Assembly (NCBI RefSeq): GCF_028368995.1
Contig: NZ_JAQNDL010000001.1
Span: forward strand, 4,160,001-4,224,000
Source of the DNA: Nannocystis bainbridge
GTDB taxonomy: Bacteria; Myxococcota_A; Polyangia; Nannocystales; Nannocystaceae
Reading direction: 5' to 3'
Length of the DNA stretch: 64,000 bases
Shown: piece by piece, positions 1 through 64,000 of the stretch
How the letters are laid out: each line of letters starts with the position of its first letter
Position numbering within the stretch: the stretch's first letter is position 1
Notes under the pieces: generated by a model
What the model was told of the DNA's origin: nothing
Databases searched by the model: none
Seen by the model: the letters and a program-made list of their open reading frames with translations, nothing else
Translations under genes and position numbers: made by a program

Positions 1-306
1 ACGGTGATCAACGATTTCGCCATGCACTACATGGCCCACGAGCTGCCGTTCGGCGGCGTGCGCGGGTCGGGCTTCGGCCGCCTCAACGGCCCCGAGGGCC
101 TACGCGGGCTGTGCAACGTCAAGGCGGTGATCACCGACCGCCTGCCGATCCACGCCGCGGTCGAGATGTACCCGGTCCGCCCCGGCAACTACGAGCAGGG
201 CAAGGCGATCCTCCACATCCTCTACAGCACGAGCCTGGCCGGCCGCGCGCGCGGGCTCGTCGACATGGGCAAGGCGCTGTGGAAGCGCGCGGCGGCGAAG
301 AAGTAG
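1..306 (+). CDS. Aldehyde dehydrogenase family protein, C-terminal part (runs off window start)
   Basis: IND...ELPFGGVRGSGFGRLNGPEGL matches the ALDH C-terminal PFGG.K.SG.GR motif. Confidence 0.85.
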   Translation, partial: TVINDFAMHYMAHELPFGGVRGSGFGRLNGPEGLRGLCNVKAVITDRLPIHAAVEMYPVRPGNYEQGKAILHILYSTSLAGRARGLVDMGKALWKRAAAKK

Positions 307-307
307 C

Positions 308-335
308 TGTCCCCGGGGACATGCTCCGAAGAGCA
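308..335. repeat. 14-bp TGYC-N6-GACA units x2, with an ATG at the junction
   Basis: TGTCCCCGGGGACA TGCTCCGAAGAGCA. Confidence 0.75.
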
Positions 336-1283
336 TGTCGCGGCGGCGCGCTGGTCGTCCTGGCCTGCGGCTGGGCGGCCCTCCGCCTGCAGATGAACGG
401 CGAGTACAAGGGCGCGACCTGGGCCCAGATCGCCGAGTTCACCGCGCCGCTGCCGTTCGGTCACCGGCCGCTGATGTCGCTGGCGGCCTGGCCGCTGCGG
501 GCGGCGACGGACTGGCCGCTGGCGCTGGTGTGGGGCGCGCTCGAGGCCGCAGCGGCGCTCGGGCTGTGGCTCGCGCTGCGAGCGGCGCTGCGTCCGCTCG
601 TGGGTGCCCGTTGGGACATGTTCTTTGCGACATGTTTCTTCGCGCTGCTGGCGTTCCCGCTGCTGCTCAAGCACAAGTGGGCGGTGTTCTACCCGTGGGA
701 CACGCCGGCGATGGCGTTCACGGCGGCCGGGCTGGCGCTGGTGGCGAGCCGCAGGTTCGCGGCGGCGACCGGGCTGTGCTTCGTGGCGGCGCTGAACCGC
801 GAGAGCGCGGCGCTGATCCCAGCGGCCGCGCTGGCGCTGCACGTCGGCTTTTCAAGACATGTCCTTCGGGACATCCGAGCAGTGACGGGCCCGGTCCTGG
901 CGATGACGGCCGCGGTGGTGGCGGCGCGCGCGGCGGTGATGCTGGCGCTGCCCGACAACCTCGGGGCGGCGCTGCACTTCGCCATCGGCAAGAACACGCC
1001 GCGTTGGCTGCACAACCTCGAGTGGCTGGCGGAGCCGGTGCACTGGCTGTGGCTGCCGATGTACTTCGCGCTGCTGCCGGTGGCGTGGGCGCTGCTGTGG
1101 AGGTGGATCTCCGCCGACCACCGCCGCCTCGCGCTGGTCGCCCTGGCGTGGTTCCTCGGCCTGATGCTGGTCGCCAACATCTACGAGCCGCGCGTCTACG
1201 GCGAGCTGCTCGTGCTCCTCTACGTCCCCGTCGCGGCCGCGGCGTGCCGCTGGCTGCGCGCTGATACACTGGGCGCGGCATGA
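321..1283 (+). CDS. Polytopic membrane protein, unknown function
   Basis: Multiple hydrophobic segments with short loops (PFGHRPL, YPWDTP, LNRES, YEPRVYGE); ATG at 321; overlaps the start of the next gene. Confidence 0.65.
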   Translation: MLRRACRGGALVVLACGWAALRLQMNGEYKGATWAQIAEFTAPLPFGHRPLMSLAAWPLRAATDWPLALVWGALEAAAALGLWLALRAALRPLVGARWDMFFATCFFALLAFPLLLKHKWAVFYPWDTPAMAFTAAGLALVASRRFAAATGLCFVAALNRESAALIPAAALALHVGFSRHVLRDIRAVTGPVLAMTAAVVAARAAVMLALPDNLGAALHFAIGKNTPRWLHNLEWLAEPVHWLWLPMYFALLPVAWALLWRWISADHRRLALVALAWFLGLMLVANIYEPRVYGELLVLLYVPVAAAACRWLRADTLGAA

Positions 1284-2047
1284 GCAAGATCGAGCTGACG
1301 CCGGCGCAGAAGCTGGAGATCTTCGAGGAGTACCAGCGACGCATGCGCAGCTGCGTGCCATGGGACGCGGCGATGAAGTGGGCACCGGAGCTCAACCTCG
1401 TGGGCACGTCGTACCGGCCGCTCATCGCCTTCCCCGAGCTGGCGCCGAGCGACGCGCCGGTGGCCGAGCTGAACCCGGCCGAGCACGCCGACTCGCCGAA
1501 CAAGCTGTTCCGCTACTGCATCCGCTTGCACCGCGCTGGCCGCAGGCTGCAGACGTGGTGGGGGCCGGAGACGGGCTCGGTGATCTTTGACAGCGATGTG
1601 CCGATCCCGGCGATCTTCCAGTGCCTCGAGGGCGAGCCCGGGGTGTGGAGCGAGACGCCGTGGATGTCGCTGACGCCGGCCGAGCTGATGACGCTGCGCG
1701 AGGGCACGCGCCAGGCGAAGGGTCGAACGGTGATCGCGGGCCTCGGCCTCGGCCATCAGCTGATCGAGGCGTCGCGCCGGCTGCAGGTCAAGGAGGTGGT
1801 GCTGGTCGAGCGCAGCCAGGAGCTGGTCGATTTCTACCTGCCGAAGATCCGCCCGCACGTGAAGAAGCGCCTGACGGTGATCGTGGGCGACGCGTTCGCG
1901 GTGCTGCCGACGCTGGCGGCCGACGTGGCGCTCGTCGACATCTTTCCGAATTACGGCGGCAACGAGGCGGCGATGCTCGAGCTGCGCCGGCGCTGCCCGA
2001 AGATCAAGAAGCTGTGGGGCTGGGGCACGGCGACGATGTCGCTGTGA
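1280..2047 (+). CDS. Class I SAM-dependent methyltransferase-like (spermidine-synthase-like) protein
   Basis: VIAGLGLG glycine loop, VVLVERSQE acidic strand end, IVGDAF, LVDIF. Confidence 0.6.
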   Translation: MSKIELTPAQKLEIFEEYQRRMRSCVPWDAAMKWAPELNLVGTSYRPLIAFPELAPSDAPVAELNPAEHADSPNKLFRYCIRLHRAGRRLQTWWGPETGSVIFDSDVPIPAIFQCLEGEPGVWSETPWMSLTPAELMTLREGTRQAKGRTVIAGLGLGHQLIEASRRLQVKEVVLVERSQELVDFYLPKIRPHVKKRLTVIVGDAFAVLPTLAADVALVDIFPNYGGNEAAMLELRRRCPKIKKLWGWGTATMSL

Positions 2048-2113
2048 TCGGGACGAACGGTCGACGGGCGGGCGAGCTCCGCGGCATCGTCGCTCGAAAC
2101 GCGCCCCGAGTCT

Positions 2114-3076
2114 TCAGGACATGTCCTTGAGGACACGTCGCAGGAGGTCCGGCGCGCCGTGGGCGGTGAGGCGGCCCGAGGCGTCGATCTGCAGCTCGAC
2201 GTGATCGCGGCCGCGCCACAGCGCCGGGTCGGCGTGGCGCGGGGTGAGGTGGACGATCTGCTGGTTGGTCGAGCCGATCCACCGGCGGCCCGCGGCGGGT
2301 TCGCGGCGGCGGGCGTCGAAGCGGCCGTCGACGAGGGTGTCGGCGGCGTCGAGCAGGGCGCGCGCCCCGGGCATGGCCTGCAGCTCGGCGTGGGTGCGGC
2401 CGGTGAACACGAGGGTGCCGAGGCCGAGCTCGCGGGCGGCCCGGCACAGCGCGGCGACGGCCTCGGGTTGCTCGCTCGGTTCGCCGCCCAGCACGGTGAG
2501 GCCGGTGATCGCGTGGAGGTCGCGAGCGGCGCGCAGCTCGTCGACGAGCGTGGTGATGGCGAGGGCTTCGCCGCCGTCGCGGGCGAACAGCTCGGGGTTG
2601 CAGCAGCCGGGGCAGCGCAGGGTGCAGCCCTGTACCCAAACGGCGAACCGCAGGCCGGGGCCCTCGGCCTCGGTGCAGGCGACCCTGGCGGCGACCCGGA
2701 GCGTCACCGGCGAGGCGAGCGAGTCCCATGTCCCGACGGGCCTCGCGTTCGCGGCGAGGGCCTGCGGGTCCGTCGCAGAATCACATGTCCCTGCGGACAG
2801 CTTCCTCGCGGTTCGCCGCGGCGCCGTCGCGGAATCACATGTCCCTGCGGACAGCTTCCTCGCGGTTCGCCGCGGCGTCTCGACTTGCCCCGAATCCGTC
2901 GCGGAATCACATGTCCCTGCGGACATGTTTTTCGCTTCGAGCCGCGGCGTCTCGCCGTGAGCCGAGCCCGTCGCCGAATCACATGTCCCTGCGGACATGT
3001 CGCTCGCGTCGGGCCCCGTCGCAGCGGCTCGCTCGCTCGGCTCGACCTGCGCGCGGTCGCCTGGCTTTCCGCTCAT
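2114..3076 (-). CDS. Radical SAM 4Fe-4S protein, NrdG/activase-like, with repetitive N-terminal extension
   Basis: EAEGPGLRFAVWVQGCTLRCPGCCNPE (CxxxCxxC), LGGEP, DTLVDGRF, WIGSTNQ; start uncertain. Confidence 0.8.
   Translation of the reverse strand: MSGKPGDRAQVEPSERAAATGPDASDMSAGTCDSATGSAHGETPRLEAKNMSAGTCDSATDSGQVETPRRTARKLSAGTCDSATAPRRTARKLSAGTCDSATDPQALAANARPVGTWDSLASPVTLRVAARVACTEAEGPGLRFAVWVQGCTLRCPGCCNPELFARDGGEALAITTLVDELRAARDLHAITGLTVLGGEPSEQPEAVAALCRAARELGLGTLVFTGRTHAELQAMPGARALLDAADTLVDGRFDARRREPAAGRRWIGSTNQQIVHLTPRHADPALWRGRDHVELQIDASGRLTAHGAPDLLRRVLKDMS
2770..3001. repeat. Four in-frame repeats (54, 72, 72 bp spacing), each carrying GAATCACATGTCCCTGCGGACA
   Basis: Copies start at 2778, 2832, 2904, 2976; encode SAGTCDSAT on the minus strand. 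Confidence 0.9.
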
Positions 3077-3077
3077 G

Positions 3078-3881
3078 TCACTCGTCCAGCGGCGCCGGCA
3101 AATCCTCGGGGGCGTCGTCGTCGTCCGCGGCGAGCGGGGCCGGGTGGAGCGTGCCGGCGAACAGGGCGTGGAGATCGAGCTCCCGGTGCTCGCCGGCCGG
3201 CAGGTCGCGCGGCAGCTCGAGCGGGCCGAACGAGACGCGGCACAGGCCGAGCACCTCGGCGCCGAGGGCGGCGAAGATCCGGCGGACCTCGTGGAACTTG
3301 CCGGAGGCGATCGTGATGCTCGCCAGCGCACCTGTCCCTCGAGGCACCTGAAGACCGGGGTGAGCCTCGCCCTCGGCGAGCGGCAGGAGGTCGAGGATCT
3401 CGGGGCGGTGGCCGTCGTCGAGCTCGAGGTCGGGCGGCGGCGCGCGCCAGGGGCCGGTCAGGGCCGCCTGGTAGGTGCGGCGCACGGCGTAGCGCGGATG
3501 GGTCAGCCGGTGCAGCAGGGCCCCCTCGGTGGTCCACAGCAGGAGGCCGGAGGTGTCGAGGTCGAGGCGCCCGACGGCCCGGAGATCGCGCCCGAGCGGG
3601 GCCTCGCGGACGAGGTCGTAGGCGGTCTGGTGGCGATCGTCGCGCAGCGCCGTGACCACCCCGACGGGCTTGTGCTGCAGCAGGTGATAGCGGACCCGCA
3701 GCGTCAGCGGCTGGTGGTCGAACAGCACCGTCTGCGGCAGGGCGCTCGGCGCGATCTTCAGCCCAGGGTCGCGCAGCGGCTCGCCCTCGGGCGTCCGCAC
3801 CCGCCCGAAACGGACAGCCCGGGTGACCTGCCCGCGCGACAGGTTGAGGTTGTGAGCGATGAGGAGGTCGAGCCGCGGCAC
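3078..3881 (-). CDS. RsuA-family pseudouridine synthase with S4 domain
   Basis: RLD N-terminal S4-like start, HKPVGVVT, VGRLDLDTSGLLL, GKFHEVRRIF. Confidence 0.9.
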   Translation of the reverse strand: MPRLDLLIAHNLNLSRGQVTRAVRFGRVRTPEGEPLRDPGLKIAPSALPQTVLFDHQPLTLRVRYHLLQHKPVGVVTALRDDRHQTAYDLVREAPLGRDLRAVGRLDLDTSGLLLWTTEGALLHRLTHPRYAVRRTYQAALTGPWRAPPPDLELDDGHRPEILDLLPLAEGEAHPGLQVPRGTGALASITIASGKFHEVRRIFAALGAEVLGLCRVSFGPLELPRDLPAGEHRELDLHALFAGTLHPAPLAADDDDAPEDLPAPLDE

Positions 3882-3943
3882 CCCCGAAGCCTAACCTCGC
3901 TGCGCTCGCCACACCGACGAAAAGCGCGATAGTCTCGCGGCGC

Positions 3944-4543
3944 GTGGGTCGCCCCGAGCCGCTCCCCGACGAACGCAGCGTGGTCGAGAAGGCCGCCGCC
4001 GGGGACCGCCGCGCCTTCGAGCGGATCTACCGGGCCTACGCGCCGACGCTTTTCTCGTACGTGCTGGTGCCGATGCTCGGCGACCGCGACGACGCCAACG
4101 ACTGCCTGCGCGAGACCTTCCTCTCGGCGTATCGCCACTTGCCCACCTTCGTGTGGCAAGAGGCCGGGGTCTACCCGTGGCTGAAGACGATGGCGAAGAA
4201 CAAGGCGCGCGACCTGCTGCGGGCCTCGGGCCGGCGTCAGCGGCTGCGCGGCGCGTTCGAGGAGCACCTCGGCAACGCCGGCGCGACCGAGCCGAAGAAC
4301 CCCGCCGAGGAGGAGCTGCAGCGCGACGCCCTGCGGGTCCGCATCGAGGCCGTGATGGCCGAGCTGAACCCGCGCTACGCCCTGGTGCTGCGCCTGCGTC
4401 TGCTCGAGGATCGTCCGCGCGAGGAGTGCGCCCAGGCCCTCGATGTGAAGATCGGCACGCTCGACGTGCTCCTCTTCCGCGCGTGCAAAGCCTTCCGGGC
4501 CGCGTGCGAAAAACGCGGCCTGCCCGTCACCGCCGAGTTATGA
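3944..4543 (+). CDS. ECF (sigma-70 group 4) RNA polymerase sigma factor
   Basis: GDRRAFERIY, DANDCLRETFL, WLKTMAKNKARD (region 2); EECAQALDVKIGTLDVLLFRA (region 4). Confidence 0.9.
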   Translation: MGRPEPLPDERSVVEKAAAGDRRAFERIYRAYAPTLFSYVLVPMLGDRDDANDCLRETFLSAYRHLPTFVWQEAGVYPWLKTMAKNKARDLLRASGRRQRLRGAFEEHLGNAGATEPKNPAEEELQRDALRVRIEAVMAELNPRYALVLRLRLLEDRPREECAQALDVKIGTLDVLLFRACKAFRAACEKRGLPVTAEL

Positions 4544-4613
4544 CCCATGGCCTCGCGTAAGCTTTTTCCGGCAGCCCTCGTTCAGCCACAGACCGCGCCT
4601 TCAGGAGGCTCGC

Positions 4614-5180
4614 ATGACCGGGTCTGATCCGTCCGCCAACGCCCCCAAGCCCGAAATCGACCGCGCTGCCGCGCGCGGCGTCCTCGACCCGGCGTGGGAG
4701 GACGAGCTGCGGCGCGGCCAGGAGGCCGAGGGCGAGACCGGGTCGATCGAGCCCGAGCTGGCGATGCTCCGTCTGCTGCGCCACGCCAGAGCGCCCGAGG
4801 CGCTGACGGCCGGCGAGCTCGACAAGTTGTGGTCGGGCGAGCTCGCCCCGGCGCTGACGCCGACGCCGTGGTGGCGTCGCCGCTGGTTGTGGGGCGCCGT
4901 GCCCGCGGTGGCCACCGCGGCGGTCGTGATGGTGGTGATCCGCGGGCCCGAACCGCAGCCCCAGGCCAGCGTGACGGCGGCCGCGGCGCCGATGGAGCCG
5001 GGGCTGCTGCAGCCCGCGACCGCGACCGCGACCGCGGGGCCGAGCACCGCGCAGCTGCTCGCCCAGCAGTTCGCCCAGCTCGAGCACGACGCCCGCCGCG
5101 ACCTCGACGACCGCGTCGACGACGACCGCGGCCTCCTCCGCCAGGACCTCCTGGCCATGTCGCTCGGAGACAAGCCATGA
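4614..5180 (+). CDS. Putative single-pass anti-sigma factor
   Basis: Directly downstream of the ECF gene; WWRRRW followed by one TM helix. Confidence 0.6.
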   Translation: MTGSDPSANAPKPEIDRAAARGVLDPAWEDELRRGQEAEGETGSIEPELAMLRLLRHARAPEALTAGELDKLWSGELAPALTPTPWWRRRWLWGAVPAVATAAVVMVVIRGPEPQPQASVTAAAAPMEPGLLQPATATATAGPSTAQLLAQQFAQLEHDARRDLDDRVDDDRGLLRQDLLAMSLGDKP

Positions 5181-5284
5181 CGCGCCGGATCGCCAGGCCG
5201 CGCAACCGCGACGTCGCGCTCCGACGCGTCGTCCTTCGACATGTCCTTCGAGACATGTCAATCGGAGACAAGCCATGACGCGCC
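5164..5284. repeat. 23-bp direct repeat flanking 14-mer units
   Basis: TCGGAGACAAGCCATGACGCGCC at 5164 and 5262. Confidence 0.85.
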
Positions 5285-5817
5285 ACACGTGGATCGCCAC
5301 GCTCCTCGGCGTCGTCGTCGGCGCAGGCGTGATGCTGGCCGGCCTGGCCCAGGCCGGGCGGCTGGCGCCGGCGCCACGGCCCGAGGTCCTCGTCACCCTC
5401 GCCCAGACCGTCGACGCCGAGCACCGGCGGGTCGACCTGCTGCTCAAGCGGCGCGACTACGCCGGCGCGATCGCGGCGCTCGAGCAGATGCGGACCGTCG
5501 CCTGGCCCGAGGCGGCGGTCGCCGGCGACGCCGCCGCGGTGCTGCGCCACGACGTCTACGGCCGCCTGGTCCGCCTCCGCCTCGACCACCCCGAGGTCGA
5601 CCCGAAGACTCCTGACGCGCTGGCCGAGCTCGTCGGCGAGGGGCTCGGCGCCGACTACAAGGCGATCGCCACCAACGCGTTCACCGCCCGCCTCGTCGGC
5701 CTGCGCGGCGAGATCGCCGAGAAGCAGGGCCGCGACGGCGACGCCCTCGTCGCCTACGAAGAGGCCCTCGACATGAACCGCGCCCTGCTCCACCAGGCCC
5801 TGGGGAGCTCGCCATGA
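5275..5817 (+). CDS. Membrane-anchored or secreted TPR-like protein
   Basis: N-terminal hydrophobic segment; helical repeats DYAGAIAALE and LRGEIAEKQGRDGDALVAYEEAL. Confidence 0.65.
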   Translation: MTRHTWIATLLGVVVGAGVMLAGLAQAGRLAPAPRPEVLVTLAQTVDAEHRRVDLLLKRRDYAGAIAALEQMRTVAWPEAAVAGDAAAVLRHDVYGRLVRLRLDHPEVDPKTPDALAELVGEGLGADYKAIATNAFTARLVGLRGEIAEKQGRDGDALVAYEEALDMNRALLHQALGSSP

Positions 5818-5833
5818 CCGGGGTGTCCGGACC

Positions 5834-5903
5834 TGTCCGTTCAGACCTGTTCTTTCGTACCTTGCGTTTCAGACCTGTCGCAATGCACATGTCCCTGCGA
5901 ACA
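5834..5903. repeat. 14-bp-period tandem array x5
   Basis: TGTCCGTTCAGACC TGTTCTTTCGTACC TTGCGTTTCAGACC TGTCGCAATGCACA TGTCCCTGCGAACA. Confidence 0.75.
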
Positions 5904-6395
5904 CTCTCGCTCGCGCTCGCCGGGCTGGCCCTGACCGCCTGCGCCAAGAAGGCCGACACCGAGTCGGCGCCGCCCGAGACGGCCGCCGACGTCGCCGCGG
6001 GGCCGGAGGACATCGACGCCCTCGAGGCCCAGCTGGCCGCGCGTGAGGACCAGCTGCGGGCGCTCGGGGCCCCTCCGCCGGAGATGCGCATGGAGGCGGC
6101 CAAGCGGGCCGAGCACGAGGATGGCGACGCCCTCGCCGGCGCCGGTGATGCGAAGACGAAGACGGAGGCGCAGACGGCCCACGGCCCGGCGCCGTCGTCC
6201 GCACCGACCCAACCCGGCACCTCGCCCCGCCGCTGCGAGTCGGTCTGCGACATCACGACCTCGATCTGCCAGCTGCGCGACCACATCTGCGACCTCGCGC
6301 CGCGCCACGACGACGAGCCGCGCTACCAGCGGGCGTGCGAGCGCGCGACTACCGACTGCGAATTCGCCACGGAGGCCTGCCATGCGTGCTCGTGA
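5883..6395 (+). CDS. Lipoprotein with C-terminal 8-Cys domain (paralog 1)
   Basis: Lipobox LALTAC; C-x3-C-x6-C-x6-C-x15-C-x6-C-x6-C-x2-C at the C-terminus. Confidence 0.75.
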   Translation: MHMSLRTLSLALAGLALTACAKKADTESAPPETAADVAAGPEDIDALEAQLAAREDQLRALGAPPPEMRMEAAKRAEHEDGDALAGAGDAKTKTEAQTAHGPAPSSAPTQPGTSPRRCESVCDITTSICQLRDHICDLAPRHDDEPRYQRACERATTDCEFATEACHACS

Positions 6396-7134
6396 GCGCA
6401 CCGGCGCCGCGCTGGTGATGCTGGCCACCGCCTGCGCCCCGCAGGACCGCCTCGCCTCGCCGTCTCCACTCGACGCCCCGGCGCCGCAGGCCGCTCCGCA
6501 GGCCGCTCCGCAGGAAGAGGCCGAGCGCGGCAACCAGGACGACGAGCTCGGCCTGGCCGAGTACGAGCGCCTGCTCGCCGACAAGGAGACGCGGCTGCGC
6601 GCCGCCGGCGTGTTGCTGGCCGCGCGCGGGCCGTCGCTCGACGACGCCATCGCCGAGCGAGACCGCGGGCTCGCGCCGCCCGCGGTCGCGCCCGCGGCTC
6701 CATCGGCTCCCGGCGGAGTGATGGGCGGGGCGGTCGGTGAGGGTCGGGTCGCCACGGCCAAGTCCAGGCGGCCGACCAAGGGCGACAGCCCGTCGCCGGA
6801 CGCTTCGGGCAAGCACGAGGCCGCCCCTCCGCCAGCGCCTCCGCCCCGGCCGAAGGACAGCGCCACGCGCGAGAAGAAGGTCCAGTACGACCCGAACCCC
6901 AAGCCGACGACGAGCCAGTCCGGCTACGCCGCCCCGCCGGCCGACGACGAGCCGACGTCAGCGGGTCGTTGCCAGAACATCTGCGATCTGTCTGCTTCGA
7001 CCTGCGAGCTCGAGAGCAAGATCTGCGACCTCGCGGCCAAGCACGCCGACGACCCGCGCTACGGCGACCTGTGCCGCCGCGCCGACGAGGATTGCCGGCA
7101 GGCCGCCGAGGCCTGCCAGCGCTGCTCGCCGTGA
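6382..7134 (+). CDS. Lipoprotein with C-terminal 8-Cys domain (paralog 2)
   Basis: Lipobox-like MLATAC; same Cys spacing as the upstream gene; GGAGG before ATG 6382. Confidence 0.75.
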   Translation: MRARERTGAALVMLATACAPQDRLASPSPLDAPAPQAAPQAAPQEEAERGNQDDELGLAEYERLLADKETRLRAAGVLLAARGPSLDDAIAERDRGLAPPAVAPAAPSAPGGVMGGAVGEGRVATAKSRRPTKGDSPSPDASGKHEAAPPPAPPPRPKDSATREKKVQYDPNPKPTTSQSGYAAPPADDEPTSAGRCQNICDLSASTCELESKICDLAAKHADDPRYGDLCRRADEDCRQAAEACQRCSP

Positions 7135-7168
7135 GCGCGAATGTTGCGACGACGTCCCGCGGACAATG

Positions 7169-9481
7169 TCATGACCCGCTGACGTGCAAGATCTCCGCGA
7201 CCGGTCGGCGCAGCGACGACTGCGTCAATGCCTCCGCGCGTGAGACCCGGAACAGCAGCACCTCGGCCTGCTCGGGCTCGCCCGGGAACAGCCGGGTGAA
7301 GCGCGGGCGGGCCTCTGCGAGCGCCGCCACGGCCGCCTCGCTCAGGCCCTCGCCGCCGTGGCGCACGCGCAGGAACAGGTACGGCAGCGTCGACATCGGG
7401 TAGATCGCCAGCCCCAGCGCGTGGGCGACCAGCCACATGCGCTGCAGCGCCTGGCCGCCGCGGAAGAACTGCTCGGCGCCGATGCGCGGCATCGTCAAGA
7501 GGCCGACCGCCGAGGCCGACGCGATCGCCTTGGCGGCCGACTTGCGCAGGCCCTTGCCGCCGCCGAGGGCGCGTAGCAGCGGCAGCGCGTCCTGCCTTCG
7601 GCACATCGAGAGGCCGGCGCGGTCGGCCGCGCTGAGCTCGAGCGAGTCGATGGTGATGCCGTCGCGGGTGGCCTCGGCCTCCTCGGGGGTCCAGCGGACC
7701 TCGCGGAACATCTCGCGGTTGAGCCGGTCGTCGATGATGCGCTGCTGGTCGCCGATGCCGATCAGGTCGGCGATCTCGGCCAGGTCGGCGTCGCCGGCGA
7801 CGAACTGCAGGCGGGCGCCGGAGATCGAGCAGGTGGCGTCACGCAGCGCGTCATGATGGGCCAGGTCCAGCGGTTCACGGGGCGAGGCTTTGCGGTTGGT
7901 GTTTCGGGCCCCGAGCGCGCCGGCGAGCTCGTCGTGCCAGTGCGGCAGCGCGTCCGGGCCGGGCCCGGCGAGGCGTTCGAACACGGCCGCGAGGTCGGGC
8001 TCGTCGGCGCTGGGGAACACCTGCTGGGCCAGCTCGAGCCCGCGCGCGTGAGCGGCCAGTCGCAGGCTCTCGGCCGCGGCGCCGAGGGCCGCGACGCCGC
8101 CCATGGCGCGGAAGTCGGCCAGGCTCTCGGAGCGGGCGCGCTCGTGGAACAGGAACAGCCGACCGCCGCGCAGCAGCCAGCGCCACGGCTGGGTGTTGCC
8201 GCCCGACGGCGCGCGCGCGGCCAGCTCGACCAGCTCACGCGCCTGCTCGGTGCTCCACGCCAGCGCGGCCGGGCGCCCGTGCGTCCCGCGGTCGGCGGCG
8301 CGCTCCATCGCCTCGGCGGTCCACGCCGGCACGTGCGGCAGCTCGACCGGGCCGTCGGGCGCGGGATCGTTGGGCACGATGCTCTCGATGTCGGCGATGA
8401 AGCGCCCCGAGTAATTCATCTGCCCGAGGTTCATGCGCCGGACGATGTCGGCCGCCGCGCCGCCGCCGTAGACGACGCACGAGCCGAGCTGCGGCCAGGT
8501 CTTGATCGTCGACTCGATCTCGATCATCGACGTGACCATGCGGCTCGACATGGTGCCCTCGCCGATGATCTTGAGCACGTACGGGATCTTCTCCTCGGTC
8601 GAGAGGTTGGCGATCCGCTCGGGCTCGATGTTGCCGACGAGGCCGTGGAAGATCGGCCGCGCCGGCTCGAGGTCGAAGCGCTCGACGTCGATGAGCGCGC
8701 GGTCGCTGGTCTCCATCAGCACCGGGATCTTGTGCAGCCGGGCGGTGACGCGCAGCTTGAGCTTGATGTCGATGCTGTCGCACTCGTCGATCAGCACGTC
8801 GAGCTTGCCGCCGCGGAGGAGGAACGCGCTGAGGTTGTCGTCGTGGACGCCGACCGGGTAGAGCACGACCTTGAGGAACGGGTCGATCTCGGCGATGTCA
8901 CGGGCCGTGATCAGGACCTTGGAGACGCCGAGGTTGTGGACCGAGCTGCGGATGCGATTGAGGTTGGAGAGGTCGAGGCGGTCGAAGTCGGCCAGCCGGA
9001 TCTCGCCGACGCTGCGCTCGAGCGCCATCGTCGTCGCCACCGTCTGACCGACCGACAGGCCGATCACGCCGACGCGCTTGGTCGCCAGCCGCGCCTGCTC
9101 CTCGGGCGTCAGCTTGTACTTGTTGCGGTTGGTCCGCAGCTCGACGAACTCGGCCTCGTCGAGCAGGTGCACCAGGCGTGCGGCCCACGAGTAGTAGACC
9201 CATACGCCGTACTCTTCGGGCGGCGTCTCGCCGAGGTACAGCCGCACCCGCTCGCGCGCAGCGGGGTCGCTGATCCGCTCGCTCGGGTTGCGAGTGCGGA
9301 TCAGGTCGATGAGCTGCTCCTCGAGGGCGTCGTACACCTGCAGGCCAGGCACCTCGTCGAGCAACGTCGACAGCGCGCGCCGGTCCTCGGCGACGGCCAG
9401 GCGGAAGAGCTGAGGTCGCCACGCCTCGCTCTCGTAACGCGCCTCCAGCAGCCTCTTGCCCAGTCGGTCCCCTGTGTCCAC
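7169..9481 (-). CDS. ThiF adenylyltransferase-nitroreductase fusion, Rv1355c/MoeY-like (copy 1)
   Basis: WVYYSW...ELRTNRNKYK, GVIGLSVG, LADFDRLDLSNLNR, DECD, APSGGNTQPW (nitroreductase); GTG 9481 with GGAGAG upstream gives a length close to copy 2. Confidence 0.85.
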   Translation of the reverse strand: MDTGDRLGKRLLEARYESEAWRPQLFRLAVAEDRRALSTLLDEVPGLQVYDALEEQLIDLIRTRNPSERISDPAARERVRLYLGETPPEEYGVWVYYSWAARLVHLLDEAEFVELRTNRNKYKLTPEEQARLATKRVGVIGLSVGQTVATTMALERSVGEIRLADFDRLDLSNLNRIRSSVHNLGVSKVLITARDIAEIDPFLKVVLYPVGVHDDNLSAFLLRGGKLDVLIDECDSIDIKLKLRVTARLHKIPVLMETSDRALIDVERFDLEPARPIFHGLVGNIEPERIANLSTEEKIPYVLKIIGEGTMSSRMVTSMIEIESTIKTWPQLGSCVVYGGGAAADIVRRMNLGQMNYSGRFIADIESIVPNDPAPDGPVELPHVPAWTAEAMERAADRGTHGRPAALAWSTEQARELVELAARAPSGGNTQPWRWLLRGGRLFLFHERARSESLADFRAMGGVAALGAAAESLRLAAHARGLELAQQVFPSADEPDLAAVFERLAGPGPDALPHWHDELAGALGARNTNRKASPREPLDLAHHDALRDATCSISGARLQFVAGDADLAEIADLIGIGDQQRIIDDRLNREMFREVRWTPEEAEATRDGITIDSLELSAADRAGLSMCRRQDALPLLRALGGGKGLRKSAAKAIASASAVGLLTMPRIGAEQFFRGGQALQRMWLVAHALGLAIYPMSTLPYLFLRVRHGGEGLSEAAVAALAEARPRFTRLFPGEPEQAEVLLFRVSRAEALTQSSLRRPVAEILHVSGS

Positions 9482-9675
9482 GTGCTCTCCCGCCGCTGCC
9501 CGTCGCGCCTGCGCGGCCGTTCTCCCGCCATGATAGGCCGGGCTCGTCGCGTCGATCCACCGCAGCACGCGCGCTCGATCACGCTCGTCGGGCGCCACGG
9601 GCGCGGAACCTGGAGCCGCGACCCGCCTGCGGGCGGTAACGCTCCGGGGCGCCGATCTGCCGCGTCCTCGGCACA

Positions 9676-9717
9676 TGTTCTTTACGGCATGTTGTGAAGG
9701 ACATGTTCCAAAAAACA
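9676..9717. repeat. 14-bp-period tandem array x3
   Basis: TGTTCTTTACGGCA TGTTGTGAAGGACA TGTTCCAAAAAACA. Confidence 0.7.
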
Positions 9718-9879
9718 GCTTGACGTTCGCAGCGAGCGCAGCCATGCGCAAATCCCGCGCAAGGCTTCTTTGGGCGTTTTCGCGCACGCTCGGCAGCACC
9801 GGTCCGACGCTCTTGGTCTATACTCTCGCTGGCTCAGCGGGGTCCGCACCGCCGCCGCCACGCCCCGAGAAGCGCGCCC

Positions 9880-10308
9880 ATGTCCGCCCCCACGATGGCC
9901 TACTCGCTCTACCACTCGGTGCTGGTGGCCGTGCACACGAAGGACAACCCGACCGACGAGGAGTGGAGCGGCTACGTCGACTTCGGGCGCAAGCAGATGG
10001 GCAACTACACCAGCTCGCTCGTCATCTCCGAGGGCGGGGGCCCCAACGCGACCCAGCGCGGGGCGATGAACGACCTGCTCGAGGCCAACGGCTTCAAGGG
10101 CAAGGTCTCGGTGGTGACGCTCAACCGGCTCGTCCGCGGCATCGTCACCGCGCTCAGCTGGTTCAACCCGAACGTCAAGGCGTTCACCACCGTGCAGATC
10201 CCCGCGGCCATCGAGTACCTCGAGATCCCCAGGCCCCACCACGAGCGCCTGATGGCCGAGATCAAGCGGCTGCGCGACAAGGTCGGCATCTCGAGCGCGA
10301 TGACCTAG
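9880..10308 (+). CDS. Small STAS/SEC14 (SpoIIAA-like) domain protein
   Basis: PTDEEW, GGGPNATQR, LVRGIVTALSWF, AAIEYL pattern typical of this myxobacterial family. Confidence 0.65.
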   Translation: MSAPTMAYSLYHSVLVAVHTKDNPTDEEWSGYVDFGRKQMGNYTSSLVISEGGGPNATQRGAMNDLLEANGFKGKVSVVTLNRLVRGIVTALSWFNPNVKAFTTVQIPAAIEYLEIPRPHHERLMAEIKRLRDKVGISSAMT

Positions 10309-10489
10309 CGACGCTCCGACGCGTCCCACCTGCCTGTGCCAGTCGCCCTTGCGCGGCCCGGGGGCACGCGTGGGCCGGCCGCCGTCACCGTTCGCGGCTC
10401 GCCTGTGTCACTCGCGTCGTCGCGGCCGAGCACGCGTCAATCGCGTCACTCGCGGCGACGGGCTCACGACGCGCTCGTGCGACGCGGCG

Positions 10490-11260
10490 TCAGGCCGAGT
10501 GTTCGGCCTGGGCGATGCCGCCGGCGGCGTGTTCGGACGGGGCCACCGGGGCGTGCTCGCCGGGTTGCACGGGCACGTGCTCTTCGGTCTCGGGCGACCA
10601 GAAGATCGGGCAGTGCATGCGGAGCGCCTGGCGGAGGCCGAGGATGCGCCACTTGTGCTCCGGCTCGGCGGTGGCGAGGCGGACCGGGTCGAGCAGGATG
10701 ACCTTCGAGAAGTAGCGGGCGTCGGGGTACGAATGCACGCCGAGGCGCGGCTCGGCGGCGAATCCGATGGGAGCCCAGTGGTTCACCACATAGTGGTGCG
10801 AGAGCGCGATCAGCAGGTTGGTCTCGCACAGCGGCGCAGCGGCCACGGCCGTGCGCACCAGCGCATTGCTCAGCTTGGTCCCGCGATACCGCGAATAGGC
10901 CCACAGGCCGCACACCTCGGCGACCCCGTGTTGCCGCCGGCTCTCCAGCAATCGCGCGAGCTGTGACAGTTGCGAGAGCGTGTGCTCGACCGGCAACTTG
11001 GTGCCCGGAAAGCTGAGGTGCAGCCGCAGCCCCCCGACCATCGCCCCCGACTCGTCGCGGGCCACGAAATACACCACGCGGCCGCTCAACAGGTCTTCTT
11101 GATTGACCTCGATGACGGCCGCTTCCGCCGAGAACTCCTCATAGCAAGCCCGCTGGGCCTGCGAGAACTCGTCCACTACAGACGGCTCGAGATGCGGGTT
11201 CACGAGGGAGAGCGAGAGCATGTGTGGTACCACCGTCCATGTGTGGAAAGGGCGCGGCAA
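10490..11260 (-). CDS. GNAT-fold N-acyltransferase-like protein (Rv1356c / N-acyl amino acid synthase-like)
   Basis: YFVARDESGAMVGGLRL, KLPVE, VAEVCGLW, YPDARY; located between two ThiF-nitroreductase genes. Confidence 0.65.
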   Translation of the reverse strand: MPRPFHTWTVVPHMLSLSLVNPHLEPSVVDEFSQAQRACYEEFSAEAAVIEVNQEDLLSGRVVYFVARDESGAMVGGLRLHLSFPGTKLPVEHTLSQLSQLARLLESRRQHGVAEVCGLWAYSRYRGTKLSNALVRTAVAAAPLCETNLLIALSHHYVVNHWAPIGFAAEPRLGVHSYPDARYFSKVILLDPVRLATAEPEHKWRILGLRQALRMHCPIFWSPETEEHVPVQPGEHAPVAPSEHAAGGIAQAEHSA

Positions 11261-11471
11261 CCCTCACAAGCACGCAAAACCCTGTTTGCCTCCCGCCACC
11301 GCATGTTCGGTCGAGAGTACGGGAATCACCTGGCAGTGTCAAGACGCGCTGCTTTCTTGCACATGCAGCAAATGTGTGCTGCGATACACAAATTGCAACG
11401 AGTTTGCGGCCTTTGGGCCCCGCCACGAGGCAAGACGTCGTGTTCTTGTCTCATCGGGACGACAGTGTCGA

Positions 11472-13760
11472 TCAAGGCGATTTCTTGTCGGGAAGCGGCG
11501 CAGAGAACACGTCGTCGACCGGTCTGCGTAAGGTCCGCAAGGGCGCGGGGTCTGCGTAGGAGAGGCGAAACAGCAGGATCTCGACATCGGCGAGCGCGAC
11601 GGTGAAAGCGCGAGTGAAGCGCTCCCGCATCTCGAGGAAACGCTGAATCTCGCGTTTGTCGAAGCCGGCGCCGTGGAACCGCTCGACCCGGGCGAACATA
11701 TCAATCAGCGTGTTGATCGGATGGATGGCGACGCCGAGGGCGCTGGCGGTGAGCCACAGCTGTTGCATCGCCTGGCCCCCGCGGACCAGCGCGGTCGGTG
11801 ATTGGCCGGGAATCGTCAGCAGGCCGACCGCTGCGGATGAGGCTAGGGCCTGGACCGACGACATCATCAGCAAGCGCCCACCATTCGTGTCTCGCAGCAC
11901 CTTGGCGACATCGGTGGAGCGGAGCAGCTGAAACGCCGCGAAGTCCATCGGTGTCACTGCCAGTGCCTCGACGCGAATGCCGTCCTGGGTGTCGTGGGCC
12001 TCGGCCTCCGACCAGCGGATCTGGCGCATCGTGGGGCCGTGCAGCGTCGGGGTCAGCAGCCGCAGTCGTTCGGCCTCACCCAGCAGTTGGCCGAGCTCGC
12101 CGAGCAGGCCGCGGTCCGTACATAGTTGCAGCTTGGCCCCGCTGTCGCGGGCGGCGGCCGACAACGCTTGCACATGCACCGGCGACAGGTGCGCACGGGT
12201 GCCCAGCGCGCGGTTGGTGTTGCGCCGCGGGATCTCCTCGAATAGCGGGTCGTCGGCCGGTCCGCCGGCGCGCAGTGCGAATCGCACCTCTGCGACCAGG
12301 GACGGGTCTTGCTTGCCCGGGAACAGCTGAATCGTGGCCTCGCGACCCTTCACCCCGGCCGCGATCTGCAAATTGGCCAGCGCCCCGCCGATGGCCACCA
12401 GCGCCCAATGACGGCCGATCTCCTCGCGCCCGGCCGCGCGCTCGGTGTCGTGGAACACCCGCAAAACGCTGTCGCCGTACTCGAATCGCCACGGCTGGTC
12501 GTTGCCGTGCGACGGCGCCATGATCGCGTACTGCACCAATTCGCGGACTTCGGTGATGTCGCGGAGTCGACGCGGGTGGCTGAGGTCGGGCAGCGGCGGC
12601 GAGGTGACCTCGGCGAGCTGACCGCTGACATCGATGTAGACGCGGCCCGAGGCGAGCGGCATGCCGAGGGCGAGGCGGCGGACCGCGGTCGTCGTGGTCG
12701 CGCCGCCGAGGGTCACGTCGGAGCCGAGCTGCGAGAAGCCCTTGAGCGTGAGGTTGAGCTCGAGCAGCGACGCGGCCAGGCGGGGCGAGATGGTGTGCAG
12801 GCCGGCGATCTGCAGGATGAGGCCGAGGCGGGCCGGCGGCGGCAGCGTGTTGACCTGGTCGGAGGTCACGTTACCGACGAGGCCGTGGAGGATCGGGCGC
12901 TCGGGCTCGAGGTCGAAGCGTTCGATGTCGAGCATGCCGCGGTCGCTGGTCTCCATCAGCACCGGCAGCCGACGGGCCCGCGCCTCCTCGCGCAGCTTGA
13001 GCTTGATCTGGATGCTGTCGCACTCGTCGATGACGATGTCGGCGCGGTCGCCCGGACCGGTGCCGTCGATGAACTCGCCGATGTTCTCGGGCGTGACGCC
13101 GTCGGTGAACAGGACCAGGTTGGCGTACGGGTTCTGCTCGTAGATCTGGCGCGCCGCGATGATCGCCTTGTTGAGCCCGAGGTGATGCACCGCGCAGCGG
13201 ATGCGGTTCATGTTCGACAGGTCGAGGGTGTCGAAGTCGGCGAGGCGGAGCTCGCCGAACACGCCCTCGAGCGCGAGCGTGACTGCGACCGCGTTGCCGA
13301 CGCTGAGGCCGGCCAGGGCGATCTTGATCTTGCGCAGCCGGATCTGCTCTTCGCTCGTGATCTTGTTGCGGTTGCGATCGGAGCGCAGCTCGATGAACGG
13401 GTCGGGCGGCAGCAGGTGGACCATGCGCCGCGACCACGGATAGAAAGCCCAGCGCCCGTAGTCCTGCGGCGTCTGGCCGGCGAGCGTGCGCTCGATCTCC
13501 TGCGCGACCTCGTCGTCGGTGTAGTTCTTGCTCGGCGTCCGCGAGCGCACGAGGTCCTTCAGCTGGGCCTCGAGCATGTCGTGGATGTACATGACCTCGC
13601 CGTCGTTCATCAGCTCGTCCATCGCCTCGGCTTCGGCGGGGACGGAGCGATCGAAGATCAGCGGGAACCACGACTCGCGCTCGGCGGAGTCGAGCACTTC
13701 ACGCCACGGAGCCAGAGTCTTCGGCAAACGACGCGCAGGCATCGACGGCTCCTCAGTCAA
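11472..13760 (-). CDS. ThiF adenylyltransferase-nitroreductase fusion, Rv1355c/MoeY-like (copy 2)
   Basis: WAFYPWSRR...ELRSDRNRNKIT, LAGLSVG, LADFDTLDLSNMNR, DECD, APSHGNDQPW. Confidence 0.85.
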   Translation of the reverse strand: MTEEPSMPARRLPKTLAPWREVLDSAERESWFPLIFDRSVPAEAEAMDELMNDGEVMYIHDMLEAQLKDLVRSRTPSKNYTDDEVAQEIERTLAGQTPQDYGRWAFYPWSRRMVHLLPPDPFIELRSDRNRNKITSEEQIRLRKIKIALAGLSVGNAVAVTLALEGVFGELRLADFDTLDLSNMNRIRCAVHHLGLNKAIIAARQIYEQNPYANLVLFTDGVTPENIGEFIDGTGPGDRADIVIDECDSIQIKLKLREEARARRLPVLMETSDRGMLDIERFDLEPERPILHGLVGNVTSDQVNTLPPPARLGLILQIAGLHTISPRLAASLLELNLTLKGFSQLGSDVTLGGATTTTAVRRLALGMPLASGRVYIDVSGQLAEVTSPPLPDLSHPRRLRDITEVRELVQYAIMAPSHGNDQPWRFEYGDSVLRVFHDTERAAGREEIGRHWALVAIGGALANLQIAAGVKGREATIQLFPGKQDPSLVAEVRFALRAGGPADDPLFEEIPRRNTNRALGTRAHLSPVHVQALSAAARDSGAKLQLCTDRGLLGELGQLLGEAERLRLLTPTLHGPTMRQIRWSEAEAHDTQDGIRVEALAVTPMDFAAFQLLRSTDVAKVLRDTNGGRLLMMSSVQALASSAAVGLLTIPGQSPTALVRGGQAMQQLWLTASALGVAIHPINTLIDMFARVERFHGAGFDKREIQRFLEMRERFTRAFTVALADVEILLFRLSYADPAPLRTLRRPVDDVFSAPLPDKKSP

Positions 13761-13871
13761 CGCGGCGCGTGGGCTCGGCGGGCAACACTTCGACGATAGC
13801 GCAAGGCGCGCGGAGTCGACAAGGGCGGCGCATTGCCTTCACTTCCCGACGTGTCGTCACGCTTTCGTGAT

Positions 13872-14513
13872 TCATGCGGCGGCGCTCCGCACGGCGGCCA
13901 GCAGCGTCGTCGCGCGCTCGCCGATGGCTGTGAGATCTCCGGCTTGTACGAGCGCCGGGGGGAACAGCGGCGTGGTGAAGCCCACCCCTGCCGCGCCGGC
14001 TTGCAGCACCGGAGCGGCGTTCGCGGCGTCGACCCCGTTGGTCGGCACCAGGTTCAGGGCCGGCATCGGCCCCAGCACCGCGCGCACGAACGCGGCGACG
14101 TCGCCGGGCGCGGGGAACAACTTTTGCGCCGCCGCCCCGGCCGTGTGCGCGCGCCACAGCTCCGTCGGCGTGAAGCAGCCGGGCACCGCCGCCGCCCCGA
14201 GCGCGCGCGCGCAGGCCACCACGCGCTCGTCCAGCACCGGCGACACCAGGAACCGGGCCCCAGCCCGGACCGCCTCGCCGGCGGTCTCAGGGTCCATCAC
14301 CGTGCCCGCGCCGACCGTCAGGCGGGCGTCACGGGCGAACTCGGCGACGAGGCTCATCGCCCCGGGCGTCGTCACCGTGAACTCGAGCACCCGGAAGCCG
14401 GCCTCGACGGCCGCCCACATCGCCGCGGCGGCGTGGTCGCGGCTGGTCGCGCGCATGATGGCGACCGCGCGGTGCTGGGCGAGCGCCGCGGTGAAGGCTG
14501 TCTCCGAGGACAT
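13872..14513 (-). CDS. eda: KDPG/KHG aldolase
   Basis: VAIMR, LEFTVTTP, VGAGTV, GARFLVSP, PGCFTPTE, KLFPA, PTNGV. Confidence 0.9.
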   Translation of the reverse strand: MSSETAFTAALAQHRAVAIMRATSRDHAAAAMWAAVEAGFRVLEFTVTTPGAMSLVAEFARDARLTVGAGTVMDPETAGEAVRAGARFLVSPVLDERVVACARALGAAAVPGCFTPTELWRAHTAGAAAQKLFPAPGDVAAFVRAVLGPMPALNLVPTNGVDAANAAPVLQAGAAGVGFTTPLFPPALVQAGDLTAIGERATTLLAAVRSAAA

Positions 14514-14811
14514 GCTGGGGCCATCGTAGGCCAACGGCCGCGCGGGCCGCAAGTTCGCCGCCGGACCGGGGCCGGGGCCGACCCGAGGCGTCCGCGGAGG
14601 CCGCCTCGGCGGCAGCGGCGGTCACGCAGGGTCTGCGGGCTCGCGTTCCGGGCGATCGGCACATTCGGGTTCGCCGACCAGCGGCGCGCCCGGGCTGCGG
14701 GTACCGAGCGGGCGGCGATCGTCGCACATGGCCTTTTGTTCATGTCCGGGACGCGTCGTCGCGGGCGTCTGCTCCCCGCGCTGCTCGAGGCCGGCGGCGC
14801 CTCGCTCGACA

Positions 14812-14928
14812 TGTCCCCACGGACATGTCCATGCCGCGCGAGTGACATGTCCCTTCGGACAGCCGACCTCCTGTGAGTCCCGGCATGTCCCGGAGGACAG
14901 GTTCATCCCGAGGCTGTCCCGAAGGACC
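14812..14928. repeat. Cluster of four TGTCC-N4-GGAC(A) units
   Basis: TGTCCCCACGGACA, TGTCCCTTCGGACA, TGTCCCGGAGGACA, TGTCCCGAAGGACC. Confidence 0.8.
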
Positions 14929-14931
14929 GCG

Positions 14932-15753
14932 TCAGCCGAAGATGGGCAGCATGCGCTCTTCGTAGAGCGAGTCGAGCATCGACTGCATCGTCTGCTCGAC
15001 CCGCTCGTAGACGGTCGGCGCGCGCTCGGCCGCCTCGACCTCGCAGCAGGCGTTGCCGTCGTGCGCCAGCGGGTCGCCGACCTGGAACGTGATCTTCGAC
15101 GGCAGCGGCAGGTAGGGCAGCGCGCAGGTCGGGCCGAGCATCAGGCCCCAGGGGGCGGCGAGGATGATCGGCAGGGAGCTGATCCTCGCCCACTTCTGGG
15201 TCTGCATCAGGCGCGCGAGCCGGTGGCCGCGGGTCAGCACGATCATCGTCTCGTGGCTGCCGGCGCTGACGACCGGGACGATCGGCACACCTGCCCGAAG
15301 AGCCAGGCGCGCGAAGCCCTGGCGCTGGGCCAGGACGATCCGCCGGCGGTCGCGGAACGGGCGCATCGACTCGACGTCGCCGCCCGGGAACACCAGGACC
15401 TTGTGGCCCGCCTCGAGCAGCGAGCGGGCCTGGCCCTTGCGGGCGCGGATGATGCCGACCGACTCGAGCATCTGCGCCACCCGCTTGACGCGGAACAGGA
15501 TGTCGTGGGCGAGCACGAAGACCGGCTGGTCGTAGCCGCGCTGGCGGTAGTACTCGACCAGGAACAGGCCATCGACCGGATTGAGGCCGCCGTTGTGGTT
15601 GGCGACGATCAGCGCCGGACCCTCGGGCATCTTGTCGACCCCGCGCACCTCGCAGCGGTGGTAGCGGGCCAGCATGTTGAAGCCGGCCACCGCCGACCGC
15701 AGCGCCGAACGGCACACGCCTGCGAGAACGCCGGAGGGTGCCGCTGATTCCAC
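14932..15753 (-). CDS. Lysophospholipid/glycerolipid acyltransferase (PlsC-like)
   Basis: IVANHNGG..PVD, VFPGG, GFARLALRAGVPIVPV. Confidence 0.85.
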   Translation of the reverse strand: MESAAPSGVLAGVCRSALRSAVAGFNMLARYHRCEVRGVDKMPEGPALIVANHNGGLNPVDGLFLVEYYRQRGYDQPVFVLAHDILFRVKRVAQMLESVGIIRARKGQARSLLEAGHKVLVFPGGDVESMRPFRDRRRIVLAQRQGFARLALRAGVPIVPVVSAGSHETMIVLTRGHRLARLMQTQKWARISSLPIILAAPWGLMLGPTCALPYLPLPSKITFQVGDPLAHDGNACCEVEAAERAPTVYERVEQTMQSMLDSLYEERMLPIFG

Positions 15754-15830
15754 GGGAGGGGCGGCACGCAGCGGTGGGGGGGGCGTTCCCTCAGCCTGCG
15801 GCGCGAAGCCCTCGAGCGGGTATGGTCTTG

Positions 15831-16745
15831 CTAGGCGGATGCTCGAAAAGTGTCATGACCTGCGGCACACGTCGAGCCGCGCTGTGAAACATCCTGCGCA
15901 GGCAAGCGCCGCGCGAAATCAAGCACACGTTCGGTCAACGCCGTCGGTTGCTCCATGAACCCGATGTGTCCGAAATCGGTGAATTCGGCCATTTCGGCGT
16001 GCGCGGGCAGGTTCTGGGCGAAGAAGCGGTAGTGCGCGCGCGGCAAGATCCGCTCCTCGCGCCCCCACACGAAGAGCACGGGCATGTGGAGGCTCGCCAG
16101 CTCGGCTGGCGTGAGCAGCACGGAGGGGGAGATCTCTCCGAGCAGCTGGCGCAGCTGGGGATGGTTGAAGCGCCGGCGGAGGTTGTGCGCGATCGGGTGA
16201 CGCATGAGGGGCGGCACCTTGGCGAACACGTCGTCGACGAATTCGAGCGCCTGGCCGTAGGAGTCGATGCGGAAGCGGTCGAGGAACGCCGCGTGCTGGG
16301 CCGGGGGCAGCGGCGCGCCGCCGGGCGAGACCAGCGCCAGACCGCGGACCATGTGCGGACGGGCGAGCGCGTAGCGGATCGCCACCAGGCCGCCCATCGA
16401 GTTGCCGAGGATGATCGCCGGCTGGTCGAGGACCTTGTCGAGCGTCTCGACCACCGCGTCGAGCAGCACCGTGGGCGCGTCGCCCGACCGCAGCGGCGCC
16501 GAGAAGCCGTGGCCCGGCATGTCGGGGGCGACGACCCGGCGGACGTGCGGCTGGAAGCGCTTGAGCAGCCCGGCGTAACACACCGCGTGGGCGGCGAGCC
16601 CGTGCAGCACGACGATCGGCGGCAGACCGCCGCTGCCCGCCCCGTCCAGCACGTGAATGTCGCCAGCGCCGGTGGCCACCTGGCGGCTCTTCAGGCCGGA
16701 GACGTTGAGGACACGGCGGGCGAGTCGCTCGGGCAGGGTCAGCAT
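15831..16745 (-). CDS. Alpha/beta hydrolase (lipase/esterase)
   Basis: VLHG, APDMPGHGFS, GNSMGG nucleophile elbow, FGHIGFME; start uncertain (16745 or 16793). Confidence 0.85.
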   Translation of the reverse strand: MLTLPERLARRVLNVSGLKSRQVATGAGDIHVLDGAGSGGLPPIVVLHGLAAHAVCYAGLLKRFQPHVRRVVAPDMPGHGFSAPLRSGDAPTVLLDAVVETLDKVLDQPAIILGNSMGGLVAIRYALARPHMVRGLALVSPGGAPLPPAQHAAFLDRFRIDSYGQALEFVDDVFAKVPPLMRHPIAHNLRRRFNHPQLRQLLGEISPSVLLTPAELASLHMPVLFVWGREERILPRAHYRFFAQNLPAHAEMAEFTDFGHIGFMEQPTALTERVLDFARRLPAQDVSQRGSTCAAGHDTFRASA

Positions 16746-17130
16746 GTGTTCAGGAGACTTCAGACCCCGGGGAAATTCCACAAAGCGGCGCATTCAGACC
16801 GTGCTGGGGATCACAGGACCGGCTGCGCACCCCCCTGCGCACGCGCGCAGGCGGTCGCGCTCCGCCCGACCCCGACGCAACGGCCTGTGATCTGTCCCCG
16901 AGGACAGATGAACCATGGATCGGCGAGCGCGCTCGCGACCGCCGCGCAGGGGCCGCCCGCGTCGCCAGGACCGAGAGGCGGTCGTCCCGCCTCGAAGATC
17001 GCGCCGACGAGGAGCAGCCGCGAGCGCAGAGGCGCCGGTCGGCCCTCGCCTTCGAGATGTCTCTTCGGACATGTCCTCCGGGACTGCTTGACGGCCTCGT
17101 CGCCGCCCGCGTAGAACCGGCGCCCGCGGC

Positions 17131-18294
17131 ATGAAGCTCGTCGACGTGACCGAGTTCTACTCCCAGCGCGGCGGCGGGGTGCGCACGCACCTGACGGAGA
17201 AGGCCGCCGCGGCCGCGCGTCGCGGGCACGAGCACCTGGTCTTCGCGCCTGGTCCGCGCCACGCCGCCGACCCGGGCGTGCGCTACATCCCCGGCCCCTC
17301 GCTGCCGTACGACCCGACCTATCACCTGCTGTGGCGGATCGGCGCGGCCCGGCGGATGCTGCGGGCCGAGCGGCCCGACGTGCTCGAGATCCACTCGCCG
17401 TACGTCGCCGCGATCGCGGCGCTGGGGCTGCGGCCGGGCGAGTTCGGCGTGCGCACCTTCGTCTGGCACTCCGACTTCATCGACACCTACCTGCGCGGCG
17501 GGCTCGAGCGGCGCCTCGCGCTGCTGTTCCGCGGCCGCGCCGCGCGGGCCGCAGATCGCGTCGTCGAGCCGCTGTGGGCCCACGTGCGCCGGATCGCCGA
17601 CGCCTGCGCCATGACCGTCGTCGGCTCGCGCTGGCAGCGGCACAAGCTCGAGCAGCACGGCGTCGCCCGCGTCGAGCACATCCCGTTCGGCATCGAGCCC
17701 GGGCGCTTCGCCCCCGAGCGGCGCAGCGAGGCCCGCCGCCAGGAGCTGCTGGCCGGGCGCGCGGGGCCGCTGATCGTCGCCATCGGCAGGTTCGCCGTCG
17801 AGAAGCGCTGGGACGTGGTCGTCGACGCCTACGCCCGGCTCGCCGAGCGCCACCCCGGGGCGGTGCTGGCGGTGTTCGGCGACGGTCCCGAGAGACATGT
17901 CTTCAAGGACAGGCTCGGCGAGCGCGCCGACGTCCGCGTCCTCGGGTTCGAGCGCGACCGCGACCGCCTGGCGGTGACGCTCGCCAGCGGCGACCTGCTG
18001 CTCCACGGCTGCCCGTTCGAGACCTTCGGCCTCGGGGTCGCCGAGGCGATCGCCAGCGGCCTGCCGGTGGTGGTGCCCGACGCCGGCGGCGCGTCCGAGC
18101 AGGCGCCCCCCGAGAGCGCGGCGCAGTACTCCGCCGGAGACGTGGACGCCTGCGTGGCCGCCGCGGAGGCGCTGCTGGCCGTCGACCCGGCCGAGCTGCG
18201 GGCCCGCGCCGCCACGGCGGCCCGCCGGGTCCCCAGCGTCGTCGATCACTTCGACGCCCTGTTCGGCCGCTACCGCGAGCTGCTCGCGCGTTGA
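17131..18294 (+). CDS. GT4 glycosyltransferase
   Basis: FYSQRGGGVRT, IGRFAVEKR, FGDGP, ETFGLGVAEAIASGLPVV. Confidence 0.9.
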   Translation: MKLVDVTEFYSQRGGGVRTHLTEKAAAAARRGHEHLVFAPGPRHAADPGVRYIPGPSLPYDPTYHLLWRIGAARRMLRAERPDVLEIHSPYVAAIAALGLRPGEFGVRTFVWHSDFIDTYLRGGLERRLALLFRGRAARAADRVVEPLWAHVRRIADACAMTVVGSRWQRHKLEQHGVARVEHIPFGIEPGRFAPERRSEARRQELLAGRAGPLIVAIGRFAVEKRWDVVVDAYARLAERHPGAVLAVFGDGPERHVFKDRLGERADVRVLGFERDRDRLAVTLASGDLLLHGCPFETFGLGVAEAIASGLPVVVPDAGGASEQAPPESAAQYSAGDVDACVAAAEALLAVDPAELRARAATAARRVPSVVDHFDALFGRYRELLAR

Positions 18295-18329
18295 TTGCGA
18301 GCGCCCGCCCGGCGTGACAGCATCCGCGC

Positions 18330-19082
18330 GTGCCGGTCCACGTATCGATCCACGACGTCACCCCCGCCTGGGCCGCGGAGGTCGACGCTGCCTTGCATGC
18401 GTGCGCCGAGGTCGGCATCAAGCCTGGCCTTTTGGTCATCCCGAATTATCACGGCGCCTGGCCGCTCGACGACCACCCCGACTACGCCGAGCGCCTGCGC
18501 GGGTGGCAGGCCGCGGGCCACGAGATCTTCCTCCACGGCTACTACCACCTGACCGGCGCCGGTCCGCGCACCGCGGCTGCGACCGGTCACGCGGCGCCTC
18601 GCGGGCTGCGGCGGCTGTGGGCCCAGAAGGTCGTGTCGGGCGGCGAGGCCGAGTTCAGCGACGTGGGCGAGGCCGAGGCGCGTCGCCGCCTCGACGACGG
18701 CGAGGCCGTGCTGCGCCGCGCCGGCCTCGAGCAGCTCGACGGCTTCATCGCCCCCGCCTGGTCGATGCCGCCGTGGATGCACGCCGTCCTGCGCGAACGC
18801 GGCTACCGCTACACCGAAGACCACCTGCACGTGTACGACCCGGCCACGGGCACCCGGCGCGCCAGCCTGGTCCTCAACTACGCCAGCCGCACGCCGGCGC
18901 GGCTGTGGTCGAGCCTCCTTTATTGCCGGCTCGCCCGTCCGGCCCGGCGATTTTTACCCACGCGCGTGGCGATCCACCCGGCCGACATGCGCCACGCCGT
19001 GCTGCGCAAGGAGATCCACGACCTCCTCCGCTGGGCCGTCGGCGACGCCGTCGTGCCCGCGCGCGCCCTCGTCGAGGCCTGA
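18330..19082 (+). CDS. Polysaccharide deacetylase-like protein (DUF2334 type)
   Basis: VSIHDVTP, LHGYYH, EAEF, GFIAPAW, RVAIHP.D. Confidence 0.85.
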   Translation: MPVHVSIHDVTPAWAAEVDAALHACAEVGIKPGLLVIPNYHGAWPLDDHPDYAERLRGWQAAGHEIFLHGYYHLTGAGPRTAAATGHAAPRGLRRLWAQKVVSGGEAEFSDVGEAEARRRLDDGEAVLRRAGLEQLDGFIAPAWSMPPWMHAVLRERGYRYTEDHLHVYDPATGTRRASLVLNYASRTPARLWSSLLYCRLARPARRFLPTRVAIHPADMRHAVLRKEIHDLLRWAVGDAVVPARALVEA

Positions 19083-19085
19083 GCC

Positions 19086-20075
19086 ATGGCCCGGATCAGC
19101 CTCGTCGTGCACGGCCGCGGTCGCGGTCACGCCAGCCGGGCCGTCGCCTGCGCCCACGCCCTGCGCGACGCCGGTCACGCCCTCCACGTGTTCGCCGGCG
19201 GCGACGCGGAACATGCCCTCAAGGACATGTCCGAAGTGACATCCATCCCGATCGTCCGGCCCGGCCTCGGCGCCGCGACGGGGTGGTTGCGGCGGCTGGC
19301 GAGCGACGCCGAGCGGTTCGCCGCCGCGGCGCCGGAGTGCATCGTCAGCGACGGCGATCAGCCCAGCCTCGTGGTCGCGCGCCGGCGCCGGATCGGCAGC
19401 GTCGCCGTCGATCACGGCCTCGCCCTCACCCACGGCCGCCTGCCGATCCGCCCGCCCGCGTGGATGCGGCTGTACGAGCGGCTCAACAACGCCCCGCTGG
19501 CGCTGGGCGGCCGCCTCGTCGCCGTCCATTTCCTGCCGTTCGTGGCCACCGATTCGCGCGTCGCCGTCGCCCGGCCCGACCTGCGCGACGACCTGCGCGG
19601 GCCCGTCACGCGCGAGGGCTTCTTGCTGGCCTACTTCCGCGACGACAACGGCCGCGACGCCCTCGCCCTCGCCCTCGCCGCTGGCGCCGATATCGTCTGC
19701 TTCGGCGAGCGCGACCCGCAGCTGCCCGGCTTGCGGTTTCATCGCTCGGACCGCGCCGGCTTCGCCGACCACCTGCGGCGCTGCGACGGCGTCATCACCT
19801 CGGCCGGCAGCAACGTGCTGGCCGAGTGCGTCATGCTGCGCAAGCCGGCCCTGGCGCTGCACCACCGCGGCGACGCCGAGCAGGCCCTCAACGCCCGGCT
19901 CGCCGAGCACGCCGGCGTCGCGCTCGGGCGCAGCTTCGAGGACCTGCGGGCGCGGGACGTCGGTGAGTTTTTGACCCGGGTGCGCGGCGGTGAGTTCGCC
20001 GCGCCCGACCTCATGACCGCCATGCCGCCGGTGTCCGAGGTGGTCGTCAGCGCCGTCGCGGCGCTCCTGGTATAA
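19086..20075 (+). CDS. GT-B glycosyltransferase (MJ1255/VC2487-like)
   Basis: VHGRGRGHASR, VITSAG..VLAE, EQALNA. Confidence 0.8.
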   Translation: MARISLVVHGRGRGHASRAVACAHALRDAGHALHVFAGGDAEHALKDMSEVTSIPIVRPGLGAATGWLRRLASDAERFAAAAPECIVSDGDQPSLVVARRRRIGSVAVDHGLALTHGRLPIRPPAWMRLYERLNNAPLALGGRLVAVHFLPFVATDSRVAVARPDLRDDLRGPVTREGFLLAYFRDDNGRDALALALAAGADIVCFGERDPQLPGLRFHRSDRAGFADHLRRCDGVITSAGSNVLAECVMLRKPALALHHRGDAEQALNARLAEHAGVALGRSFEDLRARDVGEFLTRVRGGEFAAPDLMTAMPPVSEVVVSAVAALLV

Positions 20076-20086
20076 GGCCCACGCGC

Positions 20087-22759
20087 ATGTCCGACCTGCC
20101 CCGCGCCACCGGCCTCGCCGCGCTCGTCGTGCGCCGCCCGCTGGCGATCGTCGTCATCGCGCTGATCCTCGGCGTGCTCGGTTACTTCGGCACGCGTCGG
20201 CTCGGCATCGACCAGGAGCTGCGCGCGCTGCTGCCCGACGACGCGCCCAGCGTCACGCGCCTCGACGCCGTCAGCGATCGGCTCGGCAATCAGTCCGACC
20301 TCTACGTCACGATCCGCGGCCCCTCGCGCGAGGCCAACCTCGCGCTCGGGGCCGCGATCGCCGACGACCTCGCCGGGCGCGACGACATCCGCTACGTCCT
20401 GTTCCGCCGCGACCCCGCGTTCTTCCGCGATCACCTGCTGTTCTACGCCGGGCTGCAGGACCTGCTCGACCTGCGGCAGCGGGTCATCGACGCGATCCAG
20501 ACCCGCGTCCGCCGCGAGCTCAGCATGTTCCCCGAGGATCGGGCCGCGGGCGCCGGCGACGACGATCTCGACCTCGACGAGAAGGCCCTGCGCGAGCGCT
20601 ACGGCCTCGACAGTGAACCCTCGGAGTACTTCGAGCGCGACGAGGGCCGGCTGGTCGTCGTGCGCGCGCGGCCGACCCGGGCCAACACCGACATCTCGTT
20701 CGCGCGCGGGCTCTCGCGCGAGCTCAAGGCCGCGATCGACGGCCTCGAACCCAGGCGCTACCACCCCGACATCGAGGTCACGATCGACGGCAGCTACGCC
20801 GAGCACACCGCTCAGGCCAGCAGCCTCGAGCGCGACATCATCTCCGGCACCGCGTTCGCGTTCGGCCTGCTCCTGCTGGTGGTGGCGATCTACTTCCGCG
20901 GCCTGCGGGCGGTGCCGCTGGTGCTCGTGCCGCTGCTGGTCGCCGTGGTCACGACGCTGGCGATCGGCTGGGTCTTCTACCGCGAGCTCAACCTCGTCAG
21001 CGCCTTCATCTTCGCCGTCACGCTCGGCCTCGGCATCGACTTCGGCACCCACATCCTCTCGCGTTACCGCGACGAGCGGCGCCGCGGCCTCGATCAGCTC
21101 CAGGCGATCTCGACCACCATCGCCACCACCGGCGTCTCGACCGCCGGCGGCGCGATGAGCACCGCGTTCGCGTTCCTGTTCCTGGTCCTGGCCGAGTTCC
21201 GCGGCTTCTCGCAGTTCGGGGTGATCGGCAGCCTCGGCATCATGATCGCCTTTGTCGCCGCGCTGGTGGTCCTGCCCGCGCTGGTGCTGGTGCTCGACCG
21301 CGTGGTCCCCTGGCGCGTGCCGGCGCCGACGGCCAGCACGGCCCCGGGCGCCCGGTACATCCCACGCCGGTTCCCCTGGCTGGCTCTCGGGACAGTTTTG
21401 GTGTGCCTCGGCGGCGGCGTCTACGGCGTCACCCTGCTGCCGCAGATCGGCTTCGAATACAACCTCAGCAAGCTGGGTCCGCCCGACCGCACCAGCCCCG
21501 AGGAGCAGCAGCGGGCCAACCAGTACCGCGACGCCGTCGGCCGCACGCAGTCGAGCGACCCGACGATCGTGCTGACCGACAACCTCGCCCACACCGAGGC
21601 CGTCAACCGCCAGCTGCAAGCGATCCTCGACCTCGAGCCGGAGCAGATCGCCGAGATCACGGGCCTGGAGCCGTACGCCGACACCCCGCGCAAGCCGAAG
21701 CCCGAGCCGAAGCCCGCGCCGGCGCCGAAGCCCGCCGCGGACGAGGACGACGAGGACGACGAAGCAATCGAGCCCGACGATGCGAAGTTCGTCCGCCTCG
21801 CCGAGCTCGCGCGCGCCCACGGCACGGTCGACCCTGCGGTGCGCGAGCAGCTGAAGCAGTACCCGCCCGAGCGCCTGCGCGAGATGGACGACCTGCTGAG
21901 CAGCGTGCTGTCGATCTACACCTTCGTGCCCGAGCTGCAGGCCGAGAAGCTCGAGATCATCCGCGACATCCGCACGCGCATTGACAACAAGCGCGGCTCG
22001 TTCTCCGCCGCCGAGCTCGAGAAGTTGAAGTCGTGGGAGCGCTACCTGCAGGTCGACGCGCCGATCGGCCCGGAAGACCTGCCGCAGTGGGTCAAGGTCC
22101 AGTTCACCGACATGCACGGCGAGCTCGGGCGGTTCGTCGCCTGCTGGCAGCGCGGGCCCAAGTCCGAGTACGCCCACGCCAAGCGGATCCACGACGCCTT
22201 CGACACCATCGAGACGCCGCTGGGCCCCGCGCCCGCGGTCGGCTCGCACTTCGTCGTGCCCGAGGTCGTCGACGCCATCCGCGGCGACGGCCCGCTGGTG
22301 ATGACCGCCGTGTTCGGCGTGCTGACCGTCACCGCGCTGGTGATGTTCCGCAGCGTCGCCCACGCGGCGATCGTGCTCGCGACCGTCGGCTCGGCGCTCG
22401 GCTGGCTGGCCGGGGTGTTCGTGGCGATGGGCTGGACGCTCAACCTGTTCAACCTGGTCGCGTTGCCGCTGCTCGTCGGCATGGGCCAGGACGACTCGCT
22501 GCACATCATCCACCGCTTCCGCGAGGAGGGCCCCGGCCGGCTGGCGCACACCATGCGCGAGACCGGCGGCGCCGTGGCCCTCACCACCGTCACCACCGTC
22601 ATCGGCTTCTCGAGCATGCTGTTCGTCGACCACATCGGCGTGCGCTCGCTCGGCTGGACCGCCGTCGTCGGCATGACCTTCTGCCTGCTCGCGTCGCTCA
22701 CGCTCGTGCCCGCTTGCCTGCGCCTCGGCGAGTGGTCGCGGGTCCGGCGCGGCGAATGA
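20087..22759 (+). CDS. MMPL/RND-family transporter
   Basis: Two TM repeats with LGLGIDFGTH and VGMGQDDSLH motifs; large extracytoplasmic loops. Confidence 0.9.
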   Translation: MSDLPRATGLAALVVRRPLAIVVIALILGVLGYFGTRRLGIDQELRALLPDDAPSVTRLDAVSDRLGNQSDLYVTIRGPSREANLALGAAIADDLAGRDDIRYVLFRRDPAFFRDHLLFYAGLQDLLDLRQRVIDAIQTRVRRELSMFPEDRAAGAGDDDLDLDEKALRERYGLDSEPSEYFERDEGRLVVVRARPTRANTDISFARGLSRELKAAIDGLEPRRYHPDIEVTIDGSYAEHTAQASSLERDIISGTAFAFGLLLLVVAIYFRGLRAVPLVLVPLLVAVVTTLAIGWVFYRELNLVSAFIFAVTLGLGIDFGTHILSRYRDERRRGLDQLQAISTTIATTGVSTAGGAMSTAFAFLFLVLAEFRGFSQFGVIGSLGIMIAFVAALVVLPALVLVLDRVVPWRVPAPTASTAPGARYIPRRFPWLALGTVLVCLGGGVYGVTLLPQIGFEYNLSKLGPPDRTSPEEQQRANQYRDAVGRTQSSDPTIVLTDNLAHTEAVNRQLQAILDLEPEQIAEITGLEPYADTPRKPKPEPKPAPAPKPAADEDDEDDEAIEPDDAKFVRLAELARAHGTVDPAVREQLKQYPPERLREMDDLLSSVLSIYTFVPELQAEKLEIIRDIRTRIDNKRGSFSAAELEKLKSWERYLQVDAPIGPEDLPQWVKVQFTDMHGELGRFVACWQRGPKSEYAHAKRIHDAFDTIETPLGPAPAVGSHFVVPEVVDAIRGDGPLVMTAVFGVLTVTALVMFRSVAHAAIVLATVGSALGWLAGVFVAMGWTLNLFNLVALPLLVGMGQDDSLHIIHRFREEGPGRLAHTMRETGGAVALTTVTTVIGFSSMLFVDHIGVRSLGWTAVVGMTFCLLASLTLVPACLRLGEWSRVRRGE

Positions 22760-22935
22760 GAGGTCCCTTTCGACATGTCCCAAACGCCAGATGACCGCCC
22801 GGCGCCGCGCCCCGCCGTCCCGCCGGCCGCCGCCGCACCGGCCGCGCGTCCGCGCGAAGCGCTGCATGATTTGGTCGCGCGCGCAAGCGCGCACACTGGC
22901 CCGCTGTGGGGCAAAGCCGCTACATTGAGGGCAGC

Positions 22936-24096
22936 ATGCGGATCGCCCTCGTGATGGCCGGCGGCGGCGGCTCGCGGCTCTGGCCCGCCTCGACCCCGGA
23001 GCGGCCCAAGCAGTTCATGGCCCTGCGCGACGACAGGCGACAGAGCCTGCTCGCGGCCGCGGTCGATCGCGCGGCGGCGGTCGCGGGCGCCGACTGCACC
23101 TTCCTCGTCACCACCCACGGCCTGACCGCCGCCGTCCGCGCCGCGGCGCCGCAGCTCGGGCCCGAGCAGGTGATCGAAGAGCCGTGCCCGCGCAGCACCG
23201 CGCCATGCGTGGCGCTGTCGCTGGTGCACATCGTCGAGCGGCTGCGCGCGCGCGGCTGGTCCGAAGCACAGATCGACGAGACCGCGCTGATGGTGCTGCC
23301 GTCCGACCATCACGTCGGCGATGAGGACCGCTTCGCCGACCTGCTCGCGCGCGCCTGCGACTGCGCGGCGGAGACCCGCGACGTGGTCGTGCTCGGCGTC
23401 ACGCCGACGCGGCCCGAGACCGGCTACGGCTACATCGAGCGCGACCGCGTGCCGCAGACCTCGCCGTGCGACACCGCCTGCGCCACGCTGACCCTCTACT
23501 CGGCGGTGCGCTTCGTCGAGAAGCCGAACCTCGCCCGCGCGCGCGAGTTCCTGGCCAGCGGCCGGTTCCTGTGGAACGCCGGCGTGTGCATCACGCCCAT
23601 CGGTCGCCTGCTCGCCGAGTACCAGCGCCACGCGCCGACGCTGTGGCAGGCGTTCGCGCCGGTGATCGCCGCCCTGCGCGAGGGCGAGGCCGAGCTGGCC
23701 CGCACGCGCACCGCCGCCGCCTATGCGTCGATCCAGCCGGCCTCGATCGACGTGGCGATCCTCGAGCAGCTCGCCGACCTGCGGGTCGCCGCCAGTGATG
23801 TCGCGTGGACCGACCTCGGCTCGTGGGCGGCCATCCGCGAGGCCCTGCCGCGCGACGCCGACGGCTTCGCCGTGCACGCCGAGAACGGCGCAGCCGTCCA
23901 CGTGGTCGACGGCCACGACGGCCTGGTGTGGACCGACGGCGCCGACGTGGCGATCGTCGGCCTCGACGGCATCGCGGTGATCTCCGCCGGTGGACGGATC
24001 CTCGTGTGCCCGCTCGAGCGCGCCCAGGAGGTCCGCGCCGCCGCCGAGGCCGCCGCCCGACACGCCGCCCAGCCGCGCGACAAGCCCGAAGACTGA
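22936..24096 (+). CDS. manC: Mannose-1-phosphate guanylyltransferase
   Basis: MAGGGGSRLWPAS...PKQF, PSDH, PETGYGYI, FVEKP, WNAG, SIDVAILE, WTDLGSW. Confidence 0.9.
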   Translation: MRIALVMAGGGGSRLWPASTPERPKQFMALRDDRRQSLLAAAVDRAAAVAGADCTFLVTTHGLTAAVRAAAPQLGPEQVIEEPCPRSTAPCVALSLVHIVERLRARGWSEAQIDETALMVLPSDHHVGDEDRFADLLARACDCAAETRDVVVLGVTPTRPETGYGYIERDRVPQTSPCDTACATLTLYSAVRFVEKPNLARAREFLASGRFLWNAGVCITPIGRLLAEYQRHAPTLWQAFAPVIAALREGEAELARTRTAAAYASIQPASIDVAILEQLADLRVAASDVAWTDLGSWAAIREALPRDADGFAVHAENGAAVHVVDGHDGLVWTDGADVAIVGLDGIAVISAGGRILVCPLERAQEVRAAAEAAARHAAQPRDKPED

Positions 24097-24098
24097 GC

Positions 24099-24228
24099 TG
24101 TCCCGAAGGACAGCTTATTCGATGATTGGCTGTCTCGCGGGACAGTCAGCTTCTCCCGAGCGACGCCCCTGCTGTCCTGAGGGACATGTGAGGTCCAGAA
24201 CCCTCCCTGAGATGTCCCGAGAGACAGC
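24099..24228. repeat. Cluster of four spaced 14-mer units downstream of manC
   Basis: TGTCCCGAAGGACA, TGTCTCGCGGGACA, TGTCCTGAGGGACA, TGTCCCGAGAGACA. Confidence 0.8.
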
Positions 24229-24445
24229 CCTCCGCGGAGCGGCGCCCCTGCTGTCCTGAACGACACGACCATCCCGAGCCGACAGGCGATAGCCTCCTGT
24301 CAGCGCCCACCACGTCGGCGATCCACATCCCGCGACGGATCGCCGCAGACCCTCCGCTCGGCCCGTCTCTGCCGCCATGCCGCGCGAGGCCTCGCACACC
24401 GGCGCGCCTGGGCCGGGCCTGGCGCTTCGATCATACTCGCCGCAC

Positions 24446-25852
24446 GTGACGAGCACCGAGCCCAGCACTCGCGCCACGCCGCCGCCGTGGCTGCAGCGTG
24501 TGGCCATCCTCAACGACTACGCGCGGGTCCCCTACGCCAACGGCTCCTCGTTCGCCTCGCAGATGCTGCGGCGCGAGTTCGCCGCGCGCGGGCAGGAGGT
24601 CACCGTCATCGGCCCGAACGACCCGCACGCGCGGCCCGACCAGCTGCCGCCGCGGCGGATCTTGCTGCCCTCGCTGCCGCTGCGCAATCACCCGGGGGTG
24701 TACATGCCGTTCCCCTCGGCGCGCAGCTTCCGGGCCGCGGCCGCGGCCAAATTCGACTTCGTGCTCAGCCAGAGCAACCACGATCTGTGCGACCTCGGCG
24801 TGTGGCTGCGGTTCAAGCACGACGTGCCGCTGCTGTGCGTCAACACCCTGCACCTGCCGAGCGTCTACGGCGTGGTCCTGTCCGATCGCATGCGCAAGAA
24901 CCGGACCATCAACGGCCTGTTCCAGGACCGCTTGATGCCGTGGCTCGAGCATCACTCCGCCGAGGTCTACAACCTCGGCGACGGCCTCATCGTCCTCGCC
25001 GAGGGCCTCGTCGACTACTGGCGGGAGCGCGGCGTGACCGTGCCGATCCACGTGATCCCGCGGGCCGTCGCCCCGCACATCTTCGACGCCCCGGTCGGCG
25101 ACGACCCGTTCCCCGCCAGCGCGCCCGCCGGTCAGCGGCTCCTCGTGGTCTGTCGTCACTCGCGCGAGAAGGGCGTCGAGCGGCTGCTCAAGCTGTTCGC
25201 CCGCCACGTCGCCCCCGCGTGCCCGCAGGCGACGCTGACCCTCGTCGGCGACGGCCCCGACCACGACGCCTTCCGCGCCCTCGCCGAGCGCCTCGGACTC
25301 GGGGGCCGCGCGCAGTTCGTCGGCGAGGTGCCCGTCACCGAGGTCCCGAACTACTACCGGCACGCCGACCTGTTCGTCTACACATCGCTGTCCGAGACCT
25401 ACGGCCAGGTCGTCAGCGAGGCGATGTGGTGCGGGCTCGCGGCGGTGGCGTTCGCCGACGGCATGGGCGTGTCGCAGCAGATCCGCGACGGCCGCGACGG
25501 CTGGCTCGTCGAGCCCGGGCCCGACGCCGACGCCGCCGACGCCGAGTTCGGCGCCCGCGTGGTCGCCCTGCTGCGCGACGAGGCTGCCCTTCGGGGCATG
25601 TCCGAAGAGGCAGCCCGGCACGCCCGCGAGCGCGCCGACCCGGACCGCAGCATCGCCCGCTACTACGCCGCCTTCGAGGCCGCCCGCGAGCACTGCCGCA
25701 GCACCGCCGCCGAGCGCCGGACCCAGGGCCTGAACACGCCGCGGCTGATCTCCCGCTGGCTCGCCGTCCACGGGGCCGTCGTCGGCCTCAGCGCCCTGCG
25801 CCCGCCCGCCCTGCTCAACCGCAACGGCGGCGAGCAGCCGGCGTGGAGCTAG
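24446..25852 (+). CDS. GT4 glycosyltransferase
   Basis: RHSREKG, VGDGP, DLFVYTSLSETYGQVVSEAMWCG; start uncertain. Confidence 0.85.
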   Translation: MTSTEPSTRATPPPWLQRVAILNDYARVPYANGSSFASQMLRREFAARGQEVTVIGPNDPHARPDQLPPRRILLPSLPLRNHPGVYMPFPSARSFRAAAAAKFDFVLSQSNHDLCDLGVWLRFKHDVPLLCVNTLHLPSVYGVVLSDRMRKNRTINGLFQDRLMPWLEHHSAEVYNLGDGLIVLAEGLVDYWRERGVTVPIHVIPRAVAPHIFDAPVGDDPFPASAPAGQRLLVVCRHSREKGVERLLKLFARHVAPACPQATLTLVGDGPDHDAFRALAERLGLGGRAQFVGEVPVTEVPNYYRHADLFVYTSLSETYGQVVSEAMWCGLAAVAFADGMGVSQQIRDGRDGWLVEPGPDADAADAEFGARVVALLRDEAALRGMSEEAARHARERADPDRSIARYYAAFEAAREHCRSTAAERRTQGLNTPRLISRWLAVHGAVVGLSALRPPALLNRNGGEQPAWS

Positions 25853-25897
25853 CTCGCGCGGCCGGCCGACGCGCCCGCGCGGCGAACCTCGAGGACA

Positions 25898-25953
25898 TGT
25901 TCATTAGGGCATGATCCCGGGGACATGTCCGATTCGACATGTCCCCGGAGCCC
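25898..25953. repeat. 14-bp-period tandem array x4 between convergent genes
   Basis: TGTTCATTAGGGCA TGATCCCGGGGACA TGTCCGATTCGACA TGTCCCCGGAGCCC. Confidence 0.8.
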
Positions 25954-25958
25954 GCCGC

Positions 25959-27305
25959 TCAGCCCTGCGCGTGGGCCAGAGCGATGTCGAGGTAGGGCTG
26001 GATCAGCCCTAGCACGTGCCCGCGGGCGCGGACACGGCGGAGGTTGCCGTAGTGCCCGGCGATCGCCCGGTCGACGAAGATGATCTCGCGCGGCGGCTGG
26101 AACGACGCCATGCGCTTGAGGGCGGCCGGGATCATGCGGATCACGTCGTCGTGCAGGGTCGCGCGGGCGTAGTCGAACGGCTCGCCGGTGAGGAACGGCA
26201 GCGCCAGGATGTCGCGCCACTGCTTGTAAAAGGCCGGCTCGACCGGCGGCCCGTCGGGGTTGCGCACCCCGAGCGCGCGCAGGGCCTCGTCGACGCCGTC
26301 CCAGTCCTCGGCGATCCCGCAGCGGATCGTCCTGGCGTAGGCCGCGGCGATCTCGGGCGGGACCTGCTTCACGCAGCCGAAGTCGTAGAGCACGACGTCG
26401 CCGTTCGGGCGGAACGCCAGGTTGCCGGGGTTGGGATCGGCGTGGATCAGCCGGTGCTCGAACAGCTGGGCCGCCAGCGCGCCGAACAGGTTCTCGCCGA
26501 TCCGGTCGCGCACCGCCTGCGAGTAGCCGCGGGCGTCGAGCTCCTCGATGCGGTCCCCTGGCTCGAAGGTCAGGGTCAGCACCCGCTGCGACGAGCGCTC
26601 GCCGACCACCTCGGGCACGATCACGTGGTCGTCGCCGCGGTGGATCTCGCCGAAGCGGCGGACGTTGTCGGCCTCGTTGCAGTAGTCGAGCTCCTCGACC
26701 AGGCGGGCGCGGATCTCGGCGAACACATCGTCCAGGCTCTGCTGCTTGACGTCGGCGAGGCCGGCCGCGCGCTTGACGAAGCCGCCGGCCTTGAGGGCGA
26801 ACTTGAGCTGCGCCAGGTCGGAGTCGACGGCGCCGTCGACGCCCGGGTACTGCACCTTGACCACGACCTCGCGGCCGTCGTCGGTGGTCGCGCGGTGGAC
26901 CTGGCCGATCGAGGCCGCCGCGAACGGCTCGACCTCGAAGCGCCTGAACAGCACCTCCGGCGCCGCGCCGAGCTCGCTCTCGATCTGGCGGGCGATCACC
27001 GCGAAGTCGACCGGCGGCGCCTCCCGCTGCAGCGAGCGCAGCGCCTCGGACAGCTCCTTCGGCAACAGGTCACCGGCGATCGACGCCATCTGCCCGACCT
27101 TCATCACCGCGCCCTTGAGCTCGCCGAGGGTCCGGGCGATGCGCCCGCCGTTGAGCTCGTGGGCGGCGTTGCGGTCGCGCTCGGCGTCCTCGTCCGACTG
27201 GAACATCCCCTTGATCCGCGTCTTCGCGTAGCTGCCCGCGACCTGTGCGGTCATGCCGGCGAGCTTGAAGAAGCGCCTCCCCTTGGTGACCGGGCCCTCG
27301 TTCAT
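25959..27305 (-). CDS. ABC1/AarF/UbiB atypical kinase
   Basis: LKGAVMKVGQ, PFAAASIGQVH, VKVQYPG, HADPNPGN, YDFG. Confidence 0.92.
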   Translation of the reverse strand: MNEGPVTKGRRFFKLAGMTAQVAGSYAKTRIKGMFQSDEDAERDRNAAHELNGGRIARTLGELKGAVMKVGQMASIAGDLLPKELSEALRSLQREAPPVDFAVIARQIESELGAAPEVLFRRFEVEPFAAASIGQVHRATTDDGREVVVKVQYPGVDGAVDSDLAQLKFALKAGGFVKRAAGLADVKQQSLDDVFAEIRARLVEELDYCNEADNVRRFGEIHRGDDHVIVPEVVGERSSQRVLTLTFEPGDRIEELDARGYSQAVRDRIGENLFGALAAQLFEHRLIHADPNPGNLAFRPNGDVVLYDFGCVKQVPPEIAAAYARTIRCGIAEDWDGVDEALRALGVRNPDGPPVEPAFYKQWRDILALPFLTGEPFDYARATLHDDVIRMIPAALKRMASFQPPREIIFVDRAIAGHYGNLRRVRARGHVLGLIQPYLDIALAHAQG

Positions 27306-27764
27306 CGCCGCTCGCTCCGTCCTGACTCTGCCCGCCCGCCCGGGCTCGCGCAAGCCCACGCGCCCGCGCGTCGCAGCTCCTCGGCCGCGAGGCCCCGTCG
27401 CCGCCGGAGCGTGACTCGCCCGCGACCGGCGGAGCTGACGCAGCTGTCCTTCGGGACATGCTCGACGCCAGCGCGTCACATGTCCCGTGGGACATGTTCC
27501 TACGGGCACCTCCGGGCCCGGCCCCGCGAGCTCGCGGCCAGGGAGTGATTACCCTCGTCCCGGTGTGCGCTGGCTCGCGGCCGCGACCCGGGGCGGCCCG
27601 CGACGCGGCGCCTGGAACGCTGCGGGGATCGGTCGGTGGCGGCGAAACCGGGCGGGACCGCCGCCGGGGCCCGGGCCCGGGGCCTCGCGGGGCCGCCACG
27701 GGCCTTGCGAGCGGCCCGCGCCGCCCGGCCCCGCGAGCCTGTAGGATGAGCGACGGAGCCGACC

Positions 27765-28775
27765 GTGACCCGCGAAGCGAAGCCAGACTCGTCGAGGACC
27801 GTCCAGGAGACCGCGCGCTTCATCCTCCGCTACCTGCGGGAGAACGGCGAGGGCGCCACCAAGGAGACGCTGTCCACCAAGGCCGGCGTGGCCGGCGTGA
27901 CGGTGCAGCGGGCGCTCAAGTACATGCGCGAGGAGTGGGACGCGCCGCTCGAGTTCGTGCACGCGAGCAAGGTGTGGAAGCTGCTCGACGACAAGTTCAC
28001 GCTGCCGCTGACCGACCCCGACCCCGAGGATCTCGCTGCGGTCGTGTTCGCTTCGGCGCTGCTGCAGCCGGTCGCCGACGCCGAGCTCAACGCCCGCGTC
28101 AAGCGGCTGGTCGAGCAGATGGACGCCGCGATCGAGGAGACGCAGAAGAGCGCGTCCAAGGTGCGGCCGAAGAGCGTGACCGCGACGATGACCACCGGCA
28201 CGCGGGTCGACTCGCGCCTGGTGTCGAAGCTGCTGCAGGCCGTCGGCTCCGGCGTGGTCCGCATCGAGTACGACAGCCCGTGGTCGGGCACGCGCAAGAC
28301 CCATGACGTCGAGCCGTGGCAGCTGCGGCTCCACGACGGCGTGATGTACATGCGCGCGTTCTCGCGGACGACCGGCGACGCGCGCAGCTTCCGGGTCGCG
28401 CAGATCGTCCACGCGCGCGTGCTCCCGGGTCAGACCCCGCGCGAGGCCGTGCCGACCAAGAACAACCTGTGGGGTGGTTCGGAGCCGGGCTACGGCATCG
28501 ACAGCGACCGCCCCGGCGTCGCCACCTTGCGCGTGCGCGGCGGCGTGGCCCGGTGGATCGCCAACCTCGTGTGGGACCCCGGCCAGGAGGACAAGTGGAT
28601 CGAGCCTGGCGAGCTGCTCGAGCGCAAGGTGCCGTACCACTCGTGCCGCGAGTTCGCGCGGCGGCTGTTCACGATCGTCGACGGCCTCGAGTCGATCGAG
28701 CCGGCCGAGCTGCGCGAAGAGGTCGTCAGCGACGCGCGCGCCTTCCTCGACCGCTTGCATATCGCGCAGGCGTGA
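27765..28775 (+). CDS. HTH-WYL(-WCX) transcriptional regulator
   Basis: N-terminal HTH (LSTKAGVAGVTVQRAL), IEY...VEPWQL...MYMRAF...RSFRVAQI, C-terminal EPAELREEV. Confidence 0.85.
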   Translation: MTREAKPDSSRTVQETARFILRYLRENGEGATKETLSTKAGVAGVTVQRALKYMREEWDAPLEFVHASKVWKLLDDKFTLPLTDPDPEDLAAVVFASALLQPVADAELNARVKRLVEQMDAAIEETQKSASKVRPKSVTATMTTGTRVDSRLVSKLLQAVGSGVVRIEYDSPWSGTRKTHDVEPWQLRLHDGVMYMRAFSRTTGDARSFRVAQIVHARVLPGQTPREAVPTKNNLWGGSEPGYGIDSDRPGVATLRVRGGVARWIANLVWDPGQEDKWIEPGELLERKVPYHSCREFARRLFTIVDGLESIEPAELREEVVSDARAFLDRLHIAQA

Positions 28776-28981
28776 GCGCCGCGTTGTCTGCCGCGGATCA
28801 AGCGCCCGTGGCAAGCTCCTCCTCGAGGTCGACGGGGGACGAACTGGGTGGGTGACTTCATCGCCCCGGGGCCGGTGCTGGCCTTACGGGCTTGAAGTCT
28901 TGGTGACCTCGGGCCCAGGCGGGGACCTACGCGGCGCAGGTCGTCGCGTGGGTCCTCGCCTCCTTTTGCTATCATCCGCGC

Positions 28982-30040
28982 GTGCGCACGCGCCCGCGAG
29001 TCTGCGTCCTTCACGTCGGCGGCACCATCGGCATGGTCCGCACCGAGACCGGTTACGCGCCGCAGCCGGGCTTCCTCGGCGAGTACATGGCCGCGATGCC
29101 CGAGCTGCAGCGCTCGGAGCTGCCGGCCTTCGACGTCATCTCGCTCGAGCCGCTGCTCGACTCGGCCGACATGGCGCCCGACGACTGGGTCCGCATCGCC
29201 GAGGCCATCGCCGCTCGCTACGCCGACTACACCGGCTTCGTCGTGGTCCACGGCACCGACACGATGGCCTACACCGCCTCGGCGCTGAGCTTCTTGCTGC
29301 CCGGCCTGGCCAAGCCCGTCATCCTCACCGGCTCGCAGCTCAGCCTCACCCACGTCCGCAGCGACGGCCGCGAGCACATCATCACCGCCCTCTTGCTCGC
29401 CGGCACCTGCGAGATCCCCGAAGTGTGCATCTACTTCGCCTCGCGCCTCCTCCGCGGCAACCGGGCGCAGAAGGTCCACAACCTCGACTTCGTCGCCTTC
29501 GACAGCGGCAACCTGCCCCCGCTCGCCACCCTCGGCGTCGGCATCGAGGTCGCCCGTCACCTGGTCCGAAAGCCAGGTTCTGCCGGCGCCGCCGGCCTGA
29601 CGATGATCCCCCTCGTGCGCCGGCCCGAGGTCGCCGCCGTGCGCCTGTTCCCTGGCATCGGCGCGGCGATGATGGCCAAGCTGCTCGAGCCCCCGCTCGA
29701 GGGCCTCGTGCTCGAGACCTACGGGGTCGGCAACGCGCCGAGCCGCGACCAGGCGCTGCTCTCGACGATCGCCCGCGCCGCCGCGCCGCCGCGCGAGGCG
29801 GTGATCGTCAACTGCTCGCAGTGCCACGGCGGCTCGGTCCGCCAGACCACCTACAGCACCGGCGCCGCGCTGGCCCGCGCCGGCGTGCTGTCCGGCTTCG
29901 ACATGACCCCCGAGGCGGCCCTCACCAAGCTCTACTGCCTGCTCGCCGCCGGCCTGCCGCCGGCGACCGTCCGCTCGCGCATGCAGCAAGACCTCGCCGG
30001 CGAGCTGACGCCGGACCCCGCGAGCGGCTCCGTCTCGTAA
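28982..30040 (+). CDS. ansA: Type I L-asparaginase
   Basis: GGTIGM, LLDSADM, HGTDTMAY, LTGSQ, RGNR, DMTPEAALTKL. Confidence 0.93.
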   Translation: MRTRPRVCVLHVGGTIGMVRTETGYAPQPGFLGEYMAAMPELQRSELPAFDVISLEPLLDSADMAPDDWVRIAEAIAARYADYTGFVVVHGTDTMAYTASALSFLLPGLAKPVILTGSQLSLTHVRSDGREHIITALLLAGTCEIPEVCIYFASRLLRGNRAQKVHNLDFVAFDSGNLPPLATLGVGIEVARHLVRKPGSAGAAGLTMIPLVRRPEVAAVRLFPGIGAAMMAKLLEPPLEGLVLETYGVGNAPSRDQALLSTIARAAAPPREAVIVNCSQCHGGSVRQTTYSTGAALARAGVLSGFDMTPEAALTKLYCLLAAGLPPATVRSRMQQDLAGELTPDPASGSVS

Positions 30041-30050
30041 AGGTGCGACG

Positions 30051-30620
30051 ATGCGCGATCTGTTCCTGAGCCTGTCCGTTTGCACATGTCTTTTCGCACA
30101 TGTCTCCGGGTGCAGCTCGCCACCGGCCGCCCCGGCCGCCCCGGCGAAGCCCGCCGCCAAGCCCGCCGCGTCCGCCGCTGACGCGCCGGTCGGCTACGAC
30201 CTGCGGCGCCTGCGGCCGCGCGACGAGGAGACGCTCGCCGCCATGTTCGAGCGCCTGCGCGCCCAGGCGCTGGCCGACGGCAAGCGCGTGGCCGTGCTGT
30301 TCAGCGCCGACTGGTGCGAGCCCTGCCGCGAGCTCGAGCAGGAGCTCGGCAACCGCCACCCGGCCGCGGAGATCGGCGATGTCCGGTTCCTCGAGCTCAA
30401 GGAGGAGGACTGGAGCGCGGCGGCCCGGATGGACGAGTTCAACGAGCTGCGCCGCCGCTGGGTCGGTCAGACCGGCTCGTACCCGCTGCTGATGCTGCTC
30501 GACGCCGAGGGCAATTCGAGCGAGGAGATGAAGCAGGCGATCGAGCGCCTCGAGGCTGCGAAGATCGAGCCGACGCTGGCGCACTGGCTGGCCGATACGC
30601 GGCCGAAGAGCGCGACCTAG
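30051..30620 (+). CDS. Thioredoxin-fold lipoprotein
   Basis: Signal peptide ending VSGC; FSADWCEPC. Confidence 0.75.
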   Translation: MRDLFLSLSVCTCLFAHVSGCSSPPAAPAAPAKPAAKPAASAADAPVGYDLRRLRPRDEETLAAMFERLRAQALADGKRVAVLFSADWCEPCRELEQELGNRHPAAEIGDVRFLELKEEDWSAAARMDEFNELRRRWVGQTGSYPLLMLLDAEGNSSEEMKQAIERLEAAKIEPTLAHWLADTRPKSAT

Positions 30621-30670
30621 CGGGGCAAACGTCGACCTCCGCTGGCCGGCCCGATGCCTGGGCCGGAGAT

Positions 30671-31057
30671 TCAGGAGCGCGCTGGCGGTGCGGCGGAGGC
30701 GAACGGCCGCCCGTCGAACACGACCCGGGCCGCGCGGATCTTGCCATCCTCGACGGTGTACCAGCGGGCGACGAAGCTTGTCGGGAGCGGCGCCTTCATC
30801 ACCAGGTCGCAGAAGACGGCCACGTCATCGTCGGCGGCGAAGATCTTCCGGATCTCCATGCGCTCGAGACGCTCGCCGGCCCGCTCCAGAGAAGCGACGT
30901 AGGCGTCGGCGTCGTGCACCGCCTCGAACGGGCCGGCGAAGGTCACCTCGTCGGCCAGCAGCCGCCGCACCGTCGCGTAGTCGCCGAGCAGCCACGCGGC
31001 CTCGAACTCGATCACGATCTCCTTCGCGCTCTTCGTCGCCTTCATTTCACTGTTCAT
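30671..31057 (-). CDS. SnoaL/NTF2-like protein
   Basis: LLADEVTFAGP, VEDGKIR...FD; divergent from the AraC regulator. Confidence 0.8.
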   Translation of the reverse strand: MNSEMKATKSAKEIVIEFEAAWLLGDYATVRRLLADEVTFAGPFEAVHDADAYVASLERAGERLERMEIRKIFAADDDVAVFCDLVMKAPLPTSFVARWYTVEDGKIRAARVVFDGRPFASAAPPARS

Positions 31058-31168
31058 GCCGCGAAGGTTGCCGTCGCCGCCCGGCCCGCGCCATGCTCGT
31101 TCGTCCGCGATCCCTGTCCGTTCGTCGCCCTCCCGCCGCCGACTCGGGCAAACTGACGCCTCGCGGTC

Positions 31169-32110
31169 ATGACGATCGATCCGCTCAGCGACGTGTTGAA
31201 GGCCGTGCGCCTGCGCAGCCGCCTCTTCTGTCAGTCGACGATGCGCGCGCCGTGGGGCTTCCGCGTCGAAGGTCGCAGCCCGGCCAGTTTCAATATGGTG
31301 GTCGACGGCTGCGCGCGGCTCGAGCTGAAGGGCGTCGCGGAGCCGTTGAGCCTGGGTCCCGGCGATCTGGCGATCGTCCCCGGCGGCAACCCCTACACGG
31401 TAAACGACGGCCCGGGCTCGCCGACGCCGACGCTCGAGGAGCTGCTCGCGGTGTCGCCGGTGGATTCCGAAGGCCGGCTCTCGCACGGCGGCGACGGGCC
31501 CGTGACGACGCTGCTGTGCGGCGCGTTCTTCTTCGACGACGAGAGCGCGCGGGCCCTGCTCGACGCGTTGCCACCGGTGCTGCTGGTGCGAGCGCACGAC
31601 GGTCCCCCCGACCCGCACACGGCCTGGCTGCGCGCGACTCTAGTGCTGCTCGAGCACGAGGTCCACACCGACAACCCGGGCCGGCGGCTGCTGCTCGATC
31701 GACTGCTCGACATCCTGTTCGTGCAGGCCGTGCGGGCCCACTTTCAGGCGCCGACGAGCGCCCCGCCTGGCTGGCTCGACGCGTTGCGCGATCCGCAGAT
31801 CGGCGCCGCGGTGGCGCTGCTCCATCGTGAGTGCGCCCGACCGTGGACAGTGACGAGCATCGCGGCCAGGGTCGGTCTGTCGCGCACCGTGTTCACCGAG
31901 CGCTTCGGCATCTTGGTCGGCGAGTCCCCCGCGCGCTACCTGACGCGCTGCCGGGTCGCCCGGGCGATGACCCTGCTACGCGACGCGGACCCGTCGCTGG
32001 CGCAGATCGCCGAACAGGTCGGCTACGCCTCGGAGGCCGCCTTCAGCAAGGCCTTCAAGCGCCACGTCGGCGTCGGCCCGGGCGCTTTCCGCCGCGCGCC
32101 GACCTCGTGA
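31169..32110 (+). CDS. AraC-family regulator with cupin sensor domain
   Basis: DPLSDVL, PWTVTSIAARVGLSR, IAEQVGYASEAAFSKAFKR. Confidence 0.92.
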   Translation: MTIDPLSDVLKAVRLRSRLFCQSTMRAPWGFRVEGRSPASFNMVVDGCARLELKGVAEPLSLGPGDLAIVPGGNPYTVNDGPGSPTPTLEELLAVSPVDSEGRLSHGGDGPVTTLLCGAFFFDDESARALLDALPPVLLVRAHDGPPDPHTAWLRATLVLLEHEVHTDNPGRRLLLDRLLDILFVQAVRAHFQAPTSAPPGWLDALRDPQIGAAVALLHRECARPWTVTSIAARVGLSRTVFTERFGILVGESPARYLTRCRVARAMTLLRDADPSLAQIAEQVGYASEAAFSKAFKRHVGVGPGAFRRAPTS

Positions 32111-32112
32111 AA

Positions 32113-32154
32113 AGGCCCTCAGGACATGTCGCAAAGAACATGTCCTGAAGCACA
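32113..32154. repeat. 14-bp-period tandem array x3
   Basis: AGGCCCTCAGGACA TGTCGCAAAGAACA TGTCCTGAAGCACA. Confidence 0.75.
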
Positions 32155-32300
32155 TCGACCGACTTTCATCGCCCGCAGGATCTACGACGGCGAGCTACCA
32201 GGACCTGACCCGAGGGCCAGGTCGCTCGCTGTTCCTGTGACGCTCCGACGGACCTGTCCCGAGGGCCAGGGTGCCCTCGGTTCAGGTCCGTGCGCGCGGC

Positions 32301-33047
32301 CTAGCGGCGGCGGCGGAGGATGAAGCCGGCGCCGAGGGCCATGAGGACCATCGCGCCGTTCCAGGCGTTGCCGTCGGCGTCGACGGAGCAGCCCTTCTTC
32401 TTCTCGACCGGGGGCGGGCCTTCGTTGGCGGAGTCAGGGGTGGAGGAGGAGCCGCCGCCGCCGCTGCCGTCGTTGCCGTCACCGCCGCCGAGGGAGTCGT
32501 GCGCGTCCTGCTCGGCCGCGGCCTTGTCCTCGGCGCTCTCGTCCTCCTTGGGCGCCTCGGGCTTCTTGCCGCTCTTGATCAGCTTGATCTTGCCGGAGGC
32601 GAGCGTGAGCTCCTTGCCCTTGGCGTTGACCTGCGTGACCTTGATGTCGTAGGTGCGGTTCTTGTTGAAGCCCTTGCGGCCGTCGAGCTCGAGCTCGCCG
32701 TAGAACCACTTGTCGCCGGCGAAGTCGTTCTCGTCGTGGCGCCAGACGGACGATCTGTTGCCGTCGAGCTCCTGGAAGAACTCGACGTAGAGCGGGCCGG
32801 GGGCCGGGTTCTCGAGCTTGGCGTGGACGTAGGCGATCCAGCGATCCTCGCCGGGGACTTCGTCGAGCGTGTCGACGACGGCCGACTTGCCCTTGGCGGT
32901 GATCTTGCCGGTGCCGTCGATCTCGATCGGTGTGGCGCCGACCTTCACCTCGCCCGCGTAAGCCACGGTGCTGCTGAGCGCGGCCAGCGCGAACGCCGAG
33001 GGGAGCGTCAAGCGTCGAAGGAGGTAGTTGCGCGGTGTCTTGGTCAT
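32301..33047 (-). CDS. Secreted protein with MYXO-CTERM sorting signal
   Basis: Signal peptide; C-terminal KKKGCSV...MVLMALGAGFILRRRR. Confidence 0.8.
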   Translation of the reverse strand: MTKTPRNYLLRRLTLPSAFALAALSSTVAYAGEVKVGATPIEIDGTGKITAKGKSAVVDTLDEVPGEDRWIAYVHAKLENPAPGPLYVEFFQELDGNRSSVWRHDENDFAGDKWFYGELELDGRKGFNKNRTYDIKVTQVNAKGKELTLASGKIKLIKSGKKPEAPKEDESAEDKAAAEQDAHDSLGGGDGNDGSGGGGSSSTPDSANEGPPPVEKKKGCSVDADGNAWNGAMVLMALGAGFILRRRR

Positions 33048-33154
33048 GGCGGTCGGCTCGCAGGGTAGCACAGCCCGCGACGGGGACTATGAACCCCAAG
33101 ATTCCGGCCCCTGCCCCGCGCGCCGGAGCGAAAGCACGTGCAAAACCCGCGCGC

Positions 33155-33457
33155 TCAGCCGGCCAGGGCCGTCGCCAGGGCGCCGCTGCGATCCATCGCC
33201 GCCAGCTCCGTGAAGCCGCCGATGCTCTGATTCTTGATGAAGATCTGCGGCACCGTGCGCCGGCCGGTGCTCTCGATCAGCCAGCCCCGCGCCTCGGGCA
33301 GGTCGGACACATCGACGGCGACGAACGCGATATCGCGCCGCCTCAGCAAGGACTCGGCCATGCGGCAGTACCCGCACGTATCGGTCACGTACAACACGAC
33401 ATCGACGCCGACTTGGTCCGGCGTCTTGAACTCAGTGATGGCCCCGGCGACTCCCAT
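33155..33457 (-). CDS. grxC: Glutaredoxin 3
   Basis: CGYC, TGRRTVPQIFI, IGGF. Confidence 0.85.
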   Translation of the reverse strand: MGVAGAITEFKTPDQVGVDVVLYVTDTCGYCRMAESLLRRRDIAFVAVDVSDLPEARGWLIESTGRRTVPQIFIKNQSIGGFTELAAMDRSGALATALAG

Positions 33458-33487
33458 GGCGGTTCTCGCCGAGGGTGTAGCAGAGAA

Positions 33488-34192
33488 TCAGTCCTCGGCG
33501 AGCAGGGCGAGGATCTCGTCGTCGAGCTTGTGCTGGTGCTCGCTGGCAAACTTGCCGACGATGACGTCGCGCCGCTGAGCGATGGGCGTGCCGGCGGTGA
33601 CGCCCTGCCCGCCGATGCCGCCGATCGGGCGCCGACCGACACGGCTCGGCCCGCGGCTCGGACGCGGCGGACCCTGACCCGCGGCGGACGCGGCCACCTG
33701 CGCTTGCGCCTCGGGGGCGGTGAACACGACGTGGCCGAGCGTGGGATCGAGGGTCGGGCCGGGCTCACCCGCGGCCAGCGGCGGACCCTGGGGCACGACC
33801 TCGCGCGGCTCGGGCGGCGGCCGGCGATCGGGGCGCTTGGCCGGGGCCTTCTCCTGCACCACCGGGGCCGCGACCTCGGGCTTGTTGGAGGCCTCGGGGT
33901 GGGCGCCGATGTACTTGACGATCCGCTCGTCGAACGACCCGCTGCGCAGCTGGCGGATCATCGACTTGTGCGAGTCCTGCATCGCCGCGACGATCACGGC
34001 GTCGAGGTTCTCGCTCTCCAACTTGTCGCGGTAGTCGACCTTGTTGGAGGCGATGATGGTGCCGTCGTAAAACACGTGCGTGAAGATGTGGGCCTTCTGG
34101 AGCCCCGAATCCTCGGTTTGCACGTGATAGAGCCGCCCCCGGTGCGGGATGTTATGGTTGTAACCGAGCTGGGGGGACTGGTTGGCCGCCAT
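33488..34192 (-). CDS. Conserved deltaproteobacterial hypothetical protein
   Basis: GYNHNI.HRGRLYHVQTEDSG...MQDSHK domain, Pro-rich linker, C-terminal LDDEILALL. Confidence 0.75.
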   Translation of the reverse strand: MAANQSPQLGYNHNIPHRGRLYHVQTEDSGLQKAHIFTHVFYDGTIIASNKVDYRDKLESENLDAVIVAAMQDSHKSMIRQLRSGSFDERIVKYIGAHPEASNKPEVAAPVVQEKAPAKRPDRRPPPEPREVVPQGPPLAAGEPGPTLDPTLGHVVFTAPEAQAQVAASAAGQGPPRPSRGPSRVGRRPIGGIGGQGVTAGTPIAQRRDVIVGKFASEHQHKLDDEILALLAED

Positions 34193-34285
34193 GGTGCTGC
34201 TCGCGGGAGCGTGCCGGACTAGGTTGCCGGCGTTTTACGCGCACCGCAAGCCCAACTGTACTTTGCGGGCGAGCCATTCCCATAA

Positions 34286-35305
34286 ATGTCCCGCAACTAC
34301 GGCGGCGAGGGCTCCTGCTATGCTGCGGCACCCGACATCGTCGGGCCGCGAAGTCCCGTGTCTGCAGCCGTCGTTCAGCTCCCCTCCTCCCCTGCCGATT
34401 TGCTCGCACCGGCCGTCCAGGCCGGTCAAACGGGGGAGATCCCCGAACCAGCGCTCACCGCGCAGGTCGCCGCGTGCGCCGAAAAAGTGGCGGCGCTCGA
34501 GCCACGCGAGGTGTTCGAGCGCCTCAGCGAGGCGTTCTGCGGCCGCCACCCAGAGGTTGCGATGCAGTGGCTCCGCGACGCCGGACTGCTGGTCCACCTG
34601 CTGCCCGAGCTCGACGCGACGGTCGCGTTCTCGCAGGAGGGCGGGCGCCGGCACAAGGATGTCTGGGAGCACACGAAGGCGGTGGTGCGCCAGTCGGTGC
34701 CGCGCCCGGCCGTGCGCTGGGCCGCGGTGCTGCACGACATCGGCAAGGTCACGACGCGCCGCTTCGTCGGCCCGGGCAAGGTCACCTTCCACGGCCACGC
34801 GGAGGAGGGCGTTCGCATGTTCCGCCGCGGCCCGGCTCGCCGGATCGGCTTCCCGCCCGAGCTGCGCGAGCAAGTCGAGCTGCTCATCCTGCATCACCTG
34901 CGTCCGGGCCAGTACGACGACGGCTGGACCGACGCGGCGGTGCGGCGCTTCGCCCACGAGATGGGCCCGCTGCTGACCGACCTGCTCGACCTGTCGCGCG
35001 CCGACGTGACCAGCAAGCGGCCCGGCAAGCGCCAGCGCTGCCTGTTCTCCATCAGCGAGCTGAGTCGAAGGATCCGCGAGATCGCGGCCCTCGACGCCCG
35101 CGTGCCCCCGCTGCCCTCGGGCGTGGGCGACGTGCTGATCCGCGAGCTCGGCCTGGCCCCCGGCAAGATCATCGGCCTGCTGCGCAACCGGCTGTCGGCG
35201 ATGTGCGAGGCCGGCGAGATCGAGGCCGGACAGGCCGCCGAGTACTATGTGCAGATCGTACGCGAGCGCGGGCTGCTGACCGAGCTCGCGGGGCCGGCAA
35301 CGTAG
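34286..35305 (+). CDS. HD-domain phosphohydrolase resembling the C-terminal part of CCA-adding enzymes
   Basis: LLPEL...HKDVWEHT...WAAVLHDIGK...TFHGHAE...HHLR...DAAVRR...SRADVTS; start uncertain. Confidence 0.8.
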   Translation: MSRNYGGEGSCYAAAPDIVGPRSPVSAAVVQLPSSPADLLAPAVQAGQTGEIPEPALTAQVAACAEKVAALEPREVFERLSEAFCGRHPEVAMQWLRDAGLLVHLLPELDATVAFSQEGGRRHKDVWEHTKAVVRQSVPRPAVRWAAVLHDIGKVTTRRFVGPGKVTFHGHAEEGVRMFRRGPARRIGFPPELREQVELLILHHLRPGQYDDGWTDAAVRRFAHEMGPLLTDLLDLSRADVTSKRPGKRQRCLFSISELSRRIREIAALDARVPPLPSGVGDVLIRELGLAPGKIIGLLRNRLSAMCEAGEIEAGQAAEYYVQIVRERGLLTELAGPAT

Positions 35306-35515
35306 GCTGTCCTTCGGGGCAGCACAGGCTGCTGGGCGCGCAGTGCCGGCTGTCCTTCGGGACAGCATCGCAGGACTGAGCGAGCTCGCGGGGCCGGCTG
35401 TCCTTCGGGACAGCATCACAGGGCCGCTGGCGAGCTGTCCCGCAGGACAGCTTCGTTCTCACGGGCGGCCGGCCTTTGGGGCGAGCCGCGCTCAGGCGAT
35501 GTCCCGCGGGACAGC
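35281..35515. repeat. Five spaced TGTCC-N4-GG(A/G)CAGC hairpin-like units plus duplicated CGAGCTCGCGGGGCCGG
   Basis: Units near 35308, 35351, 35399, 35436, 35500; 17-mer at 35281 and 35381. Confidence 0.8.
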
Positions 35516-35528
35516 TCGGCTCGCCGGC

Positions 35529-35879
35529 TCAGCTCTTCTTGCCGTCTTCGGCCTTCGCGTCGGCCGGAGCGGCGCCGCCGGCCGCCGGGGCGCCGTCGAC
35601 CGGGATCGCCTTGCCGTCGGCCGCCTTCTCGTGGTCGTGCTTCTCGCCGCCGCACTTGCCCTCGCCGCACTTGCCCTCGCCGCACTTGCCCTCGCCCGAC
35701 TTGGCGTCGACCGGCTTGGCGTCGACCGGCTTGGCGTCGACCGGCTTCACGTCGGCGGGCGTCGGGTCGGCCGCCTTGACGGGGGCGGCTTCCTTGGCGT
35801 CCTTCTTGGCCTCGCCGTCGCACCCGCCCGCGCCGAGTCCGAGGAGAGCGAGGGTGGCGGTGATCGTCTTCAGGTCCAT
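35529..35879 (-). CDS. Lipoprotein with EGKCG x3 repeats; HvfA-like RiPP precursor candidate
   Basis: Signal peptide ending GAGGC; (KPVDA)3 followed by (EGKCG)3. Confidence 0.75.
   Translation of the reverse strand: MDLKTITATLALLGLGAGGCDGEAKKDAKEAAPVKAADPTPADVKPVDAKPVDAKPVDAKSGEGKCGEGKCGEGKCGGEKHDHEKAADGKAIPVDGAPAAGGAAPADAKAEDGKKS
35640..35750 (-). repeat. 15-bp coding tandem repeats (KPVDA x3, EGKCG x3)
   Basis: GCACTTGCCCTCGCC x3 and GGCGTCGACCGGCTT x3 on the plus strand. Confidence 0.9.
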
Positions 35880-35970
35880 CAGTCTTTCGTCCTTGCTCGC
35901 AGGGTACCAGCCGCCGCGCGGGATGACGACGCTGGCCGTCGCCCAGCGGGCTCAGGCGGCGAAAGCCGCC

Positions 35971-36870
35971 TCAAAGCGCGCCAGGGTCGGCCCACGGCGG
36001 CAGCTCGGCGCGCACGTCGACGGCGACGCCCGTCATCGGATGCGTGAACGCGAGCCGCACGCAGGCCAGCTCGAGCACCTCACCGGCGCCCGCGCGCCCG
36101 ACGACCGACAGCCCCAGCGCCTGCGCGTGCAGCGAGATCTGCTCGGTCGGCGCCCGGCGCAGCTCGACCTCGACCAGCGTCGCGCCGTCCCGCTCGGCCA
36201 GCCGCCGGAACTCGGTGCGCGCCGGCACCGCCTCGCGCTCGTCGGGGCGCGCGAGGCGGACCGCGCCGGTCGCCTTGATCAGGGGTGTCTCACAGACCAT
36301 GTCCCCGGGGACATGTCCTGAAAGCCTGGCTCGGTAGACGCGCAGCGCGTCGAGCTCGGCGAACTTCGGCAGGAAGCTGGAAGTGTCCTGGCCGCGGAAG
36401 GTGAACAGCGCCAGGCCGGCGGCCGCCGGGTCGAGGGCGTGGACGAGGCCGACGTAGGGCCGCAGGACGCCCTCGCGCGCGAGCCGCTGGACCAGCGCCG
36501 GGCTGACCGCGCCGCGGCTGCCCTCGCGGGTGGCCGCCGCCGGCACGCCGTGTGGCTTGTCGACGATGACGCAGTGGGCGTCGCGGTGCACGACGACCAG
36601 GCTGTCGGGGGCGAGCGGCGCGACGCTGGACGCGCCGCGGTAGATCGTGACCCGCTCACCCTCGCGCACGCGCAGGGTCGGGATGCAGCTGCGCACGGTG
36701 CCGATGTAGACGCCGCCGGCGCGGATGAGCTCGGACGCCGGCGCGACCCCGAGGCCGAGCCGGCGCCCGAGCAGCTGGCGCAGGGTCATGCCGTCCTCCA
36801 TCGAGATCACGCGCACGCGCACGCGGGCCTCCGCGGCCTCGGGCTGGCTCGGCTGGTCGGCGCTGCTCAT
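35971..36870 (-). CDS. RluA-family pseudouridine synthase-like protein with degenerate motifs
   Basis: S4-like N-terminus, VDKPHG, VHALD..AAGL, FTHPMTG. Confidence 0.75.
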   Translation of the reverse strand: MSSADQPSQPEAAEARVRVRVISMEDGMTLRQLLGRRLGLGVAPASELIRAGGVYIGTVRSCIPTLRVREGERVTIYRGASSVAPLAPDSLVVVHRDAHCVIVDKPHGVPAAATREGSRGAVSPALVQRLAREGVLRPYVGLVHALDPAAAGLALFTFRGQDTSSFLPKFAELDALRVYRARLSGHVPGDMVCETPLIKATGAVRLARPDEREAVPARTEFRRLAERDGATLVEVELRRAPTEQISLHAQALGLSVVGRAGAGEVLELACVRLAFTHPMTGVAVDVRAELPPWADPGAL

Positions 36871-36877
36871 ACGGACC

Positions 36878-37010
36878 TGCTCATCGGGACATGCTCGCTA
36901 CGCCATGCCCTGCGGGACATGCCCGATGGGACATGCCCTTCGGGACATAGACCGCGCGACGACCATGGAAGCTTCGGGTCATGCTCGGGGCGACACGGCC
37001 TGGGGGACAT
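36878..37010. repeat. 14-bp-period tandem array x5 plus two further units
   Basis: TGCTCATCGGGACA TGCTCGCTACGCCA TGCCCTGCGGGACA TGCCCGATGGGACA TGCCCTTCGGGACA. Confidence 0.85.
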
Positions 37011-37014
37011 ACGA

Positions 37015-37983
37015 TCACGAACGCTTGAGGCGCAGCTCGGCGGCCAGCTCGCGCAGCTCGGCCGCGGTGACGTGGTAGCGCTCGCCGCAGTACGAGCAGC
37101 GGACCTCGGTGATCTCGCGCTCGCCGGCGAGGGCCTCGACGTCGTCGGCGCCGAGCATGGCGACGATGTCGCGGGCCACCGCCGGGCCGCAGTTGCAGCG
37201 GAACGCCAGCGGGGTCTCGCCGACGACCTCGAACGGGCCGTCCGCGAGGGCGAGGCGCAGCAGGTCGGCCGGCTCGCGCGGCAGCATCAGCAGCGACGCC
37301 AGGGCCTCGCCGCCCACCCGCTGGCGCAGGGGGGCCAGCACCTCGCCGTCGCTGCCGGGCAGGGTCTGGACCAGCAGGCCGCCGGCCCGCAGCACGTCGC
37401 CGTTGGCGTCGAGCAGCACCTCGCAGCGCAGCAGCGACGGCACCTGCTCGCTGGCGTTGAGGTAGTGCTCGAGGTCGACGTCGACCTCGCCGGCCACCAG
37501 CTCGACGGTGCCCTGGTAGCGAGAATCTGTCCCTGCGGACATGTCAAAATCGCGGGTCACGGTGAGCACGCCGCGCCGGCCGAGGAACGGCGACAGCGGC
37601 AGGCGACCCGACGCGCGCTCGAGCGTGGCCCGCAGCGGCGTGTCGCCGAAGCCGCGGCGCAGGCAGCCGCGCACCGTGCCGTCGCCGTGGGCGTCGAGCA
37701 GGAACCCGCCGGCCTCGCCCTCGCCGCCGCCCGGGCCGCGCGAGTCCAGGACGCTGCGCGCGTCGACCCGCAGGCGCTCGACCGGCGACTTCGTCAGCGT
37801 CGTCAGCAGGCACCCGGCCGTCAGCGCCCGCCCGAGCGCGATCGCCTCGAGCCCGCGGATGCCGTGGCGCCGGCACGACTCCTGGACCAGGTCGGTGGTG
37901 ACGGCCGCGAGCGCGCGCATCGCCGCCTGTTCGGGCGAGGCGGAGTCGGGCGCAGCGGCGATGGCGCGGAGGAGCACGTCCAC
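37015..37983 (-). CDS. hslO: Hsp33 redox-regulated chaperone
   Basis: ALGRALT, YQGTVEL, YLNASEQVPS, AGGLLVQ.LP, CNC...CSYC. Confidence 0.92.
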   Translation of the reverse strand: MDVLLRAIAAAPDSASPEQAAMRALAAVTTDLVQESCRRHGIRGLEAIALGRALTAGCLLTTLTKSPVERLRVDARSVLDSRGPGGGEGEAGGFLLDAHGDGTVRGCLRRGFGDTPLRATLERASGRLPLSPFLGRRGVLTVTRDFDMSAGTDSRYQGTVELVAGEVDVDLEHYLNASEQVPSLLRCEVLLDANGDVLRAGGLLVQTLPGSDGEVLAPLRQRVGGEALASLLMLPREPADLLRLALADGPFEVVGETPLAFRCNCGPAVARDIVAMLGADDVEALAGEREITEVRCSYCGERYHVTAAELRELAAELRLKRS

Positions 37984-38004
37984 GGCGAGAGGGTAGCGCG
38001 CCGC

Positions 38005-39234
38005 TCAGGGCAGGTCGATCAGGTTGAGGCGCACGCTGGTGGTGGCGCCGCCGCGGACCAGCTTGACCTCGACCTCGTCGCCGACCTTGTAGCGGTCGAG
38101 GGCGTTGTAGAGGTCGTCGTAGTTCTTCACCTTGTGATCGTTGATGCCGACGATGATGTCGCCGAGCAAGATCTCGCCGGTGCGGTCCTGCGACAGCCCG
38201 CGGATGCCCGCCTTGGCGGCGGGGCCGCCGGTGACCGTGCGGGTGATGACGACGCCCTTGACGCCGACGCGCGCGGCGTAGGCGTCGGGTAGCGGCTCGA
38301 TGCCGAGGCCCGGGTGCTCGACGCGGCCCTTGTCGATGATCTGCGGGACCACCCGGCGCACCGTCGCCACCGGCACCGCGAACCCGATGCCGGCGCTGCT
38401 GCCGGTCTTGCTGAAGATCATCGTGTTCATGCCGATGAGGTGCGCGCCGCTGTCGAGCAGCGGGCCGCCGGAGTTGCCGGGGTTGATCGAGGCGTCGGTC
38501 TGGATCATGTCGCGGATGGTGACGCCGCCGTAACCCTGGACCTCGCGGCCGATCGCCGAGACCACGCCGGTGGTGAGCGTGTGGTCGAGGCCGAACGGGT
38601 TGCCGATGGCGACCGCGGTCTGACCGACCTCGAGCGGGCCGCCCTGCGGCAGCACGCGGATCGGCGTCAGCGGCTCGTCGCAGTTGATCAGCTTGAGCAC
38701 GGCGATGTCCTTGTTGGGATCGCCGCCGAGCAGCTGGGCGTCGTAGGTCTTCTGGCTGTAGAGCGTGACGCTGTAGGTGCCGCGCGCGCGGCCGGCGTCG
38801 ACGACGTGGTAGTTGGTGACGATGTGGCCCTGCGTGTCCCAGACGAAGCCGGTGCCCGAGCCGGCGGGGACCTCGAGCGCGCGCATCGAGTAGTCGCGGA
38901 CCAGCCGCTTCTGCGTCACGAACACGGTCGCGGGCGCGGCGGCGCGGAACACGTCGATGACGTTCTGCTCGGCTTCGAGGCGCGCGGCGGGCGACGGGGC
39001 CTTGACCTCCGGCGTCGCGTGCGACTGCGCCGGTGCGGCTGCGAGCCCCGTCAGCGTCGCGTGCGCGCCCACGTCGGGGGCGATCTCTCGCGGCGCGGAG
39101 GCGGTCACAGCCACCGTCTCGGTCTGGGGCGACGGCGGCGCTGCAGCTTGGCACTCGGTCATGCCCGGCAACACCGTGAGGCAGCCGAGGAGGACCAGGG
39201 ACGAAGACAGCAAAGTTCGGCGGGAGGCGGCCAT
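38005..39234 (-). CDS. HtrA/DegP-type serine protease with one PDZ domain
   Basis: GSGTGF, TNYHVV, DIAVLK, QTDASINPGNSGGPL, C-terminal PDZ. Confidence 0.93.
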   Translation of the reverse strand: MAASRRTLLSSSLVLLGCLTVLPGMTECQAAAPPSPQTETVAVTASAPREIAPDVGAHATLTGLAAAPAQSHATPEVKAPSPAARLEAEQNVIDVFRAAAPATVFVTQKRLVRDYSMRALEVPAGSGTGFVWDTQGHIVTNYHVVDAGRARGTYSVTLYSQKTYDAQLLGGDPNKDIAVLKLINCDEPLTPIRVLPQGGPLEVGQTAVAIGNPFGLDHTLTTGVVSAIGREVQGYGGVTIRDMIQTDASINPGNSGGPLLDSGAHLIGMNTMIFSKTGSSAGIGFAVPVATVRRVVPQIIDKGRVEHPGLGIEPLPDAYAARVGVKGVVITRTVTGGPAAKAGIRGLSQDRTGEILLGDIIVGINDHKVKNYDDLYNALDRYKVGDEVEVKLVRGGATTSVRLNLIDLP

Positions 39235-39373
39235 GGCTGGGCTCTGTTTTAGGCGCCCGGCCGGCGTCCGCAAGGGCCCGCTGCACCCGCTGACCGCCGC
39301 GAGGCTGCATTTATGTGCAGGCCGAAGCCGCGCAGGCGGGGTTTCGCCCGCGCCGTGATATACCTTGCCGACC

Positions 39374-41257
<1,884 letters not shown>

Positions 41258-41310
41258 CTCGCGGTGCAGGCGCGCGCAGGCGCGCCCAGGCGTGTGTTAG
41301 GCTGCCGGCC

Positions 41311-42801
41311 ATGTCTTGGCAGAACTTCGTCCGCCTCACCCTTCTCCCTTGCGTCACGCTGCTCGCGTGCGGTGACGACGGCAACGCCACCGACTCGACC
41401 GCCTCGACGTCCGCCGGCCCCACCACCGACGGCACCGGCACCACCGACACCACGGCGACGACGGGCACGAGCACCGACGGCACCTCGACCACGGTCACGC
41501 CGACCACCGCCGGGCCGACCACCGAGACCCCGCCGACCTCGACGACCGTCGACGACCCGACCACCGACGGCACCTCGACGACCACCGGCGAGCCCGTGTG
41601 TCCCTACACGCCGGTCGCCGGTCGCCCCGGCTTCACGCTCGAGGTCGTCGCCAACGGCTTCGACCGCCCGCTGATGGTCCGCGCCGACCCCCGCGACCCC
41701 GCGCGCCTGTTCGTGCTCGAGCAGGGCGGTCGCATCAAGATCCTCGAGCCCGGCGAGACTTCCGCGCCGGACGCCAACTTCCTCGACATCGACGTCAAGA
41801 ACAAGAACCCGAGCCAGATCGGCCCCGAGCAGGGCCTGCTCGGCTTCGATTTCCACCCCAACTTCCCCGACGACCCGCGGATCTACGTCAACTACAACCC
41901 GGGCATGTGGCAGGGCCCCGGGCCGACCTACGTGTCCGAGTTCAAGCTCGACGCCAACGACCCCGACAAGGTCGACCCGGCGTCCGAGCGGATCGTCATC
42001 GCCATCTCGCAGCCGGCCAGCAACCACAACGGCGGCATGATCGAGTTCGGTCCCGACGGCATGCTCTACATCGGCATGGGCGACGGCGGCGGCGGCGACG
42101 ACCAGTTCGACACCGGTCGCGACAAGCTGTCGCTGCACGCCAAGATCCTGCGCATCGACGTCGAGCCCGACGGCACGCCCGACATGAACGAGCCGTGCGG
42201 CCAGTGCGAGCTGCTCGACGGCTTCGACTACACGATCCCGGCCGACAACCCGTTCGTGAACGACCCCGAGTTCGCGCCGGAGGTCTACGCGTGGGGCTTC
42301 CGCAACCCGTGGCGCTTCAACTTCGACGAGGACGGCACGCTCTACGCCGCCGATGTCGGCCAGAACCAGTGGGAGGAGGTCAGCGTGGTCGCCGGCGGCG
42401 CCGACTACGGCTGGAGCCTGATGGAGGGCAACCACTGCTTCAACGGCGGCTGTGACGACGGCAAGGGCGTCAACGAGGTCAACGACCAGGGCATGACCAC
42501 CCCGATCGCCGAGTACAACCACGGCGAGGGTTGCTCGATCACCGGCGGCACCGTCTATCGCAGCTGCGAAGTGCCCGAGTGGGACGGCACTTACTTCTAC
42601 GGCGACTACTGCTCCGGCGGCATCTACGGCCTCAACTGGGACGGCACCGCCGTCGAGCTGCTCGGCATGGTCGCCAGCCAGGAGGACCGCGTGCTCGGCT
42701 CGGGCAGCAACGGCTTCGGCGACGTGCTGTTCACGGTCGTCGAGCTCGACGCGTTCAACGCCCCCGTCGACGGCAAGATCCTGCGGGTCGCCCCGCAGTG
42801 A
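41311..42801 (+). CDS. PQQ-dependent sugar (glucose/sorbosone) dehydrogenase family lipoprotein
   Basis: Lipobox LLAC, Thr-rich linker, EQGLLG..FHP, NHNGG, GMGDGG, GFRNPWR, ADVGQ. Confidence 0.9.
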   Translation: MSWQNFVRLTLLPCVTLLACGDDGNATDSTASTSAGPTTDGTGTTDTTATTGTSTDGTSTTVTPTTAGPTTETPPTSTTVDDPTTDGTSTTTGEPVCPYTPVAGRPGFTLEVVANGFDRPLMVRADPRDPARLFVLEQGGRIKILEPGETSAPDANFLDIDVKNKNPSQIGPEQGLLGFDFHPNFPDDPRIYVNYNPGMWQGPGPTYVSEFKLDANDPDKVDPASERIVIAISQPASNHNGGMIEFGPDGMLYIGMGDGGGGDDQFDTGRDKLSLHAKILRIDVEPDGTPDMNEPCGQCELLDGFDYTIPADNPFVNDPEFAPEVYAWGFRNPWRFNFDEDGTLYAADVGQNQWEEVSVVAGGADYGWSLMEGNHCFNGGCDDGKGVNEVNDQGMTTPIAEYNHGEGCSITGGTVYRSCEVPEWDGTYFYGDYCSGGIYGLNWDGTAVELLGMVASQEDRVLGSGSNGFGDVLFTVVELDAFNAPVDGKILRVAPQ

Positions 42802-42808
42802 ACCCGCA

Positions 42809-43282
42809 GTGAAGACCAACGCCGCCAGGATCCTCGACAACCTCGGCATCGACTACGAGCTCCGCCCGTACCCCGTCGATGCCGAGCACCTCAAGGCGGC
42901 CGAGGTCGCGGCTCTGGTCGGCCTGCCGCCCGAGCAGGTGTTCAAGACGCTCATCGCCCGCGGCGACCGCAACGGGGTGTGCCTCGCGGTCGTGCCGGGC
43001 GACGGCCACCTCGACCTCAAGGCGCTCGCGCGCGCCAGCGGCGACCGACGCATCGAGCTGGTCGCCCTGCGCGAGGTGACGCCGCTGACCGGCTACGTGC
43101 GCGGCGGCGTCACGGCCCTGGCCGGCAAGAAGGACTACCCGGTGTACCTCGACGAGACGGCGATCCTGTTCGAGCAGATCGCCGTGTCGGCGGGCACGCG
43201 CGGGCTTCAGATCGTGCTGCACCCCGACGGCTACGTGCGCGCGACCCGGGCCACGCTCTGTCCGCTCGTACAGGCCCCTTGA
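42809..43282 (+). CDS. ybaK: Cys-tRNA(Pro) deacylase
   Basis: KTNAARIL, VFKTL, TGYVRGG, VSAGTRG. Confidence 0.92.
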   Translation: MKTNAARILDNLGIDYELRPYPVDAEHLKAAEVAALVGLPPEQVFKTLIARGDRNGVCLAVVPGDGHLDLKALARASGDRRIELVALREVTPLTGYVRGGVTALAGKKDYPVYLDETAILFEQIAVSAGTRGLQIVLHPDGYVRATRATLCPLVQAP

Positions 43283-43328
43283 GACATGCTCAAGAGGACA
43301 TGCCCGATCGGGCATGTCCGTCCGACCA
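43259..43328. repeat. 14-bp-period tandem array x5 spanning the ybaK stop codon
   Basis: TGTCCGCTCGTACA GGCCCCTTGAGACA TGCTCAAGAGGACA TGCCCGATCGGGCA TGTCCGTCCGACCA. Confidence 0.8.
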
Positions 43329-43331
43329 GGC

Positions 43332-44909
43332 TCAATCGTCGAGCGCGCCGGCCTCGATCCACGCGCGCAGCTTGGCGACCAGCGGATCGGGCAGCAGCGT
43401 CGGGGCGTTGAACGGCATGTGCCGCACGACCGCGCCCTCGCCGTTCTGCGGCTCGCACTCGGCGACCAGCCGGTACAGCCAGCTCGCCTGCGGGTCGCCG
43501 GGGGTGACGAGCGCGTCGGGCGTGTCGGCGGCGACGTCGTGGTTGAGGAGGCGGTCGGCCAGGCCGTCCGCGGTCTGCAGGTCGAGGCCGGCCGCCGGCG
43601 CGCCGTCGTCGTGGCACGACGAGAAGGTGCAGCTCGGGGTGAAGATCGAGTCGCGCACGCTGGTCAGCGTGACCGGTGCATCGGGCGCGGCCGTCGGCGC
43701 GCTGTCGAAGCAGCTCTTGGTCGGCTCGAGGTCGACGTCGCCCGGGTCGGCCGGCGGCACGTAGAGCGGCCGGGCGAGCTCCTCCGGCGCCGGCGGGCCC
43801 TGGGCCGGGTTCTTGAACAGGGCGTAGTTGTCGCACTCGGCCTCGTGCATCACCTTGCCGTCGTCGACGCCGACCAGCTGCGAGTTCTGGCTGACGCGCG
43901 ACTCGATCATCACCCGGGCGTCGATGAGCCCGAGCATCATGCACATCTCCTGGTCGCCGATGCCGTAGCCGACCTCCTTGTTGAGCCAGTTGTTGAAGCC
44001 GCAGGAGAAGCGCAGGCCGTCGGCGTCGGAGAGGTCGACCGGCGGGTCGAACGCGGCCCCGTTGGCGCCGCCGTTGAAGCCGTCGAGCTGGAACAGGACC
44101 TCGCCGTCGCGCGAACCACCCATCACCTGCAGGCCGAAGAACTCGCCGAGGTAGTGGTAGTGCGGCAGCACGTAGTAGAGCTTGACGTCGAGCGGCTTGC
44201 CGGTCGCCTTCTCGACGTCGTGGCGGAACGAGCAGTTGCCGGTGAAGCGGCTGTGCTTGCCCGCGGGGATCGCCAGGTCGCGGTAGTCGAGGTGCATCGC
44301 CGCGAGCACGGCCTCGATGTCGCGCGGGTGGATGATGTCGAGCGCCATGCGCAGCTCGGAGTCGAGGTCGGTGCTGCCGAGGTTGAGCAGGTGGACGCCG
44401 GCGACGATCTTGTGCCGCGCGGGGATCTTGATGACCGCGCCCGCCGGCAGTTGCATGGCCTCCTGGCGCGACTGGGTCGACTGGGCGAACAGCACCGTGC
44501 CCTCGACCGCGGCGGTGATCTCGTTGTACTCGCGCGAGCTGCAGTCCCAGAACCCGTCCTCGCCGGCGAACACCTCCTCCGGCACCGCGAACCAGTTGCT
44601 GTGGTGAAACCCGCCGTCGTTGACCAGCGTCACCGCGTTGACGTAGATCGGCTCGTCGTTGTGCAGCGTCCACTGCACGCACGGCTCGATCTCGAGGTAC
44701 GGCGTCATCAAGTAGTTGCCGAAGCTGTGGACCACCGAGGCGACCTCGGTCCCGGGCTCGCCGGTGGTCGGCGCGGTCGTGGCGGAAGCCCCGGTCGTCG
44801 CGGCCTCGGTGGTGGCGACGCCGGTGGTCGTGCCCTCGCTGTCCGAAGAGCCAGATCCGGGGCAGGCGCACGCGAGGGCGAGGACGGAGACGAGCGAGCG
44901 ATGGGCCAT
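43332..44909 (-). CDS. Lipoprotein copper type II monooxygenase (PHM-like) fused to cytochrome c-like domain (paralog 2)
   Basis: FHHSNW, GVHLLN, PHYHYLG, QEMC; CTFSSCH and C-terminal MP. Confidence 0.75.
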   Translation of the reverse strand: MAHRSLVSVLALACACPGSGSSDSEGTTTGVATTEAATTGASATTAPTTGEPGTEVASVVHSFGNYLMTPYLEIEPCVQWTLHNDEPIYVNAVTLVNDGGFHHSNWFAVPEEVFAGEDGFWDCSSREYNEITAAVEGTVLFAQSTQSRQEAMQLPAGAVIKIPARHKIVAGVHLLNLGSTDLDSELRMALDIIHPRDIEAVLAAMHLDYRDLAIPAGKHSRFTGNCSFRHDVEKATGKPLDVKLYYVLPHYHYLGEFFGLQVMGGSRDGEVLFQLDGFNGGANGAAFDPPVDLSDADGLRFSCGFNNWLNKEVGYGIGDQEMCMMLGLIDARVMIESRVSQNSQLVGVDDGKVMHEAECDNYALFKNPAQGPPAPEELARPLYVPPADPGDVDLEPTKSCFDSAPTAAPDAPVTLTSVRDSIFTPSCTFSSCHDDGAPAAGLDLQTADGLADRLLNHDVAADTPDALVTPGDPQASWLYRLVAECEPQNGEGAVVRHMPFNAPTLLPDPLVAKLRAWIEAGALDD

Positions 44910-44917
44910 GGCGTTAC

Positions 44918-46456
44918 TCAATTATTCTCGGCGCCGGCGTTGATCCACGCGCGGATCAGCGCGACGGTGCCGTCGGTCAGCAGGGTGGGCGCGTTGTAGG
45001 GCATGTGGCGGACGGCCCGGCCGTCGCTGTCGGTCGGGTCACAGCGCGAGACGATCTGGTACAGCCAGCTGCCCTCGGCGTCGCCGGGCGCGACCAGCGG
45101 GGCCTCGACGCGGGCCGCGACTTTGTGCGCGAGCAAGCGCTCGTGGAGCCCCGGCGACTGCAAATCGAGGCCCGCGGCCGGCTGCTTGGCGTCGTGGCAC
45201 GACGAGAACACGCAGCCCGGGGCGAAGATGGCGCTGTGGAGGCGCTGCAGGCTCGGCGGGCCCTTCGCGGGCACCGTCGCGTCGGCGTCGACGCACTGCT
45301 TCTGCGGCTCGAGGTCGACGTCGCCGGGGTCGCCCGGCGGGACGTACAGCGGCGCGGCCTGCTCCTCGGCGGTCGGCTCGGTCTGGGCGCCGTTCTCGGG
45401 GAAGGCGAGCACCTGGCACGGGCCCTCGTGGAGCAGCACGTCGCCCTCGACGCCGACCGGCTTCGAGCCGGTGAGCACGCTGATGTCCATGATCGCCCGG
45501 CTGTCGGCGAGGCCGAGCATGACGCACATCTCCTGGTCGCCGATGCCCCAGCCGATCGGGACGTCGCGCCAGTTGTCGAAGCCGCACGAGAAGCGCAGGC
45601 CCTCGCTGCCGCCGAGGTCGAGCGGCGGGTCGAACGCTTTGCCGCCGGCGTCGGCGTTGAAGCCGGTCTTCTCGAACACGACCCGGCTGTCGCCGTCGGC
45701 GTCGAACGTCTCGAGGCGGAAGTAGTCGCCGAGGTAATGGGTGTGCGGCAGGACGTGGTAGAGCTTGAGGTCGAACTCGCCGGCGACGGCGCCGAGGTAG
45801 GGCCCACGCAGCTTGCAGGCGCCGGTGAAGCGGCTGCGGCGCTCGGGCGGGATCTCGAGGTCGAAGTAGGACAGGCGGAACGGCGCGACCAGGACCTCGA
45901 CGTCGCGCGGGTGGATGATGTCGAGGGCCATGCGCAGCTCGGTCTCGACGGCGACGCTGGCGAGGTTGAGGAGGTGGACGCCGGCGATGATCTTGTGCCG
46001 CGGGGGGATCTTGATGACGACGCCCGGGGGCAGCTGCTGGACTTCGCTGCGCGACTGGGTCGACTGGGCGAACACGACGGTGCCCGAGAGCGCGGCGTCG
46101 AGCTCGGTGTAGCCGCGGTCGGAGCAGCGGAAGAAACCATCTTCACCGGCGAATTTGTCCTCGGGGACCGTCAGCCAGTTGCTGTGGTGGAAGCCGCCGT
46201 CGTTGACCATGGTGACGGCGTTGACGTAGAGCGGCTGGTCGTTGTGGAGCGTCCACTGCACGCACGGCTCGGTCTCCTCGAAGGGGGCGAGGGTCGTCAG
46301 GCCGAAGGTGTGCACCAGCGTGGCCCGCGAGCCGTCGTCGGGCGCGCCCGTGCTGGTGCCGCTGGTGGCCTCGGTCGCGGCCGGGTTCTCGGATGTCCGA
46401 CAGGACAGGTTCGCAGCGACGAACCCCGCCGCGGCCGTGCGCGCCAGCGCATGCAT
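44918..46456 (-). CDS. Lipoprotein copper type II monooxygenase (PHM-like) fused to cytochrome c-like domain (paralog 1)
   Basis: FHHSNW, GVHLLN, PHTHYLG, QEMC; CVFSSCH and C-terminal MP. Confidence 0.75.
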   Translation of the reverse strand: MHALARTAAAGFVAANLSCRTSENPAATEATSGTSTGAPDDGSRATLVHTFGLTTLAPFEETEPCVQWTLHNDQPLYVNAVTMVNDGGFHHSNWLTVPEDKFAGEDGFFRCSDRGYTELDAALSGTVVFAQSTQSRSEVQQLPPGVVIKIPPRHKIIAGVHLLNLASVAVETELRMALDIIHPRDVEVLVAPFRLSYFDLEIPPERRSRFTGACKLRGPYLGAVAGEFDLKLYHVLPHTHYLGDYFRLETFDADGDSRVVFEKTGFNADAGGKAFDPPLDLGGSEGLRFSCGFDNWRDVPIGWGIGDQEMCVMLGLADSRAIMDISVLTGSKPVGVEGDVLLHEGPCQVLAFPENGAQTEPTAEEQAAPLYVPPGDPGDVDLEPQKQCVDADATVPAKGPPSLQRLHSAIFAPGCVFSSCHDAKQPAAGLDLQSPGLHERLLAHKVAARVEAPLVAPGDAEGSWLYQIVSRCDPTDSDGRAVRHMPYNAPTLLTDGTVALIRAWINAGAENN

Positions 46457-46521
46457 GTACATCGCCTCCGAGGCCGGCCACGGCCGCCCCACCTCAAATT
46501 ATCATCGCCCCCGCCGCCTCG

Positions 46522-46947
46522 CTACGAAGACCTGCGGGCGCCCGCCTGCGCCGCCAACACCGCGTCGATCGCTGCCTCCAGGCGCGGCACCACCAGCGCC
46601 TCGAAGCGGGCCTGCACCGCGGGCTCGCCGAAGCACCAGTAGGCCACCAGGGCCTCGAGGCCGGTCGCCGCGCGGTAAGCCCGCACGTCCCGTACGCCGC
46701 GTCCGGAGGCCTTCAGATTGACGTTACGCCCGCGCCGCACGACGCCGGCCTCGTCCGCGTCGAGCTCGGACTCGATGGCCGCGAGCAGCTCGGCCTGGGC
46801 CTCGGCGCAGACGATGCGGGCCTTCATGGCGTGGAGCCGGTCGGTCGGATAGTCGCCGCGCCGCGCCAGCCGGAGCCGAACCTCTCGCTCGAACTCGGCG
46901 TCGCCGAGCCAGGCGAGGGTCCGGATCGATCTGCCCCGCAGGTCCAT
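46522..46947 (-). CDS. mrnC: Mini-ribonuclease III
   Basis: LAWLGDA.FE..VR, AEAQA, RRGRN, YRAATGLEALV; no dsRBD. Confidence 0.8.
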   Translation of the reverse strand: MDLRGRSIRTLAWLGDAEFEREVRLRLARRGDYPTDRLHAMKARIVCAEAQAELLAAIESELDADEAGVVRRGRNVNLKASGRGVRDVRAYRAATGLEALVAYWCFGEPAVQARFEALVVPRLEAAIDAVLAAQAGARRSS

Positions 46948-47060
46948 GATGCGGCGCAGGATAGTCCAGCACCGCGCACGTCCGCGCGTGAGCCGGTGCA
47001 CGCGCGCCCGGCAGGTCGGCGTCGGTGCCGCTGCCGTCCGGCGCTATGCTCCCGCGGTCC

Positions 47061-48317
47061 ATGGCCGAGCGCCCCCGCTTTTCCTCCCGCTATCTGGCGT
47101 ACGCGCTCGCGGTCGTGTTCTTCGCCAACTTCCTCAACTACGCCGACCGTCAGGTGGTGAGCGCGCTCGAGGTCGAGATCAAGAGCGCCTTCGCCATGAC
47201 CAAGGCGGAGTTCGGCATGCTGTGGTCGGCCTTCACGCTCGGCTACATGGTGTTCGCGCCGCTGATCGGCTACTGGGCCGGGCGCTACCGCCGGACCATG
47301 ATCTTCGCCGCGTGCGTGTTCATCTGGTCGCTGGCGACGATCGGCTCGGGCATGGCGACCGGCAAGACCGGGCTGTTCGTGTCGCGCTTCTTGATCGGCG
47401 TCGGCGAGGCCGGCTGCCTGGTCATCGGCCCGACGCTGGTCGCGGATTACTTCTCCGACCAGGTCCGCGGCCGCGCGCTGGCGCTGTTCTTCCTCGGCAT
47501 GCCGCTCGGCGGGACCGCCGGTTACCTGATCGGCGGGCTCGTCACCCACTACTCCGGCAGCTGGCAGAACGCGTTTTACGTGGCCGGCGCGCCCGGGCTG
47601 GTGGTCGCGGTCCTGATCGCGCTGCTGGCCGAGCCGCCCCGCCCCGGGTCCTCGGGGACAGGTCCCGAAGAACATGTCCAGGGGGCCAGGTCGTACCTGG
47701 CCCTGCTGCGCAACAAGACGCTGATGCTGATCATCCTCGCGCAGGCGTTCGCGGTGATGATCCTGGTGCCGGTCCTCCACTACAGCATCGAGTTCTTCCA
47801 GAAGGAGCGCGGCATGACCAAGGTCGAGGCCTCGCTGGCGCTCGGGGTGATCGGCCTGGTCGGCGGCCTCATCGGCTCGGGCCTGGCCGGCCTGCTCGGC
47901 GACCGCCTGGCCCGCCGCAGCCGCGGGGCCTACGCGCTGCTGGCCGGCATCGCCTACGCGCTGGCGCTGCCGGCCTTCTTCATCGGCTTCTCCGTGGAGA
48001 GCCGGGCGATCTTCCTGCCGGCCCTGGGCGTCGGCGCGACCTGCCTGTTCGTCTGCATGCCCGCGGTCAACACCCAGATCGCCAACGTCGTGCCCGGCGC
48101 GCAGCGAGCGATGGCCTACGCGCTGGCGGTGTTCATCCTCCACTTCCTCGGCGACATGGCGGCCCCGCCGCTGTTCGGCCAGGTCGCCGACGTGTACGGC
48201 GCGCAGCAGACGTTCCTCGTCACGTCGTCGACGCTGATCCTCGCGGCGGCGTGCTGCTTCCTCGCGGTGCGCACCGCCGAGAAGGACATCAAGAAGTTCG
48301 TCGAAGGCCAGCCGTAG
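47061..48317 (+). CDS. MFS transporter, spinster-like
   Basis: NFLNYADR, RFLIGVGEA, ADYF...RGRAL; about 12 TM segments. Confidence 0.9.
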   Translation: MAERPRFSSRYLAYALAVVFFANFLNYADRQVVSALEVEIKSAFAMTKAEFGMLWSAFTLGYMVFAPLIGYWAGRYRRTMIFAACVFIWSLATIGSGMATGKTGLFVSRFLIGVGEAGCLVIGPTLVADYFSDQVRGRALALFFLGMPLGGTAGYLIGGLVTHYSGSWQNAFYVAGAPGLVVAVLIALLAEPPRPGSSGTGPEEHVQGARSYLALLRNKTLMLIILAQAFAVMILVPVLHYSIEFFQKERGMTKVEASLALGVIGLVGGLIGSGLAGLLGDRLARRSRGAYALLAGIAYALALPAFFIGFSVESRAIFLPALGVGATCLFVCMPAVNTQIANVVPGAQRAMAYALAVFILHFLGDMAAPPLFGQVADVYGAQQTFLVTSSTLILAAACCFLAVRTAEKDIKKFVEGQP

Positions 48318-48545
48318 CGCGGGCCGCGGAGACTTCGCTGCCCACAAGGACATGTCCATATGTCCTTGTGGGCCTCGGGCCGGGCGTGGGCGCTGGACTG
48401 GCTCCTGCGCCCGCACGGGCCCCCGCAGTGTCCGTCCCTCGGCTATCTACTTCGCGCGGTCTGCTGCGCGTCTCTCGAGGCTAGCGACCACGCGTGGCCG
48501 CGACAAGGTGTCGCCGGACCTCACGTGGCCTTTGCGACAGCCGAC

Positions 48546-49898
48546 CTATCCGTCGTAGCTCTCGTCACCGATGGTGGCTTTGAGCGCACCCGTCGCGGCG
48601 TCGTACACCTCGACGGAGCTCATGCGCACCAGGAAGACATGGTTCGCCGTGGCCTCGATGCCGCGCAACCAGTCGACCGCGAAGATGCTGCGGAGCTTGT
48701 TGTCCCACAGGCGATCGCCGGTTTTGGCGTCGAAGCCGACGAGGTGCCAGTGTTCGGAGCCCTCGCCGTAGGTGGCGAAGTAGCGGCCCCCGGCCATGAT
48801 GTCCTGCTCGTTGTCGCGCTCGCGCACCGAGGCGAGGTCGACCGCGGGCACGGGGCTCTTCCAGCGGACGGCGCGGTTGGCCGGGTCGAAGCCGAACGCC
48901 ATCGGGTAGGCGGTGCCCGGCGACTTGACGCCGCGCGCGACCCCGAGGTCGTCGCCCAGGTGCACGCCGGAGACCTCGATGCCCTCGACCTTGGGCGCGC
49001 GACGCAGCCGCTCGCTGGTCGTCAGCGCCGGGTCGCCGCCGCGCGGGCTCCACCCGCCCTGCTTGTCGCACGAGCCCGGCAGCTTCTCGTCCTTGAGGGC
49101 CGGCGTGGCCGGGTCGACCAGGAACTGGCGGCGGTCGACCAGCGCGAGGTAGAGCCGCGGCTTCTCACCTGTCTTTTCGGCCAGGCAGAAACGATCGGCG
49201 CGATCGGTCAGCGCGATGTCCTGCACCGGCTTGCCGTCGGCGAGCTCGTACACCTTGAGCTTGCCGCGGAAGTCGGTCATGAGCAGCCGCTCGTCGACGA
49301 CGCTGAAGAAGGTCGCGCGGTAGGCCTCGCCGTAGCTGCCGAACGGGCCGACGCGGTAGCGCAGGGCCCCGGTCTCGGCCGCGAACACGCCGACGTGGAG
49401 TTGGTCGTCGGGGCGCACGCGCAGGCGGCCGATCACGTGCTCCTTGCCGTCGATGGGCACGACGATCGCCCGGCCGCCGACCTCGTCCCACATGAAGTCG
49501 GCCGTGTTGCGCATCGGGTCGGCCTTGACCGGCGGACCGCCGACCGTCGGCGCCTCGGCGGGCGCGCTCGGGGTGCCCGGCACGAGCGCCTGCAGATACG
49601 GGGTCGAGGTCGCGGGCGCCATCATCAGGTACCCGGCGGCGCCGCCGATCGCCACCATCGTCGCCACGCCGGTGACCAGCGCGCCCACGACCTTGGGCTG
49701 CGCGCCGGCGTGGACGTTGTGCGGCCGCACGGCCTGGATGTTGGGCAGCGCGCCGGCCTGGGCGTTGTGCGGCTGCACGACGGTGGCGCGCGGCAGCTGG
49801 AAGGAGGCGCCGCAGTACTGGCAGCGAGCGCTGCGCTTGCTGTCGTCGGGCTGCAGCTTGGCGCCGCAGTTGGGGCAGTCGAGGCTGATGACGGCCAT
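48546..49898 (-). CDS. Zinc-ribbon + TM + PQQ-type beta-propeller protein
   Basis: CPNCGA...CQYCG; TM helix; blade motifs AETGALRY, DAKTGDRLW, DAATG. Confidence 0.7.
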   Translation of the reverse strand: MAVISLDCPNCGAKLQPDDSKRSARCQYCGASFQLPRATVVQPHNAQAGALPNIQAVRPHNVHAGAQPKVVGALVTGVATMVAIGGAAGYLMMAPATSTPYLQALVPGTPSAPAEAPTVGGPPVKADPMRNTADFMWDEVGGRAIVVPIDGKEHVIGRLRVRPDDQLHVGVFAAETGALRYRVGPFGSYGEAYRATFFSVVDERLLMTDFRGKLKVYELADGKPVQDIALTDRADRFCLAEKTGEKPRLYLALVDRRQFLVDPATPALKDEKLPGSCDKQGGWSPRGGDPALTTSERLRRAPKVEGIEVSGVHLGDDLGVARGVKSPGTAYPMAFGFDPANRAVRWKSPVPAVDLASVRERDNEQDIMAGGRYFATYGEGSEHWHLVGFDAKTGDRLWDNKLRSIFAVDWLRGIEATANHVFLVRMSSVEVYDAATGALKATIGDESYDG

Positions 49899-49912
49899 GC
49901 GCAGGGACGGTA

Positions 49913-52603
49913 CTACGACTCGCCGCGCGGGGGCGCACTCGAGGCCGTTCCGCCGTCGCCCAGGGCCTCGTGGATCCGCTGCGCCAGCGCTGCGCCGACA
50001 CCTTTCACCTCGGTGAGGCGCGCCGGCGCCGCGGCGCGGATCTCCGCGACCGTGCCGAAGTGCTGGATCAGCGCCTTCTTCAGCGAAGGGCCGACGCCCG
50101 GGATGTCGTCGAGCGCGCTGTGCAGCGCTCGTTTGCCGCGGCGCTTGCGGTGGTGCGTGATGGCGAAGCGGTGGGCCTCGTCGCGGATCTGCGTCATCAA
50201 GTACAGCTCGGAGCTGCCGGGGCGCAGGCGGATCGCGTCCTTGGCTCCGGGTACGAACACGCGTTCCGGTTTGACCTCCCACTCCTCGGGCTCGTCGTCG
50301 GGCGTGCGCACCACGTAGTCCTGGTAGCTCTGGCCTGGCCGCTGCGACGCGTCGTCGTCGGGCTCCGCCGGCGCGGGCGCGTCCTCGGCCTTGAGCGAGC
50401 TCTCGGCGTCGATCCCGGCCGTGGCGTCGGCGTAGGTCTTGAACGTGCGCAGCCGCTGCAGCGCCGCCTTGCCGCGCCCGAGGCCCTGGCGCCGCTCCTT
50501 GGCCAGCGAGACGACGTCGACCCCGCCCTCGCCGATCGGGACCCCGAGGTCGTTCAGCGCCGCGATCACCCGCCCGAGCTGGCCCTTGCCGCCGTCGATC
50601 ACCAGCAGGTCGGGCAGCGCCCAGGTGTTCTCGACGACCTCGTCGGCCGCGCCGATCGCGACCTCGGCCTCGGCCTCGGTCGAATCATCTGTCTCTTCGG
50701 ACATGTCCTCGCCGACATTCGCGCGCTTGAGCCGGCGGCCGAGCACCTCGTACATGCTGCGGAAGTCGTCGTTCTGGCGGTCGCCCTGGGCCAGGCCGCC
50801 CAGGCCCCGGATCTTGAAGCTGCGGTAGCGCCGCTTGGCGGCCGCGCCGTCGACGAACACCACCATCGAGGCGACCGTGTCCTGGCCCTGGATGTGGCTG
50901 ATGTCGTAGCACTCGATCACCCGCGGCAGGCGCGACAGGCCGAGGCGCTGCTGCAGGGTGCGCAGGGCCTGCTCGCTGTCCTCGGCGCGGTTGCGGCGCG
51001 AGTTGAAGTTGGAGGCGGCGTTGCGCTGGGCCAGGATCGAGAGCTTCTTGCGGTCGCCGCGCTCGGGCACCAGCAGCGCGACCTTGCGGCCGCTGTGCTC
51101 GCGCAGCCACGACTTGAGCGGCGCCTCGTCGTCGTCGAGCAGCTCGGACGGCAGGAGCACCTCGTCGGGGATCGTCGGCGCGTCGTCGTAGTAGGCGACG
51201 AGGAAGCTGCCGAGCACGTCTGGGTCGGGCAGCTCCATGCCGCGGGCCGAGAACGTGCGCGTACCCATCAGCTTGCCCTGGCGCACGTGCATGACCACGA
51301 ACTCGACCTGGCCGCCCTCGCGGTACATGCCGACGACGTCCTGGTCGAGCGTGACCGAGCCGACCACCTGCTGCCGCTCGAGGCTGGTGCTGATCGCCGA
51401 GAGCTGGTCGCGCAGGCGGGCCGCCGTCTCGAACTCGAGCGCGCCGGCGGCGTCCTCCATCTGCGTGGTGAGGCCGGCGACCAGCTCCTTGTGGCGGCCC
51501 TCGAGGAACAGGCCGACGCCCTTGACCTGCTGGCCGTAGGCGTCGCGGTCGACCGGATAGACGCACGGCGCCGGGCAGCGGCCGATCTGGTGCTGCAGGC
51601 ACGGGCGCTTGCGGTGCGTCAGGGTGTAGTCGGTGCAGGTGCGCAGCTTGAAGTAGCGGTTGACGACCTTCAGCGTGTGGCGGGCGCTCTGGGCCGAGTG
51701 ATACGGGCCGAAGTAGCGGGCGCCGTCCTGACGCATGCGCCGGACCAGCTCGAGCCGCGGCCATTTGGCCTTGGGGTCGAGGCGCAGGACCAGGAACTGC
51801 TTGTCGTCGCGCAGCTTGACGTTGAAGCGCGGCTTGTACTTCTTGATGAGATTATTCTCGAGCAGCAGCGCCTCCTTGTCGTTGGAGGTCACCACCGTCT
51901 CGATGTCGCCGAGCGTGTGCGCCAGGTACGGCACGAACAGCCGCGGGTCGGTGCCGTTGAAGTACTGGCGCACGCGCGCGCGCAGCCGCTTGGCCTTGCC
52001 GACGTAGACCACGTCGCCCTTGCGGTCGCGCATGATGTAGACGCCGGGCAGGTCGGGCAGGCGCTCGACGATCTCCGCCAGCTCCTCGGCCGTGCCGGCG
52101 CGCGGCTGCCACACCGCGTCGGCCTGGATCGCCGCCAGCGCCTCGGTCTTGGCCGAACCGGCGAACCGGCCCGGCGCGTCGAGGTCGGCGGCGCCGCCGT
52201 CGGCGACCTCGAAGCTCTCGAGCACGTCCTCGGTCTCCGGCGCGTACGCCTCGGTCGAGGGCGGCTTCGGGGCGTCGTCCGGATATGGCTTTTGGGACAT
52301 GCCCTCGGGGACATGTCCTGAAGCGCCGGCCGCCGATGCCTTGCGGCCGCCCCGGGACGGCCTCGCGGGCGCCGGCTGGGAGGCGCTCGCGGGCGCCGGC
52401 TGGGGGGCGCTCGCGGGCGCCGGCCCGGAGGCGCTCGCGGGCGCCGGCCCGGCGCTCGCGGGCTCCGCGGCGTCTTCGACATGTGTCCCCGGGGACATGC
52501 CCTCAGGGGCATGTCCCGAAGGACTGGTCACAGCGGAGGCGGCGGGCGGCGCAGCGGGCGGGGCTTCGGGGCTATTCGGGGGTCGTCCTTGACGCGCGGC
52601 CAT
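49913..52603 (-). CDS. uvrC: Excinuclease ABC subunit C with low-complexity N-terminal extension
   Basis: LPDLPGVY..YVGKAK (GIY-YIG), YFGPY, IECYDISH, IDGGKGQ, IRDEAHRFA, HhH. Confidence 0.95.
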   Translation of the reverse strand: MAARQGRPPNSPEAPPAAPPAASAVTSPSGHAPEGMSPGTHVEDAAEPASAGPAPASASGPAPASAPQPAPASASQPAPARPSRGGRKASAAGASGHVPEGMSQKPYPDDAPKPPSTEAYAPETEDVLESFEVADGGAADLDAPGRFAGSAKTEALAAIQADAVWQPRAGTAEELAEIVERLPDLPGVYIMRDRKGDVVYVGKAKRLRARVRQYFNGTDPRLFVPYLAHTLGDIETVVTSNDKEALLLENNLIKKYKPRFNVKLRDDKQFLVLRLDPKAKWPRLELVRRMRQDGARYFGPYHSAQSARHTLKVVNRYFKLRTCTDYTLTHRKRPCLQHQIGRCPAPCVYPVDRDAYGQQVKGVGLFLEGRHKELVAGLTTQMEDAAGALEFETAARLRDQLSAISTSLERQQVVGSVTLDQDVVGMYREGGQVEFVVMHVRQGKLMGTRTFSARGMELPDPDVLGSFLVAYYDDAPTIPDEVLLPSELLDDDEAPLKSWLREHSGRKVALLVPERGDRKKLSILAQRNAASNFNSRRNRAEDSEQALRTLQQRLGLSRLPRVIECYDISHIQGQDTVASMVVFVDGAAAKRRYRSFKIRGLGGLAQGDRQNDDFRSMYEVLGRRLKRANVGEDMSEETDDSTEAEAEVAIGAADEVVENTWALPDLLVIDGGKGQLGRVIAALNDLGVPIGEGGVDVVSLAKERRQGLGRGKAALQRLRTFKTYADATAGIDAESSLKAEDAPAPAEPDDDASQRPGQSYQDYVVRTPDDEPEEWEVKPERVFVPGAKDAIRLRPGSSELYLMTQIRDEAHRFAITHHRKRRGKRALHSALDDIPGVGPSLKKALIQHFGTVAEIRAAAPARLTEVKGVGAALAQRIHEALGDGGTASSAPPRGES
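52287..52525. repeat. Two 14-mer arrays flanking 21-bp PAPASAS-coding repeats in the uvrC N-terminal extension
   Basis: TGCCCTCGGGGACA TGTCCTGAAG...; TGTCCCCGGGGACA TGCCCTCAGGGGCA TGTCCCGAAGGACT; CTCGCGGGCGCCGGC x4. Confidence 0.8.
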
Positions 52604-52611
52604 GGGCCATC

Positions 52612-53700
52612 TCAGCCGAAGAGGTGCGAGAACAGGTCGTTGCGGATCGTGACCCAGAGGATGAGGCCGAGCAGGGCCAGCATGCCGATGCCGTGCACGG
52701 TCTCCTCGATGCGCGGGGTGACGCGCCGGCGGGTCACGGCCTCCCACAGCAGGAACACGAAGCGGCCGCCGTCGAGGGCCGGCAGCGGGAGCAGGTTGAA
52801 CAGGCCGAGCAGGGTGCTCATCTTGATGGCGATCTCGAGGAAGGCCTCGACGCCGCGCTCGGCCGACTTGGCGATTTCGCGGACGATGCCGACGGGGCCG
52901 CTCATCTTGCCCTCGATGCGGCCGGTGACCCACTTGCCGAGCGCGTCGAGCTGGAAGGCGCTGAACTTGATCGGGAACAGGACGGCGGTCTTGGCGGCGA
53001 CGCCGACCGGGTGAGTCTCGCGGGTGACCTCGCCGGGCGACATCTGGATGCCGATCTTGCCCTCGGCGGTCAGCGGCAACTGCAGCGCGACCTCCTGGCC
53101 GTCGCGGCGCACGACCGTCTCGACGGTCTCGCCCTTGTGCGCGGCGGTGGTGGCGAGGATCTTGTCCTGGGTGCCGCGGCCGGTGATGTCGTCGCCGGCG
53201 ATCTTGACCAGCTCGTCGCCGGCCAGGAGGCCCGCGGTCTGGGCCGCCGGCTCGATCACGTTGTCGACCCGCATCGACAGCGGGACCTCGTTGCCGACCA
53301 TCGTCAACGCGACGAAGCCGAGCACCATCGCGGTGAGATAGTTGGCGAGCGGGCCGCCGAGGATGGCGAGCATGCGGGCCCAGATCGGGCGATTGCGATA
53401 GAGCGTGGGATCGTTGGGGTCGTGCTCGGGGACCTCGCCGGGGCGCCCGCCCTCGGCCACCGCGATCGAGGGGGCGTCGTCCGCCTCCATGCCGACGATG
53501 TGGACATAAGCGCCGAACGGGATGGCGCTGAGGACGAACTCGGTGCCGCGCCACACGCCCAGCCGCGCGACCACCGGACCGATGCCGAACACGCTGAAGC
53601 GGTCGACCTTCATGCCGGTCGCGACGGCGCAGATGTAGTGCCCGAACTCGTGAACGATGATTAAAAGCGAGAGCGCGACGATCGCGAGGAGGGTGGCCAC
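52612..53700 (-). CDS. rseP: Site-2 M50 intramembrane metalloprotease
   Basis: HEFGH, PDZ-like domain, NLLPLPALDGG. Confidence 0.92.
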   Translation of the reverse strand: MATLLAIVALSLLIIVHEFGHYICAVATGMKVDRFSVFGIGPVVARLGVWRGTEFVLSAIPFGAYVHIVGMEADDAPSIAVAEGGRPGEVPEHDPNDPTLYRNRPIWARMLAILGGPLANYLTAMVLGFVALTMVGNEVPLSMRVDNVIEPAAQTAGLLAGDELVKIAGDDITGRGTQDKILATTAAHKGETVETVVRRDGQEVALQLPLTAEGKIGIQMSPGEVTRETHPVGVAAKTAVLFPIKFSAFQLDALGKWVTGRIEGKMSGPVGIVREIAKSAERGVEAFLEIAIKMSTLLGLFNLLPLPALDGGRFVFLLWEAVTRRRVTPRIEETVHGIGMLALLGLILWVTIRNDLFSHLFG

Positions 53701-53725
53701 CGCGGGACTATAGCAGCGGGCGAGC

Positions 53726-54313
53726 TCAGGTCCCGAGCGGGCGGTCGAGCTGGCTCAAACCGACCCAGCCGAGGCGCTTGCGCACGAACAGCGCGGCGCG
53801 TTCGGCGACGCCGCGGTCGGGCGCGGGGCTCCACGCCGCCCGCTGGCCGCGAGCTGCCAGCTCGTGTTCGACGGCCTGCTGGGCCGAAACGAGCCCGCCG
53901 GCCAGGTTGCCGAGCACCTGCGCGCCGAGCCGGGCCTCGACCGCGAGGATCTCCCCCGGCACGAGCGCGGCTCGCTTGCCGCTCTCGAGCTGATTCAAAC
54001 CCCAGGTCATGAGCTGGGGGTCGACGACGCGGTCGACCAGCAACCACCGCTCGCCGCGGGCCGCCCGCGCCGCCTCGATCACGGCCATGCCCTGACGCAC
54101 GTCCTGGAGGATCCGCAGCTCGGGCTGGCGCGCGTGCAGGACGCTGAGCAGGCTGAGCGTGTTGTCGACGGAGGTCTGGTCGACCGCCAACACCTCGAAC
54201 GGCTTGGCCTTGGCCCCGAGGCCCCGCACGGCCTCCACCGAACGCCGCACCATCTGGGTCACGGCCGGTTCACGGTTCCGCAGCAAGAGGATGACGCTGA
54301 GCGACAATTGCAT
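53726..54313 (-). CDS. Short GT2-like glycosyltransferase-fold protein
   Basis: LSVILLLRN.E, EVLAVDQTSVDNT, ARAARGE..LLVD; degenerate. Confidence 0.6.
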   Translation of the reverse strand: MQLSLSVILLLRNREPAVTQMVRRSVEAVRGLGAKAKPFEVLAVDQTSVDNTLSLLSVLHARQPELRILQDVRQGMAVIEAARAARGERWLLVDRVVDPQLMTWGLNQLESGKRAALVPGEILAVEARLGAQVLGNLAGGLVSAQQAVEHELAARGQRAAWSPAPDRGVAERAALFVRKRLGWVGLSQLDRPLGT

Positions 54314-54738
54314 GGCGGCGTGCGTGGGGGAGTACTCCCTCACTATGCCCGGTAATAGTAGCGAACGCCGCTCATCGTCAACTAATCACCGTCTGACGGC
54401 CGGAGCGCCCGAGGACGGCTGAGGGAATTCCGCATCTCCACTCGAAGGCTCGGGCCGTCCTCCGAGCCAAGTGACGGCCCGCGCCGCGACGATCTCGGCG
54501 GCCTCGACCGTGGCAAGGCACCGTGCGCAAGCTCAAGCGCTCGGCGGCCCTTCGCAGCCACGCCCTGAGGGACCGCGCACAGAGCGACTCGGGGGCCCGA
54601 TTATTTTCGCCGGGCCTGCAAAGCAGCAGCCGCTGCGAGCGACCTCCCCGCGGGGGCAGTTTCGCGTATCATCCGCGCGCCGCTCGTGAATGCCCCTCAC
54701 GGGCTCGCGCGACCACAAAGAAGAACCAGAGCATTCTC

Positions 54739-55392
54739 ATGGCTGGCGTCAATAAAGCCATCGTCCTCGGCCGCCTCGGCCGCGACCCGGAGCTTCGGTA
54801 CATGCAGAACGGGCAGCCGGTCTGCAAGCTCAACGTCGCTACTTCGCGCAAGTACCAGAACAAGAACAACGAGATGGTCGAGGAGACCGAGTGGCACCGG
54901 ATCACGGTGTGGGGCAAGCAGGCCGAGCACTGCAACAACTTCCTCACCAAGGGCCGCGAGGTCTACGTCGAAGGCCGCCTGCGCACCTCCTCGTACGAGA
55001 AAGAGGGCCAGAAGCACTACACGACCGAGATCGTGGCCGACACGGTGCAGTTCATCGGCGGCCGCGGTGAAGGCGGCGGCGGTGGTGCCGAAGGCGGCGG
55101 CGCCGGGGGTGGTAGCGGCTACAGTGGCGGCGGCGGCGGTGGGAGCCGCGGCGGCGGCGGCGGTGGCGGCTACAACCGCGGCGGCGCTGGTGGCGGTGCC
55201 GCTGGCGGCAGTCGCGGCGGCGGCGGTGGTGGCTACAACCGCGGCGGTGGCGGTGGTGGCGGCTTCGGCGGTGGCGGCGGCGGCTTCGAAGACGACGGCA
55301 GCGGCGGCGGTGGTGCTGGTGGCGGCGGCAGCGAGCCGTACGACAACAACTACATGCCGTCCGACCCGGGCGACGACGACATCCCGTTCTGA
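54739..55392 (+). CDS. ssb: Single-stranded DNA-binding protein
   Basis: GVNKAIVLGRLGRDPE, TEWHR, YVEGRLRT, Gly-rich tail, DDDIPF. Confidence 0.97.
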   Translation: MAGVNKAIVLGRLGRDPELRYMQNGQPVCKLNVATSRKYQNKNNEMVEETEWHRITVWGKQAEHCNNFLTKGREVYVEGRLRTSSYEKEGQKHYTTEIVADTVQFIGGRGEGGGGGAEGGGAGGGSGYSGGGGGGSRGGGGGGGYNRGGAGGGAAGGSRGGGGGGYNRGGGGGGGFGGGGGGFEDDGSGGGGAGGGGSEPYDNNYMPSDPGDDDIPF

Positions 55393-55563
55393 GGCCCGCA
55401 CCCGGGTCTCGTAGGTCCGAGGGCCTGGCGTGAGGGACATGTCCCACGCGCCAGGGCCTTTGGGACATGTCTAGAAAGACCGCTGGCTTCGGGCGCCGTG
55501 CGTGAGCTGGCGCGCAGTCGCGCCAGGCTCGATGATCGGACCTGCCCCGCGGGACAGCCGAGC

Positions 55564-56427
55564 TCAGGGCAGCACGGTCAGGCGGCGCGGGCCCGGCTTG
55601 GCCGGCTGGGGCAGGTCGGGCACGGCGACCTCGTCGGGCTCGCCGCGCGCGTGCAGGCGCGCGTCGAGCAGGTGCGACGGCGCCACGTTCTTGAGCGCGC
55701 TCAGCATCACCGAGCGGACGTCGGGGTTGTCTTGCTCGAGCTGGGTGATGAGCGCCGACATCTTGTCGCGGCGGAGGTTGTCCTGCGAGCCGCACAGGTT
55801 GCACGGCAAGATCGGGTAGCCGGCCGCAGCTGCGTGGGCGGCGATGTCGGCCTCGGCGCACTCGACGAGCGGGCGGATCACGCGGAAGCGGCCGTCGTCG
55901 GTGGTGTAGCCGGCGGGCATCGCCTGCAGGCGGCCGGCGTAGAACAGGTTGAGCAGCAGCGTCTCGAGGCTGTCGTCGCGGTGGTGGCCGAGGGCGATCT
56001 TGTTGCAGCCGAGCCGCTCCGCCGCGGTGTAGAGGATCCCCCGCCGCAGCCGCGAGCACATCGAGCAGAACGCCTTGCCCGCGGGCGTGTGGGCCACCAC
56101 CGGCGTGTACGTGTCCTCGCGCAAGATCTCGAAGGGCGCCCCGAAGCGCTCGAGCCAGCGGCGCAGCGGCGCCCCGTCGTAGCCGGGCTGGACCTGGTCG
56201 AGGTGCACCGCCACCACGTCGAAGCGGAACGGCGCCCGCGCCCGCGCCTCCCACAGCAGGTCGAGCAGCGTATAGCTGTCCTTGCCGCCGGACACCGCCA
56301 CCATCACGCGGTCGCCGGCGCCGATCAGGTCGTAGCTGGCGATCGTCTTGACCATCGCGCGCGCGAGCGTGCGCCGCTGCGGGGAGCGGCCGCCCGGGGC
56401 GAGGAAGTTGTCGTTCGAGTCGGTCAC
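55564..56427 (-). CDS. ttcA: tRNA 2-thiocytidine(32) synthetase
   Basis: SGGKDS, CSMCSRLRRG, GHHRDD, IRPL, PCNLCGSQ. Confidence 0.95.
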   Translation of the reverse strand: MTDSNDNFLAPGGRSPQRRTLARAMVKTIASYDLIGAGDRVMVAVSGGKDSYTLLDLLWEARARAPFRFDVVAVHLDQVQPGYDGAPLRRWLERFGAPFEILREDTYTPVVAHTPAGKAFCSMCSRLRRGILYTAAERLGCNKIALGHHRDDSLETLLLNLFYAGRLQAMPAGYTTDDGRFRVIRPLVECAEADIAAHAAAAGYPILPCNLCGSQDNLRRDKMSALITQLEQDNPDVRSVMLSALKNVAPSHLLDARLHARGEPDEVAVPDLPQPAKPGPRRLTVLP

Positions 56428-56849
56428 GAGCCGATGATGGTGAGGGTGAGGCGGCGCCGGTGACCGGCGTGGCGGTGCTCCCAGAGATAGATGCCCTGCC
56501 AGGTGCCGAGCGCGCAGCGGCCGGCCTGCACGGGGATCGACAGCGAGGTCTGGGTCAGCGCGCTGCGGACGTGGGCCGGCATGTCGTCGGGGCCCTCGGC
56601 GTCGTGGCGGAACAGCGGGTCGCCGTCGGGCGCGAGGCGGTGGAACAGGCGCTCGAGGTCGCGGTGGACCTCGGGGTCGGCGTTCTCGGTGATCAGCAGC
56701 GAGGCGCTGGTGTGGTGGATGAACACGGTGACGAGGCCGTGGCGCAGCTTGCTGTCGCGCACGAACGCCTGCACCTCGGCGGTGACGTCGACGAGGCCGC
56801 GGCCGCGAGTGGCGACCTCGAGCTCGTGGGACTCGAGCGACAGCGTCAT
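56424..56849 (-). CDS. yjbQ: YjbQ/UPF0047 family protein
   Basis: HTSASL.ITENADP, EGPDDMPAH, LGTWQGIYL.EHR. Confidence 0.92.
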   Translation of the reverse strand: MTLSLESHELEVATRGRGLVDVTAEVQAFVRDSKLRHGLVTVFIHHTSASLLITENADPEVHRDLERLFHRLAPDGDPLFRHDAEGPDDMPAHVRSALTQTSLSIPVQAGRCALGTWQGIYLWEHRHAGHRRRLTLTIIGS

Positions 56850-57106
56850 TTCTGGTGGTTCGCCTTCCACTCGGCGTAGGTCATGCCGTAGACGATCTCG
56901 CGCGCCTCGTCCTGGGTCAGCGGGATGCTCCGCTCCGCTGCGGCCTCCTGGTACCAGCGCGACAGGCAGTTGCGGCAGAACCCCGCCAGGTTCATCAGGT
57001 CGAGGTTCTGCACGTCGGTCCGCTCGCGCAGGTGCGCCACCAGGCTGCGGAACGCGGCCGCCTCGAGTTGCTCGGTCTGCTCCGGGGTCAAGCGCTCGCT
57101 CGTCAT
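56846..57106 (-). CDS. DUF1244 family protein
   Basis: EAAAFR.LV.HL..RTDVQNLDLMNLAGFCRNCLS. Confidence 0.88.
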   Translation of the reverse strand: MTSERLTPEQTEQLEAAAFRSLVAHLRERTDVQNLDLMNLAGFCRNCLSRWYQEAAAERSIPLTQDEAREIVYGMTYAEWKANHQK

Positions 57107-57110
57107 GACA

Positions 57111-57166
57111 TGTCCTCTCGTACAGGGTTCTTCGTGCATGTCCTGGCGGCCATGTCGTAAAGAACA
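57111..57166. repeat. 14-bp-period tandem array x4
   Basis: TGTCCTCTCGTACA GGGTTCTTCGTGCA TGTCCTGGCGGCCA TGTCGTAAAGAACA. Confidence 0.7.
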
Positions 57167-57193
57167 CAGCGCAACGGCCAGGCGCGCAGGGGC

Positions 57194-57781
57194 CTAGAAG
57201 AAGATGCCGTTCACGAGGGTCAGCGGCTCGTGGCGCAAGGTCCGCCAGGTGAAGTCGAGCAGCACCCGGTCGAAGTTGTCGCGCGGGTGAGCGGCGAACA
57301 CGGCGGCCACCGGGGCCTTCGGCAGGCCGAAGCGCAGCAGCCCGTGGGTGTGCTCGATCTGGACCGCGCGGCGGAACGCGTCCGCCTGCGGCGACAGGTT
57401 CGGCACCGGCAGCAGGCGGTGGTTGTAGACCAGGCACTCGTCGACCACGTCTTGCGCGGCCGTGAGACGGAAGCCGGCCATCTCGCGCTCGAACAGGCTG
57501 CGGCTGCGCTCGAGGTAGGTGCGGCCGGTGTCACCACGGCTGACGATCCCGAGGTCGTGGCACATGGCGATCGCGTAGGCGAGGTCGCGCGCGAGCGGGG
57601 TGCCCTCCTTCGCCAGCAGCATCTCGGTGAACAGGAACAGGCGCCGGCAGTGGTTGCGGAAGCCGTCGCCGTCGTAGGGGCTCGTGGCCTCGAAGACCTC
57701 CTCCGCGTGGGCGGCGAGCGGGCTCGTGGGCAACGAGGGGGCGGCCGGGGCGGTGAGGGTCTCGGTGGCGGACGCGAGCAC
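57194..57781 (-). CDS. HD-superfamily phosphohydrolase-like protein
   Basis: NHCRR...MCHDLG; start uncertain. Confidence 0.6.
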   Translation of the reverse strand: MLASATETLTAPAAPSLPTSPLAAHAEEVFEATSPYDGDGFRNHCRRLFLFTEMLLAKEGTPLARDLAYAIAMCHDLGIVSRGDTGRTYLERSRSLFEREMAGFRLTAAQDVVDECLVYNHRLLPVPNLSPQADAFRRAVQIEHTHGLLRFGLPKAPVAAVFAAHPRDNFDRVLLDFTWRTLRHEPLTLVNGIFF

Positions 57782-57899
57782 TGGCAAAAATCTACCGCAG
57801 ACCCGCGCGGGGCACGACAAAACCGACGTGAGGCACCCCCGCGCAAGGCCTGTGGCAGCGGGGCCGACGCTGGGGCAGAACGCGCGCGGAGCGGCCGCC

Positions 57900-58619
57900 T
57901 CAGGCCATCGGACGCACACCGAGGTCGTCGAGCAGCAGCTCGACCACGAGGCGCTGGAGCTCGATCCGCCGGGACTCCGGCAGGCCCATCCACGTCTCGA
58001 CGCAGATCCCCACGCAGCCGGTGGCCTCGACGATGACCTCGGTGGACGACGTCGCGACAGGGTAGTACTGCGGGGCCCAGCGCTCGTCCTCGCCGGCGAT
58101 CCGCGCGTTGAGGCGGTCGATCGTGCGGGCGATGATCGCGGGCATCGGCTCGACGCCGTAGACCAGCGTCTGCCCGAACGACGGCTTCACGTCGGGGTGG
58201 TAGCGCTTGTGGCTCTCGTGAAGGGTCGCCATCAGCGTCGGCCGCTCGGCCAGCACGAGGTCCATGAAGCGGCGGGCCAGCTGGCGCTCGCGCTCGGGCG
58301 CGTCGACGTCGCCGGGGAAGCAGCGGTTGAGGTCGAGGCCGCCGGGGGCGCTGCGCTGGCGGGCGCGATAGGCCGGCGGGTTCATCACCGGGACCACGAT
58401 CAGCCGCCCGCGGCTGGGCCGCAGGTGCTCCTCGAGCATCTCTTGCAGCGCGTGCACGCCGGCGACCTCGTCGCCGTGAATGCCGGCCTGAATCAGCGCG
58501 ACCGGGCCCGGCTCGGCGGCGTCGAAGACGTGGATCGGCAGCGTGGGCGAGAACCAGTGGACCCCGGGCGACAGACGCGACACCGGGCGAGGGTGCCTCA
58601 CCGGCGCGCCCGGGGGCAA
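57900..58619 (-). CDS. Succinylglutamate desuccinylase/aspartoacylase (M14-like) hydrolase
   Basis: AGIHGDE, VPVMNP, DLNRCFPG, LHE. Confidence 0.85.
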   Translation of the reverse strand: MPPGAPVRHPRPVSRLSPGVHWFSPTLPIHVFDAAEPGPVALIQAGIHGDEVAGVHALQEMLEEHLRPSRGRLIVVPVMNPPAYRARQRSAPGGLDLNRCFPGDVDAPERERQLARRFMDLVLAERPTLMATLHESHKRYHPDVKPSFGQTLVYGVEPMPAIIARTIDRLNARIAGEDERWAPQYYPVATSSTEVIVEATGCVGICVETWMGLPESRRIELQRLVVELLLDDLGVRPMA

Positions 58620-58650
58620 GAGGCCGAGGCTGTCCCGAAGGACAGGTCGC

Positions 58651-59349
58651 TCACGGCGGGCCGGGCAGGTCGGTCGGCGCCTCGACCCCGAGCGTGCGGC
58701 ACGTGGGCGAGTTGGCGACGCCGGTGTGGTCGGGCATGGTGCCGAGGATGCGGTCGCCGAGGTGGGTGGTGACGCCCTGCCAGTAGTGCTCGTTCTTGAA
58801 GTGGTGCAGGCGGTGGTAACGCCAGATCCGGCGGTAGAACTCGCCCTGGGGCTTGTAGCCGGTGTGGGTCAGGTAGTGCGTCCACTCGTAGAGGAAGGCC
58901 ATCGTCACCGAGCCGAGCACGCCGGTGAGGGCCACCTGCGGCGTGGGCGCGAGCAAGAACCACACCGCCGCGAACATCGCCAGGCCGAGCCAGCCGGCGC
59001 GCCGCGGGATGAACACCAGCTCGAGCCGCCACGGGTCGCGGTGGTGGGCGCGGTGGAACTTGGCGATCTGCAGATCGAAGGCGCGGCCGAACAGCGTGGT
59101 CGGCTTGAAGTGGAGGATGTAGACGTGGATCAGCCACTCGGCGAACGGCTGCACCGCGAGGAGGATCGGCACGACCAGCAGGTCGGCCCATCCGAAATCG
59201 CCGGCGGCCACCCGCGTGGCCACCAGCAGCGGCCACATCACCGCGAAGATCCGCGGGCTGTGGAAGGTGAAGAAGGCGCGCGCGGCCTGTCCCAGCGTGG
59301 GGTTCTTGCCGTCGCGGCCGCCCATGGGTTCGTGCTCATGGCTGGTCAT
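58651..59349 (-). CDS. Fatty acid hydroxylase / sterol desaturase family protein
   Basis: His boxes HVYILH, HRAHH, HYLTH, HRLHHF. Confidence 0.88.
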   Translation of the reverse strand: MTSHEHEPMGGRDGKNPTLGQAARAFFTFHSPRIFAVMWPLLVATRVAAGDFGWADLLVVPILLAVQPFAEWLIHVYILHFKPTTLFGRAFDLQIAKFHRAHHRDPWRLELVFIPRRAGWLGLAMFAAVWFLLAPTPQVALTGVLGSVTMAFLYEWTHYLTHTGYKPQGEFYRRIWRYHRLHHFKNEHYWQGVTTHLGDRILGTMPDHTGVANSPTCRTLGVEAPTDLPGPP

Positions 59350-60109
59350 CGTCGTCCTCCTCTCCAGTGGCCTGACCGTCTTCGTCGGAATTCTCGAGCA
59401 CGGCGAGCAGCTGCAAGATGCCGCGCGAGCCGTGCTGCATCAGCGCCTGAGCGCTGGCCGCGGCGCCGTCGCTGTCGCGGCGGCGCACGGCGTCGGCGAT
59501 CCGGCGATAGGCCGCGAGGTCGCGCAGCTCCTCGCCCATGACCTCGACCAGCGCCTCGCGCATGCCCTCGTAGCTGTGGCGCAGGCCGTTGAAGGCCAGC
59601 TGATAGGCGATGTTTTCGCTGCAGACCGTGAGCAGGTCCCAGAACTGCAGCGCCAGCACCTGCAGCGCCAGCAAGTCCTGCTCTTGCGCGGCCATGGCGG
59701 CGACCATCTCGTCGAGCTGCAGCACCTGCCCGGGGCTGCGGCGCAGGGCCGCGAGGCGGGCGATGTCGGGGGCCATCGCGGCGCGCATCTCCATCACGCT
59801 GCGCGCGACGCGGAGGTCGACCGTGCCGTCGTGGTGAAAGAGGAGGCGATCGAGGAGGTCGAGGCTGGCGGTCTGCTTGAAGTCGAGCACGCGCGTGCCG
59901 CCGCCGTGCTGAATCGAGATCAGCCCCGCCTGCGACAGCCGCTTGAGCGCCTCGCGCACGGCGCCGCGGTTGACCCGCAGCACGTCGCAAAGCGCGCGCT
60001 CGCTCGGCAGCGGCGCCCCCGGGCGCATCCGACCGTGCACGATCTCCTGGGATAGCTGCTCGAACACAGCGTCGGACAGGGACTTTCGGGCTACCGGCTT
60101 GAGGCGCAT
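59336..60109 (-). CDS. FadR/GntR-family regulator
   Basis: LPSERAL...VNRGAVREALKRL wHTH plus FCD-like C-terminus. Confidence 0.92.
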   Translation of the reverse strand: MRLKPVARKSLSDAVFEQLSQEIVHGRMRPGAPLPSERALCDVLRVNRGAVREALKRLSQAGLISIQHGGGTRVLDFKQTASLDLLDRLLFHHDGTVDLRVARSVMEMRAAMAPDIARLAALRRSPGQVLQLDEMVAAMAAQEQDLLALQVLALQFWDLLTVCSENIAYQLAFNGLRHSYEGMREALVEVMGEELRDLAAYRRIADAVRRRDSDGAAASAQALMQHGSRGILQLLAVLENSDEDGQATGEEDDDDQP

Positions 60110-60155
60110 GGGCGACCTGTTGCAGTCAGCATGTCATGCCGAGATTCGATGGTCA

Positions 60156-60170
60156 ACTGGTCATACCAGT
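60156..60170. promoter_or_regulatory. Putative FadR-type operator abutting a sigma-70-like -35 element of the gntR gene
   Basis: Perfect inverted repeat ACTGGT-CAT-ACCAGT; the minus strand reads TTGACC-17 nt-CATGCT before the ATG at 60109. Confidence 0.65.
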
Positions 60171-60330
60171 GCAGTCGCGCCCCTGCGCGCCGGCCGCGGC
60201 ATTGCCGAATCTCCCGCCGTTGCCGGACTCGGCCGACGCGAGCGGCGCGCGGCCGGTGATTCCGCGGGTGATGCGAAGAGGACGTGGGACCGGCGAAGAC
60301 CTGCCTGGTCTTCGGATCATGTCCCTTACG

Positions 60331-61104
60331 TCATGTCTCTTCGGACTCAGGCTCGACGGCCGCGCCGACGCGCTCGATGCAGCGCCAGCGGCCGGCGATG
60401 CGGCGCTCGTGCGGCAGGTAGCGGGCCTTGTAGGCCATCGACGGGCACTCGCGGATGTACAGGCCGAGGTACAGGTAGCGGAGGCCCCAGGCGCGGCACA
60501 GCTCGAGCTGCTTCATGATCGAGAACACCCCGGGCGACAGCGGCTCGAAGTCGGGGTCGAAGTAGAAGTAGACGGCGGACAGGGCGTCCTCGGCGCGGTC
60601 GACCACGGCGACGCCGACCAGGCGGCCGTCGACGCGGTAGCGCAGCTCGAACGACTCGCAGCAGGTGTCGACGAGGAAGGCGCGGTAGCCGACCTCGTCG
60701 ATGTCGTGGCCGTCGGCGTTGAGGTCGCGCTCGGCCTTGTGGCGGTTGTAGAGCGCGACCTTCTCGGGCGTCAGCTCCGGCGGCCCGATCTCGACCTCGA
60801 TGCGGGACAGGCCGCGCTTGTACACGCGGCGCTGGGTCTTGTCGGCCGCGAAGCGCTCGACGTCGATGCGGATCGGCTCGCACGCCTGGCAGCTCGGGCA
60901 CGACGTGCGGTAGAGCAGCACGCCCTGGCGGCGGTCGCCGACCCGCAGGCGCTCGGCGAACTCCTGCGGGGTGAGCATCCGCGTCGGTACACGCAGCGGC
61001 ATGCGGGCGTCGCGGCCCTGAAGATAGGGGCAGACGGTCGCCTCGTCGTACACGAGCAGCTCCGGCGGGTCGGCCGCGAGCAAGCGAGGGCGCCAGCGCA
61101 TCAT
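60331..61104 (-). CDS. bpt: ATE1-like aminoacyl-tRNA-protein transferase (Bpt)
   Basis: CPYL, G.RR.G..LYR..CP.C.AC..IR, LSAVYFYFDP, YLYLG.YI..C..M.YK. Confidence 0.9.
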   Translation of the reverse strand: MMRWRPRLLAADPPELLVYDEATVCPYLQGRDARMPLRVPTRMLTPQEFAERLRVGDRRQGVLLYRTSCPSCQACEPIRIDVERFAADKTQRRVYKRGLSRIEVEIGPPELTPEKVALYNRHKAERDLNADGHDIDEVGYRAFLVDTCCESFELRYRVDGRLVGVAVVDRAEDALSAVYFYFDPDFEPLSPGVFSIMKQLELCRAWGLRYLYLGLYIRECPSMAYKARYLPHERRIAGRWRCIERVGAAVEPESEET

Positions 61105-61185
61105 CGTTCAGTATACGGGTCCTGACCGCCGCGAGGCGCGCCATCCGAGTTGTACTGGGCCGCCTGGGCACTACAATCGCCTGCC

Positions 61186-62016
61186 ATGGCCGAGCCTGAA
61201 GTCCTGGACCCCGGCGTCTGGCGGGTCCCGTACGCGACGCCGACGCTCCCGCCGGCGACGGCGACCAATACTTTGATCGTCGGCACGCGCCGGCTGGCGG
61301 TCATCGAGCCGGCCACGCCGTTTGCCACTGAGCGGGCCGCGCTCGACGGACTGCTGGCGGAGCGAGCCGCCGCCGGCGCGGAGGTCGTGGCCGTGCTCGT
61401 CACCCACCACCACGGCGACCACGTCGGCTACGCGTTCGAGCTCGCGCGGCGGCTGGGCGCGCCGATCTACGCCCATCGCCTCACCGCGGCCCGGCTCGAT
61501 TTCCCCGTCGACATCGCGCTCGAGGACGGCGAGCGGCTCGAGCTCGGCGACGGCTACGCCCTGCGAGCCCTGTTCACGCCGGGTCACGCGCCGGGCCACC
61601 TCGTGTACTGCGAGGAGCGCACGGGGATCGCCTACGCCGGTGACCTCGTCGCCGGCATCGGGACGATCCTCATCGACCCGGCCGATGGGGGGGACATGTC
61701 GGCCTACCTCGATTCGCTCGCCCGCCTGGGCGCCGAGCGACCCTCGGCCCTCGTCCCCGCCCACGGCCCCGTGATCGCGGCGCCGCAGGAGTGCCTCGAG
61801 CGCTACATCACCCATCGCAGACAGCGCGAGGGCCGGGTGCTCGCCGCCCTGCACGCCGGCGCCACGCGGATGCCCGAGCTGCTGGCCGGCGCCTACGGCG
61901 ACACCCCGCGTGAGATCTGGTGGCTGGCCGAGCGGTCCCTGGACGCCCACCTGCGCAAGCTCGAGGCCGAGGGCCGGGTCCGCCGCGAGCCCGACAGTCA
62001 GTTCGTCCTGACCTGA
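61186..62016 (+). CDS. MBL-fold metallo-hydrolase (LACTB2-like)
   Basis: TPTLPPAT.TN, THHHGDH, TPGHAPGH, AGD, PAHG, C-terminal winged helix. Confidence 0.9.
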   Translation: MAEPEVLDPGVWRVPYATPTLPPATATNTLIVGTRRLAVIEPATPFATERAALDGLLAERAAAGAEVVAVLVTHHHGDHVGYAFELARRLGAPIYAHRLTAARLDFPVDIALEDGERLELGDGYALRALFTPGHAPGHLVYCEERTGIAYAGDLVAGIGTILIDPADGGDMSAYLDSLARLGAERPSALVPAHGPVIAAPQECLERYITHRRQREGRVLAALHAGATRMPELLAGAYGDTPREIWWLAERSLDAHLRKLEAEGRVRREPDSQFVLT

Positions 62017-62129
62017 CCGGGCGCGCCGCCGTACACGCGCTTACCAGACGCGAGTACACCGGCGCGCACTCGCCCGGCGCGTCGCGCGGTCGCCCTTCGC
62101 CGGCCGCTGGTGTTAGGATGGACCCGGTT

Positions 62130-62537
62130 ATGCCCAAGGTCTTGATCGTCGAGGACAACGAACTCAGCCGGGACATGCTCTCGAGGCGACTGCGCCGCAA
62201 GGGCTACGAGGTGCTCGTCGCCGTCGACGGCGGCGAGGGCGTCGCCATGGTGAAGAAGGAGAAGCCCGACATCGTGCTGATGGACTTGAGCCTCCCCGAC
62301 ATGGACGGCTGGTACGCCACGCGGGTGCTGAAGGAGCACGAGGCGACCGCGAATATCCCTGTCATCGCCCTCACCGCGCACGCCATGTCCGGCGACCGCG
62401 AGAAGGCCCTCGAGGCCGGCTGCGACGACTACGACACCAAGCCGATCGACCTGCGACGGCTGCTCTCGAAGATCAACCGCTTCGTGCCCGACCCCGAGGG
62501 CGGCTCCGGCGATCCCAGCGACAGCCGGGCCGGCTGA
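62130..62537 (+). CDS. Single-domain response regulator (DivK-like)
   Basis: VEDN, LMDLSLP..DG, IALTAHA, TKP. Confidence 0.92.
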   Translation: MPKVLIVEDNELSRDMLSRRLRRKGYEVLVAVDGGEGVAMVKKEKPDIVLMDLSLPDMDGWYATRVLKEHEATANIPVIALTAHAMSGDREKALEAGCDDYDTKPIDLRRLLSKINRFVPDPEGGSGDPSDSRAG

Positions 62538-62851
62538 GCCTCGACCGCTTCGCACGCAGCGTCGTCGCCCGTCGGCGCCTCGCCGCACCTCCGTGGTGCC
62601 GGCTCGCAGGCCCACGACCGACGACGCGCTCGCGTCTGTCCTTAAAGTCATGTCCTCGGGGCACGCCGCGGTCGTCCGTCCGCGGATTTGCGCGTCCGTC
62701 CGCGCCCCGATCGCCAGGAATTCGCGCCGGCCCGACCCGGAAAAACGCGACAGAACCATGTCCTGACCGCCTCCTCACGCGTCCTGCAATTGACACCCCT
62801 CGCGGGCCCCTGTAACGCTCTTTTGACACGGTTTTCCCGCGGAGAACTGCG

Positions 62852-64000
62852 ATCACGGACTCGCACCCACACGCCGGAGCGCCCGCCGAGAGCGGGCTCG
62901 AACCCCAGGGGGAGGCCGGGGCGGGCAGCCGGCTGGCGGCCCTGCGCGCGCAGATCGAGCAGCGTTTCGGCTACTTGCCGGCGTTCTTCGAGCCGGCCTT
63001 CGCCTGCCCGGACACCCTCGCCGACCTGTGGCACGCCGCCAGACACGCCTACCTCGATTGCCCGCTGCCGGCGGTGTTCAAGGAGCTGACCCTCCTGCTG
63101 GCCCTCCGCCGCGCCGGCGCCGGCCTCGTCGAGCACGCGCTCGCCCTCACCCGCCTGGGCCTCGCGCCCGCGGCCGTGCTGAGCGCCCTCGACGAGCCGC
63201 GCGCCTTTGTCGATCAGCTGGCGGCCGCCCGCGATGTGCTCCGCGAGCAGCACCTGCACCTTGAGACATGGCCTGAAGACCCTGTCCTTCGCGACATGCT
63301 CATGCGCTGCGGCCTGGCCTTCGCCGCCGACCCGCAAGGCGGCGCCGACGGTCGCGCTGCGCTGGCCGCCGCGTTGACGCCGGCGCTGTACACCCGCTGG
63401 ACCGCGCTGGCCGCCTACGCCCGCGGCCGCGCGGCCTGGTTCGAGCTGCACCCCGACCTGGCCCAGCGGATCGACCCGCCGCTGGTCGAGACCCACGCAT
63501 GGTTGCTGCGCGAGGCGCCCGGGCTCGCGCGTCACTTCGGCGACCCGGCCGTCGGCGCCCGCCCGCTGGTCGCGCCCGCGCTGCTGCGCCTCATCGACGC
63601 CGTCCCGACCGGCATCCTCCAGCTCGACGCCCGCGGCGCGATCGTCATGTCGAACACCACCGCGCAGCGGCTGCTCGGCCACGGCCCCGAGGCGCTCGCC
63701 GGCCTGACGATCGACGACCTCGAGCGCGGCGCCCTGCGCGACGACGGCCAGCCGCTCGCCCCCGGCTCACCGCTGCGGCGCTGCCTCGAGCAGCACAAGC
63801 CGCAGCCCCCGCTCACCGTCGGCCTCCGCACCGCCAGGGGCGAGCTGCTGTGGACCAGCCTCGCCGCCGTCCCGCTCGCGGACGACGACCACGGCGCCGC
63901 GATCATGGTCACGCTGGTCGACATCGGCGAGCGCCGCAAGATCGAGCGCGCCCTGCAGGAGAGCGAGATCAAGTACCAGCTGCTGGTCGAGGCCAGCGAC
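62852..64000 (+). CDS. PAS-domain sensor protein (probably a kinase or cyclase), N-terminal part; runs off the window end; absent from the ORF track
   Basis: Frame +2 is open from the TAA at 62813 to the window end: IEQRFGYLPAFF...WFELHPDL, then PAS (IDAVPTGILQLDARG...DIGERRKIERALQESE). Confidence 0.8.
   Translation, partial: MTDSHPHAGAPAESGLEPQGEAGAGSRLAALRAQIEQRFGYLPAFFEPAFACPDTLADLWHAARHAYLDCPLPAVFKELTLLLALRRAGAGLVEHALALTRLGLAPAAVLSALDEPRAFVDQLAAARDVLREQHLHLETWPEDPVLRDMLMRCGLAFAADPQGGADGRAALAAALTPALYTRWTALAAYARGRAAWFELHPDLAQRIDPPLVETHAWLLREAPGLARHFGDPAVGARPLVAPALLRLIDAVPTGILQLDARGAIVMSNTTAQRLLGHGPEALAGLTIDDLERGALRDDGQPLAPGSPLRRCLEQHKPQPPLTVGLRTARGELLWTSLAAVPLADDDHGAAIMVTLVDIGERRKIERALQESEIKYQLLVEASD

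Follow-up and report, generated by a model that had tools for sequence, protein, structure and literature searches.

The question raised by the 64-kb stretch of Nannocystis DNA analysed here (the window) is why a short palindrome, TGTCC-N4-GGACA, occurs in it so often, and what could read or spread such a unit. The exact unit, TGTCCNNNNGGACA, is present 24 times, where dinucleotide shuffles average 0.02 copies and never yield more than 1, which bears out the high copy number claimed in an earlier note on this DNA; the looser pattern TGYCN6GRCA, whose count that note had proposed, has 51 matches in the window against 5.14 expected, and units matching at least 9 or at least 8 of the 10 arm positions number 58 (against 2.2) and 106 (against 25). 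A census with a palindromic weight matrix and 14-bp chaining placed 106 units in 64 arrays (38 singles, 14 doubles, 9 triples, 2 quadruples and 1 quintuple; Table 1), about one per kb, with units standing alone or in exact head-to-tail rows, whereas 30 sequences simulated under a second-order Markov model averaged 2.3 arrays, none of them multi-unit. All 35 loci listed by eye in the earlier note lie within these arrays, some of them marking a second unit (619, 36300, 47661, 52300) or being off by one (19213), but its estimate of 35-40 loci was too low; its range of 2-5 units per array stands for the census, in which the longest array has 5, and rises to 6 under a looser criterion. All statistics refer to one 64-kb window and to our own gene calls, whose start codons are especially uncertain. 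We found no description of the TGTCC-N4-GGACA palindrome.

Table 1. Arrays of the palindromic unit along the window (strand '.' throughout)
Positions	Array	Context
308..335	2-unit array	1 nt past stop of ORF 1-306(+); overlaps called start of ORF 321-1283(+)
605..632	2-unit array	within ORF 321-1283(+); codes GARWDMFFAT
846..873	2-unit array	within ORF 321-1283(+); codes GFSRHVLRDI
2122..2135	single perfect unit	3' end of radical-SAM ORF 2114-2707(-)
2786..2997	4 identical units (2786, 2840, 2912, 2984)	each in a 54/72-bp tandem repeat; flanked by ORFs 2114-2707(-) and 3078-3881(-)
3333..3346	weak single unit	within pseudouridine synthase ORF 3078-3881(-)
5242..5255	single unit, degenerate in-phase neighbours	start of ORF 5275-5817(+) 19 nt downstream
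5834..5903	two 2-unit arrays	5834-5861, ACCTGT junctions; 5876-5903 overlaps start of ORF 5883-6395
9676..9717	degenerate 3-unit array, TGTTC arms	divergent intergenic region
14499..14512	single unit	codons 8-12 of aldolase ORF 13872-14534(-), MSSET; uncertain start call
14812..14928	4 spaced singles (14812, 14848, 14886, 14915)	last ends 3 nt from stop of ORF 14932-15690(-)
16893..16906	single perfect unit	divergent intergenic region
17058..17085	2-unit array	45 nt upstream of start of ORF 17131-18294(+)
17884..17911	2-unit array	within GT4 glycosyltransferase ORF; codes GPERHVFKDR; gap-free vs PDB 3oka
19214..19241	2-unit array	within glycosyltransferase ORF 19086-20075(+); codes HALKDMSEVT
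21381..21394	weak single unit	within MMPL ORF 20087-22759(+)
22762..22789	2-unit array	begins 2 nt past stop of ORF 20087-22759(+)
24099..24265	5 spaced singles (24099, 24131, 24173, 24213, 24252)	first 2 nt past stop of ORF 22906-24096(+)
25585..25612	2-unit array	within GT4 ORF 24446-25852(+); codes AALRGMSEEA; gap-free vs PDB 2jjm
25898..25953	4-unit array (looser criterion: 5, from 25884)	fills convergent spacer; 5 nt from stop of ORF 25959-27305(-)
27445..27508	single unit (27445) and 2-unit array (27481-27508)	divergent intergenic region
30073..30114	3-unit array	codes signal-peptide-like stretch LSVCTCLFAHVSGCS of ORF 30051-30620(+)
32113..32154	3-unit array	begins 2 nt past stop of AraC-type ORF 31169-32110(+)
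32255..32268	single unit	32 nt from stop of ORF 32301-33071(-); opposite end of the convergent spacer shared with array 32113..32154
35308..35513	5 spaced singles (35308, 35351, 35399, 35436, 35500)	first three in 48-bp tandem repeat; group 2 nt past one stop, 15 nt before other stop
36286..36327	3-unit array	within RluA-type ORF 35971-36870(-); codes RLSGHVPGDMVCET; no insertion vs homologues
36864..36947	2-unit and 3-unit arrays in one register (looser criterion: 6 units)	between Hsp33 stop and start of ORF 35971-36870(-)
37528..37541	single perfect unit	within Hsp33 ORF; codes MSAGT; at 4-residue insertion vs PDB 1vzy, 1vq0
43259..43328	5-unit array	spans stop of ORF 42809-43282(+); stop of ORF 43332-44921(-) 3 nt beyond array end
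44840..44853	weak single unit	within ORF 43332-44921(-)
46156..46169	single unit	within ORF 44918-46492(-)
46394..46407	single perfect unit	within ORF 44918-46492(-); codes LSCRT
47647..47688	3-unit array	central loop of MFS transporter ORF 47025-48317(+); codes GSSGTGPEEHVQGAR
48339..48352	single unit	21 nt past stop of ORF 47025-48317(+)
48526..48539	weak single unit	6 nt from stop of ORF 48546-49898(-)
49170..49183	weak single unit	within ORF 48546-49898(-)
50690..50717	2-unit array	within uvrC; codes NVGEDMSEET, hypervariable linker
52286..52327	3-unit array	ATG of one ACATGT junction is the uvrC start codon
52484..52525	3-unit array	86 nt past stop of RseP-type ORF 52612-53700(-)
55426..55481	4-unit array	33 nt past stop of ssb ORF 54739-55392(+)
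55543..55556	single unit	stop of ORF 55564-56427(-) lies 7 nt away
57111..57166	single unit at 57111, then 2-unit array 57139-57166	flanked by ORFs 57194-57781(-) and 56846-57106(-)
58631..58644	single perfect unit	stop of ORF 58651-59349(-) lies 6 nt away
60306..60347	degenerate 3-unit array	overlaps 3' end of ORF 60331-61104(-)
62637..62650	single unit	99 nt past stop of response-regulator ORF 62118-62537(+)
63283..63296	single unit (looser criterion: 3 units from 63255)	within PAS-domain ORF 62975-64000(+); codes PVLRDM

Distances between matches peak at 14 (27 pairs), 28 (10) and 42 (5), as had been expected, and also at 56 (3), with zero pairs at 13 or 15. Where TGTCC has a GGACA after it within 30 nt (27 pairs), the gap is N=4 in 24; where GGACA precedes TGTCC, a gap of N=0 is seen 10 times and one of N=14 is seen 6 times. 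The second palindrome that the earlier note saw at the junctions, the decamer GGACATGTCC, indeed has 10 copies, each adjoining a full unit that scores at least 8/10, and its overlapping parts predict 10.6, so that there is no extra enrichment. Within the arms, G2 and C13 are invariant across 75 units, and among 138 non-consensus pairs 6 carry a compensating change, where shuffles give 5.7 (P=0.50); it is the sequence of the arms, and not their pairing, that is conserved, and they show no covariation. The centres do vary from unit to unit: none of 42 adjacent pairs has identical centres, and adjacent centres agree on average at 1.19 of 4 positions, those of randomly paired units at 1.22. Because the centres of neighbouring units are unrelated, the arrays are not slippage products. 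Taken together, the centres are non-random, with TTCG or CGAA in 13 of 75, a pyrimidine at position 6 in 81% and a purine at position 9 in 72%.

The units are mostly extragenic and frequently clustered. An array lies 0-10 nt past the stop codon of 11 of 59 genes, against 3.2 +/- 1.6 expected from random placement in intergenic DNA (2000 trials, maximum 10), and arrays occupy 7 of the 10 convergent spacers but 3 of the 10 divergent ones. Inside genes, where 19 of the 64 arrays are wholly contained, alignments indicate that the arrays replace existing codons without unit-sized insertion. The RluA-type array shows no insertion relative to 10 non-array homologues, which have between 0 and 7 additional residues; no gap interrupts the alignment of the GT4 arrays with PDB 3oka and 2jjm, the array in the MFS transporter loop lacks a unit-sized insertion relative to its relatives, and the Hsp33 unit coincides with 4 extra residues relative to PDB 1vzy and 1vq0. 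Coding arrays fall on poorly conserved residues. They make up 0.82% of codons, yet hold 11 of the 25 ACA and 5 of the 14 TGT codons, and GC3 inside them is 0.66 against 0.95 overall; a DNA-level pressure overrides codon bias here, and rare codons are used. Coding units number 13, 13 and 5 in the three reading frames, and the TGT/GGA frame is used by none of the 10 single coding units.

The exact unit has 0 occurrences in 1,279,886 bases from 80 other genomes, a Nannocystaceae MAG included, and the arm-encoded residues EDMSEE (UvrC) and GHV (RluA-type protein) are confined to the closest Nannocystis orthologues. Judged from these sequences, the word appears to be lineage-specific or lineage-restricted. 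Any model is constrained by three facts, namely the clustering past stop codons, the overwritten codons and the absence from a more distant Nannocystaceae genome. The earlier note had missed all three. The MrpC site of Myxococcus, given as TGTYN8RAC (PMC4320627), has a half-site of the same kind but is 2 bp wider, and TGTC-N8-GACA, with MrpC-like spacing, occurs 0 times in the window; refutation by this known transcription-factor motif therefore does not apply. The word resembles HIP1 and uptake sequences in its mode of evolution, and REP elements in its location. Its 5-N4-5 layout is that of FNR-type dimer sites.

We tentatively favour the reading that the palindrome is a word of double-stranded DNA specific to this lineage, which has built up by substitution and is recognised by a dimeric protein able to form arrays; the unit would then be neither a mobile element nor an RNA structure. 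The most likely reader would be a putative dimeric protein touching both 5-bp arms, about one helical turn apart. Such a dimer would polymerise head-to-tail, the next one, 14 bp on, sitting 120 degrees further round the helix; because each 14-bp step adds 120 degrees, three units would equal four turns, and in-phase neighbours would be favoured. Copies may accumulate wherever the sequence can change freely, either because binding is selected for or because a drive favours word-carrying DNA, and those past stop codons may also mark or insulate the ends of transcription units, a role that paired uptake sequences have in Neisseria and Pasteurellaceae and REP/BIME elements in enterobacteria. The protein-site reading fits the conservation of the arms as sequence, the rigid spacing and phase, the lack of asymmetry towards the transcribed strand and the lack of slippage; the overwriting of codons against codon bias, the frame bias, the post-stop position and the lineage restriction also speak for it. 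A cooperative site for a dimeric protein had already been proposed, and the kept arms and rigid phase agree with that proposal; a binding protein, a methylase or a recombinase was not identified, however, nor any obvious candidate for a binding protein among the window's 60 ORFs, so the suggested role in nucleoid organisation remains a guess. Against a protein site, ordinary regulator sites are far sparser than about one array per kb, centres that served purely as spacers would not have to be non-random, and functionless drive explains the intragenic copies equally well.

A self-DNA tag spread by drive, like uptake signal sequences, is an unlikely alternative in which an uptake or recombination machine prefers word-carrying DNA, so that word-creating point mutations spread by recombination, copies accumulate wherever tolerated, and hairpin-shaped copies past genes are co-opted as terminators. 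The density, the lineage restriction and the variable centres and conserved arms directly past genes would suit it, as would coding copies made by frame-biased substitution at poorly conserved residues, which is how uptake sequences are described to behave (PMC2817400). Strict 14-bp phased arrays are not predicted by drive, however, and the window contains no competence gene. Known uptake sequences are also asymmetric 9-12-mers and mostly single, whereas the Nannocystis unit is always palindromic and its lone 5-nt arm is only about 2-fold enriched (95 against 48.7). It seems rather unlikely that the units act as RNA, being transcribed into short GC-rich hairpins, or into 10-bp stems between successive junction decamers, which would terminate transcripts without a U-tract or stabilise their 3' ends, as has been suggested for REP elements, with the similarity of units due to common descent or gene conversion. 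The post-stop peak and the convergent excess are what such a model predicts, canonical hairpin-plus-T terminators are not above shuffles (9 vs 4.6 and 5 vs 4.0, first 40 kb), and intergenic arrays fold as RNA better than shuffles in 5 of 6 tested (z -5.5, -5.4, -3.6, -3.6, -2.9); the placement and the folding both count against the protein site. UUCG centres lean towards the sense strand (10 vs 5, not significant, 3 of the 10 coming from one tandem repeat). Nevertheless, covariation is absent, sense-strand arm mismatches show no transcribed-strand bias (24 G.U vs 31 A.C), the two coding arrays folded are no more stable than their shuffles (z -1.5 and -0.6), and the centre has a fixed length of 4, a restriction foreign to RNA hairpins, in which 3-8 is tolerated. 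An RNA end signal would moreover be senseless in the wholly intra-ORF arrays, and the unrelated centres of neighbouring units contradict common descent.

Quite improbable, in our view, is a functionless by-product of a sequence-specific nicking, repair or methyltransferase system that converts near-cognate sites into the word. Copies made by substitution against codon bias would be explained, the junction holds CATG/ACATGT, the kind of palindrome that methyltransferases recognise, and a biased repair or methylation mechanism has been discussed for HIP1 in cyanobacteria; but neither the 14-bp phase nor the post-stop peak is predicted, and the junction decamer is no commoner than its overlapping parts imply. 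Methylases recognise the HIP1 word (PMC4390886, PMC13756078), whereas its conservation was argued to favour selection over biased repair (PMC5861425). A miniature mobile element of the REP/RAYT, MITE or Rickettsia-palindromic-element type, inserting its own copies, sometimes in frame, is already disfavoured and very improbable, as 4 of the 6 coding cases examined lack a unit-sized insertion, all adjacent units differ in centre, the flanks show no conserved GTAG-like foot, the 60 ORFs of the window include no transposase or RAYT, and plasmid and phage collections gave no match to an array; known elements of this kind are far larger than 14 bp. The mainly extragenic, often clustered location would fit such an element, as would the Hsp33 insertion and the 9 of 64 arrays with three units, whose 42 bp preserve the reading frame and 3 of which are intra-ORF. 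Some units are carried within 48-72-bp tandem duplications, which would also be in keeping with it.

The 14-bp unit TGTCC-N4-GGACA, noticed in the earlier note on this sequence, is strongly enriched over the shuffled background. At a window G+C of 70-74%, the exact word TGTCCNNNNGGACA occurs 24 times in the 64-kb window against 0.02 in dinucleotide shuffles, the relaxed form TGYCN6GRCA 51 times (5.1 expected), and units with at least 9 of 10 arm positions matched 58 times (2.2 expected). This enrichment sits in the N4 palindrome, as lone arms are enriched only about 2-fold (95 vs 48.7 and 74 vs 39.1) and N is 4 in 24 of the 27 TGTCC..GGACA pairs lying no more than 30 nt apart. Unit-to-unit distances peak at 14 bp (27 pairs), 28 bp (10), and 42 bp (5), the periods that had been expected, and also at 56 bp (3), while 13 and 15 bp are empty. 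The junction GGACA-TGTCC with N = 0 was found in 10 cases, and because all 10 of these decamers adjoin a full unit, the 5-N4-5 unit and not the junction is the primary element. A census with a palindromic weight matrix and chaining in 14-bp register gave 64 arrays with 106 units (38 singles, 14 doubles, 9 triples, 2 quadruples, and 1 quintuple), among which all 35 loci listed in the earlier note were recovered; thirty second-order Markov simulations, used as the null, gave a mean of 2.3 arrays and zero multi-unit arrays. About 2.3% of the window consists of units. Array spacing is uneven and clustered, since 5.7 kb of ordinary G+C (37542-43258), with an HtrA-type protease, a Ser/Thr kinase, and a GSDH-type ORF, contain none. 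Tandem Repeats Finder detects only some arrays, with 67-85% matches, and is a poor detector for this motif. All figures come from one 64-kb window and from ORFs called in this analysis, and the extrapolation to about 20,000 units per 12-Mb genome (from the 11.3-13.2 Mb range for Nannocystis) is arithmetic only.

Each arm is conserved as a sequence in its own right, and unit geometry is fixed. Among the 75 units scoring at least 8/10, G2 and C13 are invariant, T1 and A14 reach 95%, and the remaining arm positions 80-92%, percentages that are inflated by selecting units at this score. The centre is variable and non-random: TTCG or its complement CGAA is present in 13 of the 75 units, and, symmetrically, a pyrimidine occupies position 6 in 81% of them and a purine position 9 in 72%. 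Adjacent units share a mean of 1.19 of 4 centre positions, compared with 1.22 for random pairs, and none of the 42 adjacent pairs is identical. Because adjacent centres are unrelated, the arrays are not products of recent slippage or duplication, which agrees with the earlier argument from differing centres, and a slippage microsatellite or minisatellite, whose adjacent copies should be more alike than distant ones, was rejected. A few isolated units are carried in longer tandem repeats (54/72 bp at 2770-3009; 48 bp at 35305-35415). Of the 138 arm pairs in 98 units that depart from the consensus, only 6 show a compensating change that gives a different Watson-Crick pair, compared with 5.7 after right arms had been shuffled between units (P = 0.50). 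The off-consensus pairs are mostly single transitions and symmetric (28 G.T, 35 C.A), and when units are oriented by the local gene, sense-strand G.U pairs (24) show no excess over A.C (31). UUCG centres number 10 in sense and 5 in antisense, a difference that is not significant, three of the ten being copies from one repeat. Of eight arrays folded as RNA, five of the six intergenic ones were better than shuffles (z -2.9 to -5.5) and the two coding ones were no better (z -1.5 and -0.6), mixed scores that do not discriminate between models; Rfam gave no match at gathering score on either strand of the whole window. Conservation of the arm sequence within a fixed geometry is what would be predicted for a protein reading duplex DNA, and does not fit structural selection on a hairpin of RNA or single-stranded DNA.

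The location of the arrays was examined against 60 ORFs called with a codon log-odds model, after one 29-codon call inside another gene had been dropped; Pfam backs 45 of the 60, start codons are the weak point of the calls, and coding sequence makes up 87.8% of the window. Of the 64 arrays, 39 fall between genes, 19 are contained entirely within ORFs, and 6 are at ORF ends; the ORFs harbouring internal arrays are supported by Pfam matches. Arrays are present in 7 of 10 convergent, 12 of 27 co-directional, and 3 of 10 divergent spacers. An array starts 0-10 nt past the stop codon in 11 of 59 genes and overlaps 2 further genes, whereas as many array edges placed at random in intergenic DNA gave 3.2 ± 1.6 with a maximum of 10 (2000 trials). 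At gene starts, an array comes within 10 nt in just 1 gene and overlaps the gene in 4. Long convergent spacers have arrays at either end (32113 and 32255; 35308 and 35500; 55426 and 55543).

Inside genes, the arrays overwrite existing codons without a unit-sized insertion, as judged from homologue alignments of the RluA-type, GT4, and MFS cases. In the RluA-type synthase (ORF 35971-36870, minus strand), a 3-unit array codes for RLSGHVPGDMVCET; this stretch is equal in length in 10 Nannocystis-clade sequences and 3 distant homologues, 1-2 residues shorter than in 6 homologues and 7 shorter than in one, and a gap matching an inserted unit was found in none of the homologues aligned. The array peptides of the two GT4 glycosyltransferases, GPERHVFKDR and AALRGMSEEA, align gap-free with the solved homologues 3oka and 2jjm, and the array of the MFS transporter lies in the central loop, whose length is 0-3 residues off that of relatives lacking the arm-encoded residues. 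Hsp33 has a 4-residue insertion at the unit relative to 1vzy and 1vq0, the UvrC array falls within a hypervariable, indel-rich linker, and a PDB search with the glycosyltransferase ORF 19086-20075 gave no usable homologue. Within the Nannocystis clade, arm-encoded residues (G-H-V, D-M, C) are kept, whereas centre-encoded ones change in almost every species. Although arrays make up 0.82% of codons, they hold 11 of 25 ACA, 5 of 14 TGT, and 4 of 37 CAT codons, and their GC3 is 0.66 against 0.95 overall; because of these rare codons and the low GC3, the coding-potential trace dips at each array, and the motif thereby disturbs gene calling. The 31 coding units are distributed over the frames as 13, 13, and 5, and the avoided frame, TGT-CCN-NNN-GGA, is used by none of the 10 single coding units. 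Substitution over existing codons together with the frame and codon bias points to a force at the DNA level that makes or keeps the word within the tolerance of the protein. This pressure is strong enough to override an extreme codon bias and to dictate amino acids in conserved enzymes.

Several further observations concern the peptides at arrays. A protein in the database (P0121), listed with 100% identity to the RluA-type ORF, has Ser for the Pro of the window (GHVS vs GHVP), at a codon within 36286-36327 that straddles the last base of the arm and the centre of a perfect unit, which suggests a very recent change at this spot. The start codon of uvrC is the ATG of an ACATGT junction within the 3-unit array 52286-52327, and the named Nannocystis UvrC orthologues share the start MSQKPY or MSKKPY. 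Arrays 30073-30114 and 5876-5903 code for the hydrophobic core of apparent lipoprotein or signal peptides, namely, the array-encoded LSVCTCLFAHVSGC in ORF 30051-30620 and MHMSLRTLSLALAG, the start of ORF 5883-6395; in these two ORFs, the DNA word may supply functional peptide segments.

UvrC (49913-52300, minus strand; 795 aa) shares 93% identity with the Nannocystis pusilla protein and 92% with the N. exedens one, and has an N-terminal extension and linker insertions, both missing in Enhygromyxa UvrC. UvrC peptide patterns were used for a genome-contig comparison with 80 loci listed, mostly from unrelated bacteria and including one Nannocystaceae MAG, one Polyangiaceae, and one Myxococcales locus, with no Nannocystis DNA among them. 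No exact unit is present in the 1,279,886 bases of these loci. The Nannocystaceae MAG locus (L001; UvrC 61% identical; 16,540 bases, 200 of them N) has no exact unit, relaxed unit, or ACATGT, and no alternative enriched interrupted palindrome, or "dialect," was found in L001-L003 (16-22 kb each). The peptide EDMSEE is present in 6 of 15 aligned UvrC proteins, the carriers being the proteins with an identity of 76% or more to the query, and GHV in 9 of the 20 RluA-type proteins aligned, each of the 9 with an identity of 70% or more. Since the arm-encoded residues are found only in the closest relatives and no unit is present in the 80 loci listed, the motif appears to be confined to the clade around Nannocystis proper, and it is a possible marker for this lineage.

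Other explanations of the motif have to be weighed. An RNA terminator or stabiliser would account for the placement after stop codons, yet it leaves unexplained the lack of covariation and of strand bias, the fixed centre length, and the copies inside genes. In the first 40 kb, hairpin-plus-T terminators were not above shuffles (9 vs 4.6 ± 2.3; 5 vs 4.0 ± 1.8), and units overlap a terminator-like site at only two places (2909-2928 and 308-321). An intrinsic (Rho-independent) terminator, with a T/U tract behind the hairpin and compensatory changes that keep structure over sequence, was rejected on the terminator scan of these 40 kb and on the compensated pairs, which are at the shuffled level (6/138 vs 5.7). 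The post-stop position, in a segment of 72% G+C whose canonical terminators do not exceed chance, is relevant to the ending or insulation of transcription units in such organisms. A mobile element of the REP/RAYT, MITE, or Rickettsia palindromic element (RPE) kind is disfavoured, because the unit is just 14 bp, adjacent centres are unrelated, and the clear coding cases (RluA-type, GT4, MFS) contain no unit-sized insertion. Neither a transposase in general nor a RAYT (Y1 transposase) gene is among the 60 window ORFs, and an array used as blastn query found nothing similar in plasmid or phage collections. RPEs are palindromic insertions of 100-150 bp within protein-coding genes, read in frame and adding a peptide segment; the Nannocystis palindromes likewise lie in frame inside coding genes, but replace existing codons. 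REP/BIME sequences of enterobacteria and pseudomonads are small clustered palindromic units at gene 3' ends and between operon genes that avoid divergent promoters, a location pattern like that of the Nannocystis arrays. However, REPs are known as strictly extragenic copies of 20-40 nt from a master element, tied to RAYT transposases and bearing a GTAG/CTAC foot, whereas 19 of 64 arrays are wholly within ORFs and 6 on ORF ends, and the flank at -4 to -1 reads G/C, A, G/C, C/A, without a GTAG-like foot.

Copies may also accumulate through a drive, as with uptake sequences (USS/DUS), instead of by selection for binding. According to the available parts of the two sources, coding copies of USS/DUS occur at poorly conserved residues and in preferred frames (PMC2817400), and complementary copies lie close by, giving hairpins after genes (PMC1852404), so that the parallel extends to both the coding-region behaviour and the hairpin-shaped copies after genes. 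The Nannocystis word resembles them in being lineage-specific, at about one copy per kb, and its coding copies are also at poorly conserved residues and frame-biased (13/13/5 of 31). Uptake sequences, however, are asymmetric 9-12-mers functional singly, whereas here single arms are only about 2-fold enriched and the palindromic pair alone, with its 5-nt arm and in-phase chaining, stands out.

By class, the motif belongs to a known kind, the lineage-specific hyper-abundant short genomic motif, and what is unusual in it is the interrupted palindrome, the strict phased arrays with unrelated centres, and the pile-up after stop codons. The nearest case in abundance is HIP1 (GCGATCGC), described in the accessible part of its source as a cyanobacterial palindrome that lies both in and between ORFs, overlays coding sequence, and acts at the DNA level, and for which an RNA or peptide role was not found (PMC5861425). 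Its function is debated between nucleoid structure, methylation, and transformation in the parts of the literature available, and the same source argues for selection and a nucleoid role (PMC5861425). Like HIP1, the Nannocystis word is a short palindrome hyper-abundant in one lineage (24 vs 0.02, and none in the 80 loci listed) and occurs within and between ORFs by substitution. Unlike the uninterrupted 8-mer HIP1, it is an interrupted 5-N4-5 palindrome with strict 14-bp arrays and a post-stop pile-up, and short-range arrays are not mentioned in the HIP1 abstracts. No methyltransferase gene is among the 60 window ORFs. Whole bacterial genomes are reshaped by only a few kinds of sequence feature, to which HIP1, uptake sequences, and REPs belong, with several origins unsettled; a fixed 5-N4-5 palindrome chained in exact 14-bp phase with unrelated centres is a geometry not reported for them.

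Among transcription factors, the half-site type TGTY/RACA is shared with MrpC of Myxococcus xanthus, a CRP-family protein whose dimer binds an imperfect palindrome, TGTYN8RAC, at 1608 putative sites, according to the available part of the source (PMC4320627). That site is 2 bp wider than TGTC-N6-GACA and placed in promoter regions, whereas the Nannocystis arrays follow stops, and an MrpC/CRP-type operator was rejected because TGTC-N8-GACA is absent from the window, against 36 cases of TGTC-N6-GACA. The possibility raised earlier that a described REP, MITE, or transcription-factor motif might match was not borne out, as far as the available sources go. GGACATGTCC is identical to the consensus p53 half-site, which we treat as coincidence; in the literature it appeared as p53 half-site only, the top matches listed dealing with p53 sites or with other, unrelated work in eukaryotes and including no bacterial paper. 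No published description of the motif was found in the literature searched, which excluded subscription journals, and the available part of the N. exedens genome announcement does not mention a repeat or motif (PMC5658511).

We tentatively favour, at somewhat less than an even chance, a lineage-specific word on duplex DNA that is read by a dimeric protein binding cooperatively in register. A dimer would read each 5-N4-5 unit, a layout that we take to be that of FNR-type dimer sites, and neighbouring dimers would cooperate in 14-bp register; as 14 bp correspond to about 480 degrees of helix, successive dimers would sit 120 degrees apart and three units would make four turns. The closest architectural analogue is the met-box array of MetJ, in which palindromic operator units of 8 bp stand head-to-tail without spacer, 2-5 times, and are bound cooperatively at a handful of operators, whereas the Nannocystis unit measures 14 bp, its centre is free, and its arrays recur about once per kb, also inside genes. 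The geometry points to a cooperative protein-DNA assembly, which is directly testable. The earlier proposal of an array site for a dimeric protein fits the kept arm sequence and the rigid spacing and phase, while no binding partner was found among the 60 window ORFs. A bolder and less probable version would be that Nannocystis has an unrecognised genome-wide word, an interrupted palindrome with a polymerising dimer as reader, which would be either the first palindromic self-DNA signal (for uptake or recombination) or the site at which a nucleoid or transcription-insulating filament nucleates; the word would have overwritten about 2% of the sequence, including residues of UvrC, Hsp33, and the pseudouridine synthase, and would supply some start codons and signal-peptide segments.

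Other features of the window (positions are window coordinates)
Feature	Position	Strand	Basis or location
ORF with ThiF domain and nitroreductase-like match, 770 aa, paralogue of 11472-13697	7169-9481	minus	Pfam
ORF with ThiF domain and nitroreductase-like match, 741 aa, paralogue of 7169-9481	11472-13697	minus	Pfam
Small ORF without Pfam match, between the ThiF paralogues	9880-10308	plus	
Small ORF without Pfam match, between the ThiF paralogues	10490-11221	minus	
15-bp coding repeat (DAKPV), unrelated to the motif	35607-35778		ORF 35529-35879
27-bp coding repeat (PPPDTKVET), unrelated to the motif	40769-40942		Ser/Thr kinase
Tandem paralogues, 529 and 524 aa	43332-46492	minus	no Pfam family at E ≤ 1e-5
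Lone Ribonuclease_3 domain ORF, 141 aa, mini-RNase-III-like	46522-46947		Pfam
24-bp tandem repeat, 5 copies, unrelated to the motif	52346-52467		spacer between RseP-type gene and uvrC
Long Gly-rich tail, repeat unrelated to the motif	55056-55333		SSB

The region 7169-13697 has the lowest G+C of the window (0.68), and the 8.1 kb at 6396-14498 contain one degenerate array only, against about one per kb elsewhere. The region may be a peptide-modification cluster and is possibly a recent acquisition. The tandem paralogues at 43332-46492 have Thr/Gly-rich N-terminal regions and a C-terminal segment, SCHD...AAGLDLQ, that is common to both.

Follow-up and report, generated by a model that had tools for sequence, protein, structure and literature searches.

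The locus described here raises the question of why a myxobacterium keeps two ThiF-nitroreductase fusion genes around a single acyltransferase-like gene, and what the encoded enzymes make. It lies in a 64,000-nucleotide stretch of the Nannocystis bainbridge genome (the window), and its features are collected in Table 1. The initial annotation read it as an N-acyl amino acid or oxazolone-type cluster, a proposal supported by the family membership of both synthetases (A and B) and of the GNAT. It was only in 2021-2025 that genes were assigned to oxazolone natural products, the characterised systems being those of Pseudomonadota (OxzAB) and mycolic-acid Actinomycetota (Tyz, Trz). Their physiological role is presented as an open question by the authors of PMC12856293.

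Table 1 Features of the two-synthetase locus, in window positions
Feature	Position	Strand	Basis
Synthetase A (TrzS-like, 770 aa)	7169..9481	-	NF005901, conserved residues, orthologue-based start
Divergent intergenic region, 398 nt	9482..9879	.	Between A and small142
small142 (142 aa, STAS/SpoIIAA-like)	9880..10308	+	GC3 ~1.0, predicted fold
GNAT (243 aa, putative TrzA/TyzA/OxzA-type N-acyl amino acid synthase, FeeM / AHL-synthase-like fold)	10490..11221	-	
Spacer between GNAT start and B stop, 250 nt	11222..11471	-	
Synthetase B (TrzS-like, 756 aa)	11472..13742	-	NF005901, conserved residues, orthologue-based start

Both long minus-strand reading frames bracketing the GNAT-like ORF were confirmed, each encoding Pfam ThiF and Nitroreductase domains as initially annotated. 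The N-terminal W-x-YY-x-W ... ELR-x-x-RN stretch was also found in A and B. Both exceeded the curated equivalog cut-off of NCBIfam NF005901 ("Rv1355c family protein"; 476 bits), A with 793.3 bits (model positions 6-720 of 722) and B with 717.7 bits (positions 6-718 of 722). A genome-wide search with this model identified exactly two copies above the cut-off; a third match was rejected as a further synthetase, since it lacks a ThiF part and is an Acg-like oxidase standing alone. The Acg-family FMN oxidoreductase model matched the C-terminal halves with E-values of 1e-37 (A) and 2e-47 (B), both under the model's own cut-off.

The name of this family now points to a product. Rv1355c is TrzS and Rv1356c is TrzA, which together make N-acyl tryptazolones (Kleetz et al., JBC, Dec 2025, PMC12856293), so the statement that no product was established for the Rv1355c clade is outdated as regards its actinobacterial members. 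As described in that paper, TrzS was shown biochemically to be an ATP-dependent cyclase and an O2-dependent desaturase, a single TrzS performing cyclisation and desaturation in vitro; quenching with acid is reported to destroy the product. The ThiF-family domain of A and B and its weak matches to MoeB, ThiF and TcdA models could be taken to favour a function as adenylyltransferases of MoaD/ThiS sulfur carriers (molybdopterin or thiamin, as the old name MoeY suggests), or an activity on peptide or tRNA. We consider this extremely improbable: the MoeB, ThiF, MoeZ and TcdA models scored 17-70 bits against cut-offs of 150-650, and the characterised TrzS substrate is free N-acyl tryptophan (PMC12856293). 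The risk of misannotation as molybdopterin biosynthesis, raised in the initial annotation, is borne out by these scores, all of the MoeB/ThiF equivalog models falling far under their cut-offs; a MoeY-like label on both genes would hide a biosynthetic cluster.

Analysis of conserved residues indicated that A and B are both intact. Each retains 84 of 86 family-conserved columns, the threshold being 95% conservation among 81 sequences taken from other genera. Retained motifs include the G-L-S-V-G loop, the D-x3-D-x2-D motif (IDECDS), APS-x-GN-x-QPW and R-x-TNR. In the M. smegmatis enzyme, D217 is reported as the acidic ThiF adenylation-motif residue, and D217A was without cyclase activity (PMC12856293). 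All three acidic residues of D-x3-D-x2-D are present in both synthetases (LDVLIDECDS in A, ADIVIDECDS in B), any one of which may correspond to D217. Two oxidase residues close to the FMN site, R540 and Q651 (M. smegmatis numbering), were mutated in the same study. Both synthetases retain all arginines of the oxidase half that reach 95% conservation, a set that may include the counterpart of R540, and the only Gln column above 60% conservation in this half is that of the QPW motif. Across 756 aligned residues, A and B share 40% identity, with values of 32.5% for the N-domain, 49.0% for the ThiF domain and 36.3% for the C-terminal flavin-oxidase half. The ThiF halves are indeed closer to each other than the C-terminal halves, as first noticed; this gradient is nothing special to A and B, since it was found in every other family pair compared.

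The GNAT was less readily classified. It matched Pfam Acetyltransf_1 weakly and under the cut-off (E 0.0028), and the match to FeeM was also weak. The PDB folds nearest to its predicted model were TofI, BjaI and FeeM (TM 0.46-0.67, identity 13-20%, mean pLDDT 63); the resemblance to FeeM and to the CoA-dependent AHL synthases BjaI and TofI (2g0b, 5w8a, 3p2h) is a likeness of fold, not family membership. AHL synthases and FeeM are likewise the nearest structural neighbours of TyzA (PMC10404671). A word-indexed sequence search with the GNAT returned 8 close relatives only, and the family became visible only by exhaustive profile search. By profile search, an ORF of the GNAT family was found beside or fused to a TrzS-like gene in 67 of 95 loci. 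It was fused in 6, encoded on the opposite strand in 3 and, in the others, on the same strand, upstream in 11 and downstream in 47. The last arrangement, that of B followed by the GNAT, is thus the commoner order overall (47/95), occurring mostly in Bacteroidota. A further 20 of the 95 loci had no GNAT, with 2 kb or more of flanking sequence available on either side. The association between GNAT and TrzS is not circular, since a narrow profile built solely from the 8 close relatives of the window GNAT recovered 50 of 55 GNAT ORFs in 80 loci from other genomes. One of 124 aligned family members in the representative library was itself a GNAT-Rv1355c fusion. In Rhodococcus koreensis and R. tukisamuensis, the ORFs that occupy the trzA position belong to the same family (narrow-profile E 5e-11 and 4e-07, respectively), the R. 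koreensis ORF sharing 24% identity with the GNAT in a pairwise comparison (E 9e-14). From their position and the description in PMC12856293, we infer that these ORFs are TrzA orthologues. Since B belongs to the Rv1355c/TrzS family and the GNAT to the TrzS-associated acyltransferase family, B and the GNAT are, as judged from their sequences, a TrzAS-type oxazolone pair.

What was observed directly is that the proteins belong to these families, that their conserved residues are intact and that the GNAT and TrzS families are coupled across phyla; the reaction scheme is read from homology. The GNAT would N-acylate an amino acid using acyl-CoA or acyl-ACP. The ThiF-like domain of B would adenylate the carboxylate, allowing the amide oxygen to close the oxazolone ring, and the FMN-dependent oxidase (FDO, with an Acg-type nitroreductase fold) would desaturate the C-alpha/C-beta bond with O2. 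The predicted product is a 2-alkyl-4-ylidene-oxazol-5(4H)-one, whose amino acid and acyl chain are not readable from sequence; the substrate is an aromatic amino acid in all characterised relatives. The idea of an undescribed myxobacterial pathway therefore has to be divided. The pathway type is already described for TrzAS (PMC12856293), and what stands is its occurrence and product in myxobacteria: in the literature searched, no TrzAS/OxzAB-type cluster from this group, nor a product of one, is reported, though the sequence network of PMC12856293 may already list Myxococcota.

The arrangement of the genes separates A from the B-GNAT pair. The open frame of A extends to 9799, and coding signal and orthologue conservation start only at a GTG at 9481. 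The frame of B reaches a TTG at 13760, its likely start by orthologue alignment being the ATG at 13742; an alignment placed the GNAT start at the ATG at 11221. An additional gene on the opposite strand, small142, which was absent from the initial annotation, is sited between A and the GNAT, convergent with the GNAT and divergent from A. Because of this intervening opposite-strand gene, A would form a transcription unit apart from that of B and the GNAT. It has no acyltransferase of its own. Coding signal falls in the divergent intergenic region, which presumably holds the promoters of A and small142. No sigma-70-like site was detected in a promoter scan that included this region and the 250-nt spacer, the sigma-70 consensus being one that may miss other promoter types. 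Four terminator-like sites were detected against 2.1 expected, none of them at a relevant gene end or in the spacer, which lies within the lowest-GC kilobase of the region (0.63). An Rfam scan of positions 6500-14500, spacer included, gave no match at E <= 0.1. Contigs from RNA libraries (4 runs from 2 studies, all metagenome assemblies), 90-99% alike, overlie parts of all four genes, the uncovered parts being uninformative; this evidence for expression is weak, since DNA carry-over is not excluded. Such contigs from relatives extend over the 250-nt spacer and give a weak hint that B and the GNAT are co-transcribed. Downstream of B, genes for a KDPG aldolase, a PlsC-type acyltransferase and an alpha/beta hydrolase were considered and rejected as cluster members: they are non-adjacent in the same-genus genomes that are further removed, and three genomes have an insertion of ~3 kb between them.

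A and B had been called paralogs, a term that implies local duplication. The phylogeny did not agree with it: the tree places A and B in two old lineages and a common clade of the two was rejected by the AU test (p = 0.0002). A and B are thus, by their sequence relationships, anciently diverged and not recent duplicates. The tree was built without M. tuberculosis, M. smegmatis, RHA1 and OxzB sequences, so that Rhodococcus enzymes stand in for characterised TrzS; these form a separate 8-row clade (support 100) and share 37-38% identity with A and B. B belongs to a 9-row clade neighbouring the Rhodococcus clade, both within one 23-row half of the tree (support 96), and all nine rows of the B clade have an adjacent GNAT. 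A is found in the other half, neither A nor B being inside the Rhodococcus clade. The A clade consists of A and four same-genus orthologues, and is sister to five orphan TrzS from Sorangium.

As far as sequence comparison can tell, A is most likely another oxazolone synthetase that works autonomously and prefers a different acyl chain or amino acid. Its substrates would come from the pool of N-acyl amino acids that the single GNAT supplies. Seven same-genus genomes preserve the block of B, GNAT, small142 and A, with protein identities falling as low as 51-59%, an adjacency that might also be expected if A and B functioned only jointly, either by pairing of their ThiF domains into a heterodimer or sequentially on one substrate. 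ThiF/MoeB-type domains usually dimerise, which would fit such a heterodimer. We nevertheless regard obligatory cooperation as very unlikely. It is not required, since each synthetase has both catalytic domains with its 84 conserved residues and one TrzS suffices for both steps in vitro (PMC12856293). The two also occur apart, B and the GNAT being found without A in one same-genus genome (G008) and in genera G011, G027 and G036, and the A lineage without B in five Sorangium genomes; at the locus itself, an opposite-strand gene puts them in separate transcription units. A is missing at the syntenic position in G008 and is split into two reading frames in another genome (G007), so B and the GNAT can do without it. 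The same two genomes could mean that A has no function of its own, being redundant or in decay. This reading is improbable, slightly less so than obligatory cooperation: A is full length, it retains the conserved residues, and its open frame of ~770 aa persists in species diverged to 51% identity. The break in G007 may be an assembly error, since it occurs in a 2-contig assembly whose reads were unchecked, and G008 is 82% complete and highly fragmented.

A stronger challenge to a shared substrate pool came from Sorangium. All five complete named Sorangium genomes carry one A-lineage TrzS and no B, and a TrzA-family gene was found nowhere in them at E <= 1e-5. The same profile finds two in the present genome, the window GNAT and one on contig 2. 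The latter was rejected as a partner of A, being absent from the A-bearing genomes G006 and G009 (both ~83-84% complete). As these five genomes have no TrzA-family match, N-acyl amino acids supplied by a TrzA-type enzyme may not be the substrates of the A lineage. At the Sorangium loci, TrzS has a small142 homologue directly against its start, on the same strand, and downstream a convergently oriented gene for a large protein without a Pfam family. Together with the 20 adequately flanked loci that have no GNAT, these data allow a reading in which A works in a separate pathway, supplied by another enzyme, and is a mere neighbour of B and the GNAT in this genus. We consider it rather unlikely, though more probable than the other alternatives. 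A single protein query did not detect the large Sorangium protein in the present genome, which is 90% complete, and no other candidate substrate-supplying gene was recognised adjoining A. Profile-profile comparison of the large protein with the GNAT family revealed no relationship (probability 0.04), and the protein atlas gave sub-threshold leads only (PilZ 0.87, Acetyltransf_1 0.85). Moreover, A stays beside B and the GNAT in all 7 genomes across deep within-genus divergence, and the Bacteroidota clade that is the sister group of A is GNAT-coupled.

The remaining gene, small142, has a GC3 of ~1.0, is single copy in the genome and matches no Pfam or NCBIfam family. Its predicted structure (pLDDT 91.4) had as top PDB matches 2q3l (DUF3478, SpoIIAA-like), 4xs5 (STAS) and 1tid (SpoIIAA), with TM values of 0.54-0.69 and Foldseek E-values of 4e-4 to 2e-3. 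In the protein atlas, PF11964 came up as a lead below the threshold (score 0.88, with 29% of members carrying the family). The gene adjoins TrzS in 17 of 96 loci, all of them in Myxococcota, making it a candidate accessory component specific to this phylum. A ligand-binding function, or a regulatory one, is possible for this putative subunit; a predicted A-small142 complex scored 0.00 against a mark of 0.32, a result that speaks neither for nor against an interaction. A bolder possibility, which we think unlikely, is that the STAS-fold protein is a third component of myxobacterial oxazolone-type systems, that the A lineage operates without a TrzA-type substrate supply, and that the genus has merged two heterocycle pathways of independent origin. 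If this were true, small142 would bind, carry or sense the product, perhaps with an output to the ECF sigma module next to the locus, and would provide a first handle on the purpose of oxazolones. Collectively, the sequence relationships indicate that the whole locus is probably a TrzAS-type N-acyl-oxazolone cluster, with A as a second synthetase and small142 as a companion. This assignment would extend the pathway type to myxobacteria, a group heavily mined for natural products. Two deeply diverged synthetases with one acyltransferase would represent a natural experiment on which enzyme decides the product, and the myxobacteria-only small142 and the TrzA-less enzymes of the A lineage are leads to new components or substrates.

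Among known systems, TrzA/TrzS of M. tuberculosis, M. smegmatis and Rhodococcus jostii RHA1, as described in PMC12856293, share with the Nannocystis locus the three-part synthetase, the NCBIfam family and the acyltransferase family, together with the motifs of the FDO and the acidic and ATP-binding motifs of ThiF. They differ in having one synthetase, whereas the Nannocystis locus has two from different old lineages, and in gene order, trzA being upstream in an overlapping operon and the GNAT here downstream of B after a 250-nt spacer. The presence of a STAS-like gene in the block and the myxobacterial host are further differences. OxzA/OxzB of Pseudoalteromonas rubra, which make tyrazolones and phenazolones (de Rond et al., bioRxiv 10.1101/2020.06.11.147165), combine an N-acyltransferase with a ThiF-nitroreductase didomain enzyme and follow the same two-step logic; OxzB is placed in another sequence subcluster than TrzS for both its ThiF and oxidase parts (PMC12856293, PMC10404671). 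TyzA/TyzB/TyzC of M. tuberculosis carry out the same chemistry, TyzA having an FeeM / AHL-synthase-like fold, but TyzB (ThiF) and TyzC (oxidase) are separate proteins whose step order is not obligate (PMC10404671), unlike the fused enzymes found here.

The four genes of the locus (window GC about 0.72; genome of 11 Mb in 5 contigs; named relatives, Sorangium and Polyangiaceae) were delimited by codon-position GC together with ORF calls, and start codons were chosen using orthologue alignments. For A, the first of two ThiF-nitroreductase fusions, a longer ORF reaches 9799, yet conservation was absent upstream of the GTG at 9481. The initial annotation of A, of the second fusion (B) and of the GNAT-like gene between them was borne out; small142, encoded on the opposite strand, had been left out. 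Because small142 lies between them, A forms a transcription unit apart from B and the GNAT.

Coordinates of the locus, its surroundings and related genes elsewhere
Feature	Sequence	Position	Strand	Basis or remark
A	window	7169-9481	-	codon-position GC and ORF call; start by orthologue alignment
small142, 142 aa	window	9880-10308	+	codon-position GC and ORF call
GNAT-like gene	window	10490-11221	-	codon-position GC and ORF call; start by orthologue alignment
B	window	11472-13742	-	codon-position GC and ORF call; start by orthologue alignment
ECF sigma factor, then four ORFs	window	3944-7134	+	
PlsC-type acyltransferase	window	14932-15753	-	
alpha/beta hydrolase	window	15831-16793	-	
polysaccharide-type trio	window	17131-20075	+	
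second TrzA-type GNAT	same genome, contig 2	2511827-2512360	+	L122: 8666-9442
A orthologue in two frames	L029 (G007)	11256-12530 and 12409-13566	+	overlapping
full TrzS-like gene	L104	5839-8124	+	
shorter TrzS-like ORF	L104	8131-9369	-	E 3e-92
large neighbour protein	L046	8840-11029	-	
large neighbour protein	L069	3356-6001	+	
large neighbour protein	L083	3600-5939	+	

Both A and B contained Pfam ThiF and Nitroreductase domains and were spanned whole by the NCBIfam equivalog model NF005901, 'Rv1355c family protein' (793 bits for A and 718 bits for B; cut-off 476 bits), while MoeB, ThiF, MoeZ and TcdA models all scored far under their own cut-offs. The genome encodes exactly these two copies of the family; a third, weaker NF005901 match was rejected as a synthetase, being a stand-alone Acg-like oxidase. 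A and B shared 40% identity (49% over ThiF, 36% over the oxidase half and 32.5% over the N-domain), in agreement with the earlier remark that the ThiF halves are closer than the C-terminal halves. The same gradient from ThiF to oxidase half was found in every family pair compared and is thus no pointer to specialisation of A and B. Each protein retained 84 of the 86 columns conserved at 95% or more among 81 sequences from outside the genus, with the nucleotide loop, the D-x3-D-x2-D motif and the oxidase motifs among those kept; on these residues, neither looks like a pseudoenzyme.

A tree was built from 58 of 98 full-length TrzS-like sequences (IQ-TREE quick search, LG+G4, SH-aLRT support); four near-identical loci of the genus contributed neither copy, and three in every four Bacteroidota rows were removed. 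In a 9-row clade (support 100), the B copies of the genus were joined by the single copies of another genus of the family, represented by three genomes; a GNAT lies near every one of them. This clade fell within a 23-row half (support 96) that also held the Rhodococcus/Actinomycetes clade. The A copies of the genus formed their own clade (4 rows, support 96); its sister group comprised five named Sorangium strains with a single TrzS each (support 99 for the joint 9 rows), and a GNAT-coupled Bacteroidota clade came next outward. Constraining A and B to a single clade, a group named after the tree had been seen, cost 161 log-likelihood units (AU p = 0.0002). The phylogeny assigned A and B to two lineages, both old. 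GC dips to 0.63 at 11001-12000 and 0.67 at 13001-14000, against about 0.72 around, taking in the spacer between B and the GNAT as well as the ends of B. Considered with the rarity of the GNAT-coupled B clade in Myxococcota, these dips may hint at a horizontal origin of the B-GNAT pair.

The GNAT was nearly unannotatable alone: its Pfam GNAT match had an E-value of 0.0028, no NCBIfam model matched it and a word-indexed search returned 8 close relatives only. An exhaustive search with a narrow profile of these relatives (A1) recovered 398 proteins at E <= 1e-3, 127 of them at E <= 1e-10. Among the 124 proteins from this search aligned for a broader profile, 34 matched Pfam Acetyltransf_1, 4 matched FeeM and one was a fusion with an Rv1355c-family domain. 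Contig 2 of the same genome encodes a second member of this TrzA-type family (family profile E 1e-53) with no TrzS nearby. Ahead of it lie an unknown 493-aa ORF and a sigma-54 activator, and after it come genes for an alpha/beta hydrolase and a radical SAM protein; present in 6 of the 11 genomes of the genus, it may belong to a separate N-acyl amino acid pathway.

The survey covered 95 loci, of which 15 came from genomes of relatives and 80 were the best of 559 relatives found among contigs. In 67 of them, the TrzS-like gene had a GNAT-family ORF as neighbour or fusion partner: downstream on the same strand in 47, upstream on the same strand in 11, on the opposite strand in 3 and within one ORF in 6. 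These fusions (L073, L103, L105, L107, L114 and L116, from Actinomycetes and Acidimicrobiia MAGs) are predicted to hold three activities in one chain. Twenty loci with flanks of at least 2 kb either side had no GNAT, and a further 8 without one were too truncated for judgement. The 80 outside loci (the best of 559) contain 55 GNAT ORFs, 50 of which the A1 profile also recovered, so the GNAT-TrzS link is independent of the broader profile's training on those ORFs. At 12 GNAT-less loci (Myxococcota, Acidobacteriota), three of them tabulated, the TrzS-like gene had a common large neighbour (454-882 aa), which a search of the window's genome failed to find, was unrelated to the GNAT family by profile comparison and matched no Pfam family, save a PilZ domain in one member; this domain recalls the c-di-GMP genes described as flanking M. 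tuberculosis trzAS (PMC12856293).

TrzS matches at E <= 1e-50 were present in 19 of 61 genomes (the window's own, G000, and 60 relatives). Two full copies 4-6 kb apart were restricted, among these 61, to the window's genus (G000, G001, G003, G005, G006, G009 and G010), where the block B/GNAT/small142/A persists at protein identities down to 51-59%. In G007, B was accompanied by an A orthologue in two frames, owing to a frameshift or else to an error in the assembly; G002 had one full copy and a partial copy on a different contig; G008 had B only, the flanking sigma-factor block being shifted up against small142; and no copy was found in G004 (64% complete). A further instance of adjacent double copies, here convergent, was seen in a Myxococcota MAG (L104). 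The five named Sorangium genomes each carried one A-lineage TrzS and gave no TrzA-family match at E <= 1e-5 with a profile that gives two in G000; the 11 named Myxococcota loci within the best 80 of 559 all lacked a GNAT.

No sequence family model matched small142, which is single-copy in G000. Its high-confidence structural model (pLDDT 91) predicted a SpoIIAA/STAS-like fold, with 2q3l, 4xs5 and 1tid as top PDB matches (TM 0.54-0.69). With the window added to the 95 loci (96 in all), 17 had a member of the family adjoining a TrzS-like gene, all of them myxobacterial: ten of the window's genus, one in a Polyangiaceae MAG, one in another MAG and five Sorangium orphans. In these five, the homologue sits directly against the start of TrzS in the same orientation. 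Its presence beside both lineages in differing arrangements argues for a functional tie, of whatever nature, to the TrzS-like synthetases.

The ECF sigma factor and four ORFs without clear family (TPR-like matches in one) adjoin the A side in all genomes of the genus examined, including G008, which lacks A, and were absent alongside in other genera. Three genes downstream of B (an aldolase, the PlsC-type acyltransferase and the hydrolase) do not accompany the block in more distant species of the genus. The acyltransferase weakly matched the ornithine/glycine-lipid O-acyltransferases OlsF and GlsA, and the adjacent hydrolase weakly matched OlsI; the two may be an aminolipid pair. Just past them lie two glycosyltransferases around a DUF2334 gene. 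Searches of the locus for RNA families, sigma-70 promoters and convincing terminators found none. Two studies of root and soil metagenomes supplied four RNA libraries whose contigs, 90-99% alike, aligned to stretches of each of the four genes and over the B-GNAT spacer; as DNA carry-over is possible, these contigs give a weak hint only that the block is expressed in relatives.

Collectively, family membership, conserved residues and cross-phylum coupling indicated that B and the GNAT are a TrzAS-type oxazolone pair, with chemistry predicted from sequence, and that A is a second complete synthetase from a different lineage. Most likely, A widens or shifts the product range, drawing on the same N-acyl amino acid pool; because its closest relatives have no GNAT, A may instead serve another substrate. 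No TrzAS-type cluster or product was reported for myxobacteria in the literature searched.

The product of the Rv1355c clade, which the initial annotation did not know to be established, is now established for Actinomycetota. According to Kleetz et al. (JBC, Dec 2025, PMC12856293), TrzA (Rv1356c) N-acylates L-tryptophan with acyl-CoA as donor, and TrzS (Rv1355c) carries out ATP-dependent cyclisation followed by O2-dependent desaturation to N-acyl tryptazolones; the D217A variant lost cyclase activity and R540A most desaturase activity. An equivalent two-step logic is described for TyzACB (PMC10404671) and OxzAB (bioRxiv 10.1101/2020.06.11.147165). The GNAT ORFs of Rhodococcus koreensis and R. 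tukisamuensis lie directly upstream of the TrzS gene and overlap it, matching the trzAS arrangement described for RHA1 (PMC12856293); we infer that these Rhodococcus gene pairs are true trzAS orthologues. The window GNAT shared 24% identity with the R. koreensis ORF (E 9e-14). Its AlphaFold model was moderate (pLDDT 63), and the nearest solved chains included, among generic GNATs, the AHL synthases TofI and BjaI and the N-acyl amino acid synthase FeeM, the same structural neighbours that are named for TyzA by its authors (PMC10404671).
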